64,000 nucleotides of DNA, taken from the IMG/VR virus record IMGVR_UViG_3300020442_000005, positions 62,001 through 126,000 of that record. One strand, given 5' to 3'. Under the pieces are notes generated by a model. That model ran no database searches. It was not told the DNA's origin and worked only from the letters and a program-made list of their open reading frames with translations. Shown piece by piece: positions 1 to 64,000 of this stretch; positions within the stretch are counted from its first letter, which is position 1; every line of letters starts with the position of its first letter. Position numbers and translations under genes: made by a program.

Positions 1-453
1 CTAGATATTCCGAATGAAGGATATATAGTTGTTTTAGGCACTTACAAATGCGTTTCTTTCGAAAAGCTGTGTAAAAAGTATGGCGCGGAAAGATGCATAG
101 GGTATGATTTACATAACCCTACTAATCATCCAAGAGTAATTATAAAAAACGGTTTGGAGTTATCATCTGAAGACAATATCCCAATCGCGTTCTGCCATAA
201 TGATTTTGGTGGTTTTCAACATACACCAAAGCTGAAAATCCACGGTCAGAAGTGGGCTGCCCAGAATATTATACCGGGAGGCTATTTTTTAGGCAACAGT
301 AGCCAGAATAGCATAAATTTTGACATTGAAAAGTTAATGTCTGACATTGGTTTTGTTAATACACGATTGGTGGATTTACCACCAGAAAAGTTTAATTTAT
401 CTAATCTACCAGAGTTTAGACATCATTCTTATATGCTGTCAAGGAGAAAATAA
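1..453 (+). CDS. 5'-truncated class I SAM-dependent methyltransferase (TylF/MycF/Methyltransf_24-like)
   Basis: Frame 1 is open from base 1, so the ORF is longer than the 154 start in the track. It reads YIVVLGTYKCVSF...CIGYD...IAFCHND...IIPGGYFL, matching the motif order of TylF-like sugar O-methyltransferases. Confidence 0.5.
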   Translation, partial: LDIPNEGYIVVLGTYKCVSFEKLCKKYGAERCIGYDLHNPTNHPRVIIKNGLELSSEDNIPIAFCHNDFGGFQHTPKLKIHGQKWAAQNIIPGGYFLGNSSQNSINFDIEKLMSDIGFVNTRLVDLPPEKFNLSNLPEFRHHSYMLSRRK

Positions 454-1116
454 ATGTGGGCAGAGTTAAATGAAGTGATACCGCTCTTATCAGAACAAGG
501 ATTTGTAATAAATGACCCATGGGACGTAGTAAAAGCTTTTGAGAAAAAAGTTGCAAACTACGCTGGAGCTAAATACGCAATTGCGCTCGATAATTGTACG
601 AATGGTTTATTTCTGTGTTTAAAGTATTTAAAACATGAAGGCAAAACAATCGAAATACCTGCGTGTACTTATATTTCAGTTCCCTTTGCAATTATTCATG
701 CTGGCTGTAAACCAAAGTTTGTAGACAAAGAGTGGTCAGGTAAGTATGAACTAGGAGACACTAACATTATTGATGGCGCCACAAGATTTTCCAAAAACAT
801 GTATGAACCAGGAACTTTTCACTGTTTGTCTTTTCATTTAAAAAAAGTGTTAAAGTTGGGCAAAGGTGGCATGATTTTAACTGATGATAAAGAAGCCTAT
901 GATTGGTTTCAGTCCGCATCAAAAATAGGAAGACATGTTGATCGATTATATAAAGACGACTACTTTGACATTGTTGGTTGGAATATGTTTATGCCACCCG
1001 AGCAGGCAGCAAAGGCGATTTTATTGTTTGAAAATCTAGCCGATGAAAATGCTGATGCTGGTGGCTCTAGTACATATCATGATCTTAGAAAACACAAAAT
1101 TTTTAGAGAATACTAA
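454..1116 (+). CDS. DegT/DnrJ/EryC1/StrS-family PLP-dependent sugar aminotransferase, short form
   Basis: FEKKVANYAGAKYAIALDNCTNGLFL, and SFHLKK...GKGGMILTDD carrying the PLP lysine. Only 220 aa. Confidence 0.85.
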   Translation: MWAELNEVIPLLSEQGFVINDPWDVVKAFEKKVANYAGAKYAIALDNCTNGLFLCLKYLKHEGKTIEIPACTYISVPFAIIHAGCKPKFVDKEWSGKYELGDTNIIDGATRFSKNMYEPGTFHCLSFHLKKVLKLGKGGMILTDDKEAYDWFQSASKIGRHVDRLYKDDYFDIVGWNMFMPPEQAAKAILLFENLADENADAGGSSTYHDLRKHKIFREY

Positions 1117-3128
1117 TGCAAAACGTTTACCTCTTTGAAATCAACGACATTCTTGCAAATCAAGCAAAATTGCCATATTCTACTGGCTTGATTTGGTCTT
1201 ATTGTTCAACGATACCTGAAATAGATAATGCTTATACCTTGGGAAATCTTTTCTTTTGGCGTCAAAGCACAGAAGATTATTTGAAACAAATAGAAAATCC
1301 GTCAGTTGTGGGTTTTAGTTGTTTTGTGTGGAATTGGACTAGCAACATCGAGATGGCAAAAGCAATTAAAGATAAATACCCTGATTGCTTAATTGTATTT
1401 GGCGGATGGCAAGTTCCTATGTCTGATCGTATACAAGGGTTTTTTCGAAAGCATCCGTACGTAGATATAGCAGTGCATGGCGAAGGTGAGCTTACATTTG
1501 CTGATATTTTGCTGGAAAACTTAAAAGGATTTCCTGAGTGGGAAAAAATCGAGGGATGTTCTGTTCCATATAGAATGCTACATAACAAAAAATCGATTAA
1601 TAGAATTGTAGATCACGGTTTGGTAACAAAAAAAGAAATATTCGCAAAATCTTACAAACCTCTTGATACGTTCACAACAAAACCAAGAGCAAGAATAAAA
1701 TCAATTGCATCGATGCCGTCTCCTTACTTAGATGGTTTATTTGACAGATTAATTAAGGACTGTAACTATGATTTAGAAGCTACGTTTGAAACGACGAGAG
1801 GGTGTCCGTATGCATGCACATATTGCGAAATAGGAACAAAATATTATCAAAAAATAAAATACCATGGATTAGAAAAAATATATGCTGAGATAGACTGGAT
1901 GTCAGAAAACAAGGTAGTATTTGTTTACAATGCCGACTCTAACTTTGGCATGTTAAAGGATCATCTTCCAATTACAAAATATCTTGTAGACAAAAAAAAG
2001 CTAACAGGATATCCACAAAAGCATCGATGTGACTGGTCTAAAAACCAGGCAGACAAAGTTATTGAACTTGCCAAAATCTTTTATGAAGCGGAAATGGATA
2101 AGGGTATTACAATTGCCTTGCAGTCTATGAACCCTGCTACCTTAAAAGCTATTAAGAGAAAAAATGTCGATGGAGGTAAACTTAAAGAGTTTATTTCGAT
2201 GTATGAAGGCACTAATCTACCTAGCTATATTGAGTTGATTCTGGGACTACCAGAGGAAACTAAAGACTCTTTCGTAAACGGTATCTGCAAGGTGATGGAG
2301 CTTGGTCAACACAATTACATAGGCATATATCCTTTAACAGCACTCCCAAATACACCGTTCGGCGATGACGAATACATCCAAAAATATGGGTTAAAAATAA
2401 TAGACACATACCCGGCGTTTAGCCATGTTGATATCGATGATACTAATGTTTCTGAAAGAGAGCACATGGTAGTATCAAGTAATACAATGACACTAAAAGA
2501 CTACAAAGAAGCAAGTTTATATCGTTGGCTATTTATGTTTGGTCACTACCTTGGAACCACTCAGTTTTTCGCCAGGTTTATTAATAAACATTTTGGCACT
2601 TCATATGAAGATTTTTACAAGGGTCTTATGAACTTTATGCTGACGTGTGGAGAAAATAGTTTTTTGGGTTCACAACTGAACAAAACAAGTTCTGCGTTAG
2701 ACGGTGTATTGGATTGTGTTGCACCATGGGGTCGCGTAGTTAATTCTGTTAGAGAGAATTTTGCTTGGGATTTTGAGGAGGCGACAGTCATAGAGATAAT
2801 GCAGAACAAATCTGATTTTTATACGGAGTTGCAAAATTATATAATAATGAATCATGATGTTGGGATTGATCTTTTAAAAGATTTGGTAAACTTTCAAGAT
2901 TGTGCTATGATGGATCCAAGATACAAGTACCCAATTACCGAAAGTTTTAAATATAATATTTTTGATGTGATTCATAATGAAGCAACGTTGCAAGAGGTAA
3001 ATGAGAAATTAGAATTTTCAAATAAAAATTATGACGGTGATTACTTTGAGTACGGCAAGGAAACTTTGTGGTGGGGCAGAAGAGTTGCTTCCTACAAGTG
3101 TAAGATAACAAAAATTGAAAGTCAATAG
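1116..3128 (+). CDS. Cobalamin (B12)-binding radical SAM protein
   Basis: N-terminal B12-binding motifs (VVGFSCFVWN, IVFGG, GEGE) and the radical SAM triad TRGCPYACTYC, followed by ELILGLPEET. Confidence 0.9.
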   Translation: MQNVYLFEINDILANQAKLPYSTGLIWSYCSTIPEIDNAYTLGNLFFWRQSTEDYLKQIENPSVVGFSCFVWNWTSNIEMAKAIKDKYPDCLIVFGGWQVPMSDRIQGFFRKHPYVDIAVHGEGELTFADILLENLKGFPEWEKIEGCSVPYRMLHNKKSINRIVDHGLVTKKEIFAKSYKPLDTFTTKPRARIKSIASMPSPYLDGLFDRLIKDCNYDLEATFETTRGCPYACTYCEIGTKYYQKIKYHGLEKIYAEIDWMSENKVVFVYNADSNFGMLKDHLPITKYLVDKKKLTGYPQKHRCDWSKNQADKVIELAKIFYEAEMDKGITIALQSMNPATLKAIKRKNVDGGKLKEFISMYEGTNLPSYIELILGLPEETKDSFVNGICKVMELGQHNYIGIYPLTALPNTPFGDDEYIQKYGLKIIDTYPAFSHVDIDDTNVSEREHMVVSSNTMTLKDYKEASLYRWLFMFGHYLGTTQFFARFINKHFGTSYEDFYKGLMNFMLTCGENSFLGSQLNKTSSALDGVLDCVAPWGRVVNSVRENFAWDFEEATVIEIMQNKSDFYTELQNYIIMNHDVGIDLLKDLVNFQDCAMMDPRYKYPITESFKYNIFDVIHNEATLQEVNEKLEFSNKNYDGDYFEYGKETLWWGRRVASYKCKITKIESQ

Positions 3129-3139
3129 AGAGAGGTTAT

Positions 3140-4063
3140 GTGCGAATACTAATAACAGGCGGAACTGGCATGGTTGGTTCTTCATTTAAAAACATACAAA
3201 CAGATCACGAATTAATTTTAGTTGGATCATCTGATTATGATCTCAGGTGGGCCAGCGATTGCAGATGTATGATTGCAGACCACAACCCAGAGGCCATTAT
3301 TCATTTGGCAGCTAAAGTTGGCGGAGTTAAAGGAAACACTGATTATGTTGCAGATTTTTTCCGTGACAACGTTCTTATAAACACTAATTTATTGGATGCG
3401 GCTAAAAATCAAGGCATAAAAAAAGTTGTTTCTTTACTTTCCACATGCGTTTATCCCGACACTGTTACTTACCCATTGACAGAAGACCAAATACACAACG
3501 GAGAGCCACATCTTAGTAACTTTGGATATGCATATGCTAAGAGAATGCTGGAAGTGCATTCAAGAGCGATTAGACAGCAATATGGGCTAAACTATGTGAC
3601 CGCTGTACCAAACAATCTATACGGTGAAAATGACAACTTTGATCTAGATAATGGCCACGTGATTCCTGCTATAGTAAGAAAAGTTTTTGAAGCCAACAAT
3701 AACGAAGACATTCCTAAGTTTTGGGGAACTGGTCGACCAAAAAGAGAGTTTACCTATGCTTTCGATATCGCAAAAATACTTTTATGGATGGTAGAAAATT
3801 ATGAATCACCAGAACCCTTAAACATTGGAAACCCGGGAGATATAAGTATCTTTGATTTAGTAGTAAAAATTCAGAGATTGCTTAACACTAGAATAGCTAG
3901 TCAATGGGACGTAGAAATGCCTGAAGGGCAATACAAAAAACCAAGCTCAAATTTAAGATTCAAAAAATTAAATCCGGATTTCGTATATACAAGTTTAGAT
4001 ACAGGATTAAAAAATACGATTGACTGGTTTTTAAAGGAGTATCCAAATGTCAGAGGCGTATAA
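3140..4063 (+). CDS. fcl: GDP-L-fucose synthase
   Basis: GGTGMVG, HLAAKVGG, LSTCVYP, YAYAK, PNNLYGENDNF, HVIPA, WGTGRPKREF. GTG start after GAGG. Confidence 0.92.
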   Translation: MRILITGGTGMVGSSFKNIQTDHELILVGSSDYDLRWASDCRCMIADHNPEAIIHLAAKVGGVKGNTDYVADFFRDNVLINTNLLDAAKNQGIKKVVSLLSTCVYPDTVTYPLTEDQIHNGEPHLSNFGYAYAKRMLEVHSRAIRQQYGLNYVTAVPNNLYGENDNFDLDNGHVIPAIVRKVFEANNNEDIPKFWGTGRPKREFTYAFDIAKILLWMVENYESPEPLNIGNPGDISIFDLVVKIQRLLNTRIASQWDVEMPEGQYKKPSSNLRFKKLNPDFVYTSLDTGLKNTIDWFLKEYPNVRGV

Positions 4064-5063
4064 CGTATTAGTAACTGGTGCTGCCGGTCTTTTAGGAAGC
4101 CATTTTTGTGATTATTTACTTGCCACTGGCCATAGAGTTATTGCAATCGACAATTTATCGGGCGGATATCGAGAAAACGTTAATAGCAATGTCACACTAT
4201 ATACTAACGATTTATGTAACTCAGAAGCCGTCGACGCTATTTTCGAACGTCATAACATAGATTATGTTTATCATTTTGCTGCGTATGCAGCTGTTGGACT
4301 TAGTCCATTCATTAGAAACTTTAATTATCAAAACAATGTTCTCGCTAGCGCAAATCTAATAAATAGCTCTATCAGACATAATGTCAAAAAATTTATTTTC
4401 GCATCCTCAATGGACGTCTATGGCTCCCAAAAACCTCCTTTTACAGAAGACATGAAGCCGGACCCACAAGACCCCTATGGCATTGCTAAGTACGCTATAG
4501 AGATGGATTTGGCCAACGCTTACAGACAATTTGGCCTAAAATACACGATTATAAGGCCACACAACATCATTGGTCCACGGCAGAATATCTGGGACAGATA
4601 CAGAAACGTAGCTGGTATTTGGATTAGAAAAGCTATGTCCGGGGATCCCCTTACTATATACGGAACTGGGGAACAACGAAGGGCATTCAGTGATATATCT
4701 TATTATATGGCGCCATTTCTACAACTGATGGAAAATAAAATGACAGACCAAGAGATAATTAACATAGGCGCAGACAAGCACGTGTCGATCAATCAGTTAG
4801 CAGATATCGTTATCGATGTTGCTCATTCTAGAATGGGCGTCAGGCCTTCGAAGGTATATCTAGAAAAAAGGGATGAAGTCGATTTGATGTGGTGCAGCCA
4901 TGAAAAGGCTAAAATATTGCTTAATTTTACAGATTTTACTGATTTAAAGCGTCTGATTGAAAAAACTTGGGATTGGGCTGTACAAATGGAACCAAAGAAG
5001 GTAAAATACATGAAATACGAAATAGACAAAGGAATGTATTCTTACTGGAGTAACGATGAATAA
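4047..5063 (+). CDS. NAD-dependent epimerase/dehydratase (UDP-glucose 4-epimerase-like extended SDR)
   Basis: GAAGLLG, IDNLSGG, HFAA, YGIAK (YxxxK), HNIIGPRQ. Confidence 0.9.
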   Translation: MSEAYNVLVTGAAGLLGSHFCDYLLATGHRVIAIDNLSGGYRENVNSNVTLYTNDLCNSEAVDAIFERHNIDYVYHFAAYAAVGLSPFIRNFNYQNNVLASANLINSSIRHNVKKFIFASSMDVYGSQKPPFTEDMKPDPQDPYGIAKYAIEMDLANAYRQFGLKYTIIRPHNIIGPRQNIWDRYRNVAGIWIRKAMSGDPLTIYGTGEQRRAFSDISYYMAPFLQLMENKMTDQEIINIGADKHVSINQLADIVIDVAHSRMGVRPSKVYLEKRDEVDLMWCSHEKAKILLNFTDFTDLKRLIEKTWDWAVQMEPKKVKYMKYEIDKGMYSYWSNDE

Positions 5064-5250
5064 TGAAGACTTACGAAAACTAGTTGCAATTCGAACAGAT
5101 TTGATCAAACTTTACCAATGGTTGCCTGGAAAATCAGAGCCTTCTTCCCTAGTAAAGACAAAGGACGTTGCATTGGATTTGGCTCACGTCATCAGCAAGG
5201 TTGATAAATTGTTGGACGGAAAAGTTAATTTTACAGCTGGAAAGGAATAA
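5056..5250 (+). CDS. Small hypothetical protein
   Basis: 64-aa ORF that exactly fills the gap between two genes (overlapping start, abutting stop). Confidence 0.6.
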   Translation: MNNEDLRKLVAIRTDLIKLYQWLPGKSEPSSLVKTKDVALDLAHVISKVDKLLDGKVNFTAGKE

Positions 5251-6150
5251 ATGAATATTGGAATTATAGGACAGGGTTTTGTGGGTTCGGCTCTTAGAGA
5301 AGGCTTAAAAGACTACTATGATGTCTTCGGATATGATCTGGATCAATCCAAGAACTTTAACCTAGAAAATGTTTCGCAGAAAAAAAGATTAGAGTATACT
5401 GTCAATAACAGTGATATTATATTTGTTTGTTTGCCAACCCCAATGAGAAAAGATGGTAGCTGTGATACACGAATATTGGCTAATTCGATAGAAAATATAG
5501 CAAAAATTGTTAAAGATAGTGCAAAATTACCACGTCACGCGAAAATCCTTAATAGACAACATCTAAAGAAAACCATTGTAATCAAGTCAACTGTGCCACC
5601 TGGAACGACAAATGCTTTTGCAAATAAATACACCGAAATAAACATATGTTTTAGTCCAGAATTTTTGACTGAAGCCAATTCTTTCAATGATTTTAAAAAC
5701 CAAAACAGAATTTTAATTGGTGGAGACGGAGCAAAAATAGTTAAACAGATGTTTAGAAAACCGTTTCCAAATACGCCGATTGTAGTTACAAAGCCGGAAA
5801 CAGCTGAAATGGTAAAATACTTCACAAATTGTTTTCTTGCGACAAAGGTTACATTTGCAAATCAGATGTATGAAATTTGTCAAGCAGCAGAGATTGACTA
5901 TGATAAAGTTTGTGAGTATGCTCTTTATGATAATAGAATCGGCAAAAGTCACTTAGCAGTACCGGGCCCGGATGGAGACTTTGGTTTTGGCGGACACTGC
6001 TTTCCAAAAGACTTGGCAGCCATGGTTGTTTTTGGTGAAAAATTGCATTCGGAAATCGGCCTTTTAAAAAAGATTGAGGCCTTAAATGATTATTATAGAT
6101 CCGATAAAGACTGGGAAAAAATGAAAGGACGGGCGGTATCAGATGACTAA
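5251..6150 (+). CDS. UDP-glucose/GDP-mannose dehydrogenase family protein, short form lacking the C-terminal domain
   Basis: [33 protein letters not shown], catalytic [10 protein letters not shown]. Confidence 0.9.
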
Positions 6151-7174
6151 ACAAAAAACAGCGTTAATAACTGGAGTTACAGGTCAAGATGGTTCATATT
6201 TGGCAGATCTACTCTTAGATAAAGGATATCGCGTAATTGGGATAAAAAGACGCACATCTCTAATCAGTACAGACCGAATTGATCATTTGTTTTGTAATAA
6301 AAACTTTATCATGGAATATGGCTCGATGCATGCACCAGATTGGATGTATCGTGTTTTAACAAAGTACAACCCAGATGAAATTTACAATCTAGCAGCTCAG
6401 TCTCATGTGCGAGTTTCGTTTGATAACGCCGCAGAGACAGCTGATATCACGGCCATGGGAACACTTCGTCTTTTAGAGGCAATGCGCCATGTTTGTCCGA
6501 AGGCAAAATTCTATCAAGCGTCTTCTTCAGAAATGTTTGGAGATAACCCGGAAACGCCTCAAAGTGAAACGACGGCATTGATGCCTGCCAGCCCATACGC
6601 ATGCGCAAAGGTGTTTAGCCACAACCTGGTGAGAAACTATAGAGTTGGTTACGGCTTGTATGCGTGTTGTGGCATACTTTTCAATCACGAATCGCCAAGA
6701 AGGGGCGAAACGTTCGTAACTAGAAAAATTACTATCGCTGCCGCAAAAATTAAATTGGGGCTGCAAGAAAAGCTTTTCTTAGGTAATCTGGATGCAAAAC
6801 GTGATTGGGGACACGCTCGGGACTATGTTGAGGCGATGTGGCTTATGTTACAACAAGACAAGCCAGAAGACTTTGTTATCGCGACTGGTAACACATACTC
6901 TGTAAGGGAGTTTTTGCAAATGGTTTTTAAATATGCGAACTTAGACATCGATGAGCATGTTGAAATTGATAAAAGGCTGTTTAGACCTCATGAAGTGCCG
7001 TTGCTGCTTGGGGATGCTACAAAAGCAAAAGAAAAGCTTGGATGGGAACCAAAGTACAATATAAAAGACTTAGTTAAAGATATGTATGATTCCGATTTTC
7101 GCATAATCGAAAAGACAGCTTTGAACGAGTGGAAGAATATCGATCCGATGGCATATAGTAGAGGAGATTTGTAA
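6143..7174 (+). CDS. gmd: GDP-mannose 4,6-dehydratase
   Basis: [66 protein letters not shown]. Confidence 0.97.
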
Positions 7175-7194
7175 TACATTTTTGTATTCTAGGC

Positions 7195-7200
7195 TATAAT
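7195..7200 (+). promoter_or_regulatory. Candidate -10 box upstream of the Cas4-like gene
   Basis: Intergenic TATAAT. The nearest TTGTAA (7169-7174) is 20 nt away, which is non-canonical spacing. Confidence 0.4.
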
Positions 7201-7222
7201 ATAAGAAACAAGGAATAATATT

Positions 7223-8092
7223 ATGGCAAACAAATTTCCAACTGGCAAGTCTCACGTTTCTTACTCTGAAGTAAAAGCGTGGGCCGAATGTCCATATCGT
7301 CATTATCTCATGTACGTGGAAGGAATCAACACATATGTTGATAATCCATGGGCTGATTTCGGAACTATAGTTCACGACGCTATTGAAGGCTTTTTAAACA
7401 CAAAGCAGTTTGATCTAGAGTCTGTAAAAGAAAAGATTGCAGCAAAATGGGCTGAAAAGGGTTATGACACAGACGAATATATCGCCCTCATAACTGAGGA
7501 AAGAAAATCTAATGGCTGGAAATATAACCATGAATCATTGCAAGACATGCAATCTTCAGCCATAAATATTCTCAATGATTTTGAGTCTTTCATGGATTCG
7601 GAATTCCCGGGCTGGGAACCTATTTCTGCAGAATTTGAGTTATATGAGCAGATAAAAGACTCAAATGGCATGAATTTTAAAGGTTTTATAGACTGTATTA
7701 TAGCTAAACCCAAAAAACCCGGGTCAGACAAAGTCGAATATTGGATTATCGACTGGAAAACAACCGGTAAGAGTGGTTGGTTTTGGAAAAAGAAACGCGA
7801 ATTTCTGTCGTTGGCACAGGTCGGGCTTTATAAACACTACTGGGCAACAAAGTTTAACATTCCCGTCAAAGACATTAAGGTTGGTTATGTCTTTTTAAAA
7901 AGGGGTGCCGATCCTGGGAAAACCATTGAGCTGTTCAAAGTCTCAGCTGGCCCTGTTTTTATTGAAAAAACAAATAAGCTTGTAAAAAGAATGATTAAAA
8001 ATGTCAATAACGGCATAAAATTAAAAAATTATGACAATTGTAAATTTTGTCCATACAAAGGAACGGAGCACTGTAGTGGAAAAGGTTGGTAA
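7223..8092 (+). CDS. PD-(D/E)XK exonuclease, Cas4/AddB-like with a 4-Cys Fe-S cluster
   Basis: SYS...ECPYRHY, FGTIVHDAIE, FKGFIDCI, IIDWKT, QVGLY, C-terminal CKFCPY...HC. Confidence 0.85.
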   Translation: MANKFPTGKSHVSYSEVKAWAECPYRHYLMYVEGINTYVDNPWADFGTIVHDAIEGFLNTKQFDLESVKEKIAAKWAEKGYDTDEYIALITEERKSNGWKYNHESLQDMQSSAINILNDFESFMDSEFPGWEPISAEFELYEQIKDSNGMNFKGFIDCIIAKPKKPGSDKVEYWIIDWKTTGKSGWFWKKKREFLSLAQVGLYKHYWATKFNIPVKDIKVGYVFLKRGADPGKTIELFKVSAGPVFIEKTNKLVKRMIKNVNNGIKLKNYDNCKFCPYKGTEHCSGKGW

Positions 8093-9332
8093 AAAGTACA
8101 AAATATTAATGTTAAGTGATCACGCACTATCAACTAGTGGCGTTGGTACACAGTCTAGGCATTTAATTAACGGCTTACTGAATAAAGGATGTTGGTCCAT
8201 ACGTCAGTTTGGCGCTGCAATGAAGCACGACAATTATGATGTTGTTAAAATATCAGACGATTTTGTCATTAAGCCGATCGATGGCTTTGGAAATAAAGAT
8301 TTACTCCGGCTAGCGCTAGCAACAGAAAAACCAGACATTCTTTTTATATTTACAGACCCTAGGTTTTTCTATTGGTTGTTTGAGATGGAAGACGAAATAC
8401 ATCAGATATGCCCAATCGTGTATTGGCACGTTTGGGATAACAAGCCCTATCCAAAGTTTAATGATTCGTTTTATCAGTCAACTGACCTTATCAACTGTCA
8501 TAGTTATCACACTTTTGACCAGGTCAGTGAGATCTATCCGGATAAAACAAATTTCGTGCCACATGCAATTCCCAAAGAGTTGTTTTTTCCAGTTGATGCT
8601 GAACAAAAACTTAAGTGGAAAAGCGATCTTATTGGAGCTGACCGGCTTGATTGGTTTACTGGTTTCTGGGTTAATAGAAATGCGCGTCGAAAAAGACCAG
8701 GTGATTTGCTATGGGCATGGTCAAAGTTTGTTAACAGAATGGAAGAAGAAACTGGTCATCGAAAAGCGGTATTGGTTTTACATACCGATCCAAAAGACAA
8801 TGAAGGACCAAATCTTTTTGAATTAGTGAAGCTTCTTAAAATCGAAGAAAACATATGTTTTTCAACAGAAAGAATCGGATTTGATCAAATGAATGCGTTG
8901 CACAACATATCAGATTTTACAATCAACGTAAGCTACGCAGAGGGATTCGGGCTATCTACTTTAGAGGCGATGATGACTAAGACGCCAATCATCGCGCCAA
9001 AGACCGGCGGTCAGACTAGACAAGTTGTCGATTATCGAGACGACACAGAAAACGGTTTTGCTTTACCGATTGAATTGCAGTCTTTAGTTGGATCTCAAAA
9101 TGTACCGTATATCTACGAAGATTACACAACAACAGACACAATCGCAGAGAAAATGTATCAAATGTGGAAGTTGGGACCAGAAGGCCGTGAAAAACTAGGA
9201 CAAAAAGCCTATGATTATGCCAATCATGAATTCGGCTATCAAAATACTGTTGACAAATGGCATGAAACAATGATTGAAACAATCAACACTTGGCAAGACA
9301 AATACGAAAGATACACATGTGAGGAAATATAA
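8076..9332 (+). CDS. GT-B (family 4-like) glycosyltransferase
   Basis: KILMLSD...SGVG, NRNARRK, SYAEGFGLSTLEAM. Likely GTG start at 8076 after GGAG (track start 8031). Confidence 0.88.
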   Translation: MEKVGKKYKILMLSDHALSTSGVGTQSRHLINGLLNKGCWSIRQFGAAMKHDNYDVVKISDDFVIKPIDGFGNKDLLRLALATEKPDILFIFTDPRFFYWLFEMEDEIHQICPIVYWHVWDNKPYPKFNDSFYQSTDLINCHSYHTFDQVSEIYPDKTNFVPHAIPKELFFPVDAEQKLKWKSDLIGADRLDWFTGFWVNRNARRKRPGDLLWAWSKFVNRMEEETGHRKAVLVLHTDPKDNEGPNLFELVKLLKIEENICFSTERIGFDQMNALHNISDFTINVSYAEGFGLSTLEAMMTKTPIIAPKTGGQTRQVVDYRDDTENGFALPIELQSLVGSQNVPYIYEDYTTTDTIAEKMYQMWKLGPEGREKLGQKAYDYANHEFGYQNTVDKWHETMIETINTWQDKYERYTCEEI

Positions 9333-9333
9333 G

Positions 9334-10494
9334 ATGGCAAAAATACATATCAGAGGACCATTACTTACACAATCTGGCTATGGTGTTCATTCCAGACAGA
9401 TATTCAGATGGGCACTCAGTAGAGGCCACGATATTACTGTTGAAGTTACCCCATGGGGTATAACGCCATGGTATATTTCTGGCACCGAATGCAATGGCCT
9501 AATTGGCGAAATTATGGCACGCACAAAACCTATTGAAACCAAGCCAGACGTCTCAATTCAGATTCAATTACCAAACGAATGGACGCCAGGGATTGGTAAA
9601 AAAAATATTGGAGTAACGGCTGGAGTTGAAACAGATATTTGTTCTCAGTCATGGGTCCAGGCGTGCATGAAGATGGATAAAGTTATATTTCCATCTCGGT
9701 TTGCAATGGCTACTTTTATAAATTCTGGTTGTTCTCCAAAAAAACTATGCGTTGTTTCTGAAAGTTTCTATGACTCATGTCTTGAAGATGTTGGTGAAGA
9801 CGCTGTGAAGCTTGATAATATTGTTACCAGTAAGAATTTTCTAATGTTTGGTCAAATCACTGGTGCTGATTCTCAGCTCGACAGAAAAAACACGTTTGAC
9901 ACCATAAAATGGTTTGTTCAAAAATATCACGATAAACCATATGGCTTAATCATAAAAACAAATCATGGTACTAACTGTAAACTTGATAAAAATATTACAA
10001 AAGCAAAGCTATCTAGTCTAATAAAAGAAATCAGACCAGAAGATTCAAAACTTAAAGTATACTTACTTCATGGGTCCATGTCAGAAAACGAGGTCGCAGG
10101 CTTATATAAATCAAGTAAGCTAACAGCACTAATTTCTGCTACCCGTGGGGAGGGATTTGGTTTGCCATTGCTTGAAGCAGCTGCATGCGGTTTACCGGTC
10201 GTCGCAACTAATTGGTCCGGACACAAAGACTTTTTAGATCTTGGAAAATGGTTTAAGGTTAAAAAGTCTCTTGTAAATGTACATCCGCACAAAATCGATG
10301 GCAATATATTTGTGCCGGGCGCAAGATGGGCTCAGCCGGATGCAAAAGACTTTGTAAAGCAAATTGATCTATTGTTAAAAGACGAGAAAAAGGCTAGATC
10401 AAACGCAAGAGAATTACAAGAAAAAATTGCAACAGAATTCTGCTTTTCAAAATTAGCAGAAGACTATGATCAAGAAATCGGGGCAACAATATGA
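9334..10494 (+). CDS. GT-B (family 4-like) glycosyltransferase
   Basis: SGYGVHSR, DRKN, TRGEGFGLPLLEAAACGLPVVATNWSGHKDF. ATG at 9334 after GAGG (track start 9274). Confidence 0.9.
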   Translation: MAKIHIRGPLLTQSGYGVHSRQIFRWALSRGHDITVEVTPWGITPWYISGTECNGLIGEIMARTKPIETKPDVSIQIQLPNEWTPGIGKKNIGVTAGVETDICSQSWVQACMKMDKVIFPSRFAMATFINSGCSPKKLCVVSESFYDSCLEDVGEDAVKLDNIVTSKNFLMFGQITGADSQLDRKNTFDTIKWFVQKYHDKPYGLIIKTNHGTNCKLDKNITKAKLSSLIKEIRPEDSKLKVYLLHGSMSENEVAGLYKSSKLTALISATRGEGFGLPLLEAAACGLPVVATNWSGHKDFLDLGKWFKVKKSLVNVHPHKIDGNIFVPGARWAQPDAKDFVKQIDLLLKDEKKARSNARELQEKIATEFCFSKLAEDYDQEIGATI

Positions 10495-10808
10495 TGGAAT
10501 ATATTCCATGGGTTATCTGCGCTTTATTGACGGTACTTTTGTCTGTTTCTGTTTATTATAATTTAAAGTTTGCCAAAATTATTTTAAAAATGGAGGATGA
10601 AATAGGTACCTGTCTAGACATAATCGATGAAAAATACCGTTCATTGTCACAGGTACTAGAAATTCCAATTTTTTTTGACTCACCACAAGTAAGAAAAGTT
10701 ATTGACGATATCAAGGCTGCACGAGGTTCGTTGCTAAATATAGCTAATAAGTTGACAAGTATAGATCAGGAGGTAATCGCTGATGCCAAAAGTGAAGAAA
10801 GTAATTAA
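10491..10808 (+). CDS. Hypothetical membrane-anchored protein
   Basis: Hydrophobic N-terminal helix (IPWVICALLTVLLSVSVYY) followed by a helical segment. Confidence 0.6.
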   Translation: MMEYIPWVICALLTVLLSVSVYYNLKFAKIILKMEDEIGTCLDIIDEKYRSLSQVLEIPIFFDSPQVRKVIDDIKAARGSLLNIANKLTSIDQEVIADAKSEESN

Positions 10809-11523
10809 AAGAAAAATTAAAAGGCCACCTTCTGGTAAAAAACCGTACTTTACAAAAGATACCCAACAAGCAATAAAAGAGTACGTACAAAGCGACGACC
10901 AATCGTTTCGTGAGCAAGTATATACAAAAGATATCCGACCAGCTCTAGAAAAGCTTTCAGAAAACCTGATTTTTGTTTATGGCTTTCATAAGCAGCATCC
11001 AGATATCGATACCTTGAAACACAATTGCGTGATCAACCTATATGAAAATTTACATAAATTTGATCATGATAGAAATAAAAACGCATTCTCGTATTTTAAC
11101 GTTGTTGCAAAAAACTGGTTGATAATACAAAGTAGAAAAAGAAAGAAGCGTACAGACAGATTGGTGTATATAGAGGATGACTCGTTGTCAATAGCTGATC
11201 GATACGCAATTGAAGAGTATAGCATTTGTCCATCCCCGGAAAAATCCATGGTTATTGAAGAAAATATTCATGACATGAAAAGCCTTCTTTTGGAAATTAA
11301 AAACAAAGCAAAAAACGATCAGGAAAAACGATGTATTGATGCAATAATACAAATTTATGATAATGTTGATCAACTTGACTATTTAAATAAAAGGGCACTA
11401 TTTGTTTATATAAGAGAACTTTCTGGATTGACCTCAAAGCAGCTGTCTGTTTGTATGTCGAATCTTAGAAAAATCTATAGAAATCTAGCCGGTCCTGATA
11501 AGAAATACGATATTTTTATGTGA
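10783..11523 (+). CDS. Phage late-transcription sigma factor (T4 gp55-like)
   Basis: KPYFT...AIKEY, and KFDHDRNKNAFSYFNVVAKN resembling the gp55/sigma region-2 FD...N.F.YF motif. Lies directly before the structural module. Confidence 0.7.
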   Translation: MPKVKKVIKRKIKRPPSGKKPYFTKDTQQAIKEYVQSDDQSFREQVYTKDIRPALEKLSENLIFVYGFHKQHPDIDTLKHNCVINLYENLHKFDHDRNKNAFSYFNVVAKNWLIIQSRKRKKRTDRLVYIEDDSLSIADRYAIEEYSICPSPEKSMVIEENIHDMKSLLLEIKNKAKNDQEKRCIDAIIQIYDNVDQLDYLNKRALFVYIRELSGLTSKQLSVCMSNLRKIYRNLAGPDKKYDIFM

Positions 11524-11528
11524 GGTGC

Positions 11529-11888
11529 ATGATGGCAAAAAAAGATCCATTGAGTTATGAAGACGTACAGAAAAAAGTTCAAGACTTTGATGAATTAATA
11601 AACAGTATTGAAAACATTGAATCAAAAAAGAAGCAATTGTGGAAGGAAATATATGAGAATGCGTTTGTAGACCGCATGAACGCGTATATGCTTTTTACAG
11701 ATTGCTTTACAGGCCTTTCTGGATCTACCGCTGACCACGTTCAGGTTGGTGGACAGCTAGCAAAATATATCGAGAGAATGAATAAGGCAAATGATCAGCT
11801 TATTAAACTAGCAGAAATGATATCAAAGGAAGAAGAGCGCGCAAACTCGGTTTCATCCGATGACTTGTTTAACGAAATAGGCGGATAA
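11529..11888 (+). CDS. Hypothetical helical protein
   Basis: GAGGTG SD, coupled to both neighbours. No catalytic motif recognised. Confidence 0.6.
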   Translation: MMAKKDPLSYEDVQKKVQDFDELINSIENIESKKKQLWKEIYENAFVDRMNAYMLFTDCFTGLSGSTADHVQVGGQLAKYIERMNKANDQLIKLAEMISKEEERANSVSSDDLFNEIGG

Positions 11889-11889
11889 C

Positions 11890-13488
11890 ATGGGCATAAG
11901 AGATCCAAATAGTGGCTTTCTTGGCGGTTTGCTTGGGCGCGGCAATGCGCCTTTCTTTGAAATATATGTGCAAGAAGTGCTAACAGATCCAAGTAGATAT
12001 GAGTTTGCCGGCGAAGACGAAGAAAAGCCAGAGAGTAATCTTCTGTTTGGCAACTCCATCCCGCAAGCCGCAATAACAGACGCGCCATATAACTCGATTA
12101 TTGGTCGGGTTGTTAGAGGTCACGACGTCCGAGAAGAAGTTATTGCTTATCCGATGATGCAAGGTCACATGATGCTACCGGTTAAAGCCGGCGAACATGT
12201 TTGGGGAATGATTAACAACGGTCGTTATTATTGGCTTTGTCGCAAAAATTTTGATAGCCAAGTCGATGACGTTAATCTTGCTTGGGGCGGAAGATTTAAA
12301 TCTGCAACAAACGCAAAAAGAACATCTGAGTCTGCCAACGCTGCAGAGGGCGGCGAGGATGCTAGTACACTGCCATCAAACCAGCACCCAAGAATCAACG
12401 CTGTCTTTCCTCCCGTGGCCGAAGACCCGGGTGAGATCGATATGCAAACGTACTGGGCGGAAAGATCAAAAGGGATATACGAGGCAGTTCCAAGATATAA
12501 AAAAAGACCTGGAGATCTGGTCCTTCAAGGTTCCAACAATACGTTGATTTGCCTAGGGACGGGCGGAGGACATACTAAAGAAGCCGAGTTAACTCTTGAA
12601 ACTACATCAATAAGCGAACTTGAGGTGACTGAAGACAGTCTCGGATCCGGAACAATTGATCTAGTTACAGGCCGCGGCCGATATGCTCCGGCAAAGGCTA
12701 CCACTGATGCATCCTCGTTAGGTGATACTCCAGAACGTACGTCAGCTGCCACGATTGTGTCGGAGTTTGGCTATACTGAGGTCGATAAAAACCCAGAAAT
12801 TAACGACATTACAGAAAAAAACCTTATTGAAGGTGATCCAGATTTTGGTTTTGATGCAAGTAGAATATACATAAGCTCAAAAAGTGATATTGATTCAGAT
12901 TTTACGCTGATACCAAATTATCCGCCGATTCCTGCGGTGCAAACCGAGGGTGATGTTGGAGTTGTACCAGAAACTTCGAACGGTAGCGCCATTGCACTTA
13001 AGTCTGACAATATAAGACTAATAGCTAGACAACATATTGCAAGTGATTTTTTCGAAACTACAACAGCTGAGGATGTGCAGGGTTCTATACGTATTGTGAA
13101 GGAAGGAATACGTGATAGCGACGGACATTCTTCCACCAATGATGACGGCGCAAGTTTAATCGCTCTAGAAAGCGATGGTACGGTTATGATTGATGGTGCA
13201 ATGATAGTTATTGGCACTGGCCGAGAAGAAAGTAATGGAGCCGGAGATCAAGTATACATCGGTGCCGGTGCTACAGAACCGCTGGTGTTGGGTAATCAAA
13301 TGAAGCAATTGCTGTCAGACTTTTTTACAGAGTTAAGTTCTTGGCTTTCTACAAAGTTTGATACCCATATTCACCCAACCGGCACTGGTCCATCAGGTCC
13401 TCCAACCGTTACCGGGAATGACGCCGGAACTGGCGCTGCAAAGGATGCTTTGGATAGCACCTTATCAAAAGTAGGGAAGACAAAATAA
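11890..13488 (+). CDS. Baseplate central spike/hub protein (gp5/gpV/gp138-like)
   Basis: N-terminal OB-like segment (YPM...LPVKAGEHVW), PGDLVLQGSNN, beta-repeat region, and C-terminal FDTHIHPTGTGPSGPP (HxH metal-binding apex). Confidence 0.7.
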   Translation: MGIRDPNSGFLGGLLGRGNAPFFEIYVQEVLTDPSRYEFAGEDEEKPESNLLFGNSIPQAAITDAPYNSIIGRVVRGHDVREEVIAYPMMQGHMMLPVKAGEHVWGMINNGRYYWLCRKNFDSQVDDVNLAWGGRFKSATNAKRTSESANAAEGGEDASTLPSNQHPRINAVFPPVAEDPGEIDMQTYWAERSKGIYEAVPRYKKRPGDLVLQGSNNTLICLGTGGGHTKEAELTLETTSISELEVTEDSLGSGTIDLVTGRGRYAPAKATTDASSLGDTPERTSAATIVSEFGYTEVDKNPEINDITEKNLIEGDPDFGFDASRIYISSKSDIDSDFTLIPNYPPIPAVQTEGDVGVVPETSNGSAIALKSDNIRLIARQHIASDFFETTTAEDVQGSIRIVKEGIRDSDGHSSTNDDGASLIALESDGTVMIDGAMIVIGTGREESNGAGDQVYIGAGATEPLVLGNQMKQLLSDFFTELSSWLSTKFDTHIHPTGTGPSGPPTVTGNDAGTGAAKDALDSTLSKVGKTK

Positions 13489-14052
13489 ATGGCACTAAGT
13501 TTATCTGAGCTAGAAAGCGATCTGTTAGATGGTTTTAACGCAGGTCTTGATGGCGCTTCGGTTAGAGAGGCCGCGCAGTATTTTGCTTTTGCAATCATTG
13601 CATATGCGTCTTCTGCCGAAGTTGTTATCGCTCCCGGGCCCATCCTTATCCCTGGAGCTCCACCAGTACCATCCTCAGCTAACGGACAGAAAGTAAGCGT
13701 GCAAACGTATGAGACGGGAAAAAACCTGCTTTGGGACGCGATAGAGGCAAACTTCGAAGCGCAGGATAAGACGATGGCCATTGCCGCGGCTGGTATTATT
13801 GCATATGTCTCCGGAGCCTTTACATTGTTTTCTGGCGGCGGAAATACAGTCGCAGGCGCTGCCGTGATGCCACCACCTCTAATACAAGCTCTATCCGGAG
13901 CAATTCCGCCAGGTTTGGCCGGTGGGACAACAGAGGAACAAGCCGCATTGTTTGCAAAAATTATACATGCTGCTTTTAAATCGACTGTTTTTACCGGTGT
14001 CTGTACAGCGGCTGATGGTGGTGTAGGACCAGTTGTTGGCACTTTAATTTAG
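13489..14052 (+). CDS. Putative baseplate/spike-associated structural protein
   Basis: Ala/Gly/Pro-rich, with three A..F/IA..II.Y/A helical repeats. Abuts the spike gene. Confidence 0.5.
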   Translation: MALSLSELESDLLDGFNAGLDGASVREAAQYFAFAIIAYASSAEVVIAPGPILIPGAPPVPSSANGQKVSVQTYETGKNLLWDAIEANFEAQDKTMAIAAAGIIAYVSGAFTLFSGGGNTVAGAAVMPPPLIQALSGAIPPGLAGGTTEEQAALFAKIIHAAFKSTVFTGVCTAADGGVGPVVGTLI

Positions 14053-14087
14053 AGAACATAAAATTACACTAAAATATAAAAGGTTGC

Positions 14088-14095
14088 ATAATTAT
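14088..14095 (+). promoter_or_regulatory. Candidate late promoter ATAATTAT
   Basis: Copy of the recurrent ATAHTTAW motif, 16 nt before the ATG, with GAGGAG SD in between. Confidence 0.55.
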
Positions 14096-14111
14096 TGCGA
14101 GGAGACATAAT

Positions 14112-14648
14112 ATGACCGCAAAAAATTATTCAACTAATAAATCAAGCACGACAAGCTTTAAGTCAGCCGGGCAATTAATTGCCGATTACAACGATAGAGT
14201 TGAAAATAAGATTGTTGTCGAGCGAAAACCTATAGGAATTAAAACTCCTCTCCAGTTAAAAAAGGGCAATCTATTTGATATGACCTATAATCTATCAGAT
14301 CAAATAACTGATAATCTTCGCAATTTAATTATGACAAACAAAGGCGAGAGATTAGGAAACCCGAATTTTGGCACTGACTTAAGAAAAACGCAGTACAACA
14401 CTGCAAACAAAGAGGATGCCGAAATTGAAATGATGGCAAAAATTCAAAACGCTGTTAAAATATTTTTGCCATTTGTTGAATTGGTGGATTTCACAACTAC
14501 TGAACTTCCACCATCGATGGTTACATCTACAGCAGATCTGCATTCTGGATTTGCCGGTGGAGCATTATCGGTAAAAATAACTTATACAGTGCCGCAAATA
14601 TCAAACGTTGAAAAAGGCTTGACAGTATTATTGCCTATGGGAGTTTAA
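14112..14648 (+). CDS. Baseplate wedge subunit, gp25/gpW-like
   Basis: DQITDNLRNLIMTNKGERLGNPNFGTDLR is the gp25 signature. Confidence 0.88.
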   Translation: MTAKNYSTNKSSTTSFKSAGQLIADYNDRVENKIVVERKPIGIKTPLQLKKGNLFDMTYNLSDQITDNLRNLIMTNKGERLGNPNFGTDLRKTQYNTANKEDAEIEMMAKIQNAVKIFLPFVELVDFTTTELPPSMVTSTADLHSGFAGGALSVKITYTVPQISNVEKGLTVLLPMGV

Positions 14649-14649
14649 A

Positions 14650-16464
14650 ATGCCAGAAAATAAAGATCGTAAATACTTAGCAAAAGATTTTGTCGGTTTA
14701 AGAAACGAACTGTTAAATCATGCAAAAATATATTTTCCAAATAATATACAGGATTTTTCCGAAGCATCTCTTGGCGGTTTACTTTTAGAAATGGCTGCAT
14801 ATGTCGGTGATAATATGTCATATTATCTAGATCATCAGTTCAATGAGCTAAATTATGAAACAGCAGTCGAGGCTGAAAATATAGAAAATCATCTTAGAAA
14901 TGCTGGCGTTAAAATAATCGGTGCTAGTCCGGCTACAATGGTCGTAAAATTCTACATTGAAGTACCATCAGAATTAATTAACGGAGACTACGGACCACAG
15001 CCAAAAAGTTTGCCAATAATCAAAAAAGGAACTACTGTTGCAACGGAGACAGGGATTAATTTTGAGCTTAGTCATGACATTGATTTTGCCGCCAAAGATG
15101 AATTTGGTGAATATGTTGCAACTATAGTATCTTCAAACAGACGCGGCGGTATCCCAGAATCATTTTTCATGTATTCTCCTGGGCTATGTACCTCTGGGCA
15201 AACAACAACAGAAACGTTTGCAATCCCAAACACAGATAAGCCTTTTCGTACAATTTCACTTCAGAATTCTTCAATTTCATCGATAGATAGAGTTTATGAT
15301 ACTGCCGGCAACGATTATTATGAAGTCGAAAGCTTGAGCCAAGATACTGTATTTAAAGCGGTAAATAACGATAACTTTGCCAACGACGGTGTTTTTTATA
15401 ACATGCAGGTTATATCTGCATCAAGACGTTTCATAACTGAAACTTCTTTACTTACAAGATCTACTAGTATAAAATTTGGATCTGGTTCTCCGTCATCGCT
15501 CGATACCGACATTATTCCAGATCCATCAGAATTAGCGTTACCTCTTTTTGGCCGGCGCAATGTTAAGAAATTTAGCATAGACCCAAACAGTATATTACAG
15601 TCAAAAACGCTTGGTGTTTATCCCAAGAATACAACAATCTTTGTTTCGTATAGATACGGAGGCGGATCGTCACATAACGTTCCAGCAAACAGTGCGAACG
15701 GAGTTTCCTCGCTGTCGATTGAATTTGATCCAAGCATCAGTGGAGCCGCAAGGACTCGGGTAATAAACAGCATCGACGTTGTTAACGACGAAGCCGCTTC
15801 TGGTGGTTCTGATTCTCCTGGAATCGAAGAGCTTAGGGCTTTAATTCCAGCATCGCGTAACATGCAAAACCGGATCGTTACAAAGCAAGATCTGTTGGCA
15901 CGTCTATTTACTTTACCAGCTGAGTTTGGTCGAATATTTAGAGCAAGTATTATTGCTAACCCGAACAACCCACTTGCTAGCATGCTACACGTAATATCAC
16001 GAAATAAAGAAGGAAAACTTACACAGGCTCCAGATGCCCTTAAGCAAAACATTTCTACTTACTTGAATGAGTTTAGACTGATTTCTAACGCAATCGATAT
16101 ACTGGATGCAGAAATAATTAATTTTAAGGTTACTGTTAACGTGGTAGTTACGGCCGGGACAAATCCCACAGATGTTGCTAATTCGATAATAATTAATTTA
16201 AAAGAACATTTCAATATAAACAATTTTCAACTTGGCCAAAATCTTAACGAAGCAAAAGTCATAAGTGTTATTTTAAACACTCCAGGAGTACAAGCTATGG
16301 ACAGCTTGTTATTCGGTAACATATCAGGAAACATAAATGATAGAAATTATTCTGGATACACTTATAGCTTTAGCAACAATAGAATTAATGGTAGTTACGC
16401 CATCCCAGCAAACGCTATTTTCGAGCTACGCTATCCTGAACAAGATATAACGGTGAACGTATAA
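14650..16464 (+). CDS. Baseplate wedge subunit, T4 gp6/gpJ-like
   Basis: YLAKDF..LRNELL, DFSEASLGGLLLEMAAYVGD..SYYLD, IKFGSG, SGGSD..GIEELR, QNRIVTKQD. Confidence 0.88.
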   Translation: MPENKDRKYLAKDFVGLRNELLNHAKIYFPNNIQDFSEASLGGLLLEMAAYVGDNMSYYLDHQFNELNYETAVEAENIENHLRNAGVKIIGASPATMVVKFYIEVPSELINGDYGPQPKSLPIIKKGTTVATETGINFELSHDIDFAAKDEFGEYVATIVSSNRRGGIPESFFMYSPGLCTSGQTTTETFAIPNTDKPFRTISLQNSSISSIDRVYDTAGNDYYEVESLSQDTVFKAVNNDNFANDGVFYNMQVISASRRFITETSLLTRSTSIKFGSGSPSSLDTDIIPDPSELALPLFGRRNVKKFSIDPNSILQSKTLGVYPKNTTIFVSYRYGGGSSHNVPANSANGVSSLSIEFDPSISGAARTRVINSIDVVNDEAASGGSDSPGIEELRALIPASRNMQNRIVTKQDLLARLFTLPAEFGRIFRASIIANPNNPLASMLHVISRNKEGKLTQAPDALKQNISTYLNEFRLISNAIDILDAEIINFKVTVNVVVTAGTNPTDVANSIIINLKEHFNINNFQLGQNLNEAKVISVILNTPGVQAMDSLLFGNISGNINDRNYSGYTYSFSNNRINGSYAIPANAIFELRYPEQDITVNV

Positions 16465-17993
16465 TGCATTTATTATTTACAGCTTCTGCAGACAATTATA
16501 TTACTAACAAAATCATTAGCACGACTTTGTCAGCCTCTGATGCAAACGTTGGTCAAGCTTCAACTCTAGATTTGTTTAAAATATACGATGAAACAACTTT
16601 TACTGGATTTACTGGATCATACAGTGCGCCAACAGAAATTTCAAGACTGCTGATAAAATTTGATCTAAACGAAATATCATCGTCTATCTCTTCCTATGCG
16701 GAGCTAGATGGCTTTAAAGCATATTTAAACCTAAAGGACATAAACGGATCGCAAATTGCACCAAACAAATTTAACGTCGCTGTATACCCTTTGTCAAATT
16801 CTTGGGATGAGGGACGAGGGTCTGATATATATGCATTTAATGATCTAGATCAATCAAATTGGGCCACCGCAAGTTATTCCAATGGTGGATACAACCTTTG
16901 GAACTCTCAGGGCGCCACATCACTGGGTTATCTAAACAGTGAAGACATCGATATAATAGGATCCGGGTCGATTGCTGGAACTGAAAAAGCCTTGTTCTCA
17001 ACTCAATATTTTGCCAACGGTCATGAGGATTTATTTGTCGATGTGACAACTGCTGTATCAGCAACCATGGCTGGTTTCATGAATGATTTCGGGTTTTTGG
17101 TTGCTTTTTCAGGCTCAGAAGAGACTGATTCGAAGACAAGATTTGTAAAAAGGTTTGCATCCCGACATGCTAGAAACGAATATTTAAGACCTTCGATGGT
17201 CATTAGATTTGAAGACAACATAAACGATCAAAGAAACAGTATGTTTTTCAACACCTCGGGATCTTTATTTGTCGAAAATAAGGTTCGTGGTGTCGGTGCT
17301 TACTTTATCTCCGGGTCTAACGAAGAACAACTCAGTGCCCCGGACAGTATGGTTGCAGTAATTCATAGTGCATCTTTCGCGATAACGGCATCGGCCGGAC
17401 CCTATAAGTCTGCTGGAAAAGTAAACCAGGGAGTATATTCAGCTTCGTTTGCAATTGATAGATTTAGCACTGCAAGCCTAGCGAGTAACGCATCTCTCTA
17501 TGAACACGTTGTTGCATCCGGCTCTTTGGTTATGTTCGAAAGATGGATGGACTCTGACGAAAGGGTCACGTATTATACCGGATCGTTCACGATCAAGTCG
17601 CCAGAAAGTTCTTCATCTGAATCACGTCCAAATTATGTCGTAACAATAAAAAATCTTGCAAACGCATACAAGAAAAACGAAGTGCATAGACTAGACTTAC
17701 ATGTACGTGATAGCAACAAGATATATAAACCAGTAAGAAGATCACTTGGATTAATCTCATTGCGTTTTGATGAGGCTTATTATCAAATCAGGGACACAAG
17801 AACAAACGATATAATTGTGCCGTTTACTAAGTCAAACAACGCAACTAGAATATCATCAGACGCCACCGGAATGTATTTCAATTTATCTACAAAAAACTGG
17901 CCCAAGGGTCGAAGCTACACAATTGATGTAATGGTCGTAGAAAATCAAAAAGACCGAATATATGAGACAGGCCAAACTTTCAAGGTAGTGTAA
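16464..17993 (+). CDS. Putative baseplate structural protein
   Basis: Sits within the wedge operon. Beta-rich, with SRLLIKFDL and WDEGRG motifs and many [ST][GA]S tripeptides. Confidence 0.6.
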   Translation: MHLLFTASADNYITNKIISTTLSASDANVGQASTLDLFKIYDETTFTGFTGSYSAPTEISRLLIKFDLNEISSSISSYAELDGFKAYLNLKDINGSQIAPNKFNVAVYPLSNSWDEGRGSDIYAFNDLDQSNWATASYSNGGYNLWNSQGATSLGYLNSEDIDIIGSGSIAGTEKALFSTQYFANGHEDLFVDVTTAVSATMAGFMNDFGFLVAFSGSEETDSKTRFVKRFASRHARNEYLRPSMVIRFEDNINDQRNSMFFNTSGSLFVENKVRGVGAYFISGSNEEQLSAPDSMVAVIHSASFAITASAGPYKSAGKVNQGVYSASFAIDRFSTASLASNASLYEHVVASGSLVMFERWMDSDERVTYYTGSFTIKSPESSSSESRPNYVVTIKNLANAYKKNEVHRLDLHVRDSNKIYKPVRRSLGLISLRFDEAYYQIRDTRTNDIIVPFTKSNNATRISSDATGMYFNLSTKNWPKGRSYTIDVMVVENQKDRIYETGQTFKVV

Positions 17994-17994
17994 C

Positions 17995-20900
17995 ATGAGT
18001 AATGAATCTTTATTTTCATCAAACAACATTATTTTCAATGTTAAACCTAGTACGATTGTCAACAAATCTTTGACAAAAGACGACCTGCAAGATTATAATG
18101 ATGATACAAATAAAAGCTGGAGCACGCTGCCTCTTTCGAATGGGTTATACAGTACCCAGCAGTTAAATGTTGACTGGACCGATTTCTCTCAGCACACCTT
18201 TTTTCATTCCGCGGAAGTTAAGGTTAATGCTGCATATGAAAGAATAATTAACCAATATCCTTATGATGGCAGTCAAGAAGAAAAACAGGTATTCTTTGAT
18301 AATCTAAATGGCTTTGAGTCATACGTGTATGACATTTTTCCGAAATACAGAGGCTATTTAAATTTCAACAAAAGCATTAAAATAGTTACAAAAGATTCTC
18401 AGGGTTATCTTTACCCAACATTGGCACGAAAAAAATCTTTACAAAGCGTCGTTGGTAGTGGAGTAGAAAAAAGCGGATATACTTTGGAATTTTTTATAGC
18501 GCCACCAGACGATGCTACCAATCATGGTCGACAAACATTGTTTCAGAAAATTTCTGATGACCATACAACAGGTATCAGCGTCTTTATTTCTTCTTCGTTG
18601 TCGACTGATTCAAGCGTTATGCTACATTCAATATTTTCATCCGGCTCTGGAGATGCAACAGCCGAAAGAGAAACGTATGTCTTGCACGTATCGGCTTCGA
18701 TTCCAAAAGGTGAATTTAGTCATATTGGTATCGTGTATGACAAGTCAGATACTAACGGAATGTTCATCACGCGAAACGGCGTTGTCGAAGACACCGAGTC
18801 AAGTACGCTGAATTTTGACAAAATCGATTTCTTAAGAAACGATATTACAATAGGAACCGGCTCTAGTCACGTGGGGTCGATAGTATCGAGTGCTGTCCCG
18901 GCAAACGGATATACTTTCGAATCAGACGAACAATTGACTGGCTCTTTGGATGAAATAAGATTTTGGACTTATGCCAAAACAGCAACTGATATATCTTCAA
19001 GTATCAATACAAACGCAACTAAAACAGATGGATTAGCGTTATATTATAAGTTTAATGAACCCACCGGATCATATGCAAATTCCGCACTAGTACTAGATTC
19101 GTCCGGTAACGGTCTGCATGCGAATATAACAAACTACATAGCAAAATCTCGAATTGTAGAAACTGCTTTGCCAATAAAGTATGAGGCCTCAAAAGATAAC
19201 CCGGTGCTGTTCCCGGATTATCCAACACTAACTAGTGAAAACATTAGACTGTTAAATTCTGCAAGTAACTACGATATAATCAACCCAAATTACATTATTA
19301 AGCTTATTCCATCACACTATTTAGACAATGATTTGATTCAGCCTGTTAACCCGACGTTATTACCGGCATACACTTCGTCTATTGCAGTGCCTGGTGGCGG
19401 TAAAATGCCTTCAAATCAGGTCATTGCACATTTCTTATATTTGTGGGCAACGTTTTTTGACGACGTCAAACTATACATTGATTCGTTTTCGGACATTAAT
19501 GCGCTTAACTATTTAGATAACAATGGTATACCACAGCAAGCATTAGAGATGGTTGCCAAGCAGTATGGATATAGTTTGCCAAACATATTTTCAACAGCTA
19601 GTCCAGATCAGTACAACTCTGGAAGACGTCTAAACGACGATATTAAAAATTCAGAAAGGTCACTTAAGAGTATACTTGCTTCAATATGGCGCAGAGTCAC
19701 GGCTGAGCTACCTCATATTTCTCGGGCGAAAGGTACATTAGCGTCAATCCGGATGATGCTAAATTCTTTTGGTATCGATGCCGATTCAAACTTTAGAATT
19801 AGAGAATATGGTACTCACCCTGGATTTCCAAAAGCGTTAAGCGTACGAAAATCTAAATCAAAAAACACACTGGCAATTAATTTCAACACGTCGTCAATGT
19901 ATATGCACAGTAGCAATCTACAAGCTCATCGCTGGGAACCTGGTGCACCGGCTGCGCATTTTGACTTACCGGTCTTTGATCCGCTCAATGAAAAATGGAC
20001 GACAAATACCAAATTAATTAATTTAACGTCTGGATCTTGGACTTTTGAATCACATTACTCTCTTCCGGAAAACAGCACTTATGCAACACAGTCATTGGCT
20101 CGGCTTGATATGTCAGCTTCAGATGGTACTGTTAGCCCATTTGTGAACTGCCTTGTATATTCCGGAACTCATCATGCTCCTGAAGACTACAAGGTTCGAT
20201 TGGTTGTGGCAGCTAGCGGTTCTGCGGCCGACAGTGATATTGACTTGACGATTCCGAACGTAAACATGTTCGATGGCAACAGATGGTATGTGAACTTTTC
20301 TCGAGAAAATTTTGGAAGCAGATCGAAAATGCATCTACGAGTCTTAAGTGCAAACGGCTCTAGGGTATACTCCAATTATGCCACCTCTAGCTTCTTTGCG
20401 AACAGCACAAACCATCCTTTTGATGGTTATATAGAAACTACAATGCCGACAAGTGCCCCTATAACAGACCGACCAACTGACGACATTCCATTTATAAGCA
20501 TTGGTAAAACTAGTTATAGTTCGAAGCATTTAAATAACTCGACAAATGCAAATCTGGGATATAGCAATACGCATTTTTCTGGATCAGTTTACAATATTCG
20601 TTTCTGGTCGAAGCATTTAGACGCAAAAGAAACATCTGATCATGCGTTGAATCCATTTTCTTTTGGATCAGATAACCCGATAATAAACTCCCAGTTTGTA
20701 CATCCAGAGTACAAAGGCCTAGGTGTTACCGCGTCTTATGACGGTACTAGCTATTTTGCTCCAACTATTTACAATTCTTCTTCAAAAATGATACATGTTA
20801 ATAGTGGATCCTGGCAGAGATTGCGACTGTTAGTTGAAAATTTAGACACTTCTGCAACCGGAAGTGATGCTTCTGGTAAAATGACTATTCATGATACGTC

Positions 20901-21540
20901 CCAAAACGCCTATAACTTTTTCATCCGGGACGCAGCACCTTCTGCCGATTTATTGACTTTCAAGTCAATTGACTATAGCACCTTCGACCCAAATTGGGAT
21001 AGTGCCTCGGTAAGCAATAAAGTTCGCGTAAGATCATTTCTAGATGAAGATCTAGCAGAAGCTTCAGGTGTTACTCATGGATCTCAATCAACATTAGACC
21101 CTGCAGAGCGTGTACCAGACGATAAGAGATTTAGTATTGAAGCCAGTATATCTCAGGCACTTAACAATGATGTTGCAAATAAAATATCCGATATATTCTT
21201 TATAAGCAATGCAATCGGCGCGCCGGAAATGCAGTATTCTCTGCGTTATCCGGATTTAGATAGATTAGCGGATAAATATTTTAATCGGCTTGAGGATAAG
21301 GTTGACTTTAAAAATTATTTTGATTTTTTCAAATGGTTTGACACAAATTTTTCTGGTATGATCGAGCAAATGATACCAACGACTACTGAGTTCTTGGGTG
21401 TTAATTTCGTTATTGAATCTCATATGTTAGAAAGAAATAAAATAGAATACAAACAGGCAGATGTGCACATTGATCTAAGTCGACGACTCGCAGCCAAAAT
21501 TCAGACTATTTCAGCAACAAATGTTCAAAGTCAAAACTGA
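17995..21540 (+). CDS. Baseplate wedge protein (gp7/gpI-like) with two LamG/concanavalin-like domains
   Basis: LPHISRAKGTLASIRMMLNSFGI resembles the gpI/gp7 KGT motif. LamG signatures YTLEFFI...SHIGIVYD...GSLDEIRFW and FSGSVYNIRFW. Confidence 0.65.
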   Translation: MSNESLFSSNNIIFNVKPSTIVNKSLTKDDLQDYNDDTNKSWSTLPLSNGLYSTQQLNVDWTDFSQHTFFHSAEVKVNAAYERIINQYPYDGSQEEKQVFFDNLNGFESYVYDIFPKYRGYLNFNKSIKIVTKDSQGYLYPTLARKKSLQSVVGSGVEKSGYTLEFFIAPPDDATNHGRQTLFQKISDDHTTGISVFISSSLSTDSSVMLHSIFSSGSGDATAERETYVLHVSASIPKGEFSHIGIVYDKSDTNGMFITRNGVVEDTESSTLNFDKIDFLRNDITIGTGSSHVGSIVSSAVPANGYTFESDEQLTGSLDEIRFWTYAKTATDISSSINTNATKTDGLALYYKFNEPTGSYANSALVLDSSGNGLHANITNYIAKSRIVETALPIKYEASKDNPVLFPDYPTLTSENIRLLNSASNYDIINPNYIIKLIPSHYLDNDLIQPVNPTLLPAYTSSIAVPGGGKMPSNQVIAHFLYLWATFFDDVKLYIDSFSDINALNYLDNNGIPQQALEMVAKQYGYSLPNIFSTASPDQYNSGRRLNDDIKNSERSLKSILASIWRRVTAELPHISRAKGTLASIRMMLNSFGIDADSNFRIREYGTHPGFPKALSVRKSKSKNTLAINFNTSSMYMHSSNLQAHRWEPGAPAAHFDLPVFDPLNEKWTTNTKLINLTSGSWTFESHYSLPENSTYATQSLARLDMSASDGTVSPFVNCLVYSGTHHAPEDYKVRLVVAASGSAADSDIDLTIPNVNMFDGNRWYVNFSRENFGSRSKMHLRVLSANGSRVYSNYATSSFFANSTNHPFDGYIETTMPTSAPITDRPTDDIPFISIGKTSYSSKHLNNSTNANLGYSNTHFSGSVYNIRFWSKHLDAKETSDHALNPFSFGSDNPIINSQFVHPEYKGLGVTASYDGTSYFAPTIYNSSSKMIHVNSGSWQRLRLLVENLDTSATGSDASGKMTIHDTSQNAYNFFIRDAAPSADLLTFKSIDYSTFDPNWDSASVSNKVRVRSFLDEDLAEASGVTHGSQSTLDPAERVPDDKRFSIEASISQALNNDVANKISDIFFISNAIGAPEMQYSLRYPDLDRLADKYFNRLEDKVDFKNYFDFFKWFDTNFSGMIEQMIPTTTEFLGVNFVIESHMLERNKIEYKQADVHIDLSRRLAAKIQTISATNVQSQN

Positions 21541-21550
21541 GGAATAAGAT

Positions 21551-22744
21551 ATGGCAGGTAATACATTTTACACAAGAAACGCTAGCAAAGCCTCAAAAGC
21601 ATCAAACTCTCATCGCTCCCAGGCGGATAGAAATAATTTGCCCGGGCTGTCGTATACTCAGGGACACTCAATAAGAGATATATTTGTGCCTCGAGGACTT
21701 ATGCCAGTCATAGGTCGTAATGGCTACAAAACAATATATAACGAGCGTATTAATGATGGTACGGCTAGCAATAGAACCATTTACAACACTCAAGATCCTC
21801 GTAGCAACAATTATTTTGTCGACTCGGACGCGGTTTATAAATCCTCTTTTTATATTTCTAGAAACGAAATTGTCGATATTACAGTAGAGAATTATGAAGA
21901 TTATATCGTTGGAATTATCTTTCCAAGCGGCGACGTTGATTTATTATCAAGTTTAGATGGCAACGTAATATCAGATCTGGTCACCCATCTAGTCACAAAT
22001 GATAAAAATTTTTATGAAAAAATATCAGTCCCGGAAAGTCTAAGATTTTACACCGGTTTTCGTGGCTACGGTAATTTTTATTTTAAATTTATCTCTGGCG
22101 GCAATGAATCAACCGTTGTTTTTCCGAACGGTGGGATAACACAGGTACCAAACTTTGGTATTCTTACAGAGGTTTATGGCGATAATGGAGACTTTCAAAA
22201 GAGTACTCCTTATACAGATCTAAGAAAATTTAATGCAATAGAGTGGGTACAGGAATCTGGTCCACCTGGAATGTATCCAGATGTTACGCCTAGCCCATCG
22301 TATACTGGTGTTTTATTTAACGGAATCATCGAACCGTTTAAAATAAGAACAGAGATTTATGATCTAGACACGTTTGCAAAAACGGATGAAAAGAAACCAA
22401 ACAGCGTCAGCGGGATATTGATGAATAACATCACACATACTTCAGTTCTTAGCGAAACCCTAAATGCGGGATCATCGCACTATGAAGATATTGGTAATTC
22501 AAATACCGGTACCGCATTATTGGAACCGCAATATATAACTCCAGAAAGCTTCCATCAGGATCCTTTTCTAGAAAAAGACCCGTTCGGCAATAAATATCTA
22601 GATGAAGAGATGCTAGACATATTTTCCGGAGCGTTTTTGGACACAGGCCTAGTTTCTGATGGAATCATATCGCAAGCCACTGGTTTTATTACGGAAAACT
22701 ATGGTAGAAGCAGTTCAATTAATTATAGAGGGCGATTAAGGTAA
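21551..22744 (+). CDS. Hypothetical virion protein
   Basis: 397-aa ORF with SD, inside the structural operon. Confidence 0.55.
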   Translation: MAGNTFYTRNASKASKASNSHRSQADRNNLPGLSYTQGHSIRDIFVPRGLMPVIGRNGYKTIYNERINDGTASNRTIYNTQDPRSNNYFVDSDAVYKSSFYISRNEIVDITVENYEDYIVGIIFPSGDVDLLSSLDGNVISDLVTHLVTNDKNFYEKISVPESLRFYTGFRGYGNFYFKFISGGNESTVVFPNGGITQVPNFGILTEVYGDNGDFQKSTPYTDLRKFNAIEWVQESGPPGMYPDVTPSPSYTGVLFNGIIEPFKIRTEIYDLDTFAKTDEKKPNSVSGILMNNITHTSVLSETLNAGSSHYEDIGNSNTGTALLEPQYITPESFHQDPFLEKDPFGNKYLDEEMLDIFSGAFLDTGLVSDGIISQATGFITENYGRSSSINYRGRLR

Positions 22745-25700
22745 TGGGTGTTTATTCAAGAAAATTACAGAAATATAACCTGTTGAAAGACTTTAGGGTA
22801 AGCAATGGCACAACCTGGAAATTGTCTAGAAGCCTGGTATTTTGGTTAAGAGCAAACAGTTCTACAAATCTTTTGGTTGATCAGTCTAACAATTTATCTC
22901 CCATAGCTTCGACAGGAACCGGCCATTTAGATACAACGAAAGGCCCTTTGGCAAGATTTAATTTTAACGGTTTAAACTTCAATACTAAGTACATTACGGT
23001 CTCTAATGGCGAAGCTGAAGATGTGACTAATGAAAAATCAATTGTCTTTTCAGGATGGATATACCTAAATGTATCACCAGGATTAAACAATCAAGGATTT
23101 AGTATACTTCAGACGGATGCCGTAAATGGATTCAATATATTTGTAGATGACCAAGGTCGACTTGGAATTAGGCTCACAAATTACAGTGACTCAACTCATG
23201 ACGGCGGAGGTTCAGCTCTTGCATCTTCAACGATCAAGACTGACATGGGTGTTGTCTTTGAAAGAAAATGGGTACATTTTGCCATAGCGATTGATAAAAG
23301 CGTAGCCACCCAAACTATTTTTGCTGCCAACGCTACAAAACCAAGAATATTTATTAATGGCCACGAAGAGGGTACAACCCATACGGACGTTGGAAGTCCA
23401 TCATTGCTTGATCCAAAAACCGCTGCCGGCAGCTATAGAATTGGTTACGGCCCAGCAAAAGACGAAACAGTTGCAAAAATATATTTGAACGGTGCATTAG
23501 CAGACTTGGCATTGTTTCAGCCAGATGTTGATTTAACGGACGCCCAACTTGCATCACTTTATTACGCCGCACTCAACGGTGCATATCTTTTGGGCAGTGG
23601 ATTTATTTCAACTAGTCCATTCAATGTTTTAAATGATGCAATGCATAGGGACACACATCCAACCGTTGCTAGACATTCAAACGACCGCCGGCAAGGAAAT
23701 CACAATATTCATTTTGATGACTCTAGAGCGATTCATCTTACGAACAGTGCTGCTACTTCTTTCCCAACGATGCTCAGTGAAGAGAATCCACTTTTTAACA
23801 CTGTGTACAACGGAATAGAAAACGGCCAACTAACATCAACGGCAGTCTCAGCTTCATTTGGTATCTTCGACGAATACTATGAAGAAAACAACGCTGTAAC
23901 AATTGAGCCTTTTATTGAATCAAAAATATATTTAAATTCAGGCAGCTCATATTACAGCACTGGAACTTTAGAGTCTGAAATACCTGGATTTAATCAGCCT
24001 TTGCGTAACAAAGAAATAATATCGATAGAGCTGCAAAACGAGGCTGATATCATTCTTGGGTCTTATGGAGATTCTGAGATCATCGTAGATAACGGTCAGG
24101 TTAATCAACCTTCCTACATGGCGTACTGGGATAATGGCAATAGTTTATTTCGAAGTCTTCCTGGGAACACCATAACCGTTGTAAATGCTGCCGAGTTTAA
24201 TACTTCTGCACTAAGAGCATCTGGAACTATGAGAAATCATACCGGTTCTTGCATAGGTTTTGCCTCGCCTTTGCAGATTTTATCTGGTACCGGTCAAATA
24301 CCATACAGTTCAGACGATTATTCTGGTATTACAATAACAAAGTTCCCAGAAAATTATTATAAAACATTCGGAAACCCAATTGATTATTATGGTTTTCCGG
24401 ATGATAGAAGATATGAATCACGTGATGGTGAATCGATTAACATGTCGAACTACATCAGTAAGCCTTTCCTGTTAGAGAAAATAGCGTTTGAGTTTAGTGA
24501 GCTAAAAATTAACCCATGTTCCAATCACCAGGCTGGCACTCATGGTACCACCTTCACCATGGGTATCAATATGCCAGTAGGTGGCAGTCCACAGCGTCAT
24601 GCGATATTAGAGGCCACACGTGGAATTGAACTTTTGACATGCTTTTTAATGAGAGAATTTCCGTCGAAGGTTTCGACTTCAACTGAAAGCCAATGGCATG
24701 TGCCCCTCCATTCTATTCGGCCGATATCGACATCTTCTTTTTTCTCCGGAGACACTAATCGCGATTTAGTAACATACTCGCAAGCTCTGTTTTACAACAC
24801 AAGTAACGACAACACGATAAAGAGTTTCTTTGCAAGAAACCTTTCATCGCTGTATCAGGTGACTTCGTCAGCTCCAGGTTTAACTGATTTTAACAATCAA
24901 TCTGGATATGATGATATTGCAAACCTGATACAGGAACTTATGCCCTTTGAGTATAAAGAAAACCTTGGCCAGGAAGCATCAAGTGATGGTTCCTTTGCCC
25001 ATGTTGGAGATGCAGGAGCGGTTACTAGAAACGATTTGGTGATAGAGTCCGTCCCAAAAATTATTAGGCCTACTACATTTGGCGGCCAAATAACTGGCAA
25101 TGCAGCTCATGTAGAAACTACCTCAGCCGGTACGTTGACTTTGTCATACTCTGGCCAGGCTACAAATAAATCCGAAATCGCCACAAACAGAAATTATAGT
25201 ACAGGGTTGGCAGGGCTATCGAACCCAGAGAATGCATTTCTGATTGTTGGTGCCGGTAATGTTGGTGAGCATATCTCAGTAGAAATAAGTGAAAGTGAAG
25301 AGAACACTTCTCCGCAAATATTACTGCCTTCCGATAAACTTATATTTGGCCTGCAGACATTGCCAAGAATTTCTGAAAGGTTTGCAGGAACCAGTGGGGT
25401 TAATATTTTGGCCGGTTCAAGAGTAAAAATAACTTTATTTGGTTCGTATATACGCAATGAAAAAAGATCTTCGAATGGATATGGCCAAAATTTAGGGACG
25501 CACACGGTCCATGAGTCAATTGGCTCTGATGCTGTTAGTGATCAATTTATCACCGCATATATTGGAGAATATTCAGGGTCATTTTCTGATGACGTGATCT
25601 CCGGATCGATAGACCCGACAACCGTCTATGAAGGCCATGATCACGTGACTGGAGAAATAATAAAATTGGCAAGACGTGTTGGCGGCCGTGCAACGCAAGG

Positions 25701-26643
25701 TACGCAGGGAGAAACCGGAGCTCTAAGAATAAATAATCGTCTGGTCGACAATAACGAACGCCAATATGATTCTATAATGCCAGATTTCGCTTTTATAACG
25801 AATATCGATGACGCGCACTTCGGACAGCTGGCCTCAGAAAAACTTGCAACGCTAGGGCTTCTGAAGTTTGGAAATATCTCAGCTGGCGCAAACGCACACT
25901 GGTTTTATTCCTATCCCTTTGAGGGTAGATACGCCGGTGCAGCAAGAACTCACACAATAACTAAGCCGGATGGCTCAACGCAGGCTTCATATAGAATGGA
26001 ATTTGCGGATACTGCAGCCGGAACAAACTTTATTAGTTTTTCAAATACCGGAACTATTCTTACTGGATCTACAGGATTCTCACCAAGAAACACAGTGGAA
26101 TCGTTAGCAGTAAACAACCAAGGAACATTAAATCAGTTTATTGAAGCTGGGGACGTTATACGCGTTCTTTTTGCTGCTGGTGATTTATCACGAGGTAGAT
26201 TTTTTGCAATCGGAGCAGACTCAGACGGTGATCGTGTTGGTGTTAACAGCGCTAACTCAGGTGCTACAATTAATTTTGGTGGATATAAATACGGAGTATC
26301 CAATTCTAGACCAGCGTTTAGCTCAGCAGTCTATAGTAGAAGCGCATACGGACAACTTCGTGATATGCTGGAACCGAGAAAATTTACAGCATATTTTAAG
26401 GATGGAGTAGTGAGCTTTCCAGTTGAGCAGAGATTTTTCACACGAAACAATCAACCTTTAAACGAGTCGCAGAGAATAAACACGACATGTTCAAATTTAT
26501 CGACGAATGCAACATCATCATTGCCATTTTTCGATCGAGAAAATAATGAATCAGCAAGAAACAGAGACGCTGGTTCAACAGTGACTCAAGTAAATATATC
26601 ACCTAATTTTGCACCAGCGCAAGGGCCATTTACAGGTTTATGA
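22744..26643 (+). CDS. Large virion protein with an N-terminal LamG-like domain
   Basis: IVFSGWIY...KWVHFAIAID...RIFING...LNGALADLALF. Ser/Thr/Gly-rich. Confidence 0.6.
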   Translation: MGVYSRKLQKYNLLKDFRVSNGTTWKLSRSLVFWLRANSSTNLLVDQSNNLSPIASTGTGHLDTTKGPLARFNFNGLNFNTKYITVSNGEAEDVTNEKSIVFSGWIYLNVSPGLNNQGFSILQTDAVNGFNIFVDDQGRLGIRLTNYSDSTHDGGGSALASSTIKTDMGVVFERKWVHFAIAIDKSVATQTIFAANATKPRIFINGHEEGTTHTDVGSPSLLDPKTAAGSYRIGYGPAKDETVAKIYLNGALADLALFQPDVDLTDAQLASLYYAALNGAYLLGSGFISTSPFNVLNDAMHRDTHPTVARHSNDRRQGNHNIHFDDSRAIHLTNSAATSFPTMLSEENPLFNTVYNGIENGQLTSTAVSASFGIFDEYYEENNAVTIEPFIESKIYLNSGSSYYSTGTLESEIPGFNQPLRNKEIISIELQNEADIILGSYGDSEIIVDNGQVNQPSYMAYWDNGNSLFRSLPGNTITVVNAAEFNTSALRASGTMRNHTGSCIGFASPLQILSGTGQIPYSSDDYSGITITKFPENYYKTFGNPIDYYGFPDDRRYESRDGESINMSNYISKPFLLEKIAFEFSELKINPCSNHQAGTHGTTFTMGINMPVGGSPQRHAILEATRGIELLTCFLMREFPSKVSTSTESQWHVPLHSIRPISTSSFFSGDTNRDLVTYSQALFYNTSNDNTIKSFFARNLSSLYQVTSSAPGLTDFNNQSGYDDIANLIQELMPFEYKENLGQEASSDGSFAHVGDAGAVTRNDLVIESVPKIIRPTTFGGQITGNAAHVETTSAGTLTLSYSGQATNKSEIATNRNYSTGLAGLSNPENAFLIVGAGNVGEHISVEISESEENTSPQILLPSDKLIFGLQTLPRISERFAGTSGVNILAGSRVKITLFGSYIRNEKRSSNGYGQNLGTHTVHESIGSDAVSDQFITAYIGEYSGSFSDDVISGSIDPTTVYEGHDHVTGEIIKLARRVGGRATQGTQGETGALRINNRLVDNNERQYDSIMPDFAFITNIDDAHFGQLASEKLATLGLLKFGNISAGANAHWFYSYPFEGRYAGAARTHTITKPDGSTQASYRMEFADTAAGTNFISFSNTGTILTGSTGFSPRNTVESLAVNNQGTLNQFIEAGDVIRVLFAAGDLSRGRFFAIGADSDGDRVGVNSANSGATINFGGYKYGVSNSRPAFSSAVYSRSAYGQLRDMLEPRKFTAYFKDGVVSFPVEQRFFTRNNQPLNESQRINTTCSNLSTNATSSLPFFDRENNESARNRDAGSTVTQVNISPNFAPAQGPFTGL

Positions 26644-26650
26644 TAATTAT
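26643..26650 (+). promoter_or_regulatory. Candidate late promoter ATAATTAT
   Basis: Motif copy 21 nt upstream of the giant fibre ATG. Confidence 0.5.
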
Positions 26651-26671
26651 AAGCGTTAACCGGTAGAGTTT

Positions 26672-29600
26672 ATGTCAAGCAATCGAAACAATAGCAAAAA
26701 TAATAACATTGTAGCGCGTAGTAAGCAAGGGACACCAGGCTCTAATATGGTGTGGACAAATGAGGCAGTTTCAGAAGCTGACTTCATGGTATTTCGCGAT
26801 GCTTTAACAAACAAGATAGTAAATGTTGTAGCGCCAAATGGATTGCAGGTTGGTTTATTTGATGAAAATTTCCCCGGTAACCTTACTGCTACCGGACATA
26901 TTACCGGATCGGGACAGATATATGCTCATCATGACGTAACGGCTCGTCTGGGTTTTACCGGCTCTCTTCAAAAACTTTACAACGGTAACGATTTTCTGCA
27001 AGAAGGATCAAACGTTACAATAACAAACAACGCAGATGGTTCAATATCCATAGCTGCTAACGCTTCTTCTACGACGGCAAATGCTTTAACGGCTGGTTCC
27101 GGATTGACGATGGGCGGAAGTACCTTTGACGGTAGCGCAGCGCGAACAATCAAGATCGATATCAATAGTGAATCTTCTGTAGCAGCAGCCACCGGTGATT
27201 TTGTTTTAATACACGATCTTACGGATGGCACGTTAAAAAAGACAACGGTGGGATCAATACAAGGCTCCGGAGCGACGATTGACATTGCTGGTCTTTCAAA
27301 CTCACTCAACGAGACGACGTTAGCCCAGGGCGATTTATTTGCAGTTGCTGATATCGATGCTGCAAACGAAACCAAAAAAATAACCGTGCAAGATTTTAGT
27401 CAATTCCTAGCAGGTGAAACTAACGGTGGTCTAGATGAAACCAGCGGCAAGCTTAAGCTAGACTTGAATGATCTATCAAGCGTAACGCCTGATGTGTCTG
27501 CCGATAGCCTCGCGTTTGTCGATGCTGGTGATAGTAGCACAAAGAAAAGTACGATCGCAACCCTTGTTACCGGCATAGCTGGAACTGTCACAAGCACAGG
27601 TCTAGGATCTTCCGCTGGAACACTTAAGGTTGATATAACAAATCAAACTTCTGTTGGTTCTCTTGCGTCTGGCGATGAGGTACTAATATATGATATTGAT
27701 GCTGCGGCTTTGAAAAAAGCAACAGTTTCAGATTTTTCGGTTGGCGCCGCACCTGTCGACGCCGAGTACGTTGTTTTATCTTCAAATGGCACATTGTCAA
27801 ACGAAGCTGTCTTAACAGCTGGTGATGGCTTAGATCTCACTAGTGCAACTCTCTCACTTGATTTAAAGTCTTCGTCAGGCCTTAAAATAGATTCAACAGA
27901 GTTGGCCATAGAACCGGCTGATTTTGCTGGAACTGGTCTAGAAGACGACGGATCAGATAACCTACGGATATCTACTTCAGCAGCCGGTACCGGTCTAAGT
28001 GGTGGTGGAGGTTCGGCTCTGTCTGTTGATTACGGTTCGAGTGCTGGTACAGCCGTCCAAGGAAACACGACCTTTGCATTTTCTGCTGGACATGGACTTT
28101 CTGGCGGAATAGGATCAACAGCTATAGGAAGCGGAATTTCAGGTAATTTTGACGTTGAGCCGGAAGAGTTTGCAGGATTAGGACTAAACACGTCAGGCAA
28201 CAAAAACAATGTCTATCTACAAGCTGGCGCCAGTATTCTTATCACGACGGGATCAGATGATTCAATTGTGATTTCTGCCACCTCTAGTGGTGGTGGAGCC
28301 GTTGGTACGATAACTCAAGTTACTGCTGGAACTGGACTATCAGGCGGTGGTTCCTCCGGTAACGTTACTCTTGCAATCGACGATTCCGTTGTCGCGACTC
28401 TGACAGGGTCTCAATTCTCAGGGCATATCGGAGTTACTGGATCTATAAGCAACACGACTTTTGTAACATCTTCTCTACTTAGCGCTTTTGCACTATCCGG
28501 ATCTTTAACTAAGCTAGAAAACGGAAATGATTACCTGTTGCCGGGACCTGGGATTACTTTGACAACCGGGAGCGATGGTTCCATAACCATAAACACTAGT
28601 GAGTCAGGTGGTACTATCGGTGACGCAGAGGACGGAACTTATGAAGATGGAATATTTACAGATTTTGTACCCAGCACACCGACCGGTACTGCCATCGATC
28701 GATTCAATGAATTGTTCAAGTTATTAGCTCCGGCTCCCGCCCCGGATCTAGACAATGTTGACGTTGATACAACAGACGGTATTACGGCTTTACTTTCCTT
28801 CGGAGCGAGCAACAACCAATTTTTTGAATCGCCAAGCTATGCATCAAGCAGTGTTGAGGCTGGATTTGCTTCGGTTGACGTGAATGGATCTTATGGACCA
28901 TCAACTTCTGGTGCAAACATAAGAAAGGGCATCTACACCGGAACAACAATTGTAAGCGGCACGCTTAATGAAGACGTAGCAGTTAATCAACACAATTCTG
29001 GCGTAGTTAACCATGTCGCAAATGCGTTTGGTGATGCAAACACAGGTACATTGCAATTATATGTAAACGGTGAGATTGTTCAAAGCGTAGACCTTACTCA
29101 GGCTTCGAGCGGCACTGGCGTCCCGGGTTCTGGTACTGGTACACAGTTGAATAGTAACAGTTCGGGATTTGTTACATTGTCTCAGACCGGTTCAGCGGTA
29201 CAGTCGACTGGCGTGAATTTCGAAACATTTCAGCATCGCACTGGCCAGTTTCAAGTTGGTGTGGCCGATCAAAGAAACGGTTGGAATTATGCAAGGGTTG
29301 TACATGATAAGGGATCCACAAGTGTAACAACCAATTATGTTGAGTGGATTAACGACTCAAACAATGATGCGCTAGCAGCTGCCGGAAATTCAATTGAGTT
29401 TACAGGATCTGGTTCCATTCATTTATCTGGAGTTGAATACTTCCAAAGTGGAACAATAACGTATAAATCGAGGGTAACTAACGCTTATAAATACGTTCAT
29501 GACAACAATGCAATACAGTTTCCAACTGCAGATGCATCCGCATCTGAGTCAGGATTAAGTTTTAGTCTAGCAAACCAATCAAAGCCAACCATTGATACAG

Positions 29601-32212
29601 CCGGCGGAGAAACTCACGCTAAAGTATTACATTTAACATCATCAGCCACGATTAATGCTAATTACTTTCTAAGTGGAACTATTACGGCCGGTACAACTGT
29701 AACACACCCTCATAAGTCAGACCTAACAAACGCTGGTCAAAGCACTACAGACCGATTGCTCGTCTATAACTTGGCCAATAGTTCAACGGCTCTGGTTGAG
29801 ACTTTCCGTAGAGAAGATTTTCGAATCGTTTCCGCATCATATGATACTCAGGCATCGATTGTGGACGCTCCAAACATATGGAACTCAGAAACATATATGA
29901 CGTCCTCAAACGCCGGGCATTCAAACGGGCTTCAATTCTTTAATGAAAAGCTGCTATCACCAAAAAATACTATAAACGGTGGTAACTTTTCAATCTTTGC
30001 TAGTGGCCCATCCGAAAACCCAAATTATTCTGCGGTTTCGGGCACGCGAACGTTTTTGCGGTGGTTTAAGAATGAGACTGGATCAACCCAATATGATTTT
30101 TCTCTTGCTATTACCGGAACTGGAACTATAGTCACGGAAGGAACAGCGCTTACAGGAGATAGAATATCTGTACTTATACGGCGCCCACCGGCAACCGGAT
30201 ATATGGATTTAGCATCTGCCTTTGTTCTAGATTCTGTTGGTGACACAGCTGGAGCCCATACTGCAAACAGTGTTATAAGCTTCGATAACAGTCTAGACGC
30301 AACAAACTATGTCAACTTTGGAAATGTCGGTGTTGCCGACGATGCTTATGTCGTTGTAAAAATTATTGCGGATGCAAATTGGACTGGCAATATTTCAAAC
30401 ATCACGGTTGCATACGGTGCTGGTACCGGTACGCTTACACCGGTTCCCGATCTGGATGACATCGATGTAGATCCAGACGGCACAGATGCCAACTTATCTT
30501 TCGGGGCAGCCAAAACAATCTCTGGTTATGCAAACCCGACCTCTGCAGCCGGATTTACAGCGGCGGACTTAAATGACCTTTACCAAACTGCAGAAAACAG
30601 CAACAACTTACGAGCTTCAGTCTTTAATGGTACTGTAACAATAGAAGGCGATCTAAATGCAGATGTCAGCTCTCCAGGAAACGATTTCTTTGCTAGGACA
30701 TTTTCTGATGCAAATAGCGGCTCTTTAAAACTAGAAGTTAACGGCGCCGTTATTCATACGGTTGAAATAACTGGATCTCAAACACTGATCGGGTCTGCGG
30801 CACCGCCTTCGGGTGACGGATCATCTGTAAATTCAGATGGTTCCGGGTTTACAAGTATTAGTCGATGGGAACCCGGGCTGTTTGACAATGGTGTTCCACG
30901 TTATAGTGAAATTCAACGTAGTGCAAAATATAAAATCGTAGCAGCTTCTCAGAGACCCGGGTGGAACTATGCAAGAGTCATACACACCGTCGGTGGCTCT
31001 GACAGAACGACCAATTACGTAGAATGGATTAACGATGCCGATGCAAATGCATTAAGCGGCAGTGATTCAATATCTGTTTTTGGCGACAATTCATTTTCAT
31101 ATCTGAGCGGTGTCAAATACTTTAATTCTCCATCGGGAAGTTTAAGAAGTGAAATTCATCACATTTATAAAAACGTTTATTCTGATAGCGACAGCGCTAT
31201 TAGCTTTACGTCATTAACAAATGCTACCGCAGCCCAAATCATTCAGTCCGGCTCTGGCCTAAGTTCCACTAAAACAACAAATGCGGCAACTGACAGCTTG
31301 CAAACTTTGGCGACTAGCACAGATTCTCAGAACCAAATATTACATGTTACCGGTACCTTAAACTTTTCGCAATCAAAGTCTCTTCCGGGAACATATACAA
31401 CTGCATATTCTTGCGGCGGAAGAATGGTTTTCGATCACCCACTAAAAACCAATCTTACGACATCTGCTCAGACTAAAACAAATCTATTAGTATGGACACC
31501 ATCTGACACATCAAACGCAAACACCAACGAATACTTTACTGGAGAAACCTATCGCCTGATTTCCGGATCCTATACTGCTCAGTCCGACATCACCGGTGGT
31601 TCGAGAACCTGGAACTCTCAACGCTCAATGAATGACCAAGGATCATATCCAGAGCATGCCACTGGACTTTTGATATACGATACATATTTAATCCCTCCCA
31701 AAGACGGTGGATCATCTGGAGACTTTAGGAACCACACCGAAGGTGGAGGAATTGAATCTCCACTCGGCAACGTTAATTATTCATCTGGCGTGTTAACAAA
31801 TTCAACAAGAGATTATTATAGGTCTTTTTTAAACAACACTAGTAATGATCGACCATCAGTTCAGATTACTCTTGTCGGTGATGCAACTATAGTAGGGTTA
31901 ACTGGGGCAAACGCGGCCGCTTTAGGCGCAAACAAAAACATATATGTAGAAGTTGCAATCCCAGGAAAAACAGGGTTTCTAGATTTAGGTCGACCCTCTG
32001 CCGGATCTGGTAATTATAACACCGGTGACGGATGTCTTTCTGGAGACCTAGATGCTACTGTCGACGGGTCTGGGGCTACAAACGTGTGTACATTTAATGG
32101 AAAAACAGTTGATGGCACGGCATCTGCTGCAGCTGAATACTTAGTAATTCGAATACTTGCCAGCAAGAACTGGACCGGTAAGCTCGAAAGTATAGCTATA
32201 AGTTGGAGTTAA
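26672..32212 (+). CDS. Giant tail-fibre/adhesin-like virion protein (1846 aa) with internal repeats
   Basis: Fibre shaft repeats (AGTGLSGGG; GD...D......KK.TV) and two tandem C-terminal domains of about 570 aa. Confidence 0.75.
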   Translation: MSSNRNNSKNNNIVARSKQGTPGSNMVWTNEAVSEADFMVFRDALTNKIVNVVAPNGLQVGLFDENFPGNLTATGHITGSGQIYAHHDVTARLGFTGSLQKLYNGNDFLQEGSNVTITNNADGSISIAANASSTTANALTAGSGLTMGGSTFDGSAARTIKIDINSESSVAAATGDFVLIHDLTDGTLKKTTVGSIQGSGATIDIAGLSNSLNETTLAQGDLFAVADIDAANETKKITVQDFSQFLAGETNGGLDETSGKLKLDLNDLSSVTPDVSADSLAFVDAGDSSTKKSTIATLVTGIAGTVTSTGLGSSAGTLKVDITNQTSVGSLASGDEVLIYDIDAAALKKATVSDFSVGAAPVDAEYVVLSSNGTLSNEAVLTAGDGLDLTSATLSLDLKSSSGLKIDSTELAIEPADFAGTGLEDDGSDNLRISTSAAGTGLSGGGGSALSVDYGSSAGTAVQGNTTFAFSAGHGLSGGIGSTAIGSGISGNFDVEPEEFAGLGLNTSGNKNNVYLQAGASILITTGSDDSIVISATSSGGGAVGTITQVTAGTGLSGGGSSGNVTLAIDDSVVATLTGSQFSGHIGVTGSISNTTFVTSSLLSAFALSGSLTKLENGNDYLLPGPGITLTTGSDGSITINTSESGGTIGDAEDGTYEDGIFTDFVPSTPTGTAIDRFNELFKLLAPAPAPDLDNVDVDTTDGITALLSFGASNNQFFESPSYASSSVEAGFASVDVNGSYGPSTSGANIRKGIYTGTTIVSGTLNEDVAVNQHNSGVVNHVANAFGDANTGTLQLYVNGEIVQSVDLTQASSGTGVPGSGTGTQLNSNSSGFVTLSQTGSAVQSTGVNFETFQHRTGQFQVGVADQRNGWNYARVVHDKGSTSVTTNYVEWINDSNNDALAAAGNSIEFTGSGSIHLSGVEYFQSGTITYKSRVTNAYKYVHDNNAIQFPTADASASESGLSFSLANQSKPTIDTAGGETHAKVLHLTSSATINANYFLSGTITAGTTVTHPHKSDLTNAGQSTTDRLLVYNLANSSTALVETFRREDFRIVSASYDTQASIVDAPNIWNSETYMTSSNAGHSNGLQFFNEKLLSPKNTINGGNFSIFASGPSENPNYSAVSGTRTFLRWFKNETGSTQYDFSLAITGTGTIVTEGTALTGDRISVLIRRPPATGYMDLASAFVLDSVGDTAGAHTANSVISFDNSLDATNYVNFGNVGVADDAYVVVKIIADANWTGNISNITVAYGAGTGTLTPVPDLDDIDVDPDGTDANLSFGAAKTISGYANPTSAAGFTAADLNDLYQTAENSNNLRASVFNGTVTIEGDLNADVSSPGNDFFARTFSDANSGSLKLEVNGAVIHTVEITGSQTLIGSAAPPSGDGSSVNSDGSGFTSISRWEPGLFDNGVPRYSEIQRSAKYKIVAASQRPGWNYARVIHTVGGSDRTTNYVEWINDADANALSGSDSISVFGDNSFSYLSGVKYFNSPSGSLRSEIHHIYKNVYSDSDSAISFTSLTNATAAQIIQSGSGLSSTKTTNAATDSLQTLATSTDSQNQILHVTGTLNFSQSKSLPGTYTTAYSCGGRMVFDHPLKTNLTTSAQTKTNLLVWTPSDTSNANTNEYFTGETYRLISGSYTAQSDITGGSRTWNSQRSMNDQGSYPEHATGLLIYDTYLIPPKDGGSSGDFRNHTEGGGIESPLGNVNYSSGVLTNSTRDYYRSFLNNTSNDRPSVQITLVGDATIVGLTGANAAALGANKNIYVEVAIPGKTGFLDLGRPSAGSGNYNTGDGCLSGDLDATVDGSGATNVCTFNGKTVDGTASAAAEYLVIRILASKNWTGKLESIAISWS
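28730..32209 (+). repeat. Tandem duplication of a domain of about 560-590 aa (about 28730-30415 and 30440-32209)
   Basis: PAPDLDNVDVD vs PVPDLDDIDVD; GWNYARVVH...TTNYVEWIND vs GWNYARVIH...TTNYVEWIND; LSGVEYF vs LSGVKYF; NWTGNISNI vs NWTGKLESI. Confidence 0.85.
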
Positions 32213-32213
32213 A

Positions 32214-33941
32214 ATGGCTGGAAAATCGAATACATCAGCAACGTTTTTTGCTCAAAAAAAGCTTCTTGGGAAAGCCCACACCTCAAATCTGAAAGTTGAC
32301 GGTGAAGAAGTTATTGGCTCTAATATACAGGCGGCGACTAGCCTTATATTTGGGCAATCAATTCCTACATCGCCGTCGTTAACATTAAACACAGTTCAAT
32401 CTTCGACAGTCGAGTACATACAATTTGATTTGGTTGCACTTGATGGAACCCGGTATATAGCTAGCTCTACAGGTGGAGGCGCCGGATCCGACTCTGGTGA
32501 AGATTCTCAATCATCGGGTACGCACGCATATCAGTTTAGGCTACCTTCTAATTATGAATCATTAACAGACAATTCAGCGGCTGGAAATGGGGTTTTTGAC
32601 AACAGCAAAATAGTACATGAAACATTGGGCGCGTTACAGTTAATACCCCCATTCTTTTCAAGAGATGCGCCTAATCCATATATTGTAAAAATTTACAAAG
32701 ATAACGGATCTGGAGGTGTTGGAGACGAAATCCCTCTTTTAGATAATATCGATTGGAATGTTGATTTTTATAACGGTATTCTGTTCTTGCAAGACTTTGA
32801 TGGATCCAAAATACCAGCTTTTGCTAAATGTTTTGCTTATGTTGGGCAAATGGCGAGCCAAGTTATTTCTGGTGGCGGTGGAGGCGGCACACCAGGAGGC
32901 TCGAATACTCAAGTGCAATTCAACGATGGTGGCTCCTTTGGTGGTGACTCTGGTTTAGTATATAATAAGACGACAAACACACTTACGACCGATAATCTAT
33001 CTGGATCTTTAACTAGGCTGAGCGATGGTTCATCTTACCTAGTAGCTGGCGATAATGTAACAATCACATCGGCTTCAAATGGACAGGTCACAATAGCATC
33101 AGCTATAGGACTCACAGAGCTTTCAGAAGACACGTCGCCTGAGCTTGGTGGTCAACTGGTAACAGGAGACCATAAGATCGCTTTTGGTACAGGGAACAAC
33201 ACAAGCGAAATCGATTTTACATATAATGGAGGCGGTAACTTCACAGCCATCGCTAGCGTAAAGTCTATTGACATGTTTTTAGATCTTAATGGTGGTGACT
33301 CAGGCCAGAAATTTAGAATATTTAATAATTTACAGCCCACTAGTGCATATGCTGCAGGAACAAACACGGATACTAATGCAATATTTATGGTTCGTGAGGA
33401 AGGTAACGTCTTTACAAAAGGATACGTAACAGCTTCAATGGGTTTTAGCGGATCATTGACTACGTTGACTGACGGTACTCCATATATAAACGCTGGCAAT
33501 GGAATCACTGTCTCAACCGGGTCAAATGGATCTATCACAATTGACTCGCTCGCGGGAGCAGCAGATCTATCGGGAATGCAGTTTGTAACATTCGGTGCGG
33601 AATCTTCTTTGTCAAATGAACGTGTTTTGACACAAGGCGATGGAATAATAATAAGTACGGCAAATCCGGGTCAAATTGTCGTATCCTCGACTGGATTACT
33701 ATCGCGAACAAAAAAGTTTTATGAAGTAACTCAATCTCACGGTGCGACACATCCGTTTTCAACCCCGGGAATAAACTTTTCAACAGTTGATTATGATTTC
33801 AATAAGATAGATGTTTTTTACAATGGACAGGCGTTGCGATCGGGATCTTCGTACGACTATGTTGTAAATAATTCATCTGAAATTACGTTTGATTTTGATC
33901 TAGATGAGGACGATCAGATTCTAGTAATTACTTTTCAGTGA
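32214..33941 (+). CDS. Tail-fibre-like virion protein
   Basis: PGGSNTQVQFNDGGSFGGD and EDTSPELGG fibre motifs. Shares SGSLT.L.DG..Y..AG modules with the upstream fibre. Confidence 0.7.
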   Translation: MAGKSNTSATFFAQKKLLGKAHTSNLKVDGEEVIGSNIQAATSLIFGQSIPTSPSLTLNTVQSSTVEYIQFDLVALDGTRYIASSTGGGAGSDSGEDSQSSGTHAYQFRLPSNYESLTDNSAAGNGVFDNSKIVHETLGALQLIPPFFSRDAPNPYIVKIYKDNGSGGVGDEIPLLDNIDWNVDFYNGILFLQDFDGSKIPAFAKCFAYVGQMASQVISGGGGGGTPGGSNTQVQFNDGGSFGGDSGLVYNKTTNTLTTDNLSGSLTRLSDGSSYLVAGDNVTITSASNGQVTIASAIGLTELSEDTSPELGGQLVTGDHKIAFGTGNNTSEIDFTYNGGGNFTAIASVKSIDMFLDLNGGDSGQKFRIFNNLQPTSAYAAGTNTDTNAIFMVREEGNVFTKGYVTASMGFSGSLTTLTDGTPYINAGNGITVSTGSNGSITIDSLAGAADLSGMQFVTFGAESSLSNERVLTQGDGIIISTANPGQIVVSSTGLLSRTKKFYEVTQSHGATHPFSTPGINFSTVDYDFNKIDVFYNGQALRSGSSYDYVVNNSSEITFDFDLDEDDQILVITFQ

Positions 33942-34078
33942 CGATCGTTTTAGCAAATTAAAACTATTAAAAATATTGATATATTACGGTAGTTCAGTAT
34001 GAATAAGAACTATTTTAATTATTGAAAATTTATCGCTTTTAATAATGTAGACTTGGTGGGTTAAATATTTTTGATGGC

Positions 34079-34086
34079 ATAATTAT
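34079..34086 (+). promoter_or_regulatory. Candidate late promoter ATAATTAT (overlaps TATAAT)
   Basis: Motif copy at the end of a long AT-rich intergenic region. Confidence 0.5.
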
Positions 34087-34113
34087 AATCGTGGATACCA
34101 AATGGAGTTAAGA

Positions 34114-34332
34114 ATGAAGTATCAAACATCCGATTTATCAATCGCTGCATTTTTGATGATGAAAGGCCTAAAGCTTGTTTCTGCAGACCGAGAATCATCT
34201 GGGCGGTTCATGTTCGTGTTTGATGATCCAAATAACGAAGGCGTAAAATACGCTATAGAATTTGCAGGGTCAGACTGTGCAGTTTATGATAACCACGTGC
34301 GGAATCTTAAAAAAATATTGTACAGAAATTAA
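34114..34332 (+). CDS. Small protein, DUF5659-like
   Basis: YQTSDLSIAAFLMMKG.KL...FMFVF pattern. ATG at 34114 after GGAG (track start 34102). Confidence 0.6.
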   Translation: MKYQTSDLSIAAFLMMKGLKLVSADRESSGRFMFVFDDPNNEGVKYAIEFAGSDCAVYDNHVRNLKKILYRN

Positions 34333-34365
34333 ACAGTTATTTTAGATTTAAATCTTGTTAGAGTC

Positions 34366-34373
34366 ATACTTAT
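34366..34373 (+). promoter_or_regulatory. Candidate late promoter ATACTTAT
   Basis: Variant motif about 100 nt upstream of the 34476 gene. Confidence 0.35.
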
Positions 34374-34475
34374 AGTAAAGAAATTTAGGTAAGTAGCGTT
34401 CGTTAAGTTCAGATATATTCTCTTATTGTTGTAGAAGAGTAAAAAACAAACAATTGTATAAATGGAGAAATACAA

Positions 34476-36272
34476 ATGGCTATTAAATCACAAATAAGAT
34501 TAGCTCAGCTTACCGGGTCTCTTGATGACGGTGGTGCAGCTAACGATCCATCATCGGTAAATAAATCACTCGTCGCAACCAGTTTGCAAGACGTGATGGA
34601 CGCTATCGGTGCTGGTATTCAAAAAATTCACGGTGCTAGCTCATTCAACTTGGCTAACGCTGGTGAATTCTCACACACAATCAAACCTGCTTCTGACGAC
34701 GGAGCTGCACTTGGTACTGCAAGTAACAACTGGTCTGATCTTTTCATTGCTGATGAAGGGGTTATTAACTTAGGTGACGATCAAGACGTAAAATTGACTC
34801 ACGTTCCTGATGCTGGTGTTATCTTGAATTCAACCAACTATCTTGGCTTCAATGATGCTGGTACTGCTATTAGCTCACCTGCTGACGGTAAGTTATTACT
34901 TAGCTCTGACGGTGCTTCAGACGATGCTATCGAGATCAAAACCACAAATGCCGCTGGTGAAATTGTAATCGAATCGGCGCATACTGCAGGTAGAGCAATC
35001 TTCCTTGATGGTAATGCTGATGCTGGTTCTATTGTTGACATCGACGCTGGTATCTTGCAAATCGATGCAGCTGGTGTTGGTCACATTCAAACTGGTGGTA
35101 CATTGAGCTTGGCTACAGGCACTTCTGGTGTTGCTGTCAACATCGGTCACGCAACCTCTGAAGTTACTATCGGTGATAACCTTGTTGTTACTGGTGACTT
35201 GACAGTAAATGGTGACACGACAACTGTTAATACAGCAAACTTGGCTGTTGAAGATCCTCTCATTGTTTTAGGTTCAGGAAATACTGGTACTACAGTTGAT
35301 CTTGGTCTTGTGATGGTTCGTAATGGAAATAACATTGCAGCCTTCTTCGACGAATCTGATGCAGATACTTTCAAGTTCCAACAGACTCTTGCTGATGGTA
35401 CTGGAACTACTGTTGCATCACCTGATAACAGAACTGCATTGCCAGTACGTGTTGATGTTTTGGAAATCTCCGGATCTCTTGCATCTAACGGTGGTAAACT
35501 GAGAGTTGCTGATCCAGGTGACGGTACTTCGAGATTCATCGCAGAATCAAACAGAGACATCTTGTTAAACGCTGAAGGTACTGGTAAGATTCTTTTCACC
35601 GATTTATCTGCTCAAACCTCAAACGGTTTTGGTTTGGTAATCAACGTTGCAACCGACGACAAAGCAGAACTTAAGCTTGGATCTGAAGCTTCTAACTTCA
35701 TGGTTTTAGATACTGGAAACGACAGAGTTGACGTTGAAAGTGGATTCAGACTGAAGAACCCGGATGCTTCAACTGGTGCTAAGATGCAGATGTTCGAAGG
35801 TACGAACAATGGTTCAAACTTCTCTACATTCAGAGCGCCATCTAACCTTGCTAACGACAGTGTTGTTTTCGAACTTCCAAACTCAAATGGTACTGCTGAC
35901 TATGTTTTGAGTACAAATGGTTCTGGTGTTACATCTTGGGTTGCTCAAGGTGGTCAGGCTAATGCATTCAAAGCTCAGCTTACTCTTAATGATGCGACTC
36001 TTGCTGCAAACAGTGGTTTGGCTACAGCAACAGGCATCAGTGAGCAGAACCTCAGCGCGATTCAAACCGCCAATGCTTCAAAGGCTGTTGACGTATACGT
36101 TAATGGTCAGTTGCTTGTATCTGGTTCTGGACCTTTCAGTACTAACACAAGTGCGGCATCTTTCACCTCTGGTGACTATATTGCCTCAACATTGGACATG
36201 AGTGCATTCGACATTAAGTTCGCTTTCGGACTTGAAAAGGATGACGTTGTTTCAATCATCGGTCGTGCATAA
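34476..36272 (+). CDS. Fibre-like virion protein, probably highly expressed
   Basis: GDLTVNGDTTTVNTANLAVEDPLIVL and LPNSNGTADYVLSTNGSGVTSW fibre motifs. Strongly biased codon usage. Confidence 0.75.
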   Translation: MAIKSQIRLAQLTGSLDDGGAANDPSSVNKSLVATSLQDVMDAIGAGIQKIHGASSFNLANAGEFSHTIKPASDDGAALGTASNNWSDLFIADEGVINLGDDQDVKLTHVPDAGVILNSTNYLGFNDAGTAISSPADGKLLLSSDGASDDAIEIKTTNAAGEIVIESAHTAGRAIFLDGNADAGSIVDIDAGILQIDAAGVGHIQTGGTLSLATGTSGVAVNIGHATSEVTIGDNLVVTGDLTVNGDTTTVNTANLAVEDPLIVLGSGNTGTTVDLGLVMVRNGNNIAAFFDESDADTFKFQQTLADGTGTTVASPDNRTALPVRVDVLEISGSLASNGGKLRVADPGDGTSRFIAESNRDILLNAEGTGKILFTDLSAQTSNGFGLVINVATDDKAELKLGSEASNFMVLDTGNDRVDVESGFRLKNPDASTGAKMQMFEGTNNGSNFSTFRAPSNLANDSVVFELPNSNGTADYVLSTNGSGVTSWVAQGGQANAFKAQLTLNDATLAANSGLATATGISEQNLSAIQTANASKAVDVYVNGQLLVSGSGPFSTNTSAASFTSGDYIASTLDMSAFDIKFAFGLEKDDVVSIIGRA

Positions 36273-36295
36273 ATCTATTTATTAGATTTATATAT

Positions 36296-36324
36296 GCGGG
36301 CATGTGTATACATGCCCGCTTTTT
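36296..36324 (+). terminator. Rho-independent terminator
   Basis: GCGGGCATGT-GTAT-ACATGCCCGC perfect 10-bp stem followed by TTTTT. A second AT-rich hairpin (36269-36291) lies just upstream. Confidence 0.88.
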
Positions 36325-36363
36325 ATTTGTATTATGTATCAATCATTTTCAAAGGAGCAAAAA

Positions 36364-36708
36364 ATGAGTTTACCACTAAATGAATTAAAAGCTTTCGAAA
36401 GCGAGATTAAAAATAATTTTAATGAACTTACTGATGCAAGAAAGCTTTTACAAGATATATCTGACAAAGTTATCCAGGAAGCACAGACAGCCATCAACGC
36501 GGCAAACGATACAGCATCGTATGATGAAAAGATCGATAGTCTAGTTAAAGGTATTCAAGGAATCGTAAAAACAGTTCAGGACACCAAGAGGAGTGTTGAT
36601 AGCGCGTCAGAAAAACACAAATCAGATCTACAGCTTTTATCTAGATTGAAAACAAGATTCTCTGACACCGAGGAAATGGAAAAAAAAACGAGCACAACTC
36701 AAAAATAA
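36364..36708 (+). CDS. Coiled-coil protein, possibly extended by frameshift to 36793
   Basis: AAGGAG SD before ATG 36364. The track start at 36304 lies inside the terminator. Heptad-like helices; A9 run at 36680-36688. Confidence 0.65.
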   Translation: MSLPLNELKAFESEIKNNFNELTDARKLLQDISDKVIQEAQTAINAANDTASYDEKIDSLVKGIQGIVKTVQDTKRSVDSASEKHKSDLQLLSRLKTRFSDTEEMEKKTSTTQK

Positions 36709-36810
36709 ACCATTGTCTAAATTAAGATCTCGAGAAAAACTTGGTCAAAGACCTATAAATGTTGCAAAATACCGAAGAAAAATTCAGTCATAGCATTTTT
36801 AACGTTGCGT

Positions 36811-36818
36811 ATAATTAA
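36811..36818 (+). promoter_or_regulatory. Candidate late promoter ATAATTAA
   Basis: Motif copy 22 nt before the ATG, followed by AAGGAG. Confidence 0.5.
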
Positions 36819-36840
36819 TAAAAGGAGAAGTTAAAAAGTT

Positions 36841-37761
36841 ATGGCTGGTATTTTAAACGACAAACAAAGAATAATGGATGTTCTTCTAACTACAAATGGC
36901 CGCCGGCAAATTGCTGATGGTACATTTGAAATTGAGTTTGCATCTTTTTCAGATCATGGCGTATTTTATAGAGCGGGTGATGGTAACGTTGCAGATGATG
37001 CCGGTTCAAGAATTATGTTTGAATCATATTCTTCTCCATCGGATACGGTAATACCAGAAATAAACTCGGCTGGAGCTATATCAATGGATATATTCTCCGG
37101 GAACAATCTTGTCGACGGTAAAATACATACAACAGACACTAGTTCCGGTACACCTGTTCCAAGATTTATTTCTGGATCGGCTAATGTGTTTAGCGCATCT
37201 GCAGATGTTTTGCAAAACGCTATTAATAGTTTTGATAATTTACAGATTATAGGAACAAAAAATAATTGGTCGAATCAAGATTTCTTTAAAACTGATAAAA
37301 GTCAAATTGAATTTGATCGTCCAGCTACAACCAACACGAGCTCAAAGTTTGTCGACGCAATGAGTCCTGTCTTTACTAATGACTCCTTTGCGTCTCTTCC
37401 TGCTTTCAAGTATTTAGCGCCAGTTTACGATGATCCATTTAGTACAAATGAATTGCCTTTGGCGGCTTATAGACGTATGAACAATTATCCTAGATTGACT
37501 TTTGAACAAGTAAAGTCTCAATATGAATATGCTCAAAAAGAGACAATAGAACTTTCATCAGACGATCCTTACTTAAATATTGTTTCACAAGTGTTTGAAA
37601 TGAACGTGGACAGCATAGGAAAATTGGCAATAGTGGATTACGGAACATATGTTGACGAAACCGGCGACGAATTAGGGTGTGTTTATCACTTGGGAAAGGT
37701 ATTTAGGGATTCGAACAATATTCCAAAGTTCGTAAAGGTTTTAACAATTATTTTTGAGTAA
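36841..37761 (+). CDS. Putative baseplate/fibre-attachment protein, N-terminus paralogous to 47405-48100
   Basis: MAGILNDKQRIMDVLLTTNGRRQIADGTFEIEFASFSD. Confidence 0.55.
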   Translation: MAGILNDKQRIMDVLLTTNGRRQIADGTFEIEFASFSDHGVFYRAGDGNVADDAGSRIMFESYSSPSDTVIPEINSAGAISMDIFSGNNLVDGKIHTTDTSSGTPVPRFISGSANVFSASADVLQNAINSFDNLQIIGTKNNWSNQDFFKTDKSQIEFDRPATTNTSSKFVDAMSPVFTNDSFASLPAFKYLAPVYDDPFSTNELPLAAYRRMNNYPRLTFEQVKSQYEYAQKETIELSSDDPYLNIVSQVFEMNVDSIGKLAIVDYGTYVDETGDELGCVYHLGKVFRDSNNIPKFVKVLTIIFE

Positions 37762-37764
37762 AAT

Positions 37765-40215
37765 ATGAAGCTTTTTAAACAAAAAATAAGCAATGCAAAT
37801 GCGACTGCATTTGAAAACGTTCAGGCAGATATTAAACAAAAAAACGTTTCATCGGTGCTCACAAGAGGAGAACAGCAGTTTGAAGTTGAAATTGAAGCAA
37901 ACATGGCTGAGCTTATTAATAATCAAATAAATGGCATTGAAATAGTAACTAAACCAAAAGAATCAATTATCCAAAACCCTGAAACTATAAAAGATTTCAA
38001 TAAATCACTTAAAGGCTATAAGAGAAGCATGTCGTCGTCACCTCAGTCGGTATTCACGGTCGACCCGAAAGAATTATTGCCTCATGGTGACTTGGGCGAT
38101 CTGGGAAGTAGTATGATATCACCCGCCGGCGAAAATCAAGTAGTGAAAGACAATGTTCTAGAATCTCAAATGACTTTTCTAGAAAGACCTATTTCTGCAC
38201 TCAGGCCAGCTGGAAACGTAAACGTCAATGACATCGTCGATAACTTAATTAACTTTGATCGAGGCACAGAACCTTTAGCAAACACAAAATCGCTCGCTTC
38301 TCCAATAATGAGTCCGTTCAAAAATCTAAACTTAAATAAGCCTACAATTAAATCCGAAACAGAAAGTTTTGTGCCAAAAGTCACAAAGAAAAAAATAACT
38401 GTGACCGCACCCATGGGTTTTGTACCGGAGGTACGCTTAAAAAACCCTTCAGGCCGCTCTTTAGGAAACGTGAAGAAAAATGCAAAATTAGTTAAAACAA
38501 ATGCAGGACGTTCTTCATATGTAAAAAACTATAATTATTTTTCAACACTTGCAAAAGAACGAAAAATATTTACTATTTCATTTAGTCACAAAGATAACAT
38601 AGATTATTTGCATATAAACTCGACACATAACGGTATGATAGATAGCTATAGAGTGCTAGCACGTAGCTTATCACGTACACCCGAAATCGACTCGAACTAT
38701 GATCTTGGAGTGTTTAGTAAAGGTCAATCAAAGGCAATAAATCTTACTAATGCGCCGTTTGATTTTTCAAAAAAAATCATGTTTCATATTATTCCAATTA
38801 TAGACGGAATTGAAATATGCCATTCTCAAACAGCCGTGAATGAGGGTTTTTTCGATGAATATAACACTACAGCGTGCGGCATGCAGTTTAACTCAGAGGC
38901 AGTAAGATTCTATATAGCAAACATCCCATGCGACGCTACACAGATATTTGCCGTACGAACTAACACGCTCTCCGGGCAAACCCAAAGATTATCAAATTTA
39001 AATATTGACATGTCAGGCGGCGTAAGAAAAACTAGTGAAAACAAAACCAATGATATAGTATTAACGTATGATGATTCAAGAATTTCGGATATTAACACAG
39101 TGTATGCTTACGATTTCTTTGCAGTCAACCGCTATGGAATTGAAAAACACTTGTTTCAAAAAACAGTGCGTACATATGAGAAAGATTTAAATGGCCACGT
39201 TTTTAAATTAGCTGAAATGTCTCAGAATCGAAATGGAACGCCAAAATTTAAAGTTTCCTTGACGTATCCAAATCCTTTTATACCAAAGGACATTAATTAT
39301 TCTCTCAGTAATCCATCTGATGATTTTTACGAAGCATGCAGAAACAATAAGCGAGTTTGTACATTAAAAATCACTAGACATTCTTCAATGGGCGTTTCGG
39401 AAAATTTTGGAATTTACGTTTTGAACCCGGGTGAGTTAAATACTCTTGAAGCAAATATTGACAAGTATGGTAATTTTGAAGCAGAATTTGAAATAGATAC
39501 AGCATTTTTGCAAAACGCTGGCGTGGCATCTTCAACAAGCAGCACACAGAATTACTATTACGAGTTTCGAATGGGTAGTTATTTACTGGCCAACGAACTA
39601 TCATTTTTAGAAGAGCCATTAAAACTTGAAGTACCAAATGAATTTACCGATGGAAAAACCGGTTACAGCTTTCATCCATACGTTTACAACTCACCATCTA
39701 GAAAAGATTATGGCCTGTTGGGAAATATTACATCTTCTCGTAATTTCTTATATGAAGAGTCTTTAAACTCGAAAACAAAAGTCTTTGTACAAAATGCAGA
39801 ACCAAAATATAAAGGCAATAAAAGTGGTAAATTTAGAGCCAGTCTGGAAAGAGTGGGCACGAATGATCACTGTATAGTGTTACAGATGAGAATCGATGAA
39901 AATCTTATAAGGCTAGCTGATCATTTTGAGCTTTTAGTTGGAGACTCAACAACTGGTGAGTTTCGATCGCTAGGAAAAAACAAGTTAGTTAATTCTCAAT
40001 TTTACTACATCGATGCATCAAGTGCCGATCTTGCATGTAATAAACTAAAATACAAATTAATTGCTAGATCGATGGGATTTGAAAATATTACTTCTTTTGA
40101 GACAGACCTTATAGATATTTCGTCGACCAATGTTTTGAAAAGACGCGATGAGAGGGCAACACTTGGCGCGATTGGCCTTAATAGACAAGATAAGTTTAGA
40201 GGTATTATAAGATGA
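37765..40215 (+). CDS. Hypothetical large protein, probably virion-associated
   Basis: 816-aa ORF coupled to its neighbours. Beta-rich C-terminal half (Y.Y.F.AVN.YG, Fn3-like). Confidence 0.55.
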   Translation: MKLFKQKISNANATAFENVQADIKQKNVSSVLTRGEQQFEVEIEANMAELINNQINGIEIVTKPKESIIQNPETIKDFNKSLKGYKRSMSSSPQSVFTVDPKELLPHGDLGDLGSSMISPAGENQVVKDNVLESQMTFLERPISALRPAGNVNVNDIVDNLINFDRGTEPLANTKSLASPIMSPFKNLNLNKPTIKSETESFVPKVTKKKITVTAPMGFVPEVRLKNPSGRSLGNVKKNAKLVKTNAGRSSYVKNYNYFSTLAKERKIFTISFSHKDNIDYLHINSTHNGMIDSYRVLARSLSRTPEIDSNYDLGVFSKGQSKAINLTNAPFDFSKKIMFHIIPIIDGIEICHSQTAVNEGFFDEYNTTACGMQFNSEAVRFYIANIPCDATQIFAVRTNTLSGQTQRLSNLNIDMSGGVRKTSENKTNDIVLTYDDSRISDINTVYAYDFFAVNRYGIEKHLFQKTVRTYEKDLNGHVFKLAEMSQNRNGTPKFKVSLTYPNPFIPKDINYSLSNPSDDFYEACRNNKRVCTLKITRHSSMGVSENFGIYVLNPGELNTLEANIDKYGNFEAEFEIDTAFLQNAGVASSTSSTQNYYYEFRMGSYLLANELSFLEEPLKLEVPNEFTDGKTGYSFHPYVYNSPSRKDYGLLGNITSSRNFLYEESLNSKTKVFVQNAEPKYKGNKSGKFRASLERVGTNDHCIVLQMRIDENLIRLADHFELLVGDSTTGEFRSLGKNKLVNSQFYYIDASSADLACNKLKYKLIARSMGFENITSFETDLIDISSTNVLKRRDERATLGAIGLNRQDKFRGIIR

Positions 40216-43200
40216 ATGTGTTCGGAAACAACAACGCCGGCCCAAACGGTCAATTTGGCAATCAGGCATCTGGTGGTCCTCCAAGACCGTCTACTTTAGC
40301 CCCAACAAATCCAGCTATATCACTAGGTGTGGCTGTTAACAGCGCAAACGCCGAATCCACTCCGACTTCAGATGTAGGCGATAATGATCCCACCGGGTGG
40401 CTTGGCTGGATAAACGCCCTTGACCATGCAGAAAACAACCTAGGTTTAAGCGATGTAAACGCACGAACTGGCAACGCATGGGCGCAACAGTTTCCAGATA
40501 ACCCAAAAGGATTTCAGGACAAATATTATTTCTTTGCTGTTAGTAACCCAAGCTTCACTGTGGCATATATTTCAGATTCGGCGAATGCTGCAACTCCGCA
40601 ATTTTCGTTGAATAACACGAGCATAATGCAAATTGTGTATCGAGCAGACTCTTCGATTACGAATATTCAGACCGGTGAATCAAGTACAGATACCGGGAGC
40701 AACAGCAACAACGATGCCACCGAAGCATCCGAAGGGAATACAACCACTCCTGAGACGTTGAGTTCGGAGTCAAGAGAGCCAAATGGCTCTGTACGCGACA
40801 GAACCTCTAGAGAAATCTATCGTGAAGACTTCAACGAGATCGATCCAACTAGATTAGTCTCGATTACTTCAGAGGGATTAAATAACTTTGTTTCTTCTGA
40901 TAATGTTAGATTTGACTTAAATTCGTCAAATGTATTTGCAGACTCACTTGAGGCTAACGATGCATCAAGTTCCCTAATCACTGATTCTTATAGCCCTATC
41001 GAGAAAGAGGGCATATCTGTAAACAGGCCAAAAATATTGGCAGCCTCTGATTATGACTTAATTGGGGACCAGGAAAGTAAATCTGTTCTCGCCTCGAGTT
41101 TAAATTACAGTATTGGGCAGCATCGGGCTTTGACAAATTTTTACAATAATATCTTGTTTCCAGAAATTAATTTACTTACTGATCTTGAAGATGCTTACGA
41201 ATTAAAAAAGAATCGACTATTAAAATCAATCGAATTTATTAAAGAAATAGATCAATATAAAGCTAGCTTTATTAATACTGTCACTGATTTTGATTCATAT
41301 GGGCTTCAAACCTTGGGTTTCACTCCGGGTTTAAACGCAACGGTAGCAATAAGACAGGCCTTTTATGACTTATCGGCATATATTGAGATCGGCGGATATT
41401 TTCTTGCAAATAGCTTAAACGGAGTATACGAGACTCCAACTGGACTTTCCTCAAATGAGGGTTATAGTCCGAGAATTATAGACAACGATTTTGACGGTTC
41501 GTATCGAATGCAAACCTCGACGTCTTGGATCCACTCTGCAACTGGTATATTACATGATAACTTTGGCTTATATCAAAAGCAATTTGCAAATCGCGACAGT
41601 TATGGAGACTACAAGATATACAGTAACATTTCTGGTTTCAACAGTCAGAGGTTTATGAGCGACCCCAACTTCCGGTCAACTAAATTTTATGACGCAATTG
41701 AGCAGGATTGGACGGACCTTTTAGACTATACGGCAGAGCAATTTCGGGACTCTCCCTCTGCCATGGCAGCGCATTTCGCCCAGGGTCTTTACGTCAACAT
41801 GTTTAAATCGTATGTGGTTAACACAAATTCATTGGCCAATGCGCCTGACCTGGGAGAAGAATATTTTAGCGAAGAAACCTTATTGTTGCAAATTTTAGGC
41901 GACGCAATTGATGTAAAAAATGATGTAAAATCTTTGACAGAGCTTGATAATACAAAAAAACTTGCGCAGTTATTGCGATATAACCAGGATGGAAAAACAA
42001 TATATCCGTTCGAAAGGCCAAACGCAAATTTTTCTGGAGACACATCAGATTCTGTTTCTGGAATAGAACAGTGGTTTGACGCAAATATTGGAAATATTAT
42101 AGAAGGTCGTGAAACTGATTTTCGAGGGTTGGATAACTTTTCAAAGCTTTTTAATGACATAATTAATAAAACTGAGAACAAGTTAAACTCGGTTGTTCTT
42201 CGTGGTCACGGGCAAATTATTTTTAATGAAATTGTAAGGGTCCTTAAAAAAGTGTATGACGGTACACTTGATGACTTAAAACATCATCAACCTGGGTTAA
42301 GTAATATTTCTGCAGCGTGCAAATACGTGTTTAGCGACTACAGCCCGGCAGCACCAAGCTATCGAGTGGAAGACGTACTAGAGAGTGTCAATTTCGAAGT
42401 GATGGAAGCAATAGATGAGGGTCTTGTAATAGTAAATGAGTCACGAGAAGTAGAGAAAGTTAACAACATTATTCTCAAAGATACGGTTCAAAATGGCCTA
42501 CAGACGGTACAGGAGACTATGGCCTATGGTCAATCAGTTCAAGAAGATTTTAATTATTATGTTCAAAGCTATGTTGACGGGCCTGGCGGATACATGGCCG
42601 GTGAACCGCAAAATGGCGAAGAATTTGTCGATACAGACAGCTTCTTTGAAGGTTTGTATACTGGAATGGACGTGGAAGGATTTTCACACGGATTCGGCTA
42701 TGGGGCACAGGACGCGGGAGTAGATTTAGCTTCGCAGTTTAATGCTATCGGAGAGCCTGCTTATACTTCGGCTGGAGGAGGGTCTCACTTAACTAACCCA
42801 GCAAACAGCGGAAACGGCCTAATGGGGCAACAGCTAACAACACCGGTGCAAGTCAATTCAATGAGACCAAACATGTATGGAATGATGAATACTGACGCTG
42901 GTGGTGGTGAGTACGCGTTTGTTGGGCAATTTTACGGAGACGACGGACAGCAACTCCCCTATAATGAAATAGCCGAACAAGGTCTTATCGATGCAGAAAT
43001 GTCGGCTGGAATATTGGCGAGAAAGGAAGAAGTGTTTCGAAAGCTTCTTTTCTTTATTGAGATGTTTGCAAGTGTTGTCGATGAGTCACAAGATATATTT
43101 TGGAATCTTGCATATAACTCGGTTCAAGCCCAGCTCGAGTTACACCCTTCAGCACCAGGACACGGTACTGACCATCGTCGATATCATCAGTATAATCAGA

Positions 43201-45614
43201 TTATGAGTAAATCGTATCCTTACAATAACTTTGATAGCAGTGTAGGTTTATACAGTCACATGCTCATGATGATAAACAGCTTTTGTGCCGAGGTAGAAAA
43301 AAACATCGCTTATGATATTGCGGTTAGTGCAAACGAATATGGAATTACAAAAAGAACTCCAGGTGAATATTCAGACGCAACCGCGGTCGGCGTACTTGGA
43401 ACTATTTTTAATAATACAAACATAGGACTTATTTATGGCCGATCAACTGATGCTCAATTCTTAGACGACAACGATGCAGAATCCTTGTTTCTTGCCGGGC
43501 ACAAATCTTCTAAAGGAGACGATCCGGAAGGCCAAGCTTTAACGCATGTTTATATGCGCGCGCTAATAATGGAGATTACAGGTCAGGCATGCAAGGCTTT
43601 CAAAAACAATATTCGCATTGGAACTAAAAGGCTAGTTGGGTTATCTCCGCAACCAAACGACTCTGCAACAACGAATGATACATATGTAACTGTTAACACA
43701 AGCATTGACAGAATTATGCTTGAGGCAGAGGTTGCAAAACTTTTCCTGCCTATAGTTGACAATGTAGATCCAAAAAAAGGTCCGGTGCGGTGGCAAATAA
43801 ATTACGGTGACTGGAGCTCAGCTGGTATCGAGCTTGAGAATCAAACGTTTGTTGAAAGATTTGTTATTTCACGTGGGGTTGAAAAAACTCTTGCAGGTGA
43901 ATTCAGCATGGACGTCGAAGTAGAAGGTGTCGTAGTGCCAGCCGGTGACGTTAACGCCTTTTTAGAATCTACCGAACAAACGGGAGGATACACGTTTAAC
44001 ACCTTCGAAGCCAGACAAAATTTTATTGCGGAAACACAAGCCCAGGTACAAAGCCTAGAAGCCTCAGTAAGAGCATATTTTGGATTTTTGCTTGACAAGG
44101 ATGAAATTGTTCCCTATAATTTTATCGATAACACTGAGTTACCTATTAGCTCTTTTGCTTCCTCTCCTCAACGTGGCGCTTTGTCGACAACAATAAAGGC
44201 ATGTATATTTCACCGGGAAGATACACGAAGGCTAATGGAATACCTAAAGTCAGTATCTAGACACTATAGTCAAGCTCAAGCAAACATGGAAGGATTAGTC
44301 AAAGATCCAAACGGCGCTGAACTTTTTGATGCCGCCACATTACCGGGTATAGAAGCTAACGAAATTATAAAATACTCATCTTTAAGACAAACGTTTTTAA
44401 GATCGTTTTTAGCATCTGAAGAATCAGGCATACGATCTAATGCATATGCTCCGTCCTCAAATTTTGGGCCAGTATCCAGAAACATGGCGTCCGACGATAC
44501 ATCACTCGTCTTAAATATTAGTAGTTTAATAAATAACATGCTTCTCGATGCATCGCTTATATCTACAACAGACGAAGATTTGCAAGTGTTTTTAGGGACC
44601 GGTGCAAATAATACCAACTATGGTTCTGAAAATGCAAATTTGACAAATCGAACGCGAGATGCACATAGTTTAAAATTTGGTAGAATAATCGCAGTAGGTA
44701 TACCGGCAGGATATATTGATGCAAATAAATCGACGACGTCGCTTGATATACTAAATAGACTAGTGTGGCTCGAGCAAGAGTTCGAACCTTTAAACGGCAA
44801 ATCTTTAAATTCGCTTTGGCGTTGTTATTGGCCAGCATTATTTATTAATCGAGCCGAACTTATACAAAGGCTTTCCAAAGAAACAAATTGGCAAAGCTTA
44901 AAAGATAGTTTAGTATATGGTACAATCGACAAGGATACTGGTCTGTATGTTGTAAAAGATTATCAAACAATTTCTGAATATATTAACGAAAATATTTTAA
45001 ACTCACCAAAAATGAATATACCTACAGACGAAAATGATAATGTAATAACTAGTATGCCAACAGCTGATCATATAATTTTCAACCACGTGTTGGATGCTTT
45101 ACTTAAACTCTATTTAGATTTTTATGCTGGATTAAATTTTGCTGAATCTTCTTTTTCTGTAAATCTACAATCAAATATTTTGTACGTTGATCAAAAATGT
45201 ATTGACAACATCGATTTACTACTTAGAGAGTGTGGAATAGAATCTCAAGAAAATATATTAGATGAGAATAAAATACGTTCATTTAAGGATTTTTACTATA
45301 GGCAAACAATTGATTCGGACAGTGAAGTCGCATATGACAAATATGCGAAGTTTGTGTCAATTACTCAGTCCAGATTGTTCTCGGCCGATCAAATGACGAC
45401 GATGGCTTTAGTACCAAACATATTTGATAGAACCTTTTGTTTTTGGAGCCATATGTCTCAGGTATCAGAAAACATTGCAACCGAGACAAATAACATTGAA
45501 TTGTCCTTCTACGATATATCTGATGACGGTACCGTTGATGAGACTGGTAATTCTCAAAACTCAATGCATAATGACTTTAATTCTCAGGTTACTTTCAGGA
45601 GTTATTCATCATGA
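40212..45614 (+). CDS. Very large hypothetical protein (1800 aa), probably virion-associated
   Basis: Uninterrupted ORF with a low-complexity N-terminus and an acidic, mixed helical body. No motif recognised. Confidence 0.6.
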   Translation: MNVFGNNNAGPNGQFGNQASGGPPRPSTLAPTNPAISLGVAVNSANAESTPTSDVGDNDPTGWLGWINALDHAENNLGLSDVNARTGNAWAQQFPDNPKGFQDKYYFFAVSNPSFTVAYISDSANAATPQFSLNNTSIMQIVYRADSSITNIQTGESSTDTGSNSNNDATEASEGNTTTPETLSSESREPNGSVRDRTSREIYREDFNEIDPTRLVSITSEGLNNFVSSDNVRFDLNSSNVFADSLEANDASSSLITDSYSPIEKEGISVNRPKILAASDYDLIGDQESKSVLASSLNYSIGQHRALTNFYNNILFPEINLLTDLEDAYELKKNRLLKSIEFIKEIDQYKASFINTVTDFDSYGLQTLGFTPGLNATVAIRQAFYDLSAYIEIGGYFLANSLNGVYETPTGLSSNEGYSPRIIDNDFDGSYRMQTSTSWIHSATGILHDNFGLYQKQFANRDSYGDYKIYSNISGFNSQRFMSDPNFRSTKFYDAIEQDWTDLLDYTAEQFRDSPSAMAAHFAQGLYVNMFKSYVVNTNSLANAPDLGEEYFSEETLLLQILGDAIDVKNDVKSLTELDNTKKLAQLLRYNQDGKTIYPFERPNANFSGDTSDSVSGIEQWFDANIGNIIEGRETDFRGLDNFSKLFNDIINKTENKLNSVVLRGHGQIIFNEIVRVLKKVYDGTLDDLKHHQPGLSNISAACKYVFSDYSPAAPSYRVEDVLESVNFEVMEAIDEGLVIVNESREVEKVNNIILKDTVQNGLQTVQETMAYGQSVQEDFNYYVQSYVDGPGGYMAGEPQNGEEFVDTDSFFEGLYTGMDVEGFSHGFGYGAQDAGVDLASQFNAIGEPAYTSAGGGSHLTNPANSGNGLMGQQLTTPVQVNSMRPNMYGMMNTDAGGGEYAFVGQFYGDDGQQLPYNEIAEQGLIDAEMSAGILARKEEVFRKLLFFIEMFASVVDESQDIFWNLAYNSVQAQLELHPSAPGHGTDHRRYHQYNQIMSKSYPYNNFDSSVGLYSHMLMMINSFCAEVEKNIAYDIAVSANEYGITKRTPGEYSDATAVGVLGTIFNNTNIGLIYGRSTDAQFLDDNDAESLFLAGHKSSKGDDPEGQALTHVYMRALIMEITGQACKAFKNNIRIGTKRLVGLSPQPNDSATTNDTYVTVNTSIDRIMLEAEVAKLFLPIVDNVDPKKGPVRWQINYGDWSSAGIELENQTFVERFVISRGVEKTLAGEFSMDVEVEGVVVPAGDVNAFLESTEQTGGYTFNTFEARQNFIAETQAQVQSLEASVRAYFGFLLDKDEIVPYNFIDNTELPISSFASSPQRGALSTTIKACIFHREDTRRLMEYLKSVSRHYSQAQANMEGLVKDPNGAELFDAATLPGIEANEIIKYSSLRQTFLRSFLASEESGIRSNAYAPSSNFGPVSRNMASDDTSLVLNISSLINNMLLDASLISTTDEDLQVFLGTGANNTNYGSENANLTNRTRDAHSLKFGRIIAVGIPAGYIDANKSTTSLDILNRLVWLEQEFEPLNGKSLNSLWRCYWPALFINRAELIQRLSKETNWQSLKDSLVYGTIDKDTGLYVVKDYQTISEYINENILNSPKMNIPTDENDNVITSMPTADHIIFNHVLDALLKLYLDFYAGLNFAESSFSVNLQSNILYVDQKCIDNIDLLLRECGIESQENILDENKIRSFKDFYYRQTIDSDSEVAYDKYAKFVSITQSRLFSADQMTTMALVPNIFDRTFCFWSHMSQVSENIATETNNIELSFYDISDDGTVDETGNSQNSMHNDFNSQVTFRSYSS

Positions 45615-47326
45615 GCAGCTTACCATCCAAACCGGTAATGATATTTTCTACGCAACAGCCGAGCTTTTTGTCGGCTAAATTTGTGTATAATTATTACGAA
45701 AGAGACGAGTTTATAAACGAAGTCGACATAAGGGATCCCGATAAATTAGAGTTCCCTCCGCGTTTAATTGAACTTAATTTTTCTAAAGTAGAAAGTATTG
45801 TAGCATCAAATAACTTTGGCCAAAAATTTAACTCACATATCAACGAAATTATCACTCAAAAAGACAAGATCACAAGCGAACTTCTTTTGCAGTCTGCCGG
45901 GTTTGTAAAATATACTAGCGATACAGAAAGAGATTATTCTTTTTACCATACCTCTGATCTTGGATCCTCAGAAAACAAAAGCAAAATATCTGCATTTTTT
46001 GAAAATGCTTCAACAGCAGACGGTCAGCAGTTTGCAGACACGCCTGAAAACATGGGAATCTATTTAAATCTGACAACAAACAGGCCGACTTCAAAGTCCG
46101 CAGATATTTTTTCCCAACGCGCGAATGAAACGCTGATAGCATCTGACATATGCTTTGATTTGGTTGAAGCTTCGGCAGCAAATCCATTTTCCATACATAG
46201 TAAAAAAAATCATAACGACTTAAGGAATTTAAGAAATTTGCAGGTACGTACTCGGAGAAGAACTAATCCTGCATTAGTAAGCGTTGACGAATATGTGATG
46301 AGCGTTGATGGTTTAGATTTTGAGAACAGCGCCGATCTTTTTGCTGAGTTTGATAACACTGCCGGCATGGGAATCATTGGCTACATACTTTTTAAGAGTG
46401 AGATTGATGAGCTTGGAAACGTTATAGCGGAACTTGGATCATTCATAATTAAAGATCTGCAATCATCTTCAATCACTGATCCAAAGATTAAATATGGGGC
46501 GAGATATAAATACAATCTCCACCCGTTGTATATTGTAAAGCCAGATCCCAACGAAAGATTTTCTTTTGCAATGATTGGCGCTAGAGGAAAGTCTGTTAAA
46601 ATACGATGCGTAGAAAACGTGCCACCTCCACCTATAGAAGCAATTAAATTCTCTTATATGGGTGATGGAAACGTTAATCTAAGATGGACTAGTCCTATAC
46701 AATATGGAAACATCCCAACCCGGCCTATAGGCGATATCAAAGGATACCAGATATTTGTACGCGAAGATTATAATGCGCCTTTTAAGTTAAAAAAATATCT
46801 GACATTTAATGATATGATTGGATTAGAAAACTTTCCATTGCAAGAAAATATTCCAGAAAAATACATATCTAGATCTACAAACCACGTGACAGACTACACA
46901 ATTAACATAGAAAGAGACAGAAACTACATTGTGGCAATGTGTGCTATTGATGCGCACGGAAATTCATCAAACCTTTCGCCGCAGTATATTGTAAGACTTG
47001 ATTCAACCACTAATACAATAACGGTTGATTTTGCATCATATAAAGGCGCACCGAAACAGTATCCAAACATGTTAATGTCTGACAAAATATTTATTGATTG
47101 TATAAAGGTTTCCGGAAAAAATAAGATGACTGTAGTTTTTGACCCGGAACTCACACATGTAAATTTATCAGAAAACAACAACGATAAAGTCGACGTTGTT
47201 GCCCAGCAGCTTGAAGCCCTGCCGGCATACCGAATACAGCTTATTAACGTCACAAAACAATCAGATAAGATCGTAGATATCTTCCTAAAGAGGCAGCAGC
47301 AGAATCTTATTAATTTTGGCTCATAA
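45611..47326 (+). CDS. Virion protein with Fn3-like domains
   Basis: DPKIKYGARYKY; PPPPIEAIKF...LRWTSP...IKGYQIFVR; YIVAMCAIDAHGNSSNLS. Confidence 0.55.
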   Translation: MSSLPSKPVMIFSTQQPSFLSAKFVYNYYERDEFINEVDIRDPDKLEFPPRLIELNFSKVESIVASNNFGQKFNSHINEIITQKDKITSELLLQSAGFVKYTSDTERDYSFYHTSDLGSSENKSKISAFFENASTADGQQFADTPENMGIYLNLTTNRPTSKSADIFSQRANETLIASDICFDLVEASAANPFSIHSKKNHNDLRNLRNLQVRTRRRTNPALVSVDEYVMSVDGLDFENSADLFAEFDNTAGMGIIGYILFKSEIDELGNVIAELGSFIIKDLQSSSITDPKIKYGARYKYNLHPLYIVKPDPNERFSFAMIGARGKSVKIRCVENVPPPPIEAIKFSYMGDGNVNLRWTSPIQYGNIPTRPIGDIKGYQIFVREDYNAPFKLKKYLTFNDMIGLENFPLQENIPEKYISRSTNHVTDYTINIERDRNYIVAMCAIDAHGNSSNLSPQYIVRLDSTTNTITVDFASYKGAPKQYPNMLMSDKIFIDCIKVSGKNKMTVVFDPELTHVNLSENNNDKVDVVAQQLEALPAYRIQLINVTKQSDKIVDIFLKRQQQNLINFGS

Positions 47327-47377
47327 TTATAAAGGATATGAATTCAAATTAATTTTAACGTAAACTCAAGAAAAGAT

Positions 47378-47385
47378 ATAATTAA
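47378..47385 (+). promoter_or_regulatory. Candidate late promoter ATAATTAA (second copy ATAATTAT at 47323-47330)
   Basis: Motif copy 19 nt before the ATG, with AAGGAG SD. Confidence 0.5.
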
Positions 47386-47404
47386 TCTTGTTAAGGAGAA
47401 AAAA

Positions 47405-48100
47405 ATGGGATTTTTAGATCACAGCACAAACAATGTTATCATTGACGCAGTACTGACCGATAAAGGTCGAGAACTGCTAGCAAGAAACAATGGCACATTT
47501 AAAATTGTACACTATGGATTTGGCGACGATGAAGTTGATTATACAATTGTTAAAAAGTTTGGTCGAACAATCGGAAAAGAAAAAATAGAAAAGAACACCC
47601 CGGTTTTTGAAGGTCAGACTATCGGCGCCCTTGCACTTAAACATCCGCTGGTGACATTGTCAAATCCAACTCTTACGGTTTTTCCATCTTTAGCTGTAGC
47701 AGCTGGCTCGAGCCAAACGTTACAAAACATCGAAGGTCAAAATACATCGGTTGTTACAATTAATCAATCGATTCCCTCGAACACATCTCAAGGCGTTTCA
47801 GCTCTGCTTAGAGAGACGCAGTACAGAGTAACTCTTGATTCCAGGTTTATCACACTTGCTGGAACAAGAGCAGCGCCAAGAACAGTTCCTTTTAGTCCAA
47901 ATCTTGTATATGATATGTCAGCATCATCAGCTGGTGTCGGCGAGTCGTTATCAACACTCAGGCTTACTTTTAGAGTTGTTTCTACTGGTAGCAGCCTAAC
48001 GGCCTTTCAAGATTCGAACAACAAAGTAACAACTGTTGTTAAAGTTGATGGTCTTATTACTGGGGTCTCTACAACATTTGAAATCCAAGTTCAGTATTAA
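47405..48100 (+). CDS. Putative baseplate/tail structural protein
   Basis: MGFLD...IIDAVLTDKGRELLARN.GTFKIVHYGFGDDEVDY, then a beta-rich C-terminus. Confidence 0.6.
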   Translation: MGFLDHSTNNVIIDAVLTDKGRELLARNNGTFKIVHYGFGDDEVDYTIVKKFGRTIGKEKIEKNTPVFEGQTIGALALKHPLVTLSNPTLTVFPSLAVAAGSSQTLQNIEGQNTSVVTINQSIPSNTSQGVSALLRETQYRVTLDSRFITLAGTRAAPRTVPFSPNLVYDMSASSAGVGESLSTLRLTFRVVSTGSSLTAFQDSNNKVTTVVKVDGLITGVSTTFEIQVQY

Positions 48101-48112
48101 TAAGGAGTACCA

Positions 48113-49510
48113 ATGGCTCAGTTCAAATCATTCACGCCGGCTGACTTTTCTCAACCTGCATCATCACTAAATCAGCTTATCGACGTGATTCAAGAAGACA
48201 TATCTGGATCTGCAACTCGACGTAAATACCAAGTATATGTAACTGGTGGTATAGGACCTGGTGTAACTAGTTCACTGTATCAAACCACGTACGATCAGGA
48301 CTTTTCGTTGCAGACGTCAAACGAACTGTTCGATATGTCTGTTGGGTTGTTTCATAATTCCGCAGTTACAAACATTGTGTCTGAGGCTCCGGGTTATCGG
48401 GTTGACACAAATGGCAAGCTTTTGTTTGCATCTCAGTCAATGATGATGAGAGAAAAAGTCGATACGTACAGACAGTTTGCTTCTTACTTATTGGGTAATG
48501 CTGATCATGCATTTTATTTAGGTTCGAACACGTTCCCAAGAAACAACGGCACTGTGTCTACCGCAACTGACAGAATCGATGCGGCGCTTTTCATTAATGT
48601 TAAACGTCTGTTTGCTCGTGATAAACTAAGAAAAGAAACGTTTGCAATGCGCTACTACACCAGTGCTTCAATGATCGGTTCTTTTCAAGAAACAGCAGAA
48701 TTTGATCCATCAGTAGGTGAACAAGCCAATATTTTCGACACAAATTTAGTAGCATCAGGCTCTAGAAACATCGGTGGTGGTGGAATCGCAGAAACTTCCG
48801 CGTTTGGTGTTGAGATTTTTTCTGATATTGGTGCAAATGCAGATAATCGAACTACGGTTGCGGGATCTGTGGCAAGAATTAAAATGGCCTCAGACACAAC
48901 TCGCGATGTTGGACTACTTTTTTACGACACTGGTATTGCTGTCTTAGATATGGCAAAGGCAAACTGGGGATCTCAACCGGTCTATGGTTTGATTGATGCG
49001 ATGAACAACACATCATACAGCCATACTTCGGATAAGTTGCAAGGCAACAATTCAACGGCGATGACGTCATTAGGAACAATTCAGCGAGGTACCGTTGTTA
49101 TTGGTGATACATCAGGTGGCGGTAATTCTAACGCCAAGTTTATACCTGATTTTCTTGTGTCTGGAAGTATTGACAACATTATAGATCACGTTGCTACTAC
49201 GAGATTTTCTTCTGGTACCCTTACTGCCATGGCGTTTCAAAACTCTACGCAGATTCAGTCGACTATCTATTTCTGTCGTGCCGCACCTGGCGAGTTTAAC
49301 TACAGCTCAAATCCGACCTATATAGATTCCTCTAACCAATTGAACGTCATCGAAAATACTGCTGATGCAACAGAGCGATCGTTTACATTTATTACAACCG
49401 TTGGGTTGTATGGTCCAAACATGGATTTATTGGCCGTAGGAAAGCTTTCAAGACCGGTTGAAAAGAATGATGAAAAGGATCTTACGATACGAGTTCGCCT
49501 AGACTTTTAA
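48113..49510 (+). CDS. Putative baseplate/tail structural protein
   Basis: C-terminal YFCRA..GEFNYSSNPTY...FITTVGLY...LLAVGKLSRPVEK...IRVRLDF. Confidence 0.6.
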   Translation: MAQFKSFTPADFSQPASSLNQLIDVIQEDISGSATRRKYQVYVTGGIGPGVTSSLYQTTYDQDFSLQTSNELFDMSVGLFHNSAVTNIVSEAPGYRVDTNGKLLFASQSMMMREKVDTYRQFASYLLGNADHAFYLGSNTFPRNNGTVSTATDRIDAALFINVKRLFARDKLRKETFAMRYYTSASMIGSFQETAEFDPSVGEQANIFDTNLVASGSRNIGGGGIAETSAFGVEIFSDIGANADNRTTVAGSVARIKMASDTTRDVGLLFYDTGIAVLDMAKANWGSQPVYGLIDAMNNTSYSHTSDKLQGNNSTAMTSLGTIQRGTVVIGDTSGGGNSNAKFIPDFLVSGSIDNIIDHVATTRFSSGTLTAMAFQNSTQIQSTIYFCRAAPGEFNYSSNPTYIDSSNQLNVIENTADATERSFTFITTVGLYGPNMDLLAVGKLSRPVEKNDEKDLTIRVRLDF

Positions 49511-49524
49511 TAGGAGGACTACAG

Positions 49525-52179
49525 ATGTCATTTGTAAAGCTAAACCAAAATAACTTTGCGATGACGTCTGTTGTTCTAAATGCCGATCGTACATTTGTTT
49601 CATCGTCACTTGGGATAACAGGCGCATTAAAAGTTATTGTGGATCGGTCTGAAACCCAGAAAGATAGTGTTGACGATCGGGTAGGCCTGACGGGTGATAA
49701 TACGCCACAGCCTTTTGGGGAAAATACCTACGAAGGCAGGCGTATTATGATTATGGAAGCTGCGGCATTAGGATCTGGTAACGCAGAATTTGAAATAGCA
49801 ACGTTGCTTGATGGTACCGGTGCGGTTGCTGGTCATGAGCCACCAGAATACGAGAAGTATGGAATAGAGGCTTCTACGACAACGTCTGAAACTGGGTATA
49901 GTGATATATCAATGCATCCCAGGAACAGCACAGAACTTCTTGTGAGGGCCCTAAAACCTACAAATTCAATCTTCTCTTCTGGATCGATGGCTTTGTCTTT
50001 ATCTGAACGGATTTTAGAACCTTATTACAAGGTACAGAACAGTGCTATAGGTTCAAAATTTGTTAATTTTAATTGCATGAGCTTTTTCGAACCCAGTGGT
50101 TTAAAACCGGCTTTGATATATCGCGCACAGACTGAATTAAATAATAACAACGTTCTGGAATACATTTATCAATCCCGAAGCGGAGATTTTTCAATTGAAT
50201 TTTACATAAAACTAAGAGATACTCTCAAAACCGGGACTGTCATACATTATCCAGGTCATTTTAGTGTTTCGGTTTTAACTGGATCTGAGAAAAACGCAAG
50301 CGGATTTGCAACAAATTACTCTCTTGGTTTAGCTATCGGTAGCGCTGTAACCCTGAGTTCGGCTGATACTCCGTATAATTTAACTTTTGGAACAACTTCC
50401 CAAACTCAGAAATCGCAATCAACTATAGTAAAAGATTATTGGCACCACTGTGCAATAACCTATAAACGATCTACTGGTGATACTTCGATATATATCGACG
50501 GAAAACTTAGCTCACGATCCAAGCATGCTCGTGGGATTGCAACTACCGATACGTATAATGGACTGATAATTGGATCTTATTATAACGGATCAACTTCAGA
50601 CTTGCCCAAGCTTACTAGTGATCAGATTCAAGGACACGGCTCCTTACAACAACGCGCTGAGGATGTAGCTTCTAGTAATTTTGACTGCCATTTAAATGCC
50701 GATATCCATGAAGTTCGAATCTGGAACAAAGTCATTAACGAGAAACAAATTGCGCAATACATGAATACAACCTATACAGGCTCATATGCTGACCATCGCA
50801 ATAGAGGTTTGATGCTTTATGTACCGGGATTGTTTGATGTTGACTACAGATACTTACATACTCATGTTGTTAATCCACGTGACAGCAAATTTGCGGCTGA
50901 AAATAAAAATCAACCATCCGGATTTACATTTTCTTATGGAAACAATTCGACACCAGATTTTGGTACAGTTGCATACACAGGATCGCTAGCGGCAAATATA
51001 AGTGATTTAAGTGAATTATTTGATGGAGCCACGCCAGGCGTTACTAAGAAGCTGATCGCTGCCCCGTATAACACGAACCACGCAAACATAGGAAATTTTG
51101 CTAACGTAAATATACAAGGTTTTTTAAAAGATTTTGCAAATATTAACTTTCCTCACTGTCATCATTTATCTGAGTCTCTCGGAGATTTTTATTCAGATGC
51201 TGAAGTGTTGAATGTGTACGAGTCTTTTTATAATACAAATGCAGATTTGACAAGTTCGTTTAACCAAACTTTGGGACATCAAGCCCGAAACTGTTTTATT
51301 TTGCCGTGTGACAATGGCAATTTTAGACCTGATTACAATACACTGTTTCATTCGACTGGCAGCAATTTCCTTTCTAATGATGGGTTTTATATAAACACAA
51401 AGAACATTGGAGACCTTGATGATCTGCTAGATTCCAGATTGTTTTTTATTGATGATGTTTTCGCGCAGCGAGGAACTTTTAATTCTCCAGAATCTTTCGA
51501 GAATACGCAAGGCGGTGATTCTAGATATAATTCTGGAATTGATTTATTTGTTATAGACGATGATCAACTTAACCAAGATATTATGAATTTTGATCAACCA
51601 ACGTCTGCCGGTGCAATGTCAGAATTTTTTGACACATCGGATTTTCCAGGACAGCTTACGACTGTTGTTACCATTCCTCAGCTCTATTATGGAAGAAGAA
51701 TAAAGCCTGGCAGTCTAAAGTTATCAAGTCATCTTTACAATGGTAACCAGGCTCAAATCGAATTACGTGATAATGGTTACGGAGTTTTATATAGGCACCA
51801 AGCATCTGGTTCAATAGCCAATTGGAATAAAGTGGGCGACGTCTTTTATGGCGAAGGTTTAATTTACATAAGGCATCCTTCCTTATACGGATTCTCGGAT
51901 AGTGATATGACATTAGAGTTTCAATCTGAAAGTCAAGTCAATGTTTTTGAAGCAAGCATCCCATGTGTATCAGCACAATTTAACAGTTCATCAAATCCAA
52001 ATTATAATAAGTTACGACCTTCATTGAATGATAATGAATCCGCCGAAGACTTTGTATACATATCGACGGTATATTTACACGACAACAACCTTAATGTTGT
52101 TGGTAAAGCAAAGCTGGCTCAGCCAGTTATTAAAAGGCCGGACAACAAATACTTATTTCGCGTAAAACTGGATTATTAA
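49525..52179 (+). CDS. Structural protein with a LamG domain; C-terminus paralogous to 48113-49510
   Basis: FSIEFYIK...WHHCAITY...IYIDGK...IHEVRIWN. Ends FNSSSNPNY...YISTVYLHD...AKLAQPVIKR...FRVKLDY. Confidence 0.65.
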   Translation: MSFVKLNQNNFAMTSVVLNADRTFVSSSLGITGALKVIVDRSETQKDSVDDRVGLTGDNTPQPFGENTYEGRRIMIMEAAALGSGNAEFEIATLLDGTGAVAGHEPPEYEKYGIEASTTTSETGYSDISMHPRNSTELLVRALKPTNSIFSSGSMALSLSERILEPYYKVQNSAIGSKFVNFNCMSFFEPSGLKPALIYRAQTELNNNNVLEYIYQSRSGDFSIEFYIKLRDTLKTGTVIHYPGHFSVSVLTGSEKNASGFATNYSLGLAIGSAVTLSSADTPYNLTFGTTSQTQKSQSTIVKDYWHHCAITYKRSTGDTSIYIDGKLSSRSKHARGIATTDTYNGLIIGSYYNGSTSDLPKLTSDQIQGHGSLQQRAEDVASSNFDCHLNADIHEVRIWNKVINEKQIAQYMNTTYTGSYADHRNRGLMLYVPGLFDVDYRYLHTHVVNPRDSKFAAENKNQPSGFTFSYGNNSTPDFGTVAYTGSLAANISDLSELFDGATPGVTKKLIAAPYNTNHANIGNFANVNIQGFLKDFANINFPHCHHLSESLGDFYSDAEVLNVYESFYNTNADLTSSFNQTLGHQARNCFILPCDNGNFRPDYNTLFHSTGSNFLSNDGFYINTKNIGDLDDLLDSRLFFIDDVFAQRGTFNSPESFENTQGGDSRYNSGIDLFVIDDDQLNQDIMNFDQPTSAGAMSEFFDTSDFPGQLTTVVTIPQLYYGRRIKPGSLKLSSHLYNGNQAQIELRDNGYGVLYRHQASGSIANWNKVGDVFYGEGLIYIRHPSLYGFSDSDMTLEFQSESQVNVFEASIPCVSAQFNSSSNPNYNKLRPSLNDNESAEDFVYISTVYLHDNNLNVVGKAKLAQPVIKRPDNKYLFRVKLDY

Positions 52180-52727
52180 TGATACTTGGACTTGATGTTT
52201 CTACTGCAACGATCGGATATACGGTGCTCGACAACGACGGCTTTGTTTTAGAAATGGACTTTATATCTCTTAAGAAAATAAAAGGCATAACAAACAAAGG
52301 TTTTCATTTTCGAAAAGTATTGAGAGAGATTTGCAAAAGGCACAGTATCAAGGAAGTCTTTATAGAGGAGTACTTTCAAAGATTTGCTCGAGGCATGTCC
52401 TCTGCGCGTACTATCACGCTTTTATCATCGTTTAACGGGATAGTTCAGTACATATGTCATGATGAGTTAGGAATAGCGCCAGAACCAATTGCTGTGAACA
52501 CGTGTAGAAGTTTAGTAGGCATAAAAACACTCTCGAAAAAGAAGGCTGGAAAGGACGTTAAAGAACAGGTTTTTGATTGGGTGTCGAATCACCTACAATA
52601 TAAGTGGCCAACTAAGATTTTACAATCAGGCCCTAGAAAAGGCCAGCTTATAATATTGGAAGAAGCCAGAGATATGGCAGATGCATGGGTTGTAGCAAAG
52701 GCGGGATTTGTAAAAGCGTCAACATAG
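52179..52727 (+). CDS. RuvC-like Holliday junction resolvase
   Basis: MILGLDVSTATIGY, VFIEE, DMADAWVVA (RNase H-fold acidic residues). Confidence 0.85.
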   Translation: MILGLDVSTATIGYTVLDNDGFVLEMDFISLKKIKGITNKGFHFRKVLREICKRHSIKEVFIEEYFQRFARGMSSARTITLLSSFNGIVQYICHDELGIAPEPIAVNTCRSLVGIKTLSKKKAGKDVKEQVFDWVSNHLQYKWPTKILQSGPRKGQLIILEEARDMADAWVVAKAGFVKAST

Positions 52728-52736
52728 GGATATAAT
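52708..52736 (+). promoter_or_regulatory. Sigma70-like early promoter TTGTAA-N17-TATAAT
   Basis: TTGTAA 52708-52713 and TATAAT 52731-52736, with ATG at 52743. Same hexamers and spacing as at 55095. Confidence 0.7.
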
Positions 52737-52742
52737 AATGTC

Positions 52743-53678
52743 ATGAATGACAAAATAAAATATCTACACGGCGTCTTTGGTAAATCAAAGCTGCAAAACA
52801 ACGGAATAGAACTTATGGTTCCTTGCCCCTATTGCAAGGAAACCAAGAAAATGAAGATGAATATTCGTCTTGATTCTGACTTGTGGCATTGCTGGGTATG
52901 CAATAGTAAGGGTCGATCCCTGGGTCGATTAATTAAACAAAAGAACCCTGCGAAGGTCGCCGAATACTTTGAAAGGTTTGCTAAAAACTTCACCTACAAC
53001 AATTATACCCAATTACAGACTACAATTGAGCCAGTCACAATACCAATTGGCTTTAAATTACTTATGACAAACTTAAACAATCCAGATGCTTTACCGATAT
53101 ATCAATATGCTAAATCACGTGGCATCACTGATTCTATGCTTTGGTCCTTTCGCGTCGGCTTTACTGAGGATTGGTCATACAGACGTCGTTTGATTATACC
53201 TTCCTTTACAGAAGAAGGTGAGCTAAACTACTGGACTAGTCGCTCTATCGACCCTGATAACCCTTATCGATACTTAAATGCAAAGGCAGACAAGAAGCAG
53301 GTCATATTTAACGAGATAGAGATAGATTGGAACAAGCCGGTGTATCTAGTCGAAGGTCCTCTGGATTTGATAAAGTGTATGAATATAAACTCAACGTGTT
53401 TACTTGGTTCTTCTCTGTCCGAACAGTCATTATTGTTTTATAAGCTGGTAATGTTTGCCGACAAAATAATACTATGTCTCGATGCAGACGCTCAGAAAAA
53501 GCAAGACGCAATTGCCGAAGCCTTAATGGCATATGATAAGCGTGTTTATTACGTTAAGCCTCCATCAGACGGACGGGATTGGGGTGATCTGGCGCCGGAA
53601 GAAGTTGAAAGTCATATGTCACAGATAATAGAGTACACAAAAGCTACCCGGTTGAATAATTTAATAGGAAGTTTATAG
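52743..53678 (+). CDS. DNA primase (Zn-binding domain plus TOPRIM)
   Basis: CPYC...WHCWVC, RRLIIP, YLVEGPLD, LCLDADA, DWGD. Confidence 0.9.
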   Translation: MNDKIKYLHGVFGKSKLQNNGIELMVPCPYCKETKKMKMNIRLDSDLWHCWVCNSKGRSLGRLIKQKNPAKVAEYFERFAKNFTYNNYTQLQTTIEPVTIPIGFKLLMTNLNNPDALPIYQYAKSRGITDSMLWSFRVGFTEDWSYRRRLIIPSFTEEGELNYWTSRSIDPDNPYRYLNAKADKKQVIFNEIEIDWNKPVYLVEGPLDLIKCMNINSTCLLGSSLSEQSLLFYKLVMFADKIILCLDADAQKKQDAIAEALMAYDKRVYYVKPPSDGRDWGDLAPEEVESHMSQIIEYTKATRLNNLIGSL

Positions 53679-53686
53679 ACCGGCTA

Positions 53687-53694
53687 ATAATTAT
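53687..53694 (+). promoter_or_regulatory. Candidate late promoter ATAATTAT
   Basis: Motif copy 22 nt before the first ORF of the small-gene cassette. Confidence 0.5.
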
Positions 53695-53716
53695 GAGTGT
53701 AACTAGGAGTCAATGA

Positions 53717-53938
53717 ATGCATGCAGAAATACTAGCGCTAGCCTCTAGAATTAAAGGTGTTACCCTTGACGAGTTAAAAGATAATTTCGGCTTTAAAGCA
53801 TTCGATGTTATCGATGAGCTGGCTGAGGAAAACGAAGTCTTTTTAGACGATCGTACCGGCATTGTTTATGCAGCCGGAACAAACCCGTCACCTTGCCTAA
53901 ATGAAATAATCATATCATACATGGAAGATAATAAATGA
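53717..53938 (+). CDS. Small acidic hypothetical protein
   Basis: AGGAG SD upstream; stop overlaps the next start. Confidence 0.6.
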   Translation: MHAEILALASRIKGVTLDELKDNFGFKAFDVIDELAEENEVFLDDRTGIVYAAGTNPSPCLNEIIISYMEDNK

Positions 53939-54378
53939 GACTTACAGAATCACGGCTTAGAAAAACAATCCGAAAAATTATTCAAGAGGCATTCTATAAT
54001 AAATATGGTCAGCCTATAGGCAGCCGGTACCGCGGCGGTCCACTACATCAAAATCTTGGTGCACCATACAGACCGAAAGAAAAATATAATCAAATGATGC
54101 GATTGCTTAGAGGTTATCAGCGTAAATGCAACCATGCTAGCTTGGGAAATGAGATGAACATGAACGGAGTTTGGATAAAGTTAGCTATGGGTCTTTTATC
54201 AGATATAAGATGCTATGATGGCACACAGGGTCCTGTACAGTGCAAATTAAAGTTTCAAGGTAAACAATTAATATTCGACGAAGTAGAGGATCTCAAATCA
54301 TTCTTGAACGAACCAGAACTTTTGCAAATGCAAAAAGAAGAGACAGAAGAATTGAATGCCAAGTATGGAGAGTACTAA
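53935..54378 (+). CDS. Putative capsid-internal protein with leader MRLTESRLRKTIRKIIQE-A
   Basis: Shares its N-terminal leader with the next two ORFs. Confidence 0.6.
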   Translation: MRLTESRLRKTIRKIIQEAFYNKYGQPIGSRYRGGPLHQNLGAPYRPKEKYNQMMRLLRGYQRKCNHASLGNEMNMNGVWIKLAMGLLSDIRCYDGTQGPVQCKLKFQGKQLIFDEVEDLKSFLNEPELLQMQKEETEELNAKYGEY

Positions 54379-54379
54379 G

Positions 54380-54763
54380 ATGAAAATTACAAGAAGACAA
54401 TTAAGAGGATTGATTGTAGAGGCGGTATATGCATCTTCACCTCAGGCCGCGTACGATAGACTTAAGTCTTTAGAGCAAGGCAACGGCAGATATGATATTA
54501 GTATATACCAAAGGTTCGGTCTAGAAAGATACGCCGATATCATTCGTGCAGATCTTGAACGAAGGCCTCAAAGCCATATTCCTGCAAATCAGATCGAAGA
54601 GGTAGCTGAAGAGTATGAAAAGCTTTCAAAACAATTTAAAAGAGTTAACATAACAACTCAAACAGATAGACGTTACGGCCGAAAAAGATATGCTATGGAA
54701 CATATACCATCGGGCGAACAATTTAGTTTAGGCACAGACCGAAAAGGAAGCTTAGGGAGCTAG
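54380..54763 (+). CDS. Putative capsid-internal protein with leader MKITRRQLRGLIVE-A
   Basis: ATG at 54380 after GGAG (track start 54356). Shared leader. Confidence 0.6.
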   Translation: MKITRRQLRGLIVEAVYASSPQAAYDRLKSLEQGNGRYDISIYQRFGLERYADIIRADLERRPQSHIPANQIEEVAEEYEKLSKQFKRVNITTQTDRRYGRKRYAMEHIPSGEQFSLGTDRKGSLGS

Positions 54764-54764
54764 C

Positions 54765-55043
54765 ATGAAAATTACAAGAACACAGCTTAGAAGAATTATT
54801 AAAGAAGCCGGCTACGAGGGTAGGTATTTTCATCAGCACGGTACGGGTACCTTTTATTCACCAGATGAACAGTTCCGAGAGGACGTACATTTTATCTTAG
54901 ATAACTCTCCATCGTATAACTCGTACTGGGAAAAAGTGTACAAACTAATCGAAGCATTAGATGAAGACGAAAGATACATGGCTGAAAAGATTGCAGACGA
55001 TATGTGGGAAAGACACACAAACAGAAATTATAGATACTACTGA
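54765..55043 (+). CDS. Putative capsid-internal protein with leader MKITRTQLRRIIKE-A
   Basis: GGGAG SD. Shared leader, also near-identical at DNA level (atgaaaattacaagaa). Confidence 0.6.
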   Translation: MKITRTQLRRIIKEAGYEGRYFHQHGTGTFYSPDEQFREDVHFILDNSPSYNSYWEKVYKLIEALDEDERYMAEKIADDMWERHTNRNYRYY

Positions 55044-55068
55044 TACAGTAAAAGTATCATGAGAATCT

Positions 55069-55089
55069 GTCAGGCTAAGCCTGGCTTTT
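55069..55089 (+). terminator. Probable intrinsic terminator closing the small-gene cassette
   Basis: GTCAGGC-TAA-GCCTGGC stem (one G-U pair) followed by TTTT. Confidence 0.55.
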
Positions 55090-55094
55090 ATATA

Positions 55095-55123
55095 TTGTAA
55101 ATTACTTCATAATAGACTATAAT
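55095..55123 (+). promoter_or_regulatory. Sigma70-like early promoter TTGTAA-N17-TATAAT
   Basis: TTGTAA 55095-55100 and TATAAT 55118-55123, intergenic. Confidence 0.7.
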
Positions 55124-55149
55124 ATATAAAATACTGTTTGGAGTTTATA

Positions 55150-58100
55150 ATGAGAATAGCACATATTGCCGACGTCCACTGGCGCGGTTATCAACGTCAT
55201 GTTGAGTACCGTACATCTTTTTCTGATATGTTTAGACAATTGCGGGAACTAAAGGTCGACGCCATATGCGTTGCTGGTGACATCGTTCATTCAAAAACAC
55301 AGGGTATATCACCTGAGTTAATCGATAATTTAAATTGGTGGTTTACAGAACTTTCACGTATTGCTCCAACTCATGTTATTCTTGGAAATCACGATGGTTT
55401 GATTTTAAACAAGGATCGCCAGGATGCGATTAGTCCAATACTTAATGCGTTGAATCTTCAAAACGTTTATCTATACAAAAAATCCGGCGTATATAACGAC
55501 CCAAACGATGATAGATTTAACTGGTGTGCTTTTAGTCCGTTTGATGAAGAAGGATACGCAGAGGTCAAGCCACAAAGAGGAAAAATAAATATTGCTATGT
55601 ATCACGGCGCTGTGTGGGGTTCTCATACTGATATGGACTTTATGCTAGACGGTGACTGCAAGATGGATTTCTTCCGCGGTTTTGACTATGTTATGCTGGG
55701 AGATATACATAAGCGTCAGCAGCTAGATAAAGATGGCCGTATATGGTATCCTGGATCTCCCATACAACAGAACTATGGTGAATCTGGAGACAAAGGCTTT
55801 CTATTATGGGACATAGAATCGGACTCTGAGTTTGATGTAGAATTTTTTCCTATTAGACATGACAATCCATTTGTCACTGTTGATTGGCAAGGTAACATTC
55901 AGTCGACCATATCTAAATGTATGAAAGAATGGCCGGCCGGAGCACGATTTAGAATTAGGTCGACCGTTGAACTAGATCCTAAAACTCAAAGAAAGCTGGC
56001 AACAGTCCTTCGTCGTGAACATGGCGCTGATGAAGTAGTATATCAGTTAAAGCTAAAGCAGTCCTCTATATCAAAAGAGACGTCTGAAAAGATAAAGATT
56101 CAAGATCTTTCAGATCCGCTAACCCATAAAAAACTATTGAGAGAGTGGTCAGACGATGACGGACTTACAGATCCAGAATTTTGGAGTGAGGTTGATCGTA
56201 TTGTAGATGAAACCGTGCCAAAATTAAAAGTATCAGCTGACCATAAAGGTAATCTATGGTCTATTAAAGAAATGAACTTTGATAACACTTTTGGATACGG
56301 AAAAGACAACGTTATTAATTTTTCTAAGTTATCTGGAATTGTTGGTTTATTTGGACGTAATCGCTGTGGTAAATCTTCTATTCCTGGTACTATCATGTAC
56401 GCTTTATACAATTCTAACGATAGAGGAATCGCATCAATTCAGCACGTCATTAACACTAGGCGATCAAACTGTTCAGCCGACGTCACTTTTTCTGTTAACG
56501 GCAGACTATACAGGCTGGAAAGACATAGCGTTAGATATCCTGCTAGAGGCGGTAAGAACGAAGGCGCAATGTCTTATCTGTCTCTCTATGAGGTTGATGA
56601 TGAAGGCAGAATTATCAAAGACCTTTCAGGCGAACAAAGAAGAGATACTGAAAAATCTCTGAGAAATTTGATTGGTACTCCAGAAGACTTTATGATGACG
56701 TCATTTGCCGCACAGGGCAACATGAACTCTTTTATTAAGCAAGGGCCTACAGAAAGAAAAAAGACGATCTCGAACTTTATGGGCTTGGATGTATATGATC
56801 AATTTCAAAGTATCGTAAAAGAAGAATCAGCTGGCGTTAAAAACATGCTTAAAAGGTTATCTGAAAAAGATTGGGTTGCTTTGATTAGATCAAATAGAAC
56901 AGATATAACCAACTTTAAAGAGCAAAGAACTCATTTGGCTGAAAAGATCAACGATCTAAATGATCGCTATCGGGAGTTTTCTGAAAAAGCGCAAGAGGAG
57001 TCTGGTGGCGACTTTGTCGACCCTTCTCAGTTAGCTAGAAAAAGAAGATTACTTGAAAACAAAAAATCAGGTTTGTCTGATATAAGATATCATATTAGCA
57101 CCCTACAAGAAAGACTATCAACCGAGCAGGAAAACCTCGTTGTTCTAGAAACATTTAGAGACAATTTTCCATTAGAATCATACAATAGAAGGCTAGAGTT
57201 GCTCGAGGGTTTGAGAAGAAACCTGCAGAAAATGCAAATGAATCTTAAGCAAGAAAGAACTGTTATGGCAAATCAAAAAAAATCAGTATCACTTCTTAAA
57301 GAGGTACCATGTGGTGATTCGTTTCCTACATGTAAGTTCATTGCCGAAAGTCACAAAAACAAAGCTTTATTAAAAGAACAGAAAGAGTTAGTAAGTAATT
57401 TAAAATCCGAATTAGACGAAGCCAAAATTAAACTTGAACAGATTGAAGAAGAAGGTTTACGACAAAAAATAGAAGAATATAACGACAATCTCAAAAAAAT
57501 TCAAAATACTAAAATGTCAATTGTGGTTTCTAAATCGAAACTAGAAAAAGAGAACAGAGATTTAGCAGATGCATTGCAGGATATCCAAAGACTGTCTGAT
57601 GAGATTACAGACATGGAGTTAAGATCCGATGAAGAAAAATCTGTCGTGTTAGCTAATTTAAAATCTAAGTTAAAAGCGATTGATTCTGAAGTAAAAGAGT
57701 ATAAGCTAGATATGTTTTCACTAGCTCAAAAAATAGGAGAGTGTCAGGCAAATATTAAACAACTAGAAAAGGAATCGGTAGAGTTCGATAGATTACAAGT
57801 TGAATGGAAAGTATACGATTATTTGCTCAAAGCCACGTCTTGGCGAGGTATACCTGCGTATATCATGAAAAAACAATTACCGATTATTAATAGTGAAATG
57901 TCAAAGATACTTCAAGATACTTCTGGTTTCACAGTGGAGCTAGATATTACAGATAAGAAAACTGATATCTTTATTAACTACGGTGATAGTCGGCGACCTA
58001 TAGAGTGCGCAAGTGGCATGGAGAAGATGGTTTCTTCTATGGCTTTACGAGTTGCTTTAGGAAACGTATCAAATCTAAACAAGTCTGATATGTTTATTGT

Positions 58101-58284
58101 AGATGAGGGTTTTGGCGCACTAGACCATCAGAATGTAGAAGCTGTAACTTCATTAATGAAAAGACTTAAGGCTTATTACAGACTAATCATGGTTATTTCG
58201 CATGTTGACGTTGTAAAAGATTCAGTTGATAATATTATCGATATAACAAAAGTTGGCATGGAATCAAAAGTGGAATATGTCTGA
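55150..58284 (+). CDS. Fused Mre11/SbcD nuclease - Rad50/SbcC ATPase (T4 gp47-gp46-like)
   Basis: Phosphoesterase motifs DVH, GD, GNHD and GDIH, then Walker A GRNRCGKS, coiled coil, ASGME signature, Walker B FIVDEGFGALD and ISH. ATG at 55150 after GGAG. Confidence 0.92.
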   Translation: MRIAHIADVHWRGYQRHVEYRTSFSDMFRQLRELKVDAICVAGDIVHSKTQGISPELIDNLNWWFTELSRIAPTHVILGNHDGLILNKDRQDAISPILNALNLQNVYLYKKSGVYNDPNDDRFNWCAFSPFDEEGYAEVKPQRGKINIAMYHGAVWGSHTDMDFMLDGDCKMDFFRGFDYVMLGDIHKRQQLDKDGRIWYPGSPIQQNYGESGDKGFLLWDIESDSEFDVEFFPIRHDNPFVTVDWQGNIQSTISKCMKEWPAGARFRIRSTVELDPKTQRKLATVLRREHGADEVVYQLKLKQSSISKETSEKIKIQDLSDPLTHKKLLREWSDDDGLTDPEFWSEVDRIVDETVPKLKVSADHKGNLWSIKEMNFDNTFGYGKDNVINFSKLSGIVGLFGRNRCGKSSIPGTIMYALYNSNDRGIASIQHVINTRRSNCSADVTFSVNGRLYRLERHSVRYPARGGKNEGAMSYLSLYEVDDEGRIIKDLSGEQRRDTEKSLRNLIGTPEDFMMTSFAAQGNMNSFIKQGPTERKKTISNFMGLDVYDQFQSIVKEESAGVKNMLKRLSEKDWVALIRSNRTDITNFKEQRTHLAEKINDLNDRYREFSEKAQEESGGDFVDPSQLARKRRLLENKKSGLSDIRYHISTLQERLSTEQENLVVLETFRDNFPLESYNRRLELLEGLRRNLQKMQMNLKQERTVMANQKKSVSLLKEVPCGDSFPTCKFIAESHKNKALLKEQKELVSNLKSELDEAKIKLEQIEEEGLRQKIEEYNDNLKKIQNTKMSIVVSKSKLEKENRDLADALQDIQRLSDEITDMELRSDEEKSVVLANLKSKLKAIDSEVKEYKLDMFSLAQKIGECQANIKQLEKESVEFDRLQVEWKVYDYLLKATSWRGIPAYIMKKQLPIINSEMSKILQDTSGFTVELDITDKKTDIFINYGDSRRPIECASGMEKMVSSMALRVALGNVSNLNKSDMFIVDEGFGALDHQNVEAVTSLMKRLKAYYRLIMVISHVDVVKDSVDNIIDITKVGMESKVEYV

Positions 58285-58555
58285 TAGCATCATATATGAA
58301 GAAAAAAATGGGTTAATAATAATAAAGCCGGCTAATTATATTTGTGATGAAAAGGATTGCAAGATTTGTGGATTTGCCTTGAGAGACATGCAAGACGTGC
58401 AGGAGCATGATCGGCATGGATGTTGTACAGATTGTTCTTTATATTTCAGACAACCAAATATAAAAAAATGGGAGAATGGTTGGCGTCCCAGCAGAAATGA
58501 AATCGATAGCATAATTAACAATAGAGATATAGGAGACTCAAATGTTAAACAGTAA
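58277..58555 (+). CDS. Small Cys-rich (Zn-finger-like) protein
   Basis: CKIC...CCTDC...W..GWRP. Start overlaps the upstream gene end (track start 58253). Confidence 0.65.
   Translation: MSDSIIYEEKNGLIIIKPANYICDEKDCKICGFALRDMQDVQEHDRHGCCTDCSLYFRQPNIKKWENGWRPSRNEIDSIINNRDIGDSNVKQ
58511..58518 (+). promoter_or_regulatory. Candidate late promoter ATAATTAA for the packaging genes
   Basis: Motif copy 23 nt before ATG 58542, followed by AGGAG. Confidence 0.45.
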
Positions 58556-58937
58556 ACAACTCAGTGTATTAGAAAACATTTTCGAAGCAACGTTCGGAAA
58601 AGGCTCAATGAACGATAAGGGACACGCACTTCGTCATAAGACTATGGTTGATCCAAGTGATGGTGAACTTATTTTAGAGTTGCGTCTTGAAAGAGGAATT
58701 AATTTTTCGCCTAACGACGGACTAACAAAACAAAAATTAGATTTAGATAAAGATGCTTTCAAAGCAATTGGCAATAAAATCGCTGACGCAAAGAAAGAGT
58801 TTAGAGAGCTAGCTGAATCTAGTTTAAAAGTAAAGCAGTTGGGCAAAGAAAAATCTGATATTGTGCCATATCAATTCAATAGAGCTTTGGTAAGAGCAAG
58901 ATATGTTGCGACCGTGGCATATAAGATTGGTGTCTAA
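58542..58937 (+). CDS. Hypothetical protein upstream of terminase
   Basis: AGGAG SD; stop overlaps the terminase start. Confidence 0.6.
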   Translation: MLNSKQLSVLENIFEATFGKGSMNDKGHALRHKTMVDPSDGELILELRLERGINFSPNDGLTKQKLDLDKDAFKAIGNKIADAKKEFRELAESSLKVKQLGKEKSDIVPYQFNRALVRARYVATVAYKIGV

Positions 58938-60514
58938 TGCCAGCTACGCAGAAACAACGGCAAATCAAAGAAATAATTAGGTGCGGAAAGAATCCAACAT
59001 ATTTTTTTAACAAGTATGTTAAGATTCAGCACCCTATAAAGGGAGCAATTCCATTCAAGACTTTTGATTTCCAAGACACATGCGTTGAGGCTTTTGAAGA
59101 ACATCGATTCAACATTGTTCTTAAAAGCCGACAGCTCGGTTTGTCAACTATTTCTGCTGCATATGCTGCATGGCTAGCAATATTTCACAAGGACAAGAAT
59201 ATCCTTGTTATCGCGACTAAATTATCTGTTGCACAAAACTTTATACGCAAAGTAAAGTTTGTAATTAATTCAATGCCAAAATGGTTATTGATACCACAGA
59301 TTGTGAATAACAATAAACAGGCTCTAGAATTTTCAAATGGTTCGACCATTAAAGCTGTGCCAACATCAGAAGATGCAGGTAGATCTGAGGCGCTTACATT
59401 ATTGATAGTTGACGAGGCTGCTTTTGTAAGAAACTTTGATACTTTGTGGACCGGTCTGTATCCAACCCTATCGACTGGTGGTCGGGCCATAGTGTTATCA
59501 ACCCCCAATGGTGTCGGCGGACAGTATTACGATTTGTGGAAACAGGCTGAAGACGGAGAAAACGTTTTTAATCCAATCAAACTGACATGGGACGTTCACC
59601 CAGATAGGGATGACGCTTGGTTCGCAGAAGAAACTAAGAACATGTCAAAAAAACAGATTGCACAAGAATTGATGTGTGATTTTCAGGCATCAGGCGATAC
59701 TTTTTTGCAAGTCGAGGATATCGATTACATTAGAGGTTGGATTCGACCTCCCATCGAAAAGTGGGGCCCGGACATGGGAGTATGGGTATGGGACTATCCT
59801 CTTTCTACAAAAAAATATATTATTAGCGCTGACGTAGCAAGAGGCGACGGCAACGACTATTCAACTTTTCATGTGTTCGATACAGAAGCATCATCGGTAG
59901 TAGCTGAATATAGGGGTAAGTTGCCACCTGATAAGTTTGCTCAAGTACTTGCGGAAGCTGGTCGACGATACAATGATGCACTACTTTGCCCGGAAAACAA
60001 TTCATACGGTTATGCCGTAGTTATGAAACTAGTCGAAATGGATTATAGAAATCTCTACTTCCAAAACGAAAAGGATAGATACTCCCATATGTACGGTACA
60101 CAGGACGTTGGAAAGATAGGGTTTCAAACTAATGTTAAGACCAGATCACAGATTCTAACAAAGCTGGAAGAGGTACTCCGAACAAAGCAATTGTCTGTAA
60201 AATCTGCGCGGCTGTATGACGAATTAAAAACGTTCGTTTGGAAAAATGGAAAAGTTCAGGCTCAAAAGGGACAGAACGATGATTTGATTATGGCATTGGC
60301 AATTGGTGTTTGGTTGTATGATACGACACCGCAACTTTCAAAGACTGGCACAGACATAAATAAAGCTATGTTGGCAGCGTTTGGTACATCAAACACATCA
60401 ATGTCAAACACAGTAATGAACACATCACCAAACAGTACTGTGGATTCTAGAGGCAACAGGATAATTACTAACAACAATAATGAGTATACTAATTTTGATT
60501 GGCTTATAAAATAG
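58937..60514 (+). CDS. terL: Terminase large subunit (T4 gp17-like)
   Basis: LKSRQLGLST (Walker A), LIVDEAAF (Walker B), LSTPNG, nuclease ADVARGDGNDYS, NDDLIMALAI. Confidence 0.96.
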   Translation: MPATQKQRQIKEIIRCGKNPTYFFNKYVKIQHPIKGAIPFKTFDFQDTCVEAFEEHRFNIVLKSRQLGLSTISAAYAAWLAIFHKDKNILVIATKLSVAQNFIRKVKFVINSMPKWLLIPQIVNNNKQALEFSNGSTIKAVPTSEDAGRSEALTLLIVDEAAFVRNFDTLWTGLYPTLSTGGRAIVLSTPNGVGGQYYDLWKQAEDGENVFNPIKLTWDVHPDRDDAWFAEETKNMSKKQIAQELMCDFQASGDTFLQVEDIDYIRGWIRPPIEKWGPDMGVWVWDYPLSTKKYIISADVARGDGNDYSTFHVFDTEASSVVAEYRGKLPPDKFAQVLAEAGRRYNDALLCPENNSYGYAVVMKLVEMDYRNLYFQNEKDRYSHMYGTQDVGKIGFQTNVKTRSQILTKLEEVLRTKQLSVKSARLYDELKTFVWKNGKVQAQKGQNDDLIMALAIGVWLYDTTPQLSKTGTDINKAMLAAFGTSNTSMSNTVMNTSPNSTVDSRGNRIITNNNNEYTNFDWLIK

Positions 60515-60518
60515 TCAT

Positions 60519-60526
60519 ATATTTAT
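60519..60526 (+). promoter_or_regulatory. Candidate late promoter ATATTTAT
   Basis: Motif variant 18 nt before the portal ATG. Confidence 0.5.
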
Positions 60527-60544
60527 ATGATAAAGAGGAATTAA

Positions 60545-62572
60545 ATGGCTGAAAACAACAATGAAAATCTGTTTAGACGGCTAACTAAACTATTCAGATC
60601 CGGACCTACTGTAAAAAGAAGAGTTCGCTCATATGATCCAAATTCTCAGACTGCCTCAACCGCGGTTGATTTATTTAAAAAGGCTCATTCAGATGTATAT
60701 AATTCAACATTAAGTGCTTATGGTACTTTTGATAGAATGGCAAGATATTCTGATTTTTCAGAAATGGAAGCTACACCAGAGATTGCCAGTGCGCTTGATA
60801 TATACGCAGAAGAAACAGTTTCAGAAGACGCTGAAGGTAAATGCCTACACATCAGATCTGATAATAGAAAGGTGAGGGAATTACTAAGTACACTGTTTTA
60901 TGATACCCTAAACATTGATTTCAATCTTGTCATGTGGGTTAGAAATCTTTGTAAGTATGGTGATTTCTTTTTATTCAACGACGTACATCCAGAGTATGGA
61001 GTGATAAACGCTTATCCGATTCCTATTACAGAGATGGAGCGCGAGGAAAATTACGATCCATCAGATCCTGCCGCGGTAAGATTTCGTTGGGTTACACAGG
61101 GCAATCAAGTTTTAGAAAACTGGCAGATTTCTCACTTTCGTTTATTGGGTAACGACGCTTTTCTTCCATATGGTTCTTCGGTATTAGAGTCTGCGCGTCG
61201 TATTTGGCGCCAGCTTATTCTTATTGAAGATGCAATGCTAGTGTATCGCGTTATTCGATCCCCGGAAAGACGTGTGTTTTACATTGATGTAGGTAACGTT
61301 CCACCAGAGGATGTACCCAATTATGTTGAGCAAGCCAAAACGGCATTAAAGAGAAGCCCGGTTATTGATAAAAGCAATGGCCAGATGGACCTTAGATATA
61401 ATCCAATGTCTGTCGACGAAGATTATTTTATTCCAGTTAGAGGTGGAGATTCTGGAACAAAAATAGATTCTTTAGCGGGAGGTTCGAACACATCTGCTAT
61501 CGAAGACGTTGAATATATACAGAAAAAACTATTTGCCGCTCTAAAAATACCAAAAGCTTATTTGGGATATGATGAAGATGTCGGAGCCAAAGCAACGCTA
61601 GCACAAGAAGATATCAGGTTTTCTAGAACAATCCAAAGAATTCAAAAGACAATTATTGCAGAACTTAATAAAATTGCAATGATCCATCTTTACTCTCATG
61701 GATTTGAGGGTGAAGACTTACTAGATTTTAGTTTATCTCTATCAAATCCAAGTTCCCTAGCTCAACAACAAAAACTTTCTTTAATAGAGCAAAAATTTTC
61801 AATTGCTGGTTCTGCACCTGAGGGAATGGTCTCAAGAACATGGATACGGCAAAATGTTTTTGGATTCACACGTGACGAAATAGATCGAATAGAAGAACAA
61901 AAGTTGGCTGAAAAAATACTGGACATGCAGATTGAGGCCGCCAAACCGCCTGGAGGCGAAGAGGAAGCTGAAGGTGGTGGAGACGAAGGCGGCGGTGATG
62001 AAGGTGGAGGTCTGTTTGCCGCAGACTATCCGTCAAACCAGAATTTGCTTGACGGCATGCCGGTAGAATATAGTGATACCATGGCTGAGTATGACGAAGT
62101 GTCTGAGGAAGACCTAGATGAAATAGATCTTGAAAACATATCAGCAGAATATATCAAGCCATCACAGGTATCAAGTCGACAGAAAAACGTATTTGGAGAC
62201 GATCTAATAAAGAAAAAAGATCGATCTGTGAAGAATGGATCACTTGAGACGCATATGCCGGATTTCTTAAAAATGACATCAACCGGTCGGGCAGGTAGAA
62301 AACAGGATACTTTAAATAATCCATATGATACTGATTTCCTAAAAAATCCTTTTGGTAATCCGTTTACAGAGGGCAAAAAAAGTCTTGCAGATATAATTTT
62401 AGGTGAACAAGAAGAACCTGATAATAATTATAATGGTTACAGACCAAGTTTAGATTATGCTATGCAAAGAACGTTGGAGTCAATGAATAAAAAGTTTGGA
62501 AAGTTAAAGATACTAAAGGAAGATAAAGAATTAGAACTAGGCTTCGAATTGGAGGAAGACGATAATGACTAG
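60545..62572 (+). CDS. Portal protein (T4 gp20-like) with a long acidic C-terminal extension
   Basis: EDAMLVYRVIRSPERRVFYIDVGNVP, EDYFIPVRGG, IEDVEYIQKKLFAALKIPKAYL. Confidence 0.95.
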   Translation: MAENNNENLFRRLTKLFRSGPTVKRRVRSYDPNSQTASTAVDLFKKAHSDVYNSTLSAYGTFDRMARYSDFSEMEATPEIASALDIYAEETVSEDAEGKCLHIRSDNRKVRELLSTLFYDTLNIDFNLVMWVRNLCKYGDFFLFNDVHPEYGVINAYPIPITEMEREENYDPSDPAAVRFRWVTQGNQVLENWQISHFRLLGNDAFLPYGSSVLESARRIWRQLILIEDAMLVYRVIRSPERRVFYIDVGNVPPEDVPNYVEQAKTALKRSPVIDKSNGQMDLRYNPMSVDEDYFIPVRGGDSGTKIDSLAGGSNTSAIEDVEYIQKKLFAALKIPKAYLGYDEDVGAKATLAQEDIRFSRTIQRIQKTIIAELNKIAMIHLYSHGFEGEDLLDFSLSLSNPSSLAQQQKLSLIEQKFSIAGSAPEGMVSRTWIRQNVFGFTRDEIDRIEEQKLAEKILDMQIEAAKPPGGEEEAEGGGDEGGGDEGGGLFAADYPSNQNLLDGMPVEYSDTMAEYDEVSEEDLDEIDLENISAEYIKPSQVSSRQKNVFGDDLIKKKDRSVKNGSLETHMPDFLKMTSTGRAGRKQDTLNNPYDTDFLKNPFGNPFTEGKKSLADIILGEQEEPDNNYNGYRPSLDYAMQRTLESMNKKFGKLKILKEDKELELGFELEEDDND

Positions 62573-63407
62573 AAAATCCCACAACAAAAAAAGAAATGTC
62601 GGGATTATTTACGAGCAATTGATTTTGACTGTCTCGAAAGGAATTGTAAAAAATAATCCAAAGCTTGTTGAAAGCGCGAAAAGTATTATTAAAAAACATT
62701 TTGTACCTGGCACCGAGCTATACAAAGAGCACAAACTCTTTCAAGCGCTTGTCAAACCACATATTGATAATGATTCGTTGGCAACATCAATTTTAGGCGA
62801 GGCAAAAAAAGCAGCAAGAGCCCACGATTCGAATCGATTAGAACGTGAAAAATCACGACTCATAAGAGACATAAATCTAACTTTTGGAAAAGGCTTCTAT
62901 GGTACACGTATCAAGGAATACAAGGAGTTTGCTACAGTACAGACGTTAATGAACGATTGGCGCCAAAATAGCACTAATATTCAGCGTATTGTTGAATATG
63001 AGCAAAAGGTACACAACATACTTACATCTGAAAAAACAGTAAAAACATTGTCTGAGCATAAATCACCTGATGCTGATAATCTTGTCGTAAAAATAATGAC
63101 AGAAAAATTTAATCAGAAATACGGTTCTAAACTTACTGATCAGCAAAGCATGCTTATAAAAAATTATGTAATGTCAGATAAGAAAATTAATTTTGAATCG
63201 ACACTCAATTCTATACGAGAAAACTGTATTAGAGAGTTAAATCGTTATTCAATCAACTGTGAATCATCAATAGTAAAAAGCAAAATAGATCCTGTCATTT
63301 TAGAACTAAAACAACTGGATACAGCAAATCTAAATGACGAAAACTTTAGCAAATTTATGACTTTGTGTCATTTGCAAAAAGAGCTTAAGGAGAGAACAAA
63401 TGGATAA
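62565..63407 (+). CDS. Helical protein between portal and protease, putative prohead core/scaffold component
   Basis: HNKKRNVGIIYEQL N-terminus, KFNQKY motif, and position in the head cluster. Confidence 0.5.
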   Translation: MTRKSHNKKRNVGIIYEQLILTVSKGIVKNNPKLVESAKSIIKKHFVPGTELYKEHKLFQALVKPHIDNDSLATSILGEAKKAARAHDSNRLEREKSRLIRDINLTFGKGFYGTRIKEYKEFATVQTLMNDWRQNSTNIQRIVEYEQKVHNILTSEKTVKTLSEHKSPDADNLVVKIMTEKFNQKYGSKLTDQQSMLIKNYVMSDKKINFESTLNSIRENCIRELNRYSINCESSIVKSKIDPVILELKQLDTANLNDENFSKFMTLCHLQKELKERTNG

Positions 63408-64000
63408 TGCCCTTAGATTATTACAGGAATGGAATGCTTTTTCATACGATAGAGAACAGATACTTGAGGAAAGAGCAACCAATGGCGGCCGGTATGTCAT
63501 GAGAGGCGTGCTGCAAAAATCCAACACGTTAAACCAAAACGGAAGAATATATCCGAAAGAAATATTAGAACGCGAAGTCCGAAATTATCAAAAGTTTATT
63601 GCAGAACGTAGAGCACTTGGTGAATTAGATCATCCAGAATCTTCAGTAGTTGAACTTAAAAACGCATCACACCTTGTAACTGAGGCTTACATGGAAGGGG
63701 ATATATGCTATGGAGTGGTTGAAATCCTTGATACACCGAGTGGAAAAATACTTAAATCACTTGTTGACGCAGGCGTTACTCTTGGTATTAGTTCTCGTGG
63801 TGTTGGGTCTACTCGACGTGAAGGTGACCACCAAGTGGTTCAAGATGATTTTCAGCTTATTTGTTGGGATTTTGTTAGTGAGCCATCTACTCCTGGGGCA
63901 TTCATGATGAAAGAAGGCCGTGAAATAAAAGAATCGGATTTAAAAAAATATTTTAATAAATCTGACAGAGTGGATAGAATACTTAACGATATTTTAGATT
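63400..64000 (+). CDS. Prohead core protease (T4 gp21-like), runs off the window end; absent from the ORF track
   Basis: My translation from ATG 63400 (AAGGAG SD): MDNALRLLQEW...NQNGRIYP...ALGELDHP...LGISSRGVGS...WDFVSEPSTPGAF. Confidence 0.93.
   Translation, partial: MDNALRLLQEWNAFSYDREQILEERATNGGRYVMRGVLQKSNTLNQNGRIYPKEILEREVRNYQKFIAERRALGELDHPESSVVELKNASHLVTEAYMEGDICYGVVEILDTPSGKILKSLVDAGVTLGISSRGVGSTRREGDHQVVQDDFQLICWDFVSEPSTPGAFMMKEGREIKESDLKKYFNKSDRVDRILNDILD

What the first reader, a model, noticed from the sequence alone, without database searches (positions are those of the whole stretch)
10783..60526. Candidate late promoter ATAHTTAW paired with a divergent gp55-like sigma factor
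Seen: ATA(A/C/T)TTA(T/A) at 14088, 26643, 34079, 36811, 47378, 53687, 58511 and 60519, each 16-27 nt before a start codon, with extra copies at 34366 and 47323. It occupies most of the larger gaps before structural and packaging genes. It differs from the T4 late promoter TATAAATA. Inference: this is the cognate element of the sigma factor at 10783. Caveat: the motif is AT-rich.
Basis: partly seen in the sequence, partly recalled or inferred. Interest (0 to 1): 0.62.

Follow-up and report, generated by a model that had tools for sequence, protein, structure and literature searches.

The report
Late-gene promoter motif and phage sigma
A short DNA word (consensus gcATAATTATA) sits just upstream of the tail, baseplate and packaging genes of a 273-kb marine phage and its relatives; it is most likely the late-gene promoter, read by a phage sigma factor that resembles T4 gp55 but keeps an extra sigma region-4-like domain.

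Summary
All ten listed sites exist. In the window's gaps the word occurs 9 times, against 1.9±1.4 in dinucleotide shuffles. Genome-wide (273 kb), 38 of 114 plus-strand sites lie 18-50 nt before a start, a zone that is 3.7% of the genome. Reverse-complement words of the same composition are not enriched (4/76 against 24/78). The refined consensus is gcATA(A/c/t)TTAtA, with no -35 element. The element is kept upstream of the baseplate gene in 37 of 42 distinct relatives. It is again the top word in an independent 289-kb relative. It also precedes late genes in a cultured Flavobacterium phage and a cultured Microcystis phage.

Genes of known function behind it are mostly structural or packaging genes. 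Replication and recombination genes instead carry a bipartite TTGTAA/GTGTAA-N17-TAtAAT promoter.

ORF 10783 is a real but divergent sigma. Its N-terminal half matches T4 gp55, including the helix-loop-helix. Its C-terminal 95 residues fold like sigma region 4, which gp55 lacks.

The pairing of motif and sigma is plausible but unproven. A second, canonical sigma70-like gene elsewhere in the genome is a rival reader. I file this as a new variant of a known kind.

The parts
10783..11523 (+). Divergent sigma factor, 246 aa. Residues 21-148 form a sigma region-2-like domain plus a helix-loop-helix, as in T4 gp55. Residues 150-236 form a four-helix region-4-like domain. The conserved C-terminal tail is KKYDIFM.
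   Evidence: PHROG 234 'late sigma' E 2.5e-3. Pfam Sigma70_r2 hit weakly by 18 of 25 family members. Model pLDDT 78. Best structural match is T4 gp55 7d7c_F, Z 11.3 over residues 21-148. The C-terminal domain alone has sigma region 4 as 8 of its 9 top matches among 48,161 chains, Z 5.3-6.4.
14088..14096 (+). Class A site GC-ATAATTATT, 24 nt before the ATG of the gp25-like baseplate wedge gene.
   Evidence: The same element is kept at the same place in 37 of 42 distinct relatives.
14112..16464 (+). gp25-like baseplate wedge gene (14112-14648) and gp6-like baseplate wedge gene (14650-16464), the first genes of the baseplate and tail-fibre block.
   Evidence: Pfam GPW_gp25, PHROG 261 and PHROG 219.
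26643..26651 (+). Class A site ATAATTATA overlapping the stop codon of the 1299-aa gene, 29 nt before the ATG of the 1846-aa gene.
34079..34087 (+). Class A site GC-ATAATTATA, the best-scoring site in the genome (15.3 bits), 23 nt before ATG 34102.
34366..34374 (+). Class A variant TC-ATACTTATA, 110 nt before ATG 34476.
   Evidence: ATACTTAT counts are 14-15 on the + strand and 5 on the - strand genome-wide.
36277..36284 (+). Family-level variant CTATTTAT in the 31-nt gap before 36304.
   Evidence: The same word precedes late genes in the Flavobacterium phage immuto.
36811..36819 (+). Class A site GT-ATAATTAAT, 30 nt before ATG 36841.
47323..47331 (+). Class A site TC-ATAATTATA overlapping the stop codon of 45611-47326 (score 14.2).
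47378..47386 (+). Class A site AT-ATAATTAAT, 27 nt before ATG 47405.
53687..53695 (+). Class A site TA-ATAATTATG, 30 nt before ATG 53717.
58511..58519 (+). Class A site GC-ATAATTAAC, 31 nt before the 131-aa gene that precedes the large terminase (presumed small terminase).
   Evidence: ATA[AG]TTA[ATG] is kept upstream of this gene in all 5 relatives recovered.
58937..62572 (+). Large terminase (58937-60514) and portal (60545-62572).
   Evidence: PHROG 2 E 2e-53 and PHROG 213 E 4.5e-72.
60519..60527 (+). Class A variant AT-ATATTTATA in the 30-nt gap between terminase and portal, 26 nt before the ATG.
   Evidence: Relatives that have a gap here keep ATAnTTAn; many others have no gap at all.
52708..52736 (+). 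Contrasting bipartite promoter TTGTAA-N17-TATAAT before the DNA primase gene.
55069..55123 (+). Terminator hairpin (55069-85) followed by TTGTAA-N17-TATAAT before the Mre11-like/Rad50-like fusion gene.
7195..7201 (+). TATAATA element in the last gap upstream of the tightly packed block 7223-14052, which contains the sigma gene. It is the likely source of sigma transcription.
   Evidence: No class A site lies between 7175 and 14052.

Best explanation
The window is part of a 273-kb marine myovirus. Its virion module is T4-like, it has no RNA polymerase of its own that I could see, and nearly all genes are on one strand.

Its genes carry two promoter architectures. Replication and recombination genes, the block containing ORF 10783, and a second sigma gene sit behind sigma70-style promoters ([T/G]TGTAA-N16-18-TA(t/a)A(a/t)T, or TATAAT alone). 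These are presumably read early by the host holoenzyme. Baseplate, tail-fibre, sheath, tube, neck, terminase and portal genes sit behind a single 9-11 bp element, gcATA(A/c/t)TTAtA, 20-45 nt before the start codon and with no -35 partner.

I propose that this single element is the late promoter and is recognised as a -10-type element by the product of ORF 10783. The sigma is made from an earlier promoter and replaces the host sigma on host core RNA polymerase. Its gp55-like region 2 plus helix-loop-helix melts and reads the element. Its region-4-like C-terminal domain holds the beta-flap, the job gp33 does in T4, without a sequence-specific -35 contact.

Shown: the motif's existence, its direction, position and conservation, the split by gene class, and the fold of the protein. 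Inferred: that the motif is a promoter, that it is late, and that this sigma reads it.
For: - Enrichment over AT-matched shuffles and over reverse-complement words.
- An unbiased k-mer screen puts ATAATTA first in this genome (28 of 72 in the upstream zone) and in an independent 289-kb relative whose sigma is 59% identical (20 of 66; full motif 36 of 137, p 2e-18).
- No information at -35 in 37 aligned sites. G/C is preferred just upstream, and a purine (33 of 37) lies 12 nt after the first A.
- Footprint: TAnTTA is kept 12-38 nt before the gp25 ATG in 37 of 42 distinct relatives, against 20% of shuffles. It is also kept before the small terminase and portal genes.
- Several sites directly follow terminators.
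- Downstream genes: gp25, gp6, terminase, portal, neck, sheath, tube, tape-measure-like. Primase, Mre11-Rad50, 5'-3' exonuclease, an AAA ATPase and sigma-2 carry the bipartite type instead.
- The element precedes late genes in phages of three different host groups that all encode a 10783 homologue. These are Flavobacterium phage immuto, which has no canonical sigma gene, Microcystis phage Mel-JY01, and the marine clade. That points to a phage-borne reader rather than host sigmas of differing specificity.
- The sigma gene lies 2-4 kb upstream of the gp25-like gene in all 58 loci recovered.
- Fold: gp55 is the top hit, Z 11.3 through the helix-loop-helix (PMC7892883).
- hhalign lines up LH(N/K)FD and KNxxxY, so gp55 F86 and Y97 correspond to invariant F93 and Y104.
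- Precedent: phiEco32 gp36 reads a single element tAATGTAtA (PMC8948821).
Against: - No transcript 5' ends or timing data exist; no RNA run could be listed.
- The motif also precedes non-structural genes. A 14-bit copy at genome 41532 lies 146 nt upstream of the first gene called after it, ahead of the 41.6-76 kb gene block, which has few internal sites and includes the sigma gene. So 'late only' is not established.
- The protein has a region-4-like domain. That normally implies a -35 element, and the bipartite class shares the AATTATA core with class A. So this sigma might read that class instead, or both.
- Sequence similarity to gp55 is marginal, and Z scores for gp55 and for ECF region 2 are tied.
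- Gene starts come from my own simple ORF caller.
Confidence: 0.5

Rival explanations
1. The element is a promoter, but it is read by the second phage sigma (the canonical sigma70-like gene at genome 206827-207528), not by ORF 10783. That gene ends within region 4.1, so its product could favour -10-only promoters. ORF 10783, with regions 2 and 4, would then read the bipartite GTGTAA-N17-TAAATT class.
For: Sigma-2 has regions 1.2, 2 and 3 at Pfam significance and stops within region 4. It is conserved in two large relatives. ORF 10783 has a region-4-like domain that could contact a -35 box. The bipartite class has a clear upstream box.
Against: Phage immuto (complete genome) has no Sigma70_r2 gene, yet keeps a 10783 homologue and the TAnTTAT element before its late genes. 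Sigma-2 itself sits behind a bipartite promoter, like the early or middle genes. A region 2 that close to sigma70 would be expected to prefer TATAAT, not ATAhTTA.
Confidence: 0.17
2. The element is a weak -10 box, (C/T)ATAAT, read by the host primary sigma, perhaps helped by a phage activator. ORF 10783 does something else.
For: The word contains ATAAT, and 11 of 37 sites read TATAAT. One site (47355-47382) has a -35-like TTAACG at 16 nt. AT-rich -10-like words are expected in gaps.
Against: There is no -35 information and no TGn extension. In every register the invariant TT or the first A clashes with the A-11 or T-7 of TATAAT. A whole subclade uses CCTAATTAC. The same core precedes late genes in phages of Flavobacterium, Microcystis and an SD-using marine host, whose primary sigmas differ. 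In immuto the host-type early promoters (GTTG-N21-TATATTTAG) are clearly distinct. Sigma70-type consensus matches as a whole are not enriched (72 against 62±6.6).
Confidence: 0.13
3. The element is not a promoter. It is a binding site for a dimeric regulator (ATAATTAT is a perfect palindrome), or it is a leader RNA element that affects translation or stability.
For: The commonest form is palindromic (36 copies). In immuto an ATAATTAA word sits inside the transcribed leader of early genes, downstream of their promoter. Here the word lies close to the ribosome-binding site.
Against: The flanks are asymmetric: GCATAATTA occurs 11 times on + and 2 on -, with G/C before and A after. The non-palindromic variants ATACTTAT and ATATTTAT are strand-specific and equally well placed. 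Distance to the ATG varies from 21 to 66 nt, with a separate GGAG in between. Several sites follow terminators, where a new transcript must start.
Confidence: 0.08

Closest known systems
T4 late transcription: gp55 sigma, gp33 co-activator, gp45 clamp, promoter TATAAATA (PMC7892883, PMC2988020)
   Same: A phage sigma on host core polymerase. A single -10-type AT-rich element with no -35, placed before virion genes. The fold matches through the region-2-like domain and the long H4-H5 helix-loop-helix. gp55 F86 and Y97 have conserved counterparts. The acidic-hydrophobic extreme C-terminus (YDIF, FDIL, DFxLFFG) recalls the clamp-binding LDFL[LYF]. The virion module (gp25, gp6, gp20, gp23-type, sheath, terminase) is T4-like.
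   Different: The element is ATA(A/c/t)TTATA, not TATAAATA, which is unused here. The protein carries a region-4-like domain where T4 uses the separate, structurally unrelated gp33. No gp45-like clamp or DnaN was detected in this contig. The cultured relative immuto is annotated with a family A DNA polymerase and no sliding-clamp or clamp-loader gene in the roughly 148 kb of its 160-kb record that I read. Sequence similarity to gp55 is marginal.
phiEco32 gp36 sigma with single-element middle/late promoter tAATGTAtA (PMC8948821; structure 9m7y)
   Same: A phage-encoded sigma that redirects host polymerase to a single 9-bp AT-rich element with no -35. The words are alike (TAATGTATA against TAATTATA). 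In phiEco32 the start site lies 6-8 nt downstream. 9m7y chain F appears among the structural matches of both the whole model and the C-terminal domain.
   Different: The phage is an unrelated podovirus. According to that paper gp36 lacks recognisable region 4 at sequence level and is aided by gp79. No homology to gp36 was tested or shown here.
ECF (group 4) sigma factors
   Same: A two-domain architecture of region 2 plus region 4 and a length near 200-250 aa. A few database entries of this family are auto-named 'sigma24 family'. Structural matches include sigmaE, sigmaH, sigmaW and sigmaL.
   Different: ECF promoters are bipartite with a dominant -35 (AAC) box, whereas class A has none. No anti-sigma neighbour is evident. 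No Pfam region-4 model is hit, and region 2 is hit only weakly.
Salmonella phage 7-11 gp47 late sigma, promoter GTAAtg-N16-aCTA (PMC8948821)
   Same: A phage late sigma that keeps a region 4. The bipartite class seen here (GTGTAA-N17-TAAATT) resembles that promoter layout.
   Different: That promoter layout corresponds to the rival pairing, not to the class A element. No homology was tested.

Membership tests
T4 gp55-type late sigma | Sigma region-2 homology domain (helices H1-H4) that binds the clamp helices and reads the -10-like element | tested here: met
   Model residues 21-126. VIA-align Z 11.3 to gp55 (7d7c_F) and Z 9-10 at rmsd 2.2-2.9 Å to sigmaE, sigmaS and SigW region 2. Pfam Sigma70_r2 is hit weakly by 18 of 25 members.
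T4 gp55-type late sigma | Extended H4 plus H5 forming a helix-loop-helix beyond region 2 | tested here: met
   The model has H101-126 and H137-146. The gp55 alignment runs to residue 148, while ECF region-2 alignments stop at 126-127. Caveat: the loop at 127-136 has pLDDT 55-62.
T4 gp55-type late sigma | No sigma region 4; flap binding is left to a separate co-activator (gp33) | tested here: not met
   Residues 150-246 folded alone (pLDDT 86.5). In an exhaustive search, 8 of the 9 best matches are sigma region 4, Z 5.3-6.4, rmsd 2.9-3.9 Å over 66-83 residues. Foldseek alone gave nothing significant.
T4 gp55-type late sigma | C-terminal sliding-clamp-binding motif LDFL[LYF] and activation by a phage clamp (gp45) | tested here: inconclusive
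   The tail KKYDIFM (family variants KEFDIL, DDFDIFF, GDFFLFFGE) resembles the motif listed in the paper's Supplementary Table 2. No gp45 or DnaN Pfam hit was found in this 82%-complete contig. The complex test gave no verdict.
T4 gp55-type late sigma | Detectable sequence homology to gp55 | tested here: inconclusive
   PHROG 234 E 2.5e-3 and 2.7e-4. hhalign of the family profile against T4 gp55 gives E 0.017, probability 2.6%, though with a sensible register. A profile search of PDB sequences did not find 7d7c.
T4 gp55-type late sigma | Cognate promoter TATAAATA at -10 with no -35 | tested here: not met
   TATAAATA occurs 13 times and never in the upstream zone. The single-element, no -35 layout itself is met by the new word.
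ECF (group 4) sigma | Only regions 2 and 4 | tested here: met
   The two domains are seen by fold. Between them lies only the helix-loop-helix and a short linker.
ECF (group 4) sigma | Bipartite promoter with a conserved -35 box | tested here: not met
   For class A, no position from -50 to -3 exceeds 0.4 bit in 37 sites. Whether this sigma reads the separate bipartite class is untested.
ECF (group 4) sigma | Co-transcribed anti-sigma factor and autoregulation | not tested
   The neighbouring ORFs 10491-10808 and 11520-11888 have no informative family hits. No class A site lies directly before the sigma gene.
Phage late promoter (functional class) | Transcription starts a few nt downstream, late in infection, and depends on the phage sigma | not testable with these tools
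   No RNA run could be listed, and the host is unknown.

The most novel reading that the evidence does not exclude
ORF 10783 represents a widespread, undescribed family (more than 2,500 metagenomic homologues) of one-piece late sigmas that combine in a single chain what T4 splits between gp55 and gp33. The parts are gp55-type region 2 with the helix-loop-helix, a retained region 4 for the beta-flap, and a C-terminal clamp-binding-like tail. Since no phage clamp is seen, the tail might tether late transcription to the host beta clamp. On this reading the family is an evolutionary intermediate between ordinary two-domain sigmas and the T4 gp55/gp33/gp45 system. Its own promoter word, TAnTTA, would be kept across phages of at least three host groups.
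Probability: 0.2. Interest if true: 0.75.

Novelty: new variant of a known kind. Interest (0 to 1): 0.55.

Why it matters
Most jumbo phages lack their own RNA polymerase and are thought to redirect the host enzyme with phage sigma factors. Few cognate promoters are known for them, and none for this abundant marine lineage or for its cultured relatives (Immutovirus, Mel-JY01).

A validated late-promoter word would allow late genes to be called in hundreds of uncultured genomes in which 70-80% of proteins have no annotation.

The sigma is of interest for how T4-type late transcription evolved. It looks like a gp55 that still has a region 4, which makes testable the question of how gp55 came to lose that domain and hand the flap contact to gp33. 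Immuto is cultured, so the test is practical.

Tried and rejected
- Sequencing runs: a search for RNA runs holding window 33400-38400 listed none. No reads were therefore laid, and the read-mapping limits did not come into play.
- Complex prediction: the sigma tail (residues 196-246) against the E. coli beta clamp returned 'no answer'. It counts neither for nor against binding.
- Clamp and polymerase searches: Pfam gp45-slide_C, DNA_PPF, DNA_pol3_beta and DNA_pol_A found nothing in the own genome. The contig is about 82% complete, so absence is not shown.
- PDB sequence search: the family profile gave only a chance hit.
- Foldseek: the C-terminal domain alone gave nothing significant. Only the exhaustive aligner showed the region-4 enrichment.
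- The over-represented word ATACATAAG looked like a second promoter. It is in fact the shared N-terminal coding sequence of a paralogous gene family, so I rejected it.
- A DNA-level search of the phage collection found no close relative.
- Two registers for aligning the motif to T4's TATAAATA were considered (cATAATTA, 6 of 8 matches; or TAhTTATA, with A-12 and A-8 kept). Neither can be chosen without a mapped start site.
- PHROG and Pfam scans left most window proteins unannotated. The 'late' label therefore rests on the minority of genes with a known function.
- Co-variation between sigma clade and motif variant: the CCTAATTAC subclade could not be tested, because only one promoter per short contig was available.

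Full report
**Setting.** The window is bases 62001-126000 of a single 273,025-bp viral contig (IMG/VR; about 82% complete; 40% GC). With a simple ORF caller of my own, 308 of 341 ORFs lie on the + strand. There is no close DNA relative in the phage collection. By protein, the nearest cultured relatives are Flavobacterium phage vB_FspM_immuto (160 kb) and Microcystis phage Mel-JY01 (190 kb). The terminase is T4-like. Most genes carry a GGAG-type ribosome-binding site. Immuto's genes do not, so the host is probably not a Bacteroidota member.

**The observation.**
- In the window, 9 of 33 + strand sites lie 18-50 nt before a start, a zone that is 2.3% of the window.
- The window's gaps are 72% AT. 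Dinucleotide shuffles of those same gaps give 1.9±1.4 sites against 9 observed, and 0 of 1000 shuffles reach 9.
- Genome-wide, the gaps hold 49 sites against 13.2±3.6.
- Genome-wide, 38 of 114 + strand sites fall in the 3.7% zone.
- As a composition-matched control, non-palindromic forward words are in the zone 24 times out of 78, their reverse complements 4 out of 76.
- An unbiased screen ranks ATAATTA first among 7-mers (28 of 72 in the upstream zone). ATACTTAT is in the zone 10 times out of 15.
- EM refinement gives (g)(c)ATAATTATA in about 38% of 167 upstream regions.
- In 37 aligned sites no position from -50 to -3 carries information. G/C is favoured at -2/-1, A after the core, and a purine (33 of 37, no C) 12 nt after the first A.
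- The T4 word TATAAATA occurs 13 times and never in the zone.

**Conservation.** Fifty-eight viral contigs encode a homologue of ORF 10783, at 36-94% identity. Each also has a gp25-like gene 2-4 kb downstream.
- In 37 of 42 distinct upstream sequences, TAnTTA lies 12-38 nt (mostly 20-25) before the gp25 ATG, against 20% of shuffles. The surrounding gap is otherwise unalignable.
- One subclade uses CCTAATTAC.
- The same word is kept before the presumed small terminase in all 5 relatives recovered. It is kept before the portal wherever a gap exists there.
- In an independent 288,697-bp relative (sigma 59% identical), ATAATTA is again the top 7-mer (20 of 66). The full motif is in the zone 36 times out of 137 (p 2e-18).
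- In immuto, (A/C)TATTTAT(A)A precedes terL, portal, sheath and several virion genes, often right after a terminator. Its many small early genes carry a different, host-type GTTG-N21-TATATTTAG.
- In Mel-JY01, ATATTTATA precedes the portal and other genes of the head block.

**Which genes.** Where a function could be assigned, class A sites precede:
- the gp25-like and gp6-like baseplate genes;
- the terminase pair and the portal;
- a neck adaptor and the sheath;
- the tail tube and a tape-measure-like protein.

They also precede a DHH phosphoesterase, an endonuclease and a hydrolase.

A second architecture, [T/G]TGTAA-N16-18-TA(t/a/c)A(a/t)T, occurs 22 times on + and 10 on -. Seventeen of those + strand copies lie within 80 nt of a start. 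In the window it precedes the primase (52708) and the Mre11/Rad50-like fusion (55095, after a terminator). Elsewhere it precedes an AAA ATPase, a 5'-3' exonuclease and a second sigma gene. About ten copies form a longer cassette with a conserved 5' hairpin, which is also kept in the 289-kb relative.

The sigma gene itself lies in a gap-free block, 7223-14052. The only upstream gap of that block carries TATAATA. This is the layout of a cascade. One caveat: a 14-bit class A copy at genome 41532, after a terminator, lies 146 nt upstream of the first gene called after it, ahead of the 41.6-76 kb gene block.

**The protein.**
- ORF 10783-11523 alone hits no Pfam family. It hits PHROG 234 'late sigma' at E 2.5e-3.
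- It has more than 2,500 homologues in metagenomes, a few auto-named sigma24. Eighteen of 25 of them touch Pfam Sigma70_r2 weakly.
- The AlphaFold model (pLDDT 78) matches sigma factors almost exclusively.
- With VIA-align the top match is T4 gp55 (7d7c_F, Z 11.3, 122 residues, model 21-148). Region-2 fragments of sigmaE, sigmaS and SigW match residues 22-127 at Z 9-10, so these scores are tied. Full-length sigmas span residues 11-243.
- gp55 is defined by region 2 plus a long H4-H5 helix-loop-helix and a C-terminal clamp-binding motif (PMC7892883). The model has the long H4 (101-126) and H5 (137-146).
- hhalign against T4 gp55 is weak (E 0.017) but sensible. LHNFD aligns with LHKFD and KNPHAYIT with KNAFSYFN. 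So gp55 F86 and Y97 (which stacks on the flipped -12 adenine) correspond to invariant F93 and Y104, while H95 and T99 (the -9 and -8 pockets) correspond to F102 and N106. This would fit a promoter that keeps some bases and changes others. The register cannot be fixed, however, and this step is inference.
- Residues 150-246 folded alone (pLDDT 86.5) gave no significant Foldseek hit. In an exhaustive alignment to 48,161 chains, 8 of the 9 best matches are sigma region 4 (sigmaH, sigmaA, sigma28, sigmaE bound to -35 DNA, sigmaL, CnrH, and 9m7y chain F of the phiEco32 gp79-dependent complex), at Z 5.3-6.4.
- The protein is therefore a two-domain sigma with a gp55-like front half, not a canonical gp55.
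- The extreme C-terminus is conserved as an acidic-hydrophobic tail: KKYDIFM here, and KEFDIL, DDFDIFF or GDFFLFFGE in relatives. It resembles the T4 clamp-binding LDFL[LYF]. No clamp gene was found, and the one complex test gave no verdict.

**Pairing.** The TAnTTA element accompanies the 10783 family across phages whose hosts have different primary-sigma specificities. Immuto, a complete genome, has the 10783 homologue but no canonical sigma gene. A single-element promoter read by a phage sigma has precedents in T4 and in phiEco32 (tAATGTAtA, PMC8948821).

Against it:
- The genome also encodes a canonical sigma70-like protein at genome 206827-207528, with regions 1.2, 2 and 3. It is followed by a 90-aa ORF with an HTH-like segment, which may be a split region 4.
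- A region-4-bearing sigma might be expected to use the bipartite class.
- No transcript data were obtainable.

My estimates are about 0.85 that the element is a functional promoter-type signal, about 0.65 that it is the late class, and about 0.5 for the full statement including the pairing.

**Novelty.** It is already accepted that RNAP-less jumbo phages carry sigma homologues that presumably read phage-specific promoters (PMC13282480). I found no description of this family, its promoter word or its domain make-up. I file it as a new variant of a known kind.

Noticed in passing
genome 206827-207820 (locus L013:10827-11820), outside the window: A second, canonical sigma70-family gene (regions 1.2, 2 and 3) that ends inside region 4.1. 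After a 19-nt gap holding ATAATTAAA comes a 90-aa ORF with an HTH-like 'GYREIAEKM...ATARNYFIRAMKKI'. This may be a split region 4. Homologues exist in two large relatives but not in phage immuto.
   Followed up: partly
genome 21473, 22049, 182100, 214490, 226462, 245179, 246224, 247402 (loci L006, L012-L015): A repeated promoter cassette, aaaaaCCGTGTAA-N17-TAAATTATAtATGTAAGGAGAAACCTTGCAGG, with a conserved hairpin at the presumed 5' end of the transcript. It is conserved in the 289-kb relative as CTGTGTAG-N17-TACATTATATATGTAAGA.
   Followed up: partly
window 55150-58284: A single 1044-aa ORF that joins an Mre11/SbcD-like phosphoesterase to a Rad50/SbcC/SMC-like ATPase. These are separate genes (47 and 46) in T4.
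   Followed up: no
genome 9008-9366 (L005) and 227147-228417 (L014:13147-14417): A phage-encoded tmRNA (tag ANNNDNFEVALAA) and a cluster of six tRNAs (Leu, Arg, Gln, Thr, Gly, Met).
   Followed up: no
window 11500-11520 (last residues of ORF 10783) and homologues in L018-L075: The conserved extreme C-terminal tail of the sigma family (KKYDIFM, KEFDIL, DDFDIFF, GDFFLFFGE) resembles clamp-binding motifs. No clamp gene was found.
   Followed up: partly
genome 138675-142022 and 142043-145741 (L009, L010): Two adjacent tail-sheath paralogues of 1115 and 1232 aa. Only the C-terminal third of each matches sheath families.
   Followed up: no
genome 253-263 kb (L016): About ten tandem paralogous genes share an N-terminus (MKNLRQYIRK...). 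This makes the word ATACATAAG look over-represented: 14 copies on + and 1 on -.
   Followed up: partly
window 1-10494 and genome 51.8-62 kb: A long block of glycosyltransferases and nucleotide-sugar epimerases, a radical-SAM/B12-binding protein (window 1116-3128) and PhoH. The block has almost no internal promoter-like sites, and an epimerase and glycosyltransferases are also annotated upstream of the sigma gene in phage immuto.
   Followed up: no
genome 205120-206709 (L013:9120-10709): A phage-encoded GroEL, directly upstream of the second sigma gene. Immuto also has GroES and GroEL.
   Followed up: no
locus L156 (NC_055915.1 58-78 kb): Some twenty small early genes of phage immuto each carry a near-identical promoter and leader, aGTTGc-N~19-tATATTTAGgtatcaATAATTAAaac. 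In that phage the word ATAATTAA is part of a transcribed leader, not a promoter.
   Followed up: partly

What the first reader, a model, noticed from the sequence alone, without database searches (positions are those of the whole stretch)
16464..52179. [S/T]-[G/A]-S tripeptide saturates external virion proteins: candidate sequon for phage-encoded virion glycosylation
Seen: the 509-aa protein at 16464 has about 14 TGS/SGS/SAS/TAS tripeptides by manual count, against roughly 2 expected from a rough composition estimate. They often follow a hydrophobic residue (FTGS, ISGS, YSAS, ITAS). The same pattern recurs through the 17995, 22744, 26672, 32214, 48113 and 49525 proteins. I found essentially none in terminase, primase or Mre11-Rad50, and few in 37765 or 40212. 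The same genome segment encodes GDP-fucose and amino-sugar synthesis plus two glycosyltransferases. Inference: the tripeptide is a recognition site for O-glycosylation (or another modification) of surface-exposed baseplate/fibre proteins, making a writer-plus-sequon system.
Basis: partly seen in the sequence, partly recalled or inferred. Interest (0 to 1): 0.88.

Follow-up and report, generated by a model that had tools for sequence, protein, structure and literature searches.

The report
Serine tripeptide enriched in phage baseplate proteins
A short serine motif ([S/T]-[G/A]-S) is packed far beyond chance into a few tail proteins of one group of marine giant phages that always carry two sugar-transferring enzymes, so it may mark sugar attachment sites, but no attachment has been shown.

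Summary
The enrichment is real but narrower than claimed. It is strong in two non-homologous baseplate proteins: 16464 has 14 sites against 1.9 expected, and 17995 has 15 against 3.4. In a blind scan of 46,656 degenerate tripeptides, [ST][GA]S ranks first in both. The motif is specific: [ST][GA]T, [ST]-other-S and permuted orders sit at expectation. It acts at protein level, because the codons are diverse. In 22744, 26672, 32214 and 48113 the excess is only 1.4-2.5 fold, matching the 1.5-1.7 fold background in control phages S-PM2 and HTVC008M; 49525 is borderline.

About half the sites are positionally conserved in homologues. The rest turn over while density stays 4-7 fold. Predicted structural contexts are mixed.

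The phage is a 273-kb Far-T4-type jumbo phage. A nuclease-GT4-GT4 cassette is conserved in all relatives found. Flavobacterium phage immuto, Microcystis phage Mel-JY01 and Rhodothermus phage RM378 also show the enrichment. T4 does not. LR756508, which has only one GT4, shows it weakly.

The sequon hypothesis passes every in-silico refutation test I could run. It remains unproven, and the co-occurrence is phylogenetically confounded. A clade-specific structural signature is the main rival.

The parts
16464..17993 (+). 509-aa baseplate protein directly after the gp6 homologue. It has an N-terminal CBM96-like jelly roll and two Ig-like domains. It carries 14 [ST][GA]S sites, all within residues 1-375.
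   Evidence: Enrichment. AF2 model with pLDDT 77 and fold hits. Across 119 homologues, 9 core sites are kept in at least 70%.
17995..21540 (+). 1181-aa baseplate protein with LamG/ConA-like lectin domains and 15 [ST][GA]S sites. Not homologous to 16464.
   Evidence: enrichment, Laminin_G_3. (no homology to 16464). (family mean 14.4 sites against 3.2 expected, only 5 core positions). (model and fold).
49525..52179 (+). 884-aa Laminin_G_3 protein with borderline enrichment (6 against 2.2; its top pattern is T-G-[AS]).
26672..33941 (+). Two fibre-like proteins (1846 and 575 aa). Their excess is at background level. Several sites belong to a repeated ~50-aa module, [ST]GSLxxLxxGxxY ... [ST][GA]S[DN]G.
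22744..26643 (+). No significant enrichment (6 against 4.3).
48113..49510 (+). Not significant (4 against 1.6). It shares a C-terminal domain with 49525.
37765..45614 (+). Two large proteins (816 and 1800 aa) in the structural block with no enrichment (0 and 1 sites). They serve as internal negative controls.
14112..16464 (+). gp25-like and gp6-like baseplate wedge proteins. They anchor the module and are not enriched.
8031..9332 (+). GT4a: a family-4 (GT-B) glycosyltransferase with an invariant EX7E motif. It belongs to a virus-restricted family and is 58-84% identical across the marine family. The listed ORF overlaps 7223-8092 by 62 nt, so the true start is probably downstream.
9274..10494 (+). 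GT4b: a second family-4 glycosyltransferase with a conserved EX7E motif. It also matches the GT4-conflict Pfam family.
7223..8092 (+). PD-(D/E)XK nuclease, always found directly upstream of GT4a in this family.
454..7174 (+). Nucleotide-sugar cluster, in gene order: a 220-aa DegT/LegC-type aminotransferase ORF; a KedN5-family B12 radical-SAM C-methyltransferase; a GDP-L-fucose-synthase-like reductase; a GalE-like epimerase; an NDP-sugar dehydrogenase; and GDP-mannose 4,6-dehydratase.

Best explanation
The feature is hydrophobic-[S/T]-[G/A]-S-hydrophobic. It is a short protein-level motif under selection in peripheral domains of a few tail proteins of Far-T4-type phages: the two proteins after gp6, one of two sheath paralogues and a neck adaptor. 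I think it most likely serves as the acceptor or recognition site for a phage-encoded post-translational modification. The best candidate writers are the two conserved, catalytically intact GT4 glycosyltransferases encoded just upstream of the baseplate genes. They would transfer a sugar made by the adjacent, variable GDP-6-deoxyhexose/amino-sugar pathway onto a serine hydroxyl in the host cytoplasm, during or after folding.

Shown: the enrichment, its sequence specificity, conservation combined with site turnover, mixed structural contexts, and clade-level co-occurrence with the GT pair.

Inferred: that any modification occurs, that it is a sugar, which residue carries it, and that GT4a/GT4b act on protein.
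For: 1. [ST][GA]S is the top pattern of 46,656 in two non-homologous proteins.
2. It is strictly specific. In 16464, [ST][GA]S is 7.4 fold, [ST][GA]T is 1.0 fold, [ST][non-G/A]S is 1.0 fold, and permuted orders are 0.5 fold. Codons are diverse.
3. Density is maintained while sites turn over. The 17995 family averages 14.4 sites against 3.2 expected, with only 5 core positions and 94 distinct columns. At 25-45% identity only about half the sites are shared. The 16464 family has 9 core sites plus 3.3 variable sites per sequence, against 1.6 expected in total.
4. There is no single structural context.
5. Sites lie in peripheral parts: residues 1-375 of 16464, and 9 of 10 sheath sites in the non-core N-terminal 713 aa.
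6. The same bias occurs in tail proteins of Mel-JY01 (13 against 2.3; [ST]GS is the top pattern), immuto and RM378. All three carry GT4a plus a GT4b-like gene.
7. It is weak in LR756508, which lacks GT4b. It is absent from T4 (4 against ~14) and at background in S-PM2 and HTVC008M.
8. The GT pair sits in a fixed position before the baseplate genes in every IMG/VR locus with enough flank. Both enzymes keep EX7E. GT4a is a virus-restricted family.
9. DNA is an unlikely target. Immuto DNA shows canonical dA, dC and dT plus fdPreQ1 by LC-MS (PMC10516641).
Against: - There is no chemical evidence of glycosylation in this or any related phage, and none was found in the literature searches.
- Half the sites are fixed in position, with Gly the most conserved residue, as expected for structural residues.
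- Many sites sit in or beside beta-strands between hydrophobic residues. That is unlike the disordered Ser/Thr-rich acceptors of known cytoplasmic bacterial and phage O-glycosylation (my own knowledge of the GtfA/B and mycobacteriophage systems).
- The co-occurrence with GTs is effectively one phylogenetic event.
- In RM378 the cassette lies among replication genes. In immuto and Mel-JY01 it lies 30-80 kb from the baseplate genes.
- Fibres, major capsid protein, sheath 2, 37765 and 40212 are not enriched.
- GT4b matches a Pfam family from 'conflict systems', and the genome has a divergent thymidylate-synthase-family gene. A nucleic-acid or other target for the GTs in this phage is therefore not excluded.
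Confidence: 0.4

Rival explanations
1. Clade-specific structural signature. The motif is a folding or packing element of the beta-sandwich domains (CBM-like, Ig-like, LamG) used by these phages. A small residue faces the core between two hydrophobic residues, Ser/Thr lie on the outer face, and Gly-Ser forms tight turns. It would be inherited and spread by domain shuffling. The GTs would be unrelated to it.
For: The flanks follow beta-strand alternation: hydrophobic at -1, +3 and +5, and G/A at +1. Nine of 14 sites in 16464 are kept in at least 70% of 119 homologues, with Gly 90-100% conserved. Sites 6 and 302 are two-residue hairpin turns in the model. Two sites in 17995 fall in the usual LamG 'xGS(L/V)(D/Y)(E/N)IRFW' strand. 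In the fibres the sites belong to a repeated module. Both lead proteins are lectin-type jelly rolls.
Against: Structural turn or strand preferences are universal. Yet T4, S-PM2 and HTVC008M tail proteins lack the bias. Contexts are mixed, including loops and a helix. About half the sites are not positionally shared at 25-45% identity while density is maintained. A strict preference for Ser over Thr at position 3, with [ST]x[S] at expectation for other x, does not follow from beta-propensity. No homology is detectable between the enriched proteins.
Confidence: 0.35
2. The motif is recognised by some other trans-acting factor: a different modification (phosphorylation, acylation, methylation) or an assembly chaperone or partner protein specific to this clade. 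The GT4 pair would build a glycan on another acceptor, such as host envelope lipid or polysaccharide, or a small molecule.
For: The same evidence for sequence-level, clade-specific selection applies. The closest named relatives of the GT4 enzymes act on small molecules, lipids or polysaccharides (BshA, MshA, EpsE, WbaZ). The cassette is not linked to structural genes in RM378, immuto or Mel-JY01.
Against: No candidate alternative writer was identified. GT4a is virus-restricted and far more conserved (58-84%) than expected for a gene tracking variable host surfaces.
Confidence: 0.13
3. The GT4 pair glycosylates phage DNA (hypermodified bases), with the adjacent nuclease degrading unmodified DNA. 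The tripeptide bias would be unrelated.
For: The nuclease-GT-GT arrangement is conserved. In RM378 it lies beside ribonucleotide reductase, Erf and helicase genes. GT4b matches the 'GT4-conflict' Pfam family. The genome has a divergent thymidylate-synthase-family gene that could be a hydroxymethylase.
Against: Immuto carries the orthologous cassette, yet its digested DNA shows only canonical dA, dC and dT plus fdPreQ1 (PMC10516641). No Tet/JBP domain was found, although that search had no positive control. This rival says nothing about why the motif exists.
Confidence: 0.08
4. Chance or composition artefact arising from serine-rich proteins and a pattern chosen after the fact.
For: The pattern was chosen after looking at the data. 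For 22744, 26672, 32214 and 48113 the excess is not distinguishable from the background in other phages.
Against: Look-elsewhere-corrected tests still single out this exact pattern in two independent proteins. The bias is replicated in hundreds of homologues and in three distant cultured phages.
Confidence: 0.03

Closest known systems
Mycobacteriophage virion O-glycosylation (phage-encoded glycosyltransferases modifying capsid and tail-tube proteins; cited in PMC11256854 and PMC12363180; details from my own knowledge of Freeman et al. 2023)
   Same: Phage-encoded GTs close to structural genes. The proposed target is the virion's own proteins, modified in the cytoplasm.
   Different: In that system the acceptors are Ser/Thr-rich C-terminal extensions of the major capsid and tail-tube subunits, with no defined tripeptide. 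Here the candidate sites are isolated tripeptides inside folded domains of baseplate and sheath proteins. The enzymes are a GT4 pair, and nothing has been shown chemically.
Chlorovirus and giant-virus capsid glycosylation using virus-encoded GDP-mannose dehydratase, GDP-fucose synthase and glycosyltransferases
   Same: The virus encodes its own gmd, an fcl-like reductase and GTs. GT4b weakly matches the PBCV-1 GT B736L structure (E 4e-4).
   Different: Those glycans are N-linked to Asn in a eukaryotic virus's capsid protein. Here the proposal is O-linkage to Ser in tail proteins of a bacteriophage.
Serine-rich-repeat adhesin glycosylation by GtfA-GtfB (streptococci and staphylococci)
   Same: Two adjacent GT4-like proteins, and Ser-Ala-Ser-type acceptor sequences.
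   Different: GtfB is non-catalytic, and the substrates are long disordered tandem repeats. Here both enzymes keep EX7E, similarity to Gtf1 is not significant (E 0.07-0.3), and the sites are isolated.
Autotransporter heptosylation (AAH/TibC on AIDA-I/TibA)
   Same: Cytoplasmic O-glycosylation of many serines in a beta-rich, repetitive surface protein. Recognition is described as a short strand-loop-strand element rather than a strict sequon (my own knowledge).
   Different: A different enzyme family and sugar, and a bacterial adhesin rather than a virion protein.
Far-T4 phages (RM378 group; PMC4360716)
   Same: T4-type portal, terminase, gp6 and gp25. The nearest cultured relatives by gp6 and GT4a are immuto, Mel-JY01 and RM378.
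   Different: A 273-kb jumbo genome with no nucleotide-level match to any deposited phage.

Membership tests
CAZy GT4 / Pfam Glycos_transf_1 retaining glycosyltransferases (GT4a 8031, GT4b 9274) | Pfam PF00534 match above the gathering score | tested here: met
   40.6 and 54.8 bits against a cut-off of 26.4.
CAZy GT4 / Pfam Glycos_transf_1 retaining glycosyltransferases (GT4a 8031, GT4b 9274) | Conserved EX7E motif in the C-terminal domain | tested here: met
   E304/E312 in GT4a are 100% conserved. E293/E301 in GT4b are 95-97% conserved across 35-37 orthologues, including distant ones.
Phage virion O-glycosylation (mycobacteriophage type) | Phage-encoded glycosyltransferases in or beside the structural module | tested here: met
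   GT4a and GT4b lie 4-6 kb upstream of gp25/gp6 in the window and in all IMG/VR loci with enough flank. This does not hold in RM378, immuto or Mel-JY01.
Phage virion O-glycosylation (mycobacteriophage type) | Glycan chemically detected on virion proteins | not testable with these tools
   Needs glycoprotein staining or mass spectrometry of virions.
Phage virion O-glycosylation (mycobacteriophage type) | Acceptor residues in an exposed, disordered Ser/Thr-rich terminal extension | tested here: not met
   Sites are isolated tripeptides within predicted folded domains.
GtfA-GtfB serine-rich-repeat glycosylation system | One catalytic GT4 plus a non-catalytic paralogue | tested here: not met
   Both proteins retain EX7E in the marine family. 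Only the RM378 second protein looks degenerate.
GtfA-GtfB serine-rich-repeat glycosylation system | Significant sequence similarity to GtfA/Gtf1 | tested here: not met
   Best E values are 0.07 and 0.31 for GT4b. Gtf1 is not among the 53 matches listed for GT4a at E up to 1.
GtfA-GtfB serine-rich-repeat glycosylation system | Substrate with long tandem Ser-X repeats | tested here: not met
   Sites are typically separated by 6-145 residues, with no tandem array.
Virus-encoded GDP-fucose pathway (gmd plus fcl) | GDP-mannose 4,6-dehydratase equivalog | tested here: met
   TIGR01472 at 454.5 bits against a cut-off of 415.
Virus-encoded GDP-fucose pathway (gmd plus fcl) | GDP-L-fucose synthase equivalog | tested here: inconclusive
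   NF047922 is the best hit for 3140-4063, but at 223.9 bits against a cut-off of 500. The product sugar is therefore uncertain.
Two-residue beta-hairpin turn motif (structural Gly-Ser turn) | Motif positions 2-3 form a two-residue turn between adjacent strands | tested here: inconclusive
   True for sites 6 and 302 of 16464 only. The other sites are at strand starts or ends, mid-strand, in loops or in a helix. I had DSSP strings only, no coordinates.
Far-T4-type myoviruses | T4-type portal, large terminase, gp6 and gp25, with RM378-group phages as nearest cultured relatives | tested here: met
   Portal_T4 at 9e-78, Terminase_6N, gp25 and gp6. Relatives by gp6 and GT4a are immuto, Mel-JY01, LR756508 and RM378.

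The most novel reading that the evidence does not exclude
Far-T4-type phages use a defined linear O-glycosylation sequon, hydrophobic-[S/T]-[G/A]-S. It would be written by a virus-restricted pair of GT4 enzymes that are core genes of the clade. The result would be a coat of variable 6-deoxy or amino sugars on lectin-like baseplate domains and the sheath surface. This would be the first sequon-directed protein glycosylation system described for tailed phages of Gram-negative or cyanobacterial hosts.
Probability: 0.3. Interest if true: 0.85.

Novelty: new variant of a known kind. Interest (0 to 1): 0.66.

Why it matters
Phage-encoded glycosylation of virions has been shown in very few systems, and none has a recognisable sequon. 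If this motif marks modification sites, several things follow.
- Glycosylated phage proteins could be predicted from sequence alone.
- It would explain why an abundant marine and freshwater phage clade keeps two GT4 genes as core genes next to fast-changing sugar-synthesis genes.
- It would bear on receptor binding, virion stability and evasion of host or grazer recognition.

The question is directly testable, because three relatives are in culture: Flavobacterium phage immuto, Microcystis phage Mel-JY01 and Rhodothermus phage RM378. Even if the structural reading is right, a clade-specific tripeptide at 4-7 fold excess across non-homologous proteins is an unusual sequence signature.

Tried and rejected
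- DNA-level motif: rejected. The 29 sites use diverse codons.
- Generic beta-strand Ser/Thr alternation: rejected. [ST]x[S] with x other than G/A is at expectation, and [ST][GA]T is not enriched.
- Local compositional patches: rejected by block shuffles.
- Post-hoc pattern choice: addressed with a 46,656-pattern scan.
- Paralogy between enriched proteins: none by BLAST or hhalign, except the fibre module and a C-terminal domain shared by 48113 and 49525.
- PHROGs and Pfam on the structural proteins: mostly no hits.
- Nucleotide search against deposited phages: no match.
- T4 late-promoter word TATAAATA: 4 matches against 6 expected, so uninformative.
- Sigma-70 promoter and terminator scan of 1-18000: at chance level, so uninformative about co-transcription.
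- Tet/JBP search of the genome: negative, but without a positive control.
- Literature searches for glycosylated virions in this clade: nothing found.
- Solvent accessibility could not be computed, because model coordinates are not exposed to the script box.
None was found. LR756508, lacking GT4b, is the nearest case.

Full report
**What the window is.** The window is bases 62001-126000 of a single 273,025-bp virus contig with 40% G+C. It encodes a T4-type portal, large terminase, gp25 and gp6. It has no nucleotide-level match in deposited phage genomes. By protein similarity of gp6 and GT4a, the nearest cultured relatives are Flavobacterium phage vB_FspM_immuto, Microcystis phage Mel-JY01 and Rhodothermus phage RM378, plus the uncultured 484-kb record LR756508. 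This is the 'Far-T4' neighbourhood described in PMC4360716. Homologues of the 509-aa protein number about 800 clusters, almost all from marine metagenomes.

**Checking the observation.** I translated 41 plus-strand ORFs and compared [ST][GA]S counts with 2000 composition-preserving shuffles each.

| ORF start | Observed | Expected | Note |
|---|---|---|---|
| 16464 | 14 | 1.9 | z 8.8 |
| 17995 | 15 | 3.4 | z 6.2 |
| 26672 | 20 | 11.4 | p 0.012 |
| 49525 | 6 | 2.2 | p 0.02 |
| 32214 | 6 | 2.7 | p 0.054 |
| 48113 | 4 | 1.6 | p 0.07 |
| 22744 | 6 | 4.3 | p 0.27 |
| 37765 | 0 | 1.25 | not enriched |
| 40212 | 1 | 3.7 | not enriched |
| terminase, primase, Mre11-Rad50 | 0 | - | not enriched |

Shuffling inside 30-residue blocks leaves z at 8.4 and 6.7 for the two lead proteins.

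The pattern was chosen after looking, so I scanned all 46,656 tripeptide patterns built from 20 residues and 16 residue groups. [ST][GA]S is the single best pattern in both 16464 (p 1.8e-8; no shuffle of 300 reaches it) and 17995 (p 3.3e-6; 7 of 300 reach it). The two proteins show no detectable homology.

The motif is sharply defined in 16464:
- [ST][GA]S is 7.4 fold over expectation.
- [ST][GA]T is 1.0 fold.
- [ST][non-G/A]S is 1.0 fold.
- Permuted orders are 0.5 fold.
- A hydrophobic residue is strongly preferred on each side.

The 29 sites use many different codons, so selection acts on the protein.

In 26672, [ST]GT is as enriched as [ST]GS. Several fibre sites come from a repeated ~50-residue module shared by 26672 and 32214. 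Structural proteins of the control phages S-PM2 and HTVC008M show the same general 1.5-1.7 fold excess, with no protein ranking the pattern highly.

Outside the window, the first of two sheath paralogues (10 against 2.8) and a gp13-like adaptor (4 against 0.65) are also enriched. Nine of the ten sheath sites lie in the non-core N-terminal 713 residues.

**What the motif-rich proteins are.**
- 16464 follows the gp6 homologue. Its AlphaFold2 model (30-sequence alignment, pLDDT 77) is a CBM96-like jelly roll followed by two Ig-like domains. All sites lie in residues 1-375. The C-terminal domain is the part conserved with Mel-JY01, and it has none.
- 17995 has LamG/ConA-like lectin domains.

**Evolutionary behaviour of the sites.**
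- In 119 homologues of 16464 (about 40-96% identity), nine positions keep the motif in at least 70% of sequences, and Gly is nearly invariant. There are also 3.3 variable sites per sequence, against 1.6 expected for the whole protein, spread over 48 alignment columns.
- In 32 homologues of 17995, the mean is 14.4 sites (range 9-23) against 3.2 expected. Only five positions are core, and 94 columns carry a site in some sequence.
- At 25-45% identity only about half the sites of one sequence have a counterpart within three columns in the other, while density is unchanged.
- Position 1 switches freely between Ser and Thr. Position 3 is almost always Ser.

**Structural context.** Only DSSP strings were available, not coordinates.
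- In 16464 the sites sit at two-residue hairpin turns (6, 302), strand ends (216, 283), strand starts (265, 352), mid-strand (135, 308, 326, 372) and low-confidence loops.
- In 17995 they sit at strand ends (216, 707), at strand starts (315, 862) or just before one (679), mid-strand (233), in loops (288, 357, 741, 955), in a helix (422), before a helix (534) and in low-confidence regions.

No single structural role covers them. Where a site lies in a strand, the hydrophobic residues at -1, +3 and +5 imply that G/A faces the core and the two hydroxyl residues face outward. That orientation is an inference.

**The candidate writers.** The genes upstream of the baseplate module are as follows:
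- GDP-mannose 4,6-dehydratase, which passes the NCBIfam equivalog cut-off.
- An Fcl-like reductase, below the cut-off.
- A GalE-like epimerase.
- An NDP-sugar dehydrogenase.
- A KedN5-family B12 radical-SAM C-methyltransferase.
- A short DegT-type ORF.
- A PD-(D/E)XK nuclease.
- Two GT4 glycosyltransferases.

In every one of 40-plus IMG/VR loci with enough upstream sequence, the order is nuclease, GT4a, GT4b, three small genes, a ~530-aa protein, gp25, gp6, the 509-aa protein, then the LamG protein. GT4a is 58-84% identical while the 509-aa protein is only 39-79%. Both GTs keep the EX7E motif across all orthologues. GT4a belongs to protein clusters that are almost entirely viral. Similarity to any solved GT is weak and generic, and similarity to the streptococcal Gtf1 is not significant.

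**Co-occurrence across phages.**

| Phage | GT genes | Motif enrichment in tail proteins |
|---|---|---|
| immuto | nuclease-GT4a-GT4b, 30 kb from baseplate genes | 5/0.8, 8/2.3, 5/1.1, 7/2.2 |
| Mel-JY01 | nuclease-GT4a-GT4b, 80 kb from baseplate genes | 13/2.3 ([ST]GS is top pattern), 7/1.3, 7/1.2, 4/0.6 |
| RM378 | FEN-like exonuclease, GT4a, degenerate GT4b-like protein, beside replication genes | 6/0.65, 5/0.84, 4/0.47, 4/0.68, with [ST][GA]T at expectation |
| LR756508 | GT4a-like only; GT4b not found, though the same search finds it in immuto and Mel-JY01 | 0/0.3 in the 509-aa homologue, 4/1.3 in the LamG homologue |
| T4 (22 proteins of the 50-kb structural region) | no GT search run on T4 | 4 against about 14 expected in total |
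| S-PM2, HTVC008M | no GT4a/GT4b in the 80-100 kb examined | background only |

The pattern of presence and absence fits a writer-plus-site system. It amounts to one clade against outgroups, plus one partial case, so descent alone could explain it.

**Rival target for the GTs.** A nuclease-GT-GT cassette suggests DNA glycosylation, and the genome has a divergent thymidylate-synthase-family gene. However, immuto carries the orthologous cassette, and published LC-UV-MS/MS of its DNA found canonical dA, dC and dT plus fdPreQ1 replacing dG (PMC10516641). This argues against DNA as the conserved target. It does not exclude it for this phage.

**Verdict.** The tripeptide bias is real, specific, protein-level, clade-wide and maintained by selection in a handful of peripheral tail-protein domains. 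It does not 'saturate external virion proteins'.

Four features are hard to explain by a universal structural preference and point to a trans-acting recogniser:
- site turnover at constant density;
- strict Ser at position 3;
- mixed structural contexts;
- absence from outgroup phages.

The conserved, virus-specific, catalytically intact GT4 pair is the best candidate for that recogniser. I give this reading 0.4.

The main rival, at 0.35, is a clade-specific structural signature of these beta-sandwich domains. It is supported by the fixed core positions, the conserved glycine and the strand-register flanks.

No chemical evidence exists either way. The test is straightforward, because three relatives are in culture.

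Noticed in passing
window 55138-58284: A single 1048-aa ORF combines an Mre11-like metallophosphoesterase N-terminus with a Rad50/SMC-like C-terminus, so it appears to be a fused Mre11-Rad50.
   Followed up: no
G000:C1:138675-145741 (outside the window; L096:12675-19741): Two tandem tail-sheath paralogues of 1115 and 1232 aa, each with a ~700-aa non-core N-terminal part. Only the first is rich in [ST][GA]S.
   Followed up: partly
window 7223-10494 and L083-L095: A nuclease-GT4a-GT4b cassette is shared by the marine jumbo family, immuto, Mel-JY01 and RM378. In RM378 the nuclease is a FEN-like exonuclease and the second GT is degenerate. GT4a is more conserved than the structural proteins.
   Followed up: yes
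window 454-1116: The DegT/LegC-type aminotransferase ORF is only 220 aa and matches only about positions 24-100 of a 360-position profile. It may be a truncated or split gene.
   Followed up: no
window 1116-3128: A KedN5-family cobalamin-dependent radical-SAM C-methyltransferase (E 1e-66) sits in the sugar cluster, which suggests a C-methylated sugar.
   Followed up: no
window 26672-33941: Fibre proteins 26672 and 32214 share a repeated ~50-residue module with two motif instances each: F[ST]GSLxxLxxGxxY, then about 23 residues later [ST][GA]S[DN]G[SQ]xTI.
   Followed up: partly
window 33942-34475: A 535-bp stretch without an ORF of 100 aa or more. It is the largest gap in the otherwise tightly packed structural block.
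   Followed up: no
G000:C1:187646-188164 (L099): A divergent thymidylate-synthase-family ORF (44 bits). It could be a dNMP hydroxymethylase and so a sign of modified DNA.
   Followed up: no
window 8031-8092: The listed GT4a ORF overlaps the nuclease gene by 62 nt and is 26 aa longer than its orthologue in L001. The real start codon is probably further downstream.
   Followed up: no
L102/L103 (RM378 17847-20267 and 85689-88748): Two RM378 proteins have a different strong bias, [ST]-hydrophobic-S (32 against 9.8 and 21 against 6.3). This is distinct from the [ST][GA]S bias.
   Followed up: no

Follow-up and report, generated by a model that had tools for sequence, protein, structure and literature searches.

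What role does a short N-terminal peptide play when three consecutive phage genes share it and have unrelated sequence behind it, and why do such genes stand between replication genes? The question is raised by a stretch of viral DNA, here called the window, of 64 kb (bases 62001–126000 of a 273,025-bp single-contig virus record; 39.9% G+C). The record comes from marine metagenomes, and its completeness is 82% by CheckV. Its nearest named phages by portal protein are Mel-JY01 and immuto, at 38–42% identity, and megablast of the cassette region against named phages returned no match. On the evidence set out below, we consider it probable that the shared N-terminus is a propeptide of the capsid-targeting sequence (CTS) type, which would be cut by an S77 protease and shared by head-internal proteins that form a large, variable set.

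A cassette of leader-bearing genes between primase-like and SbcCD-like genes

The cassette and its flanks contain the following features (window coordinates):

52708–52736, + strand: sigma-70-like site TTGTAA-17-TATAAT of the primase-like gene (promoter scan)
52743–53678, + strand: primase-like gene, left flank (sub-threshold Pfam matches to DnaG_N, Toprim and CHC2 zinc finger)
53687–53694, + strand: promoter-like motif ATAATTAT of the ATA[A/C]TTAT class, 30 nt upstream of the first cassette ORF (8-mer enrichment)
53717–53938, + strand: untagged 73-aa ORF, the first cassette gene (no Pfam match)
53935–54378, + strand: tagA, 147 aa; 18-residue variant leader MRLTESRLRKTIRKIIQE (53935–53988), then cargo AFYNKYGQP
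54380–54763, + strand: tagB, 127 aa; 14-residue leader MKITRRQLRGLIVE (54380–54421), then a cargo with initial A
54765–55043, + strand: tagC, 92 aa; 14-residue leader MKITRTQLRRIIKE (54765–54806), then cargo AGYEGRYF
55069–55095, + strand: terminator-like hairpin GTCAGGC-TAA-GCCTGGC plus T run, end of the cassette (terminator scan)
55095–55123, + strand: sigma-70-like site TTGTAA-17-TATAAT of the SbcCD-like gene (promoter scan)
55138–58284, + strand: SbcD–SbcC-like fused nuclease gene, right flank (Pfam Metallophos and SMC_N)

The preliminary description had reported three consecutive ORFs with a common leader followed by divergent sequence, and this is what we found: past the leader, tagA, tagB and tagC are unrelated to one another by alignment. 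For tagB, a longer ORF call opens at 54356, and the leader ATG is at 54380. The cassette's own promoter-like motif at 53687 and its terminator were likewise recovered, the latter by terminator scan as a hairpin whose stem-loop proper (55069–55085) has 7 pairs.

The order RuvC-like, primase, SbcCD, terminase, portal, p280 and protease is kept in the five closest genomes. The primase gene adjoins SbcCD in four of these five, and none has the cassette at that site; the fifth carries a different ORF there, whose N-terminus (...ITEARIREIIQEEIAIQQLLEE) resembles the leader. We conclude that the cassette is an insertion specific to its lineage. No homologue of the tagA or tagB cargo was found in any part of the genomes G001–G005, and a search for related loci with the primase as query returned none. 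As we picture it, the segment from 53687 to 55095 would be one late-type transcription unit with three cargos, inserted between the primase-like and SbcCD-like genes.

Of 36 copies of the promoter-like motif ATAATTAT, 18 are intergenic, in a genome with about 4.5% intergenic DNA, and it belongs to a class, (C/T)ATA(A/C)TTAT(A), that is strongly enriched between genes. Copies of ATAATTAT lie 23–43 nt, and those of the class as a whole 23–48 nt, upstream of baseplate-wedge, scaffold-like and head–tail-adaptor genes, and the genes behind them include PHROG matches to baseplate wedge and head–tail adaptor. ATA[A/C]TTAT also precedes two other leader clusters (170173 and 177983); the remaining clusters do not have it. 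We call the cassette late-type only because this motif is common to structural genes. The T4 late-promoter motif TATAAATA was tried and set aside, as it was not enriched (13 versus 11 copies on the two strands), and the genome-derived ATA[A/C]TTAT was used instead. The phage genome itself encodes a sigma-70-family protein.

The leader is shared across the genome and across related phages

The preliminary description had proposed building an HMM of the leader and counting tagged ORFs over the genome and its relatives. Using an HMM and a strict peptide pattern, which opens M-[KR]-[ILV]-[TS]-x3-[ILV]-[RKQ], we found 27 strict leader N-termini in the whole 273-kb genome, with about 8 further variant leaders (for example, MLLTESSLRRIIRRALIE and MRLNERRLRRVIRGLVLE). 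Together, strict and variant leader ORFs make up about 8–10% of roughly 330 crude ORF calls. Five related genomes (190–293 kb, all at least 92% complete) gave 7–20 strict matches each with a 42-nt pattern; every one of these was on the coding strand, and the reversed control gave 0. The number of such N-termini, the restriction of matches to the coding strand and the empty reversed control together show that the sharing is not due to chance. Thus, the sharing noticed within the cassette is real, but its scale had been understated, as the leader is genome-wide and lineage-wide.

A 42-nt degenerate pattern searched against IMG/VR matched more than 118 stretches with at least 206 distinct leader ORFs. 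Among the matches listed, these ORFs have a median length of 106 aa and the consensus MKITKxQLKQIIKEE(L/I)xx(L/V)LxE. The leader is a basic amphipathic helix of 14–27 residues, with the own-genome consensus MKITKRQL+xII+E and a net charge of +2 to +5 (mostly +3 to +5). Similarity ends with it: 29 proteins of the genome could be aligned only over their first 14–27 residues (mean column identity, 12%), and 54 IMG/VR proteins likewise only over the leader. A leader-pattern search did not find the leader in T4, Syn9, P-SSM2, HTVC008M, Mel-JY01 or immuto. In a tblastn search, one long-leader protein had no match at E ≤ 1, leader-only similarity being too short for BLAST, and neither the leader strings nor an equivalent system were found in the literature searched.

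The leader ends in the motif of the predicted capsid maturation site

An [I/L/V]-x-E motif is present within the first 30 residues of all 29 own-genome leaders, and in 25 of them the last such motif is followed by A, S, T or G. The first of these motifs mostly has its Glu at residue 13 or 14; in 11 of the 27 strict ORFs, another follows at residue 21, 22 or 27. The same nesting is seen in IMG/VR, where the search pattern forced the first (I/L)-x-E but not the second: among the matches listed, a second [I/L]-x-E lies at residues 15–30 in 61% of ORFs, compared with 14% of control windows taken from the same proteins. This second site peaks at residues 21–22 and is mostly followed by A, G or S.

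Orthologue sets locate the boundary more closely. In 26 tagC homologues, the leader has 14, 19 or 22 residues and the conserved cargo starts GYEGRYF; except in two divergent sequences, (I/L)-x-E stands one residue before the conserved cargo. In tagA orthologues, the cargo F-[W/Y]-NKYGQP follows either the 18-residue variant leader or a canonical 14-residue leader, MKITKRQLRQIIKE. Four orthologues of tagB keep a leader. The tagA and tagC sets indicate that leader types are interchangeable and that the boundary itself is conserved.

A protease that could act at this boundary is encoded in the head module, the relevant part of which lies in the window as follows:

60545–62572, + strand: T4-type portal gene, start of the head module (Pfam Portal_T4, 9e-78)
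63400–64000, + strand: 5′ part of the gene for an S77 (gp21-family) prohead protease (Pfam PF03420 Peptidase_S77, 8e-27; PHROG 207, 2e-49)

The latter gene, initially described as coding for a gp21-like protease, is confirmed as S77 by its PF03420 match; in full it occupies genome positions 125400–126011 and runs past the end of the window. In an alignment with T4 gp21, the columns of His78, Ser131/132 and Asp157, which are candidate catalytic residues, are invariant. An S77 protease is encoded in all 8 of the 8 large leader-bearing genomes tested.

The known cleavage site of T4 gp23, FLTE|AEIGG, aligns with VLRE|ANTLG of the phage's own capsid protein, which is thereby its predicted site; the same alignment gives LISE|A in Mel-JY01 and IVSE|A in immuto, with the E and A columns invariant. 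In addition, the C-terminal EIKE|S of the protease aligns with EITE|S of T4. On the basis of these alignments, the motif that ends the leader is the one most likely used for capsid maturation, and the specificity predicted at the phage's own major capsid protein is most likely the same as that at the leader junction.

Recombination between leaders in a natural strain

Contigs with parts of the cassette were recovered from two independent marine metagenomes (runs X2 and X3) with zero differences. In run X5, a strain that is about 96% identical yielded one contig that joins 53984 to 54418 and omits 433 bases, over which sequencing depth is zero. The junction, a 6-base overlap (AGAGGC), falls at the E|A codons and places the tagA leader in frame with the tagB cargo, so that the tagA cargo is lost. 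An overlap of six bases seems too short for an assembler to have collapsed it as a repeat, although the observation has a single contig as its basis. In many other contigs, the match is confined to the 43 nt of the tagC leader and the flanks differ, which indicates that the leader is joined to other genes in the same waters.

Such events raise the possibility that the conserved 5′ ends, of 42–66 nt, are mainly a DNA-level recombination module for gene shuffling, in which the peptide would be incidental. T4-type phages have mobile promoter–stem-loop cassettes of a similar kind. The leader-to-leader crossover that deleted a cargo in one strain would fit such a module, as would the presence, in two lineages, of different leader-type ORFs at the same primase/SbcCD junction. 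Codon usage speaks on both sides. Identical leader residues share the same codon in 60% of cases, compared with 39% expected from codon usage (0.60 versus 0.39), as a DNA module would predict; yet in the other 40% the codons differ, and leaders average only 70% nucleotide identity. Because synonymous codons vary within the leader, its conservation is at least partly at the peptide level. Furthermore, the start codon, frame and peptide of the leader are kept across leader-bearing genomes whose terminases are only about 46% identical, and the crossover itself used only 6 shared bases. We therefore regard a primarily DNA-level module as very improbable; recombination is more readily understood as a side effect that aids the exchange of cargos.

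The preliminary description had proposed a modular address tag with variable cargo. As a statement about architecture, this has strong support from the unrelated cargos, the interchangeable leaders and the natural leader-to-leader recombinant.

Leader genes in and around the head module

In the source genome, five leader ORFs (132445–134386) directly follow the gp23-type capsid gene (130393–132372). A tblastn comparison of head proteins with the IMG/VR leader loci placed a leader ORF directly upstream of the protease gene in at least 14 contigs, filling the interval between portal and protease that gp67 and gp68 occupy in T4. In other IMG/VR contigs, leader ORFs lie immediately downstream of the protease gene or form clusters immediately upstream of that for the terminase. 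Hallmark genes may be over-represented on short IMG/VR contigs, so that leader ORFs would seem nearer to head genes than they are, but such a bias does not account for the specific slot beside the protease gene. Occupation of the portal–protease slot in at least 14 relatives is a likeness to gp67 and gp68; unlike those proteins, the cargo in this slot differs between genomes, and there is no detectable homology.

Two further proteins of the head module are plausible candidates for partners or relatives of the basic leader. One is a 579-aa acidic protein with long Asp/Glu runs; the other is p148 (148 aa), which starts MAKVKRSVLKQLIKECLVE and has several (I/L)-x-E sites. At the level of sequence, several independent lines favour the connection with the head and a gp21-type protease that the preliminary description had drawn: the match of the junction to the aligned capsid-protein site, gene position and the promoter motif.

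Leader genes are also found elsewhere. In the four closest jumbo relatives (G001–G004), most leader clusters are far from the head module, and in the source genome several lie among nucleotide-metabolism genes. Judged by eye from their N-terminal sequences, neighbours of these clusters resemble thymidine kinase, ribonucleotide reductase and ThyX.

Predicted structure and identity of the cargos

AlphaFold2 models set the leader apart from the rest of the protein. For tagC (27 sequences), residues 5–14 form a leader helix with a pLDDT of about 44, followed by coil and a three-helix core with a pLDDT of 68–82. For tagB, pLDDT is about 62–64 over the first 20 model residues, which comprise the leader, and 86–93 over the core. 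A separate helix of low confidence in these models argues that the leader would not be part of a shared fold.

This bears on an alternative in which the leader is never cleaved and never enters a capsid but is the working helix of a fast-evolving paralogous family that acts in the infected cell; such a helix might serve oligomerization or the binding of nucleic acids, membranes or host targets. Nucleic acids or membranes are common binding partners of basic amphipathic helices, and many of the clusters lie among genes that, by eye, resemble those of nucleotide metabolism. An uncleaved helix would, however, leave unexplained why (I/L)-x-E and a small residue stay fixed at the boundary when the length of the leader changes, why this boundary matches the predicted maturation site of the capsid protein, why leader genes are placed in head operons and why the helix is detached and of low confidence in the models. 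For these reasons, we think this alternative unlikely, and prefer a cleaved propeptide.

Searches for the identity of the cargos mostly came back empty. Pfam and PHROGs gave only marginal single matches for 29 cargos of the source genome, PADLOC gave no match for 54 IMG/VR cargos, the ESM Atlas no usable match for cargos, and Foldseek no usable match for tagB against the PDB, BFVD and AFDB. Among the 54 larger IMG/VR cargos, Pfam identified two AAA_33 P-loop kinases, one of them encoded directly upstream of a protease gene, and a third cargo matched a cyclic-phosphodiesterase domain (tRNA_lig_CPD). These matches indicate that at least some cargos are enzymes, as Alt is in T4. Two other assignments were dropped: a 2H phosphoesterase, suggested for an ORF of locus L090 by H-x-T motifs seen by eye, was not supported by Pfam (the tRNA_lig_CPD match is a different protein), and an 884-aa upstream ORF considered as a polymerase has a ConA-like lectin domain according to Pfam.

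Most cargos of the source genome are acidic (22 of 29; median pI, 5.0). T4 IPII and IPIII are basic, and acidic cargos suit a DNA-filled head less obviously. Some of the leader ORFs in the gp67/gp68 slot are low-complexity or coiled-coil-like, with extra internal (I/L)-x-E sites.

These properties would also suit proteins that are targeted to the prohead and cleaved there but serve assembly only, as core or scaffold components like gp67, gp68 and gp22 that are degraded and expelled before DNA is packaged. Many cargos are acidic, as scaffold proteins are; the slot beside the protease gene is occupied in the 14 or more contigs described above; and extra internal (I/L)-x-E sites occur in several of the slot proteins, as several such sites do in p148. 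Against this, the cargos differ completely between relatives, with those of tagA and tagB absent from G001–G005, as would not be expected of essential scaffold parts; some cargos are enzymes (AAA_33 P-loop kinase) or have compact predicted folds, and a natural strain lacks the tagA cargo altogether. A purely assembly-related role for the set as a whole thus seems improbable to us, and we continue with the reading in which the cargos remain in the head.

Comparison with known packaging systems and a proposed mechanism

The CTS of T4 has the sequence MKTYQEFIAE; its residues 8 and 10 in IPIII presumably represent the I and E of I-x-E, and the cut in T4 gp24 we take to be MAKINELLRE|S. The gp24 propeptide MAKINELLRE and the gp67 sequence ...LIKEEKIAIARNFLIE|G are of the same helical (I/L)-x-E style as the leader. 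The first 10 residues of IPIII are enough for head incorporation, with residues 4 and 7 being important for targeting and residues 8 and 10 for processing (PMC9026906). T4 propeptides have 10–20 residues (PMC5694885), and the T-even internal proteins are diverse, having only the CTS in common (PMC3012670).

The leader resembles the CTS of IPI, IPII, IPIII and Alt, which is processed by gp21, in being a short N-terminal propeptide-like segment on otherwise unrelated proteins (PMC3012670, PMC9026906, PMC5694885). In both systems, (I/L)-x-E closes the segment and a small residue follows, an S77 protease is encoded in the genome and the sets of cargos vary between relatives. By contrast, this leader has 14–27 residues rather than 10, carries a strong positive charge and in many cases contains two nested sites; the tag is found on about 30 genes here compared with about 4 in T4, and most of the cargos are acidic. 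The genes that carry it here are also spread over many clusters, with at least one self-contained promoter–terminator cassette, and belong to a marine uncultured lineage. We counted the number of tagged species, about 30 and so far above that of T4, against the CTS reading. A search of T4 with the leader pattern gave no match, nor is there any similarity by eye to the CTS sequence given above. The leader is therefore analogous to the T-even CTS or very diverged from it, and is not the T-even one.

The inner-body or ejection proteins of phiKZ, 201phi2-1 and SPN3US are another parallel, as they are processed after Glu, include paralogues with conserved N-termini and have multi-site propeptides (PMC5694885, PMC9026906). 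However, their propeptides are mostly longer than 100 residues, their sites include A-x-E (SPN3US) and S-x-E (phiKZ), and their protease is a diverged relative of gp21; the phiKZ type is characterized by cuts at (S/A/G)-x-E made by a gp175-type enzyme. Here, leaders have 14–27 residues and P3 is I or L, the protease is scored as S77, and portal, capsid and terminase are T4-type. In encapsulins, cargo-loading peptides are short tags that bring varied cargos into an HK97-fold shell; these are usually C-terminal, uncleaved and bound directly to the shell protein, and the likeness is an analogy only.

From these comparisons, we propose the following sequence of events. The basic amphipathic helix of the leader would attach to the acidic scaffold or core while the prohead assembles and bring the variable cargo with it. 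Cleavage by the S77 protease would follow, on the C-terminal side of the Glu in (I/L)-x-E (residue 14 of a short leader, about residue 22 or 27 of a long one), and the cargo, freed inside the head, would leave with the DNA at infection. Of these steps, head targeting and cleavage are well-supported predictions from sequence; that the cargos are injected and counter host defences is what we infer by analogy with T4 IPI.

Implications for uncultured marine phages

A broader reading, which we offer tentatively as possible rather than probable, joins these elements. In widespread uncultured marine T4-related phages (about 190–290 kb), the leader would mark the entire capsid-loaded set, 10 to more than 30 proteins per genome and up to about one-tenth of the genes. 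This set would be a fast-changing arsenal delivered with the DNA, and the gain, loss and swapping of cargos would proceed by crossovers at the leader codons.

The principle of such a tag is already known from T4; new are the leader itself, the scale, the organization in cassettes, recombination at the leader codons and the spread over an uncultured marine lineage. If the leader targets proteins to the capsid, sequence alone would be enough to list the proteins that abundant uncultured ocean phages package and probably inject, and injected proteomes would become predictable from metagenomes alone. Hundreds of candidate first-minute effectors without a known family would come into view, and the CTS principle of T4 would widen from about 4 to about 30 proteins per genome, with cargos exchanged by recombination at cleavage-site codons and through self-contained late cassettes. 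The leader would also provide a second, unrelated packaging tag for the delivery of proteins in phage capsids.

The first gene of the cassette, the 73-aa ORF that carries no leader, has DUF2582 and DsrD-like as its nearest named ESM Atlas clusters (0.88), and may code for a small winged-helix protein, which we mention as a lead only.

Variation at the cassette site

The cassette (window 53687-55095), which carries the leader ORFs tagA, tagB and tagC, varies in nature. In a natural strain from the marine metagenome run X5 that is approximately 96% identical to this phage, 433 bases were deleted in frame (window 53984/54418). This deletion, whose leader-to-cargo junction was seen in a single contig, joins the leader of tagA to the cargo of tagB precisely at the E and A codons of the predicted prohead protease cut point. 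The junction between the primase-like and SbcCD-like genes is occupied by a different ORF in G005, one of the five closest related genomes.

L133:10992-12078, minus strand: different ORF, approximately 330 aa long, whose N-terminus resembles the leader (..ITEARIREIIQEEIAIQQLLEE)

The presence of a different leader-like ORF at this position in G005 suggests that the primase/SbcCD junction is a recurrent insertion site.

Two large ORFs lie near the cassette.

Window 49525-52179: ORF of 884 aa, located upstream of the RuvC-like gene, with a Laminin_G_3/ConA-like lectin domain (4.5e-14)
Window 55138-58284: one 1048-aa ORF in which an SbcD-like part (Metallophos) is fused to an SbcC-like part (SMC_N)

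Judging from its domain, the 884-aa protein likely has a structural or adhesive role, in which case the neighbours of the cassette would not all be replication genes. The SbcD–SbcC-like fusion is kept in five related genomes, whereas in T4 the corresponding parts, gp47 and gp46, are separate proteins.

Leader ORFs elsewhere

A cluster of seven leader ORFs lies outside the window, directly downstream of a phage-encoded tmRNA gene.

L001:9008-9366 (genome 9008-9366): phage tmRNA gene, with the tag peptide ANNNDNFEVALAA

Three leader ORFs were also found on IMGVR_UViG_GVMAG-S-1030632-100_000001 (L028). This contig bears the label of a giant-virus MAG, but it is possibly a jumbo phage that was placed in a giant-virus bin.

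Head-module proteins and a phage sigma-70-family protein

Window 62565-63407: conserved 280-aa protein, always between the portal and protease genes
L002:4337-4555 (genome 128337-128555): 72-aa S21-like ORF between the protease and scaffold-like genes, inside the head module
L002:6393-8372 (genome 130393-132372): gp23-type major capsid protein, 659 aa
Genome about 206.9-207.1 kb: phage-encoded sigma-70-family protein (PF04542, 1.3e-21)

The 280-aa protein, which gave no family match, was found here, in Mel-JY01 and immuto (the nearest named phages by portal) and in many related IMG/VR contigs. The resemblance of the 72-aa ORF to ribosomal protein S21 is a weak Pfam match below the cut-off (E 0.006), and RpsU is annotated at the equivalent slot in Mel-JY01. 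Compared with Mel-JY01, immuto and T4, the capsid protein has an insertion of approximately 120 residues within alignment columns 200-420. The sigma-70-family protein may read the ATA[A/C]TTAT motif, which precedes structural genes and the cassette.
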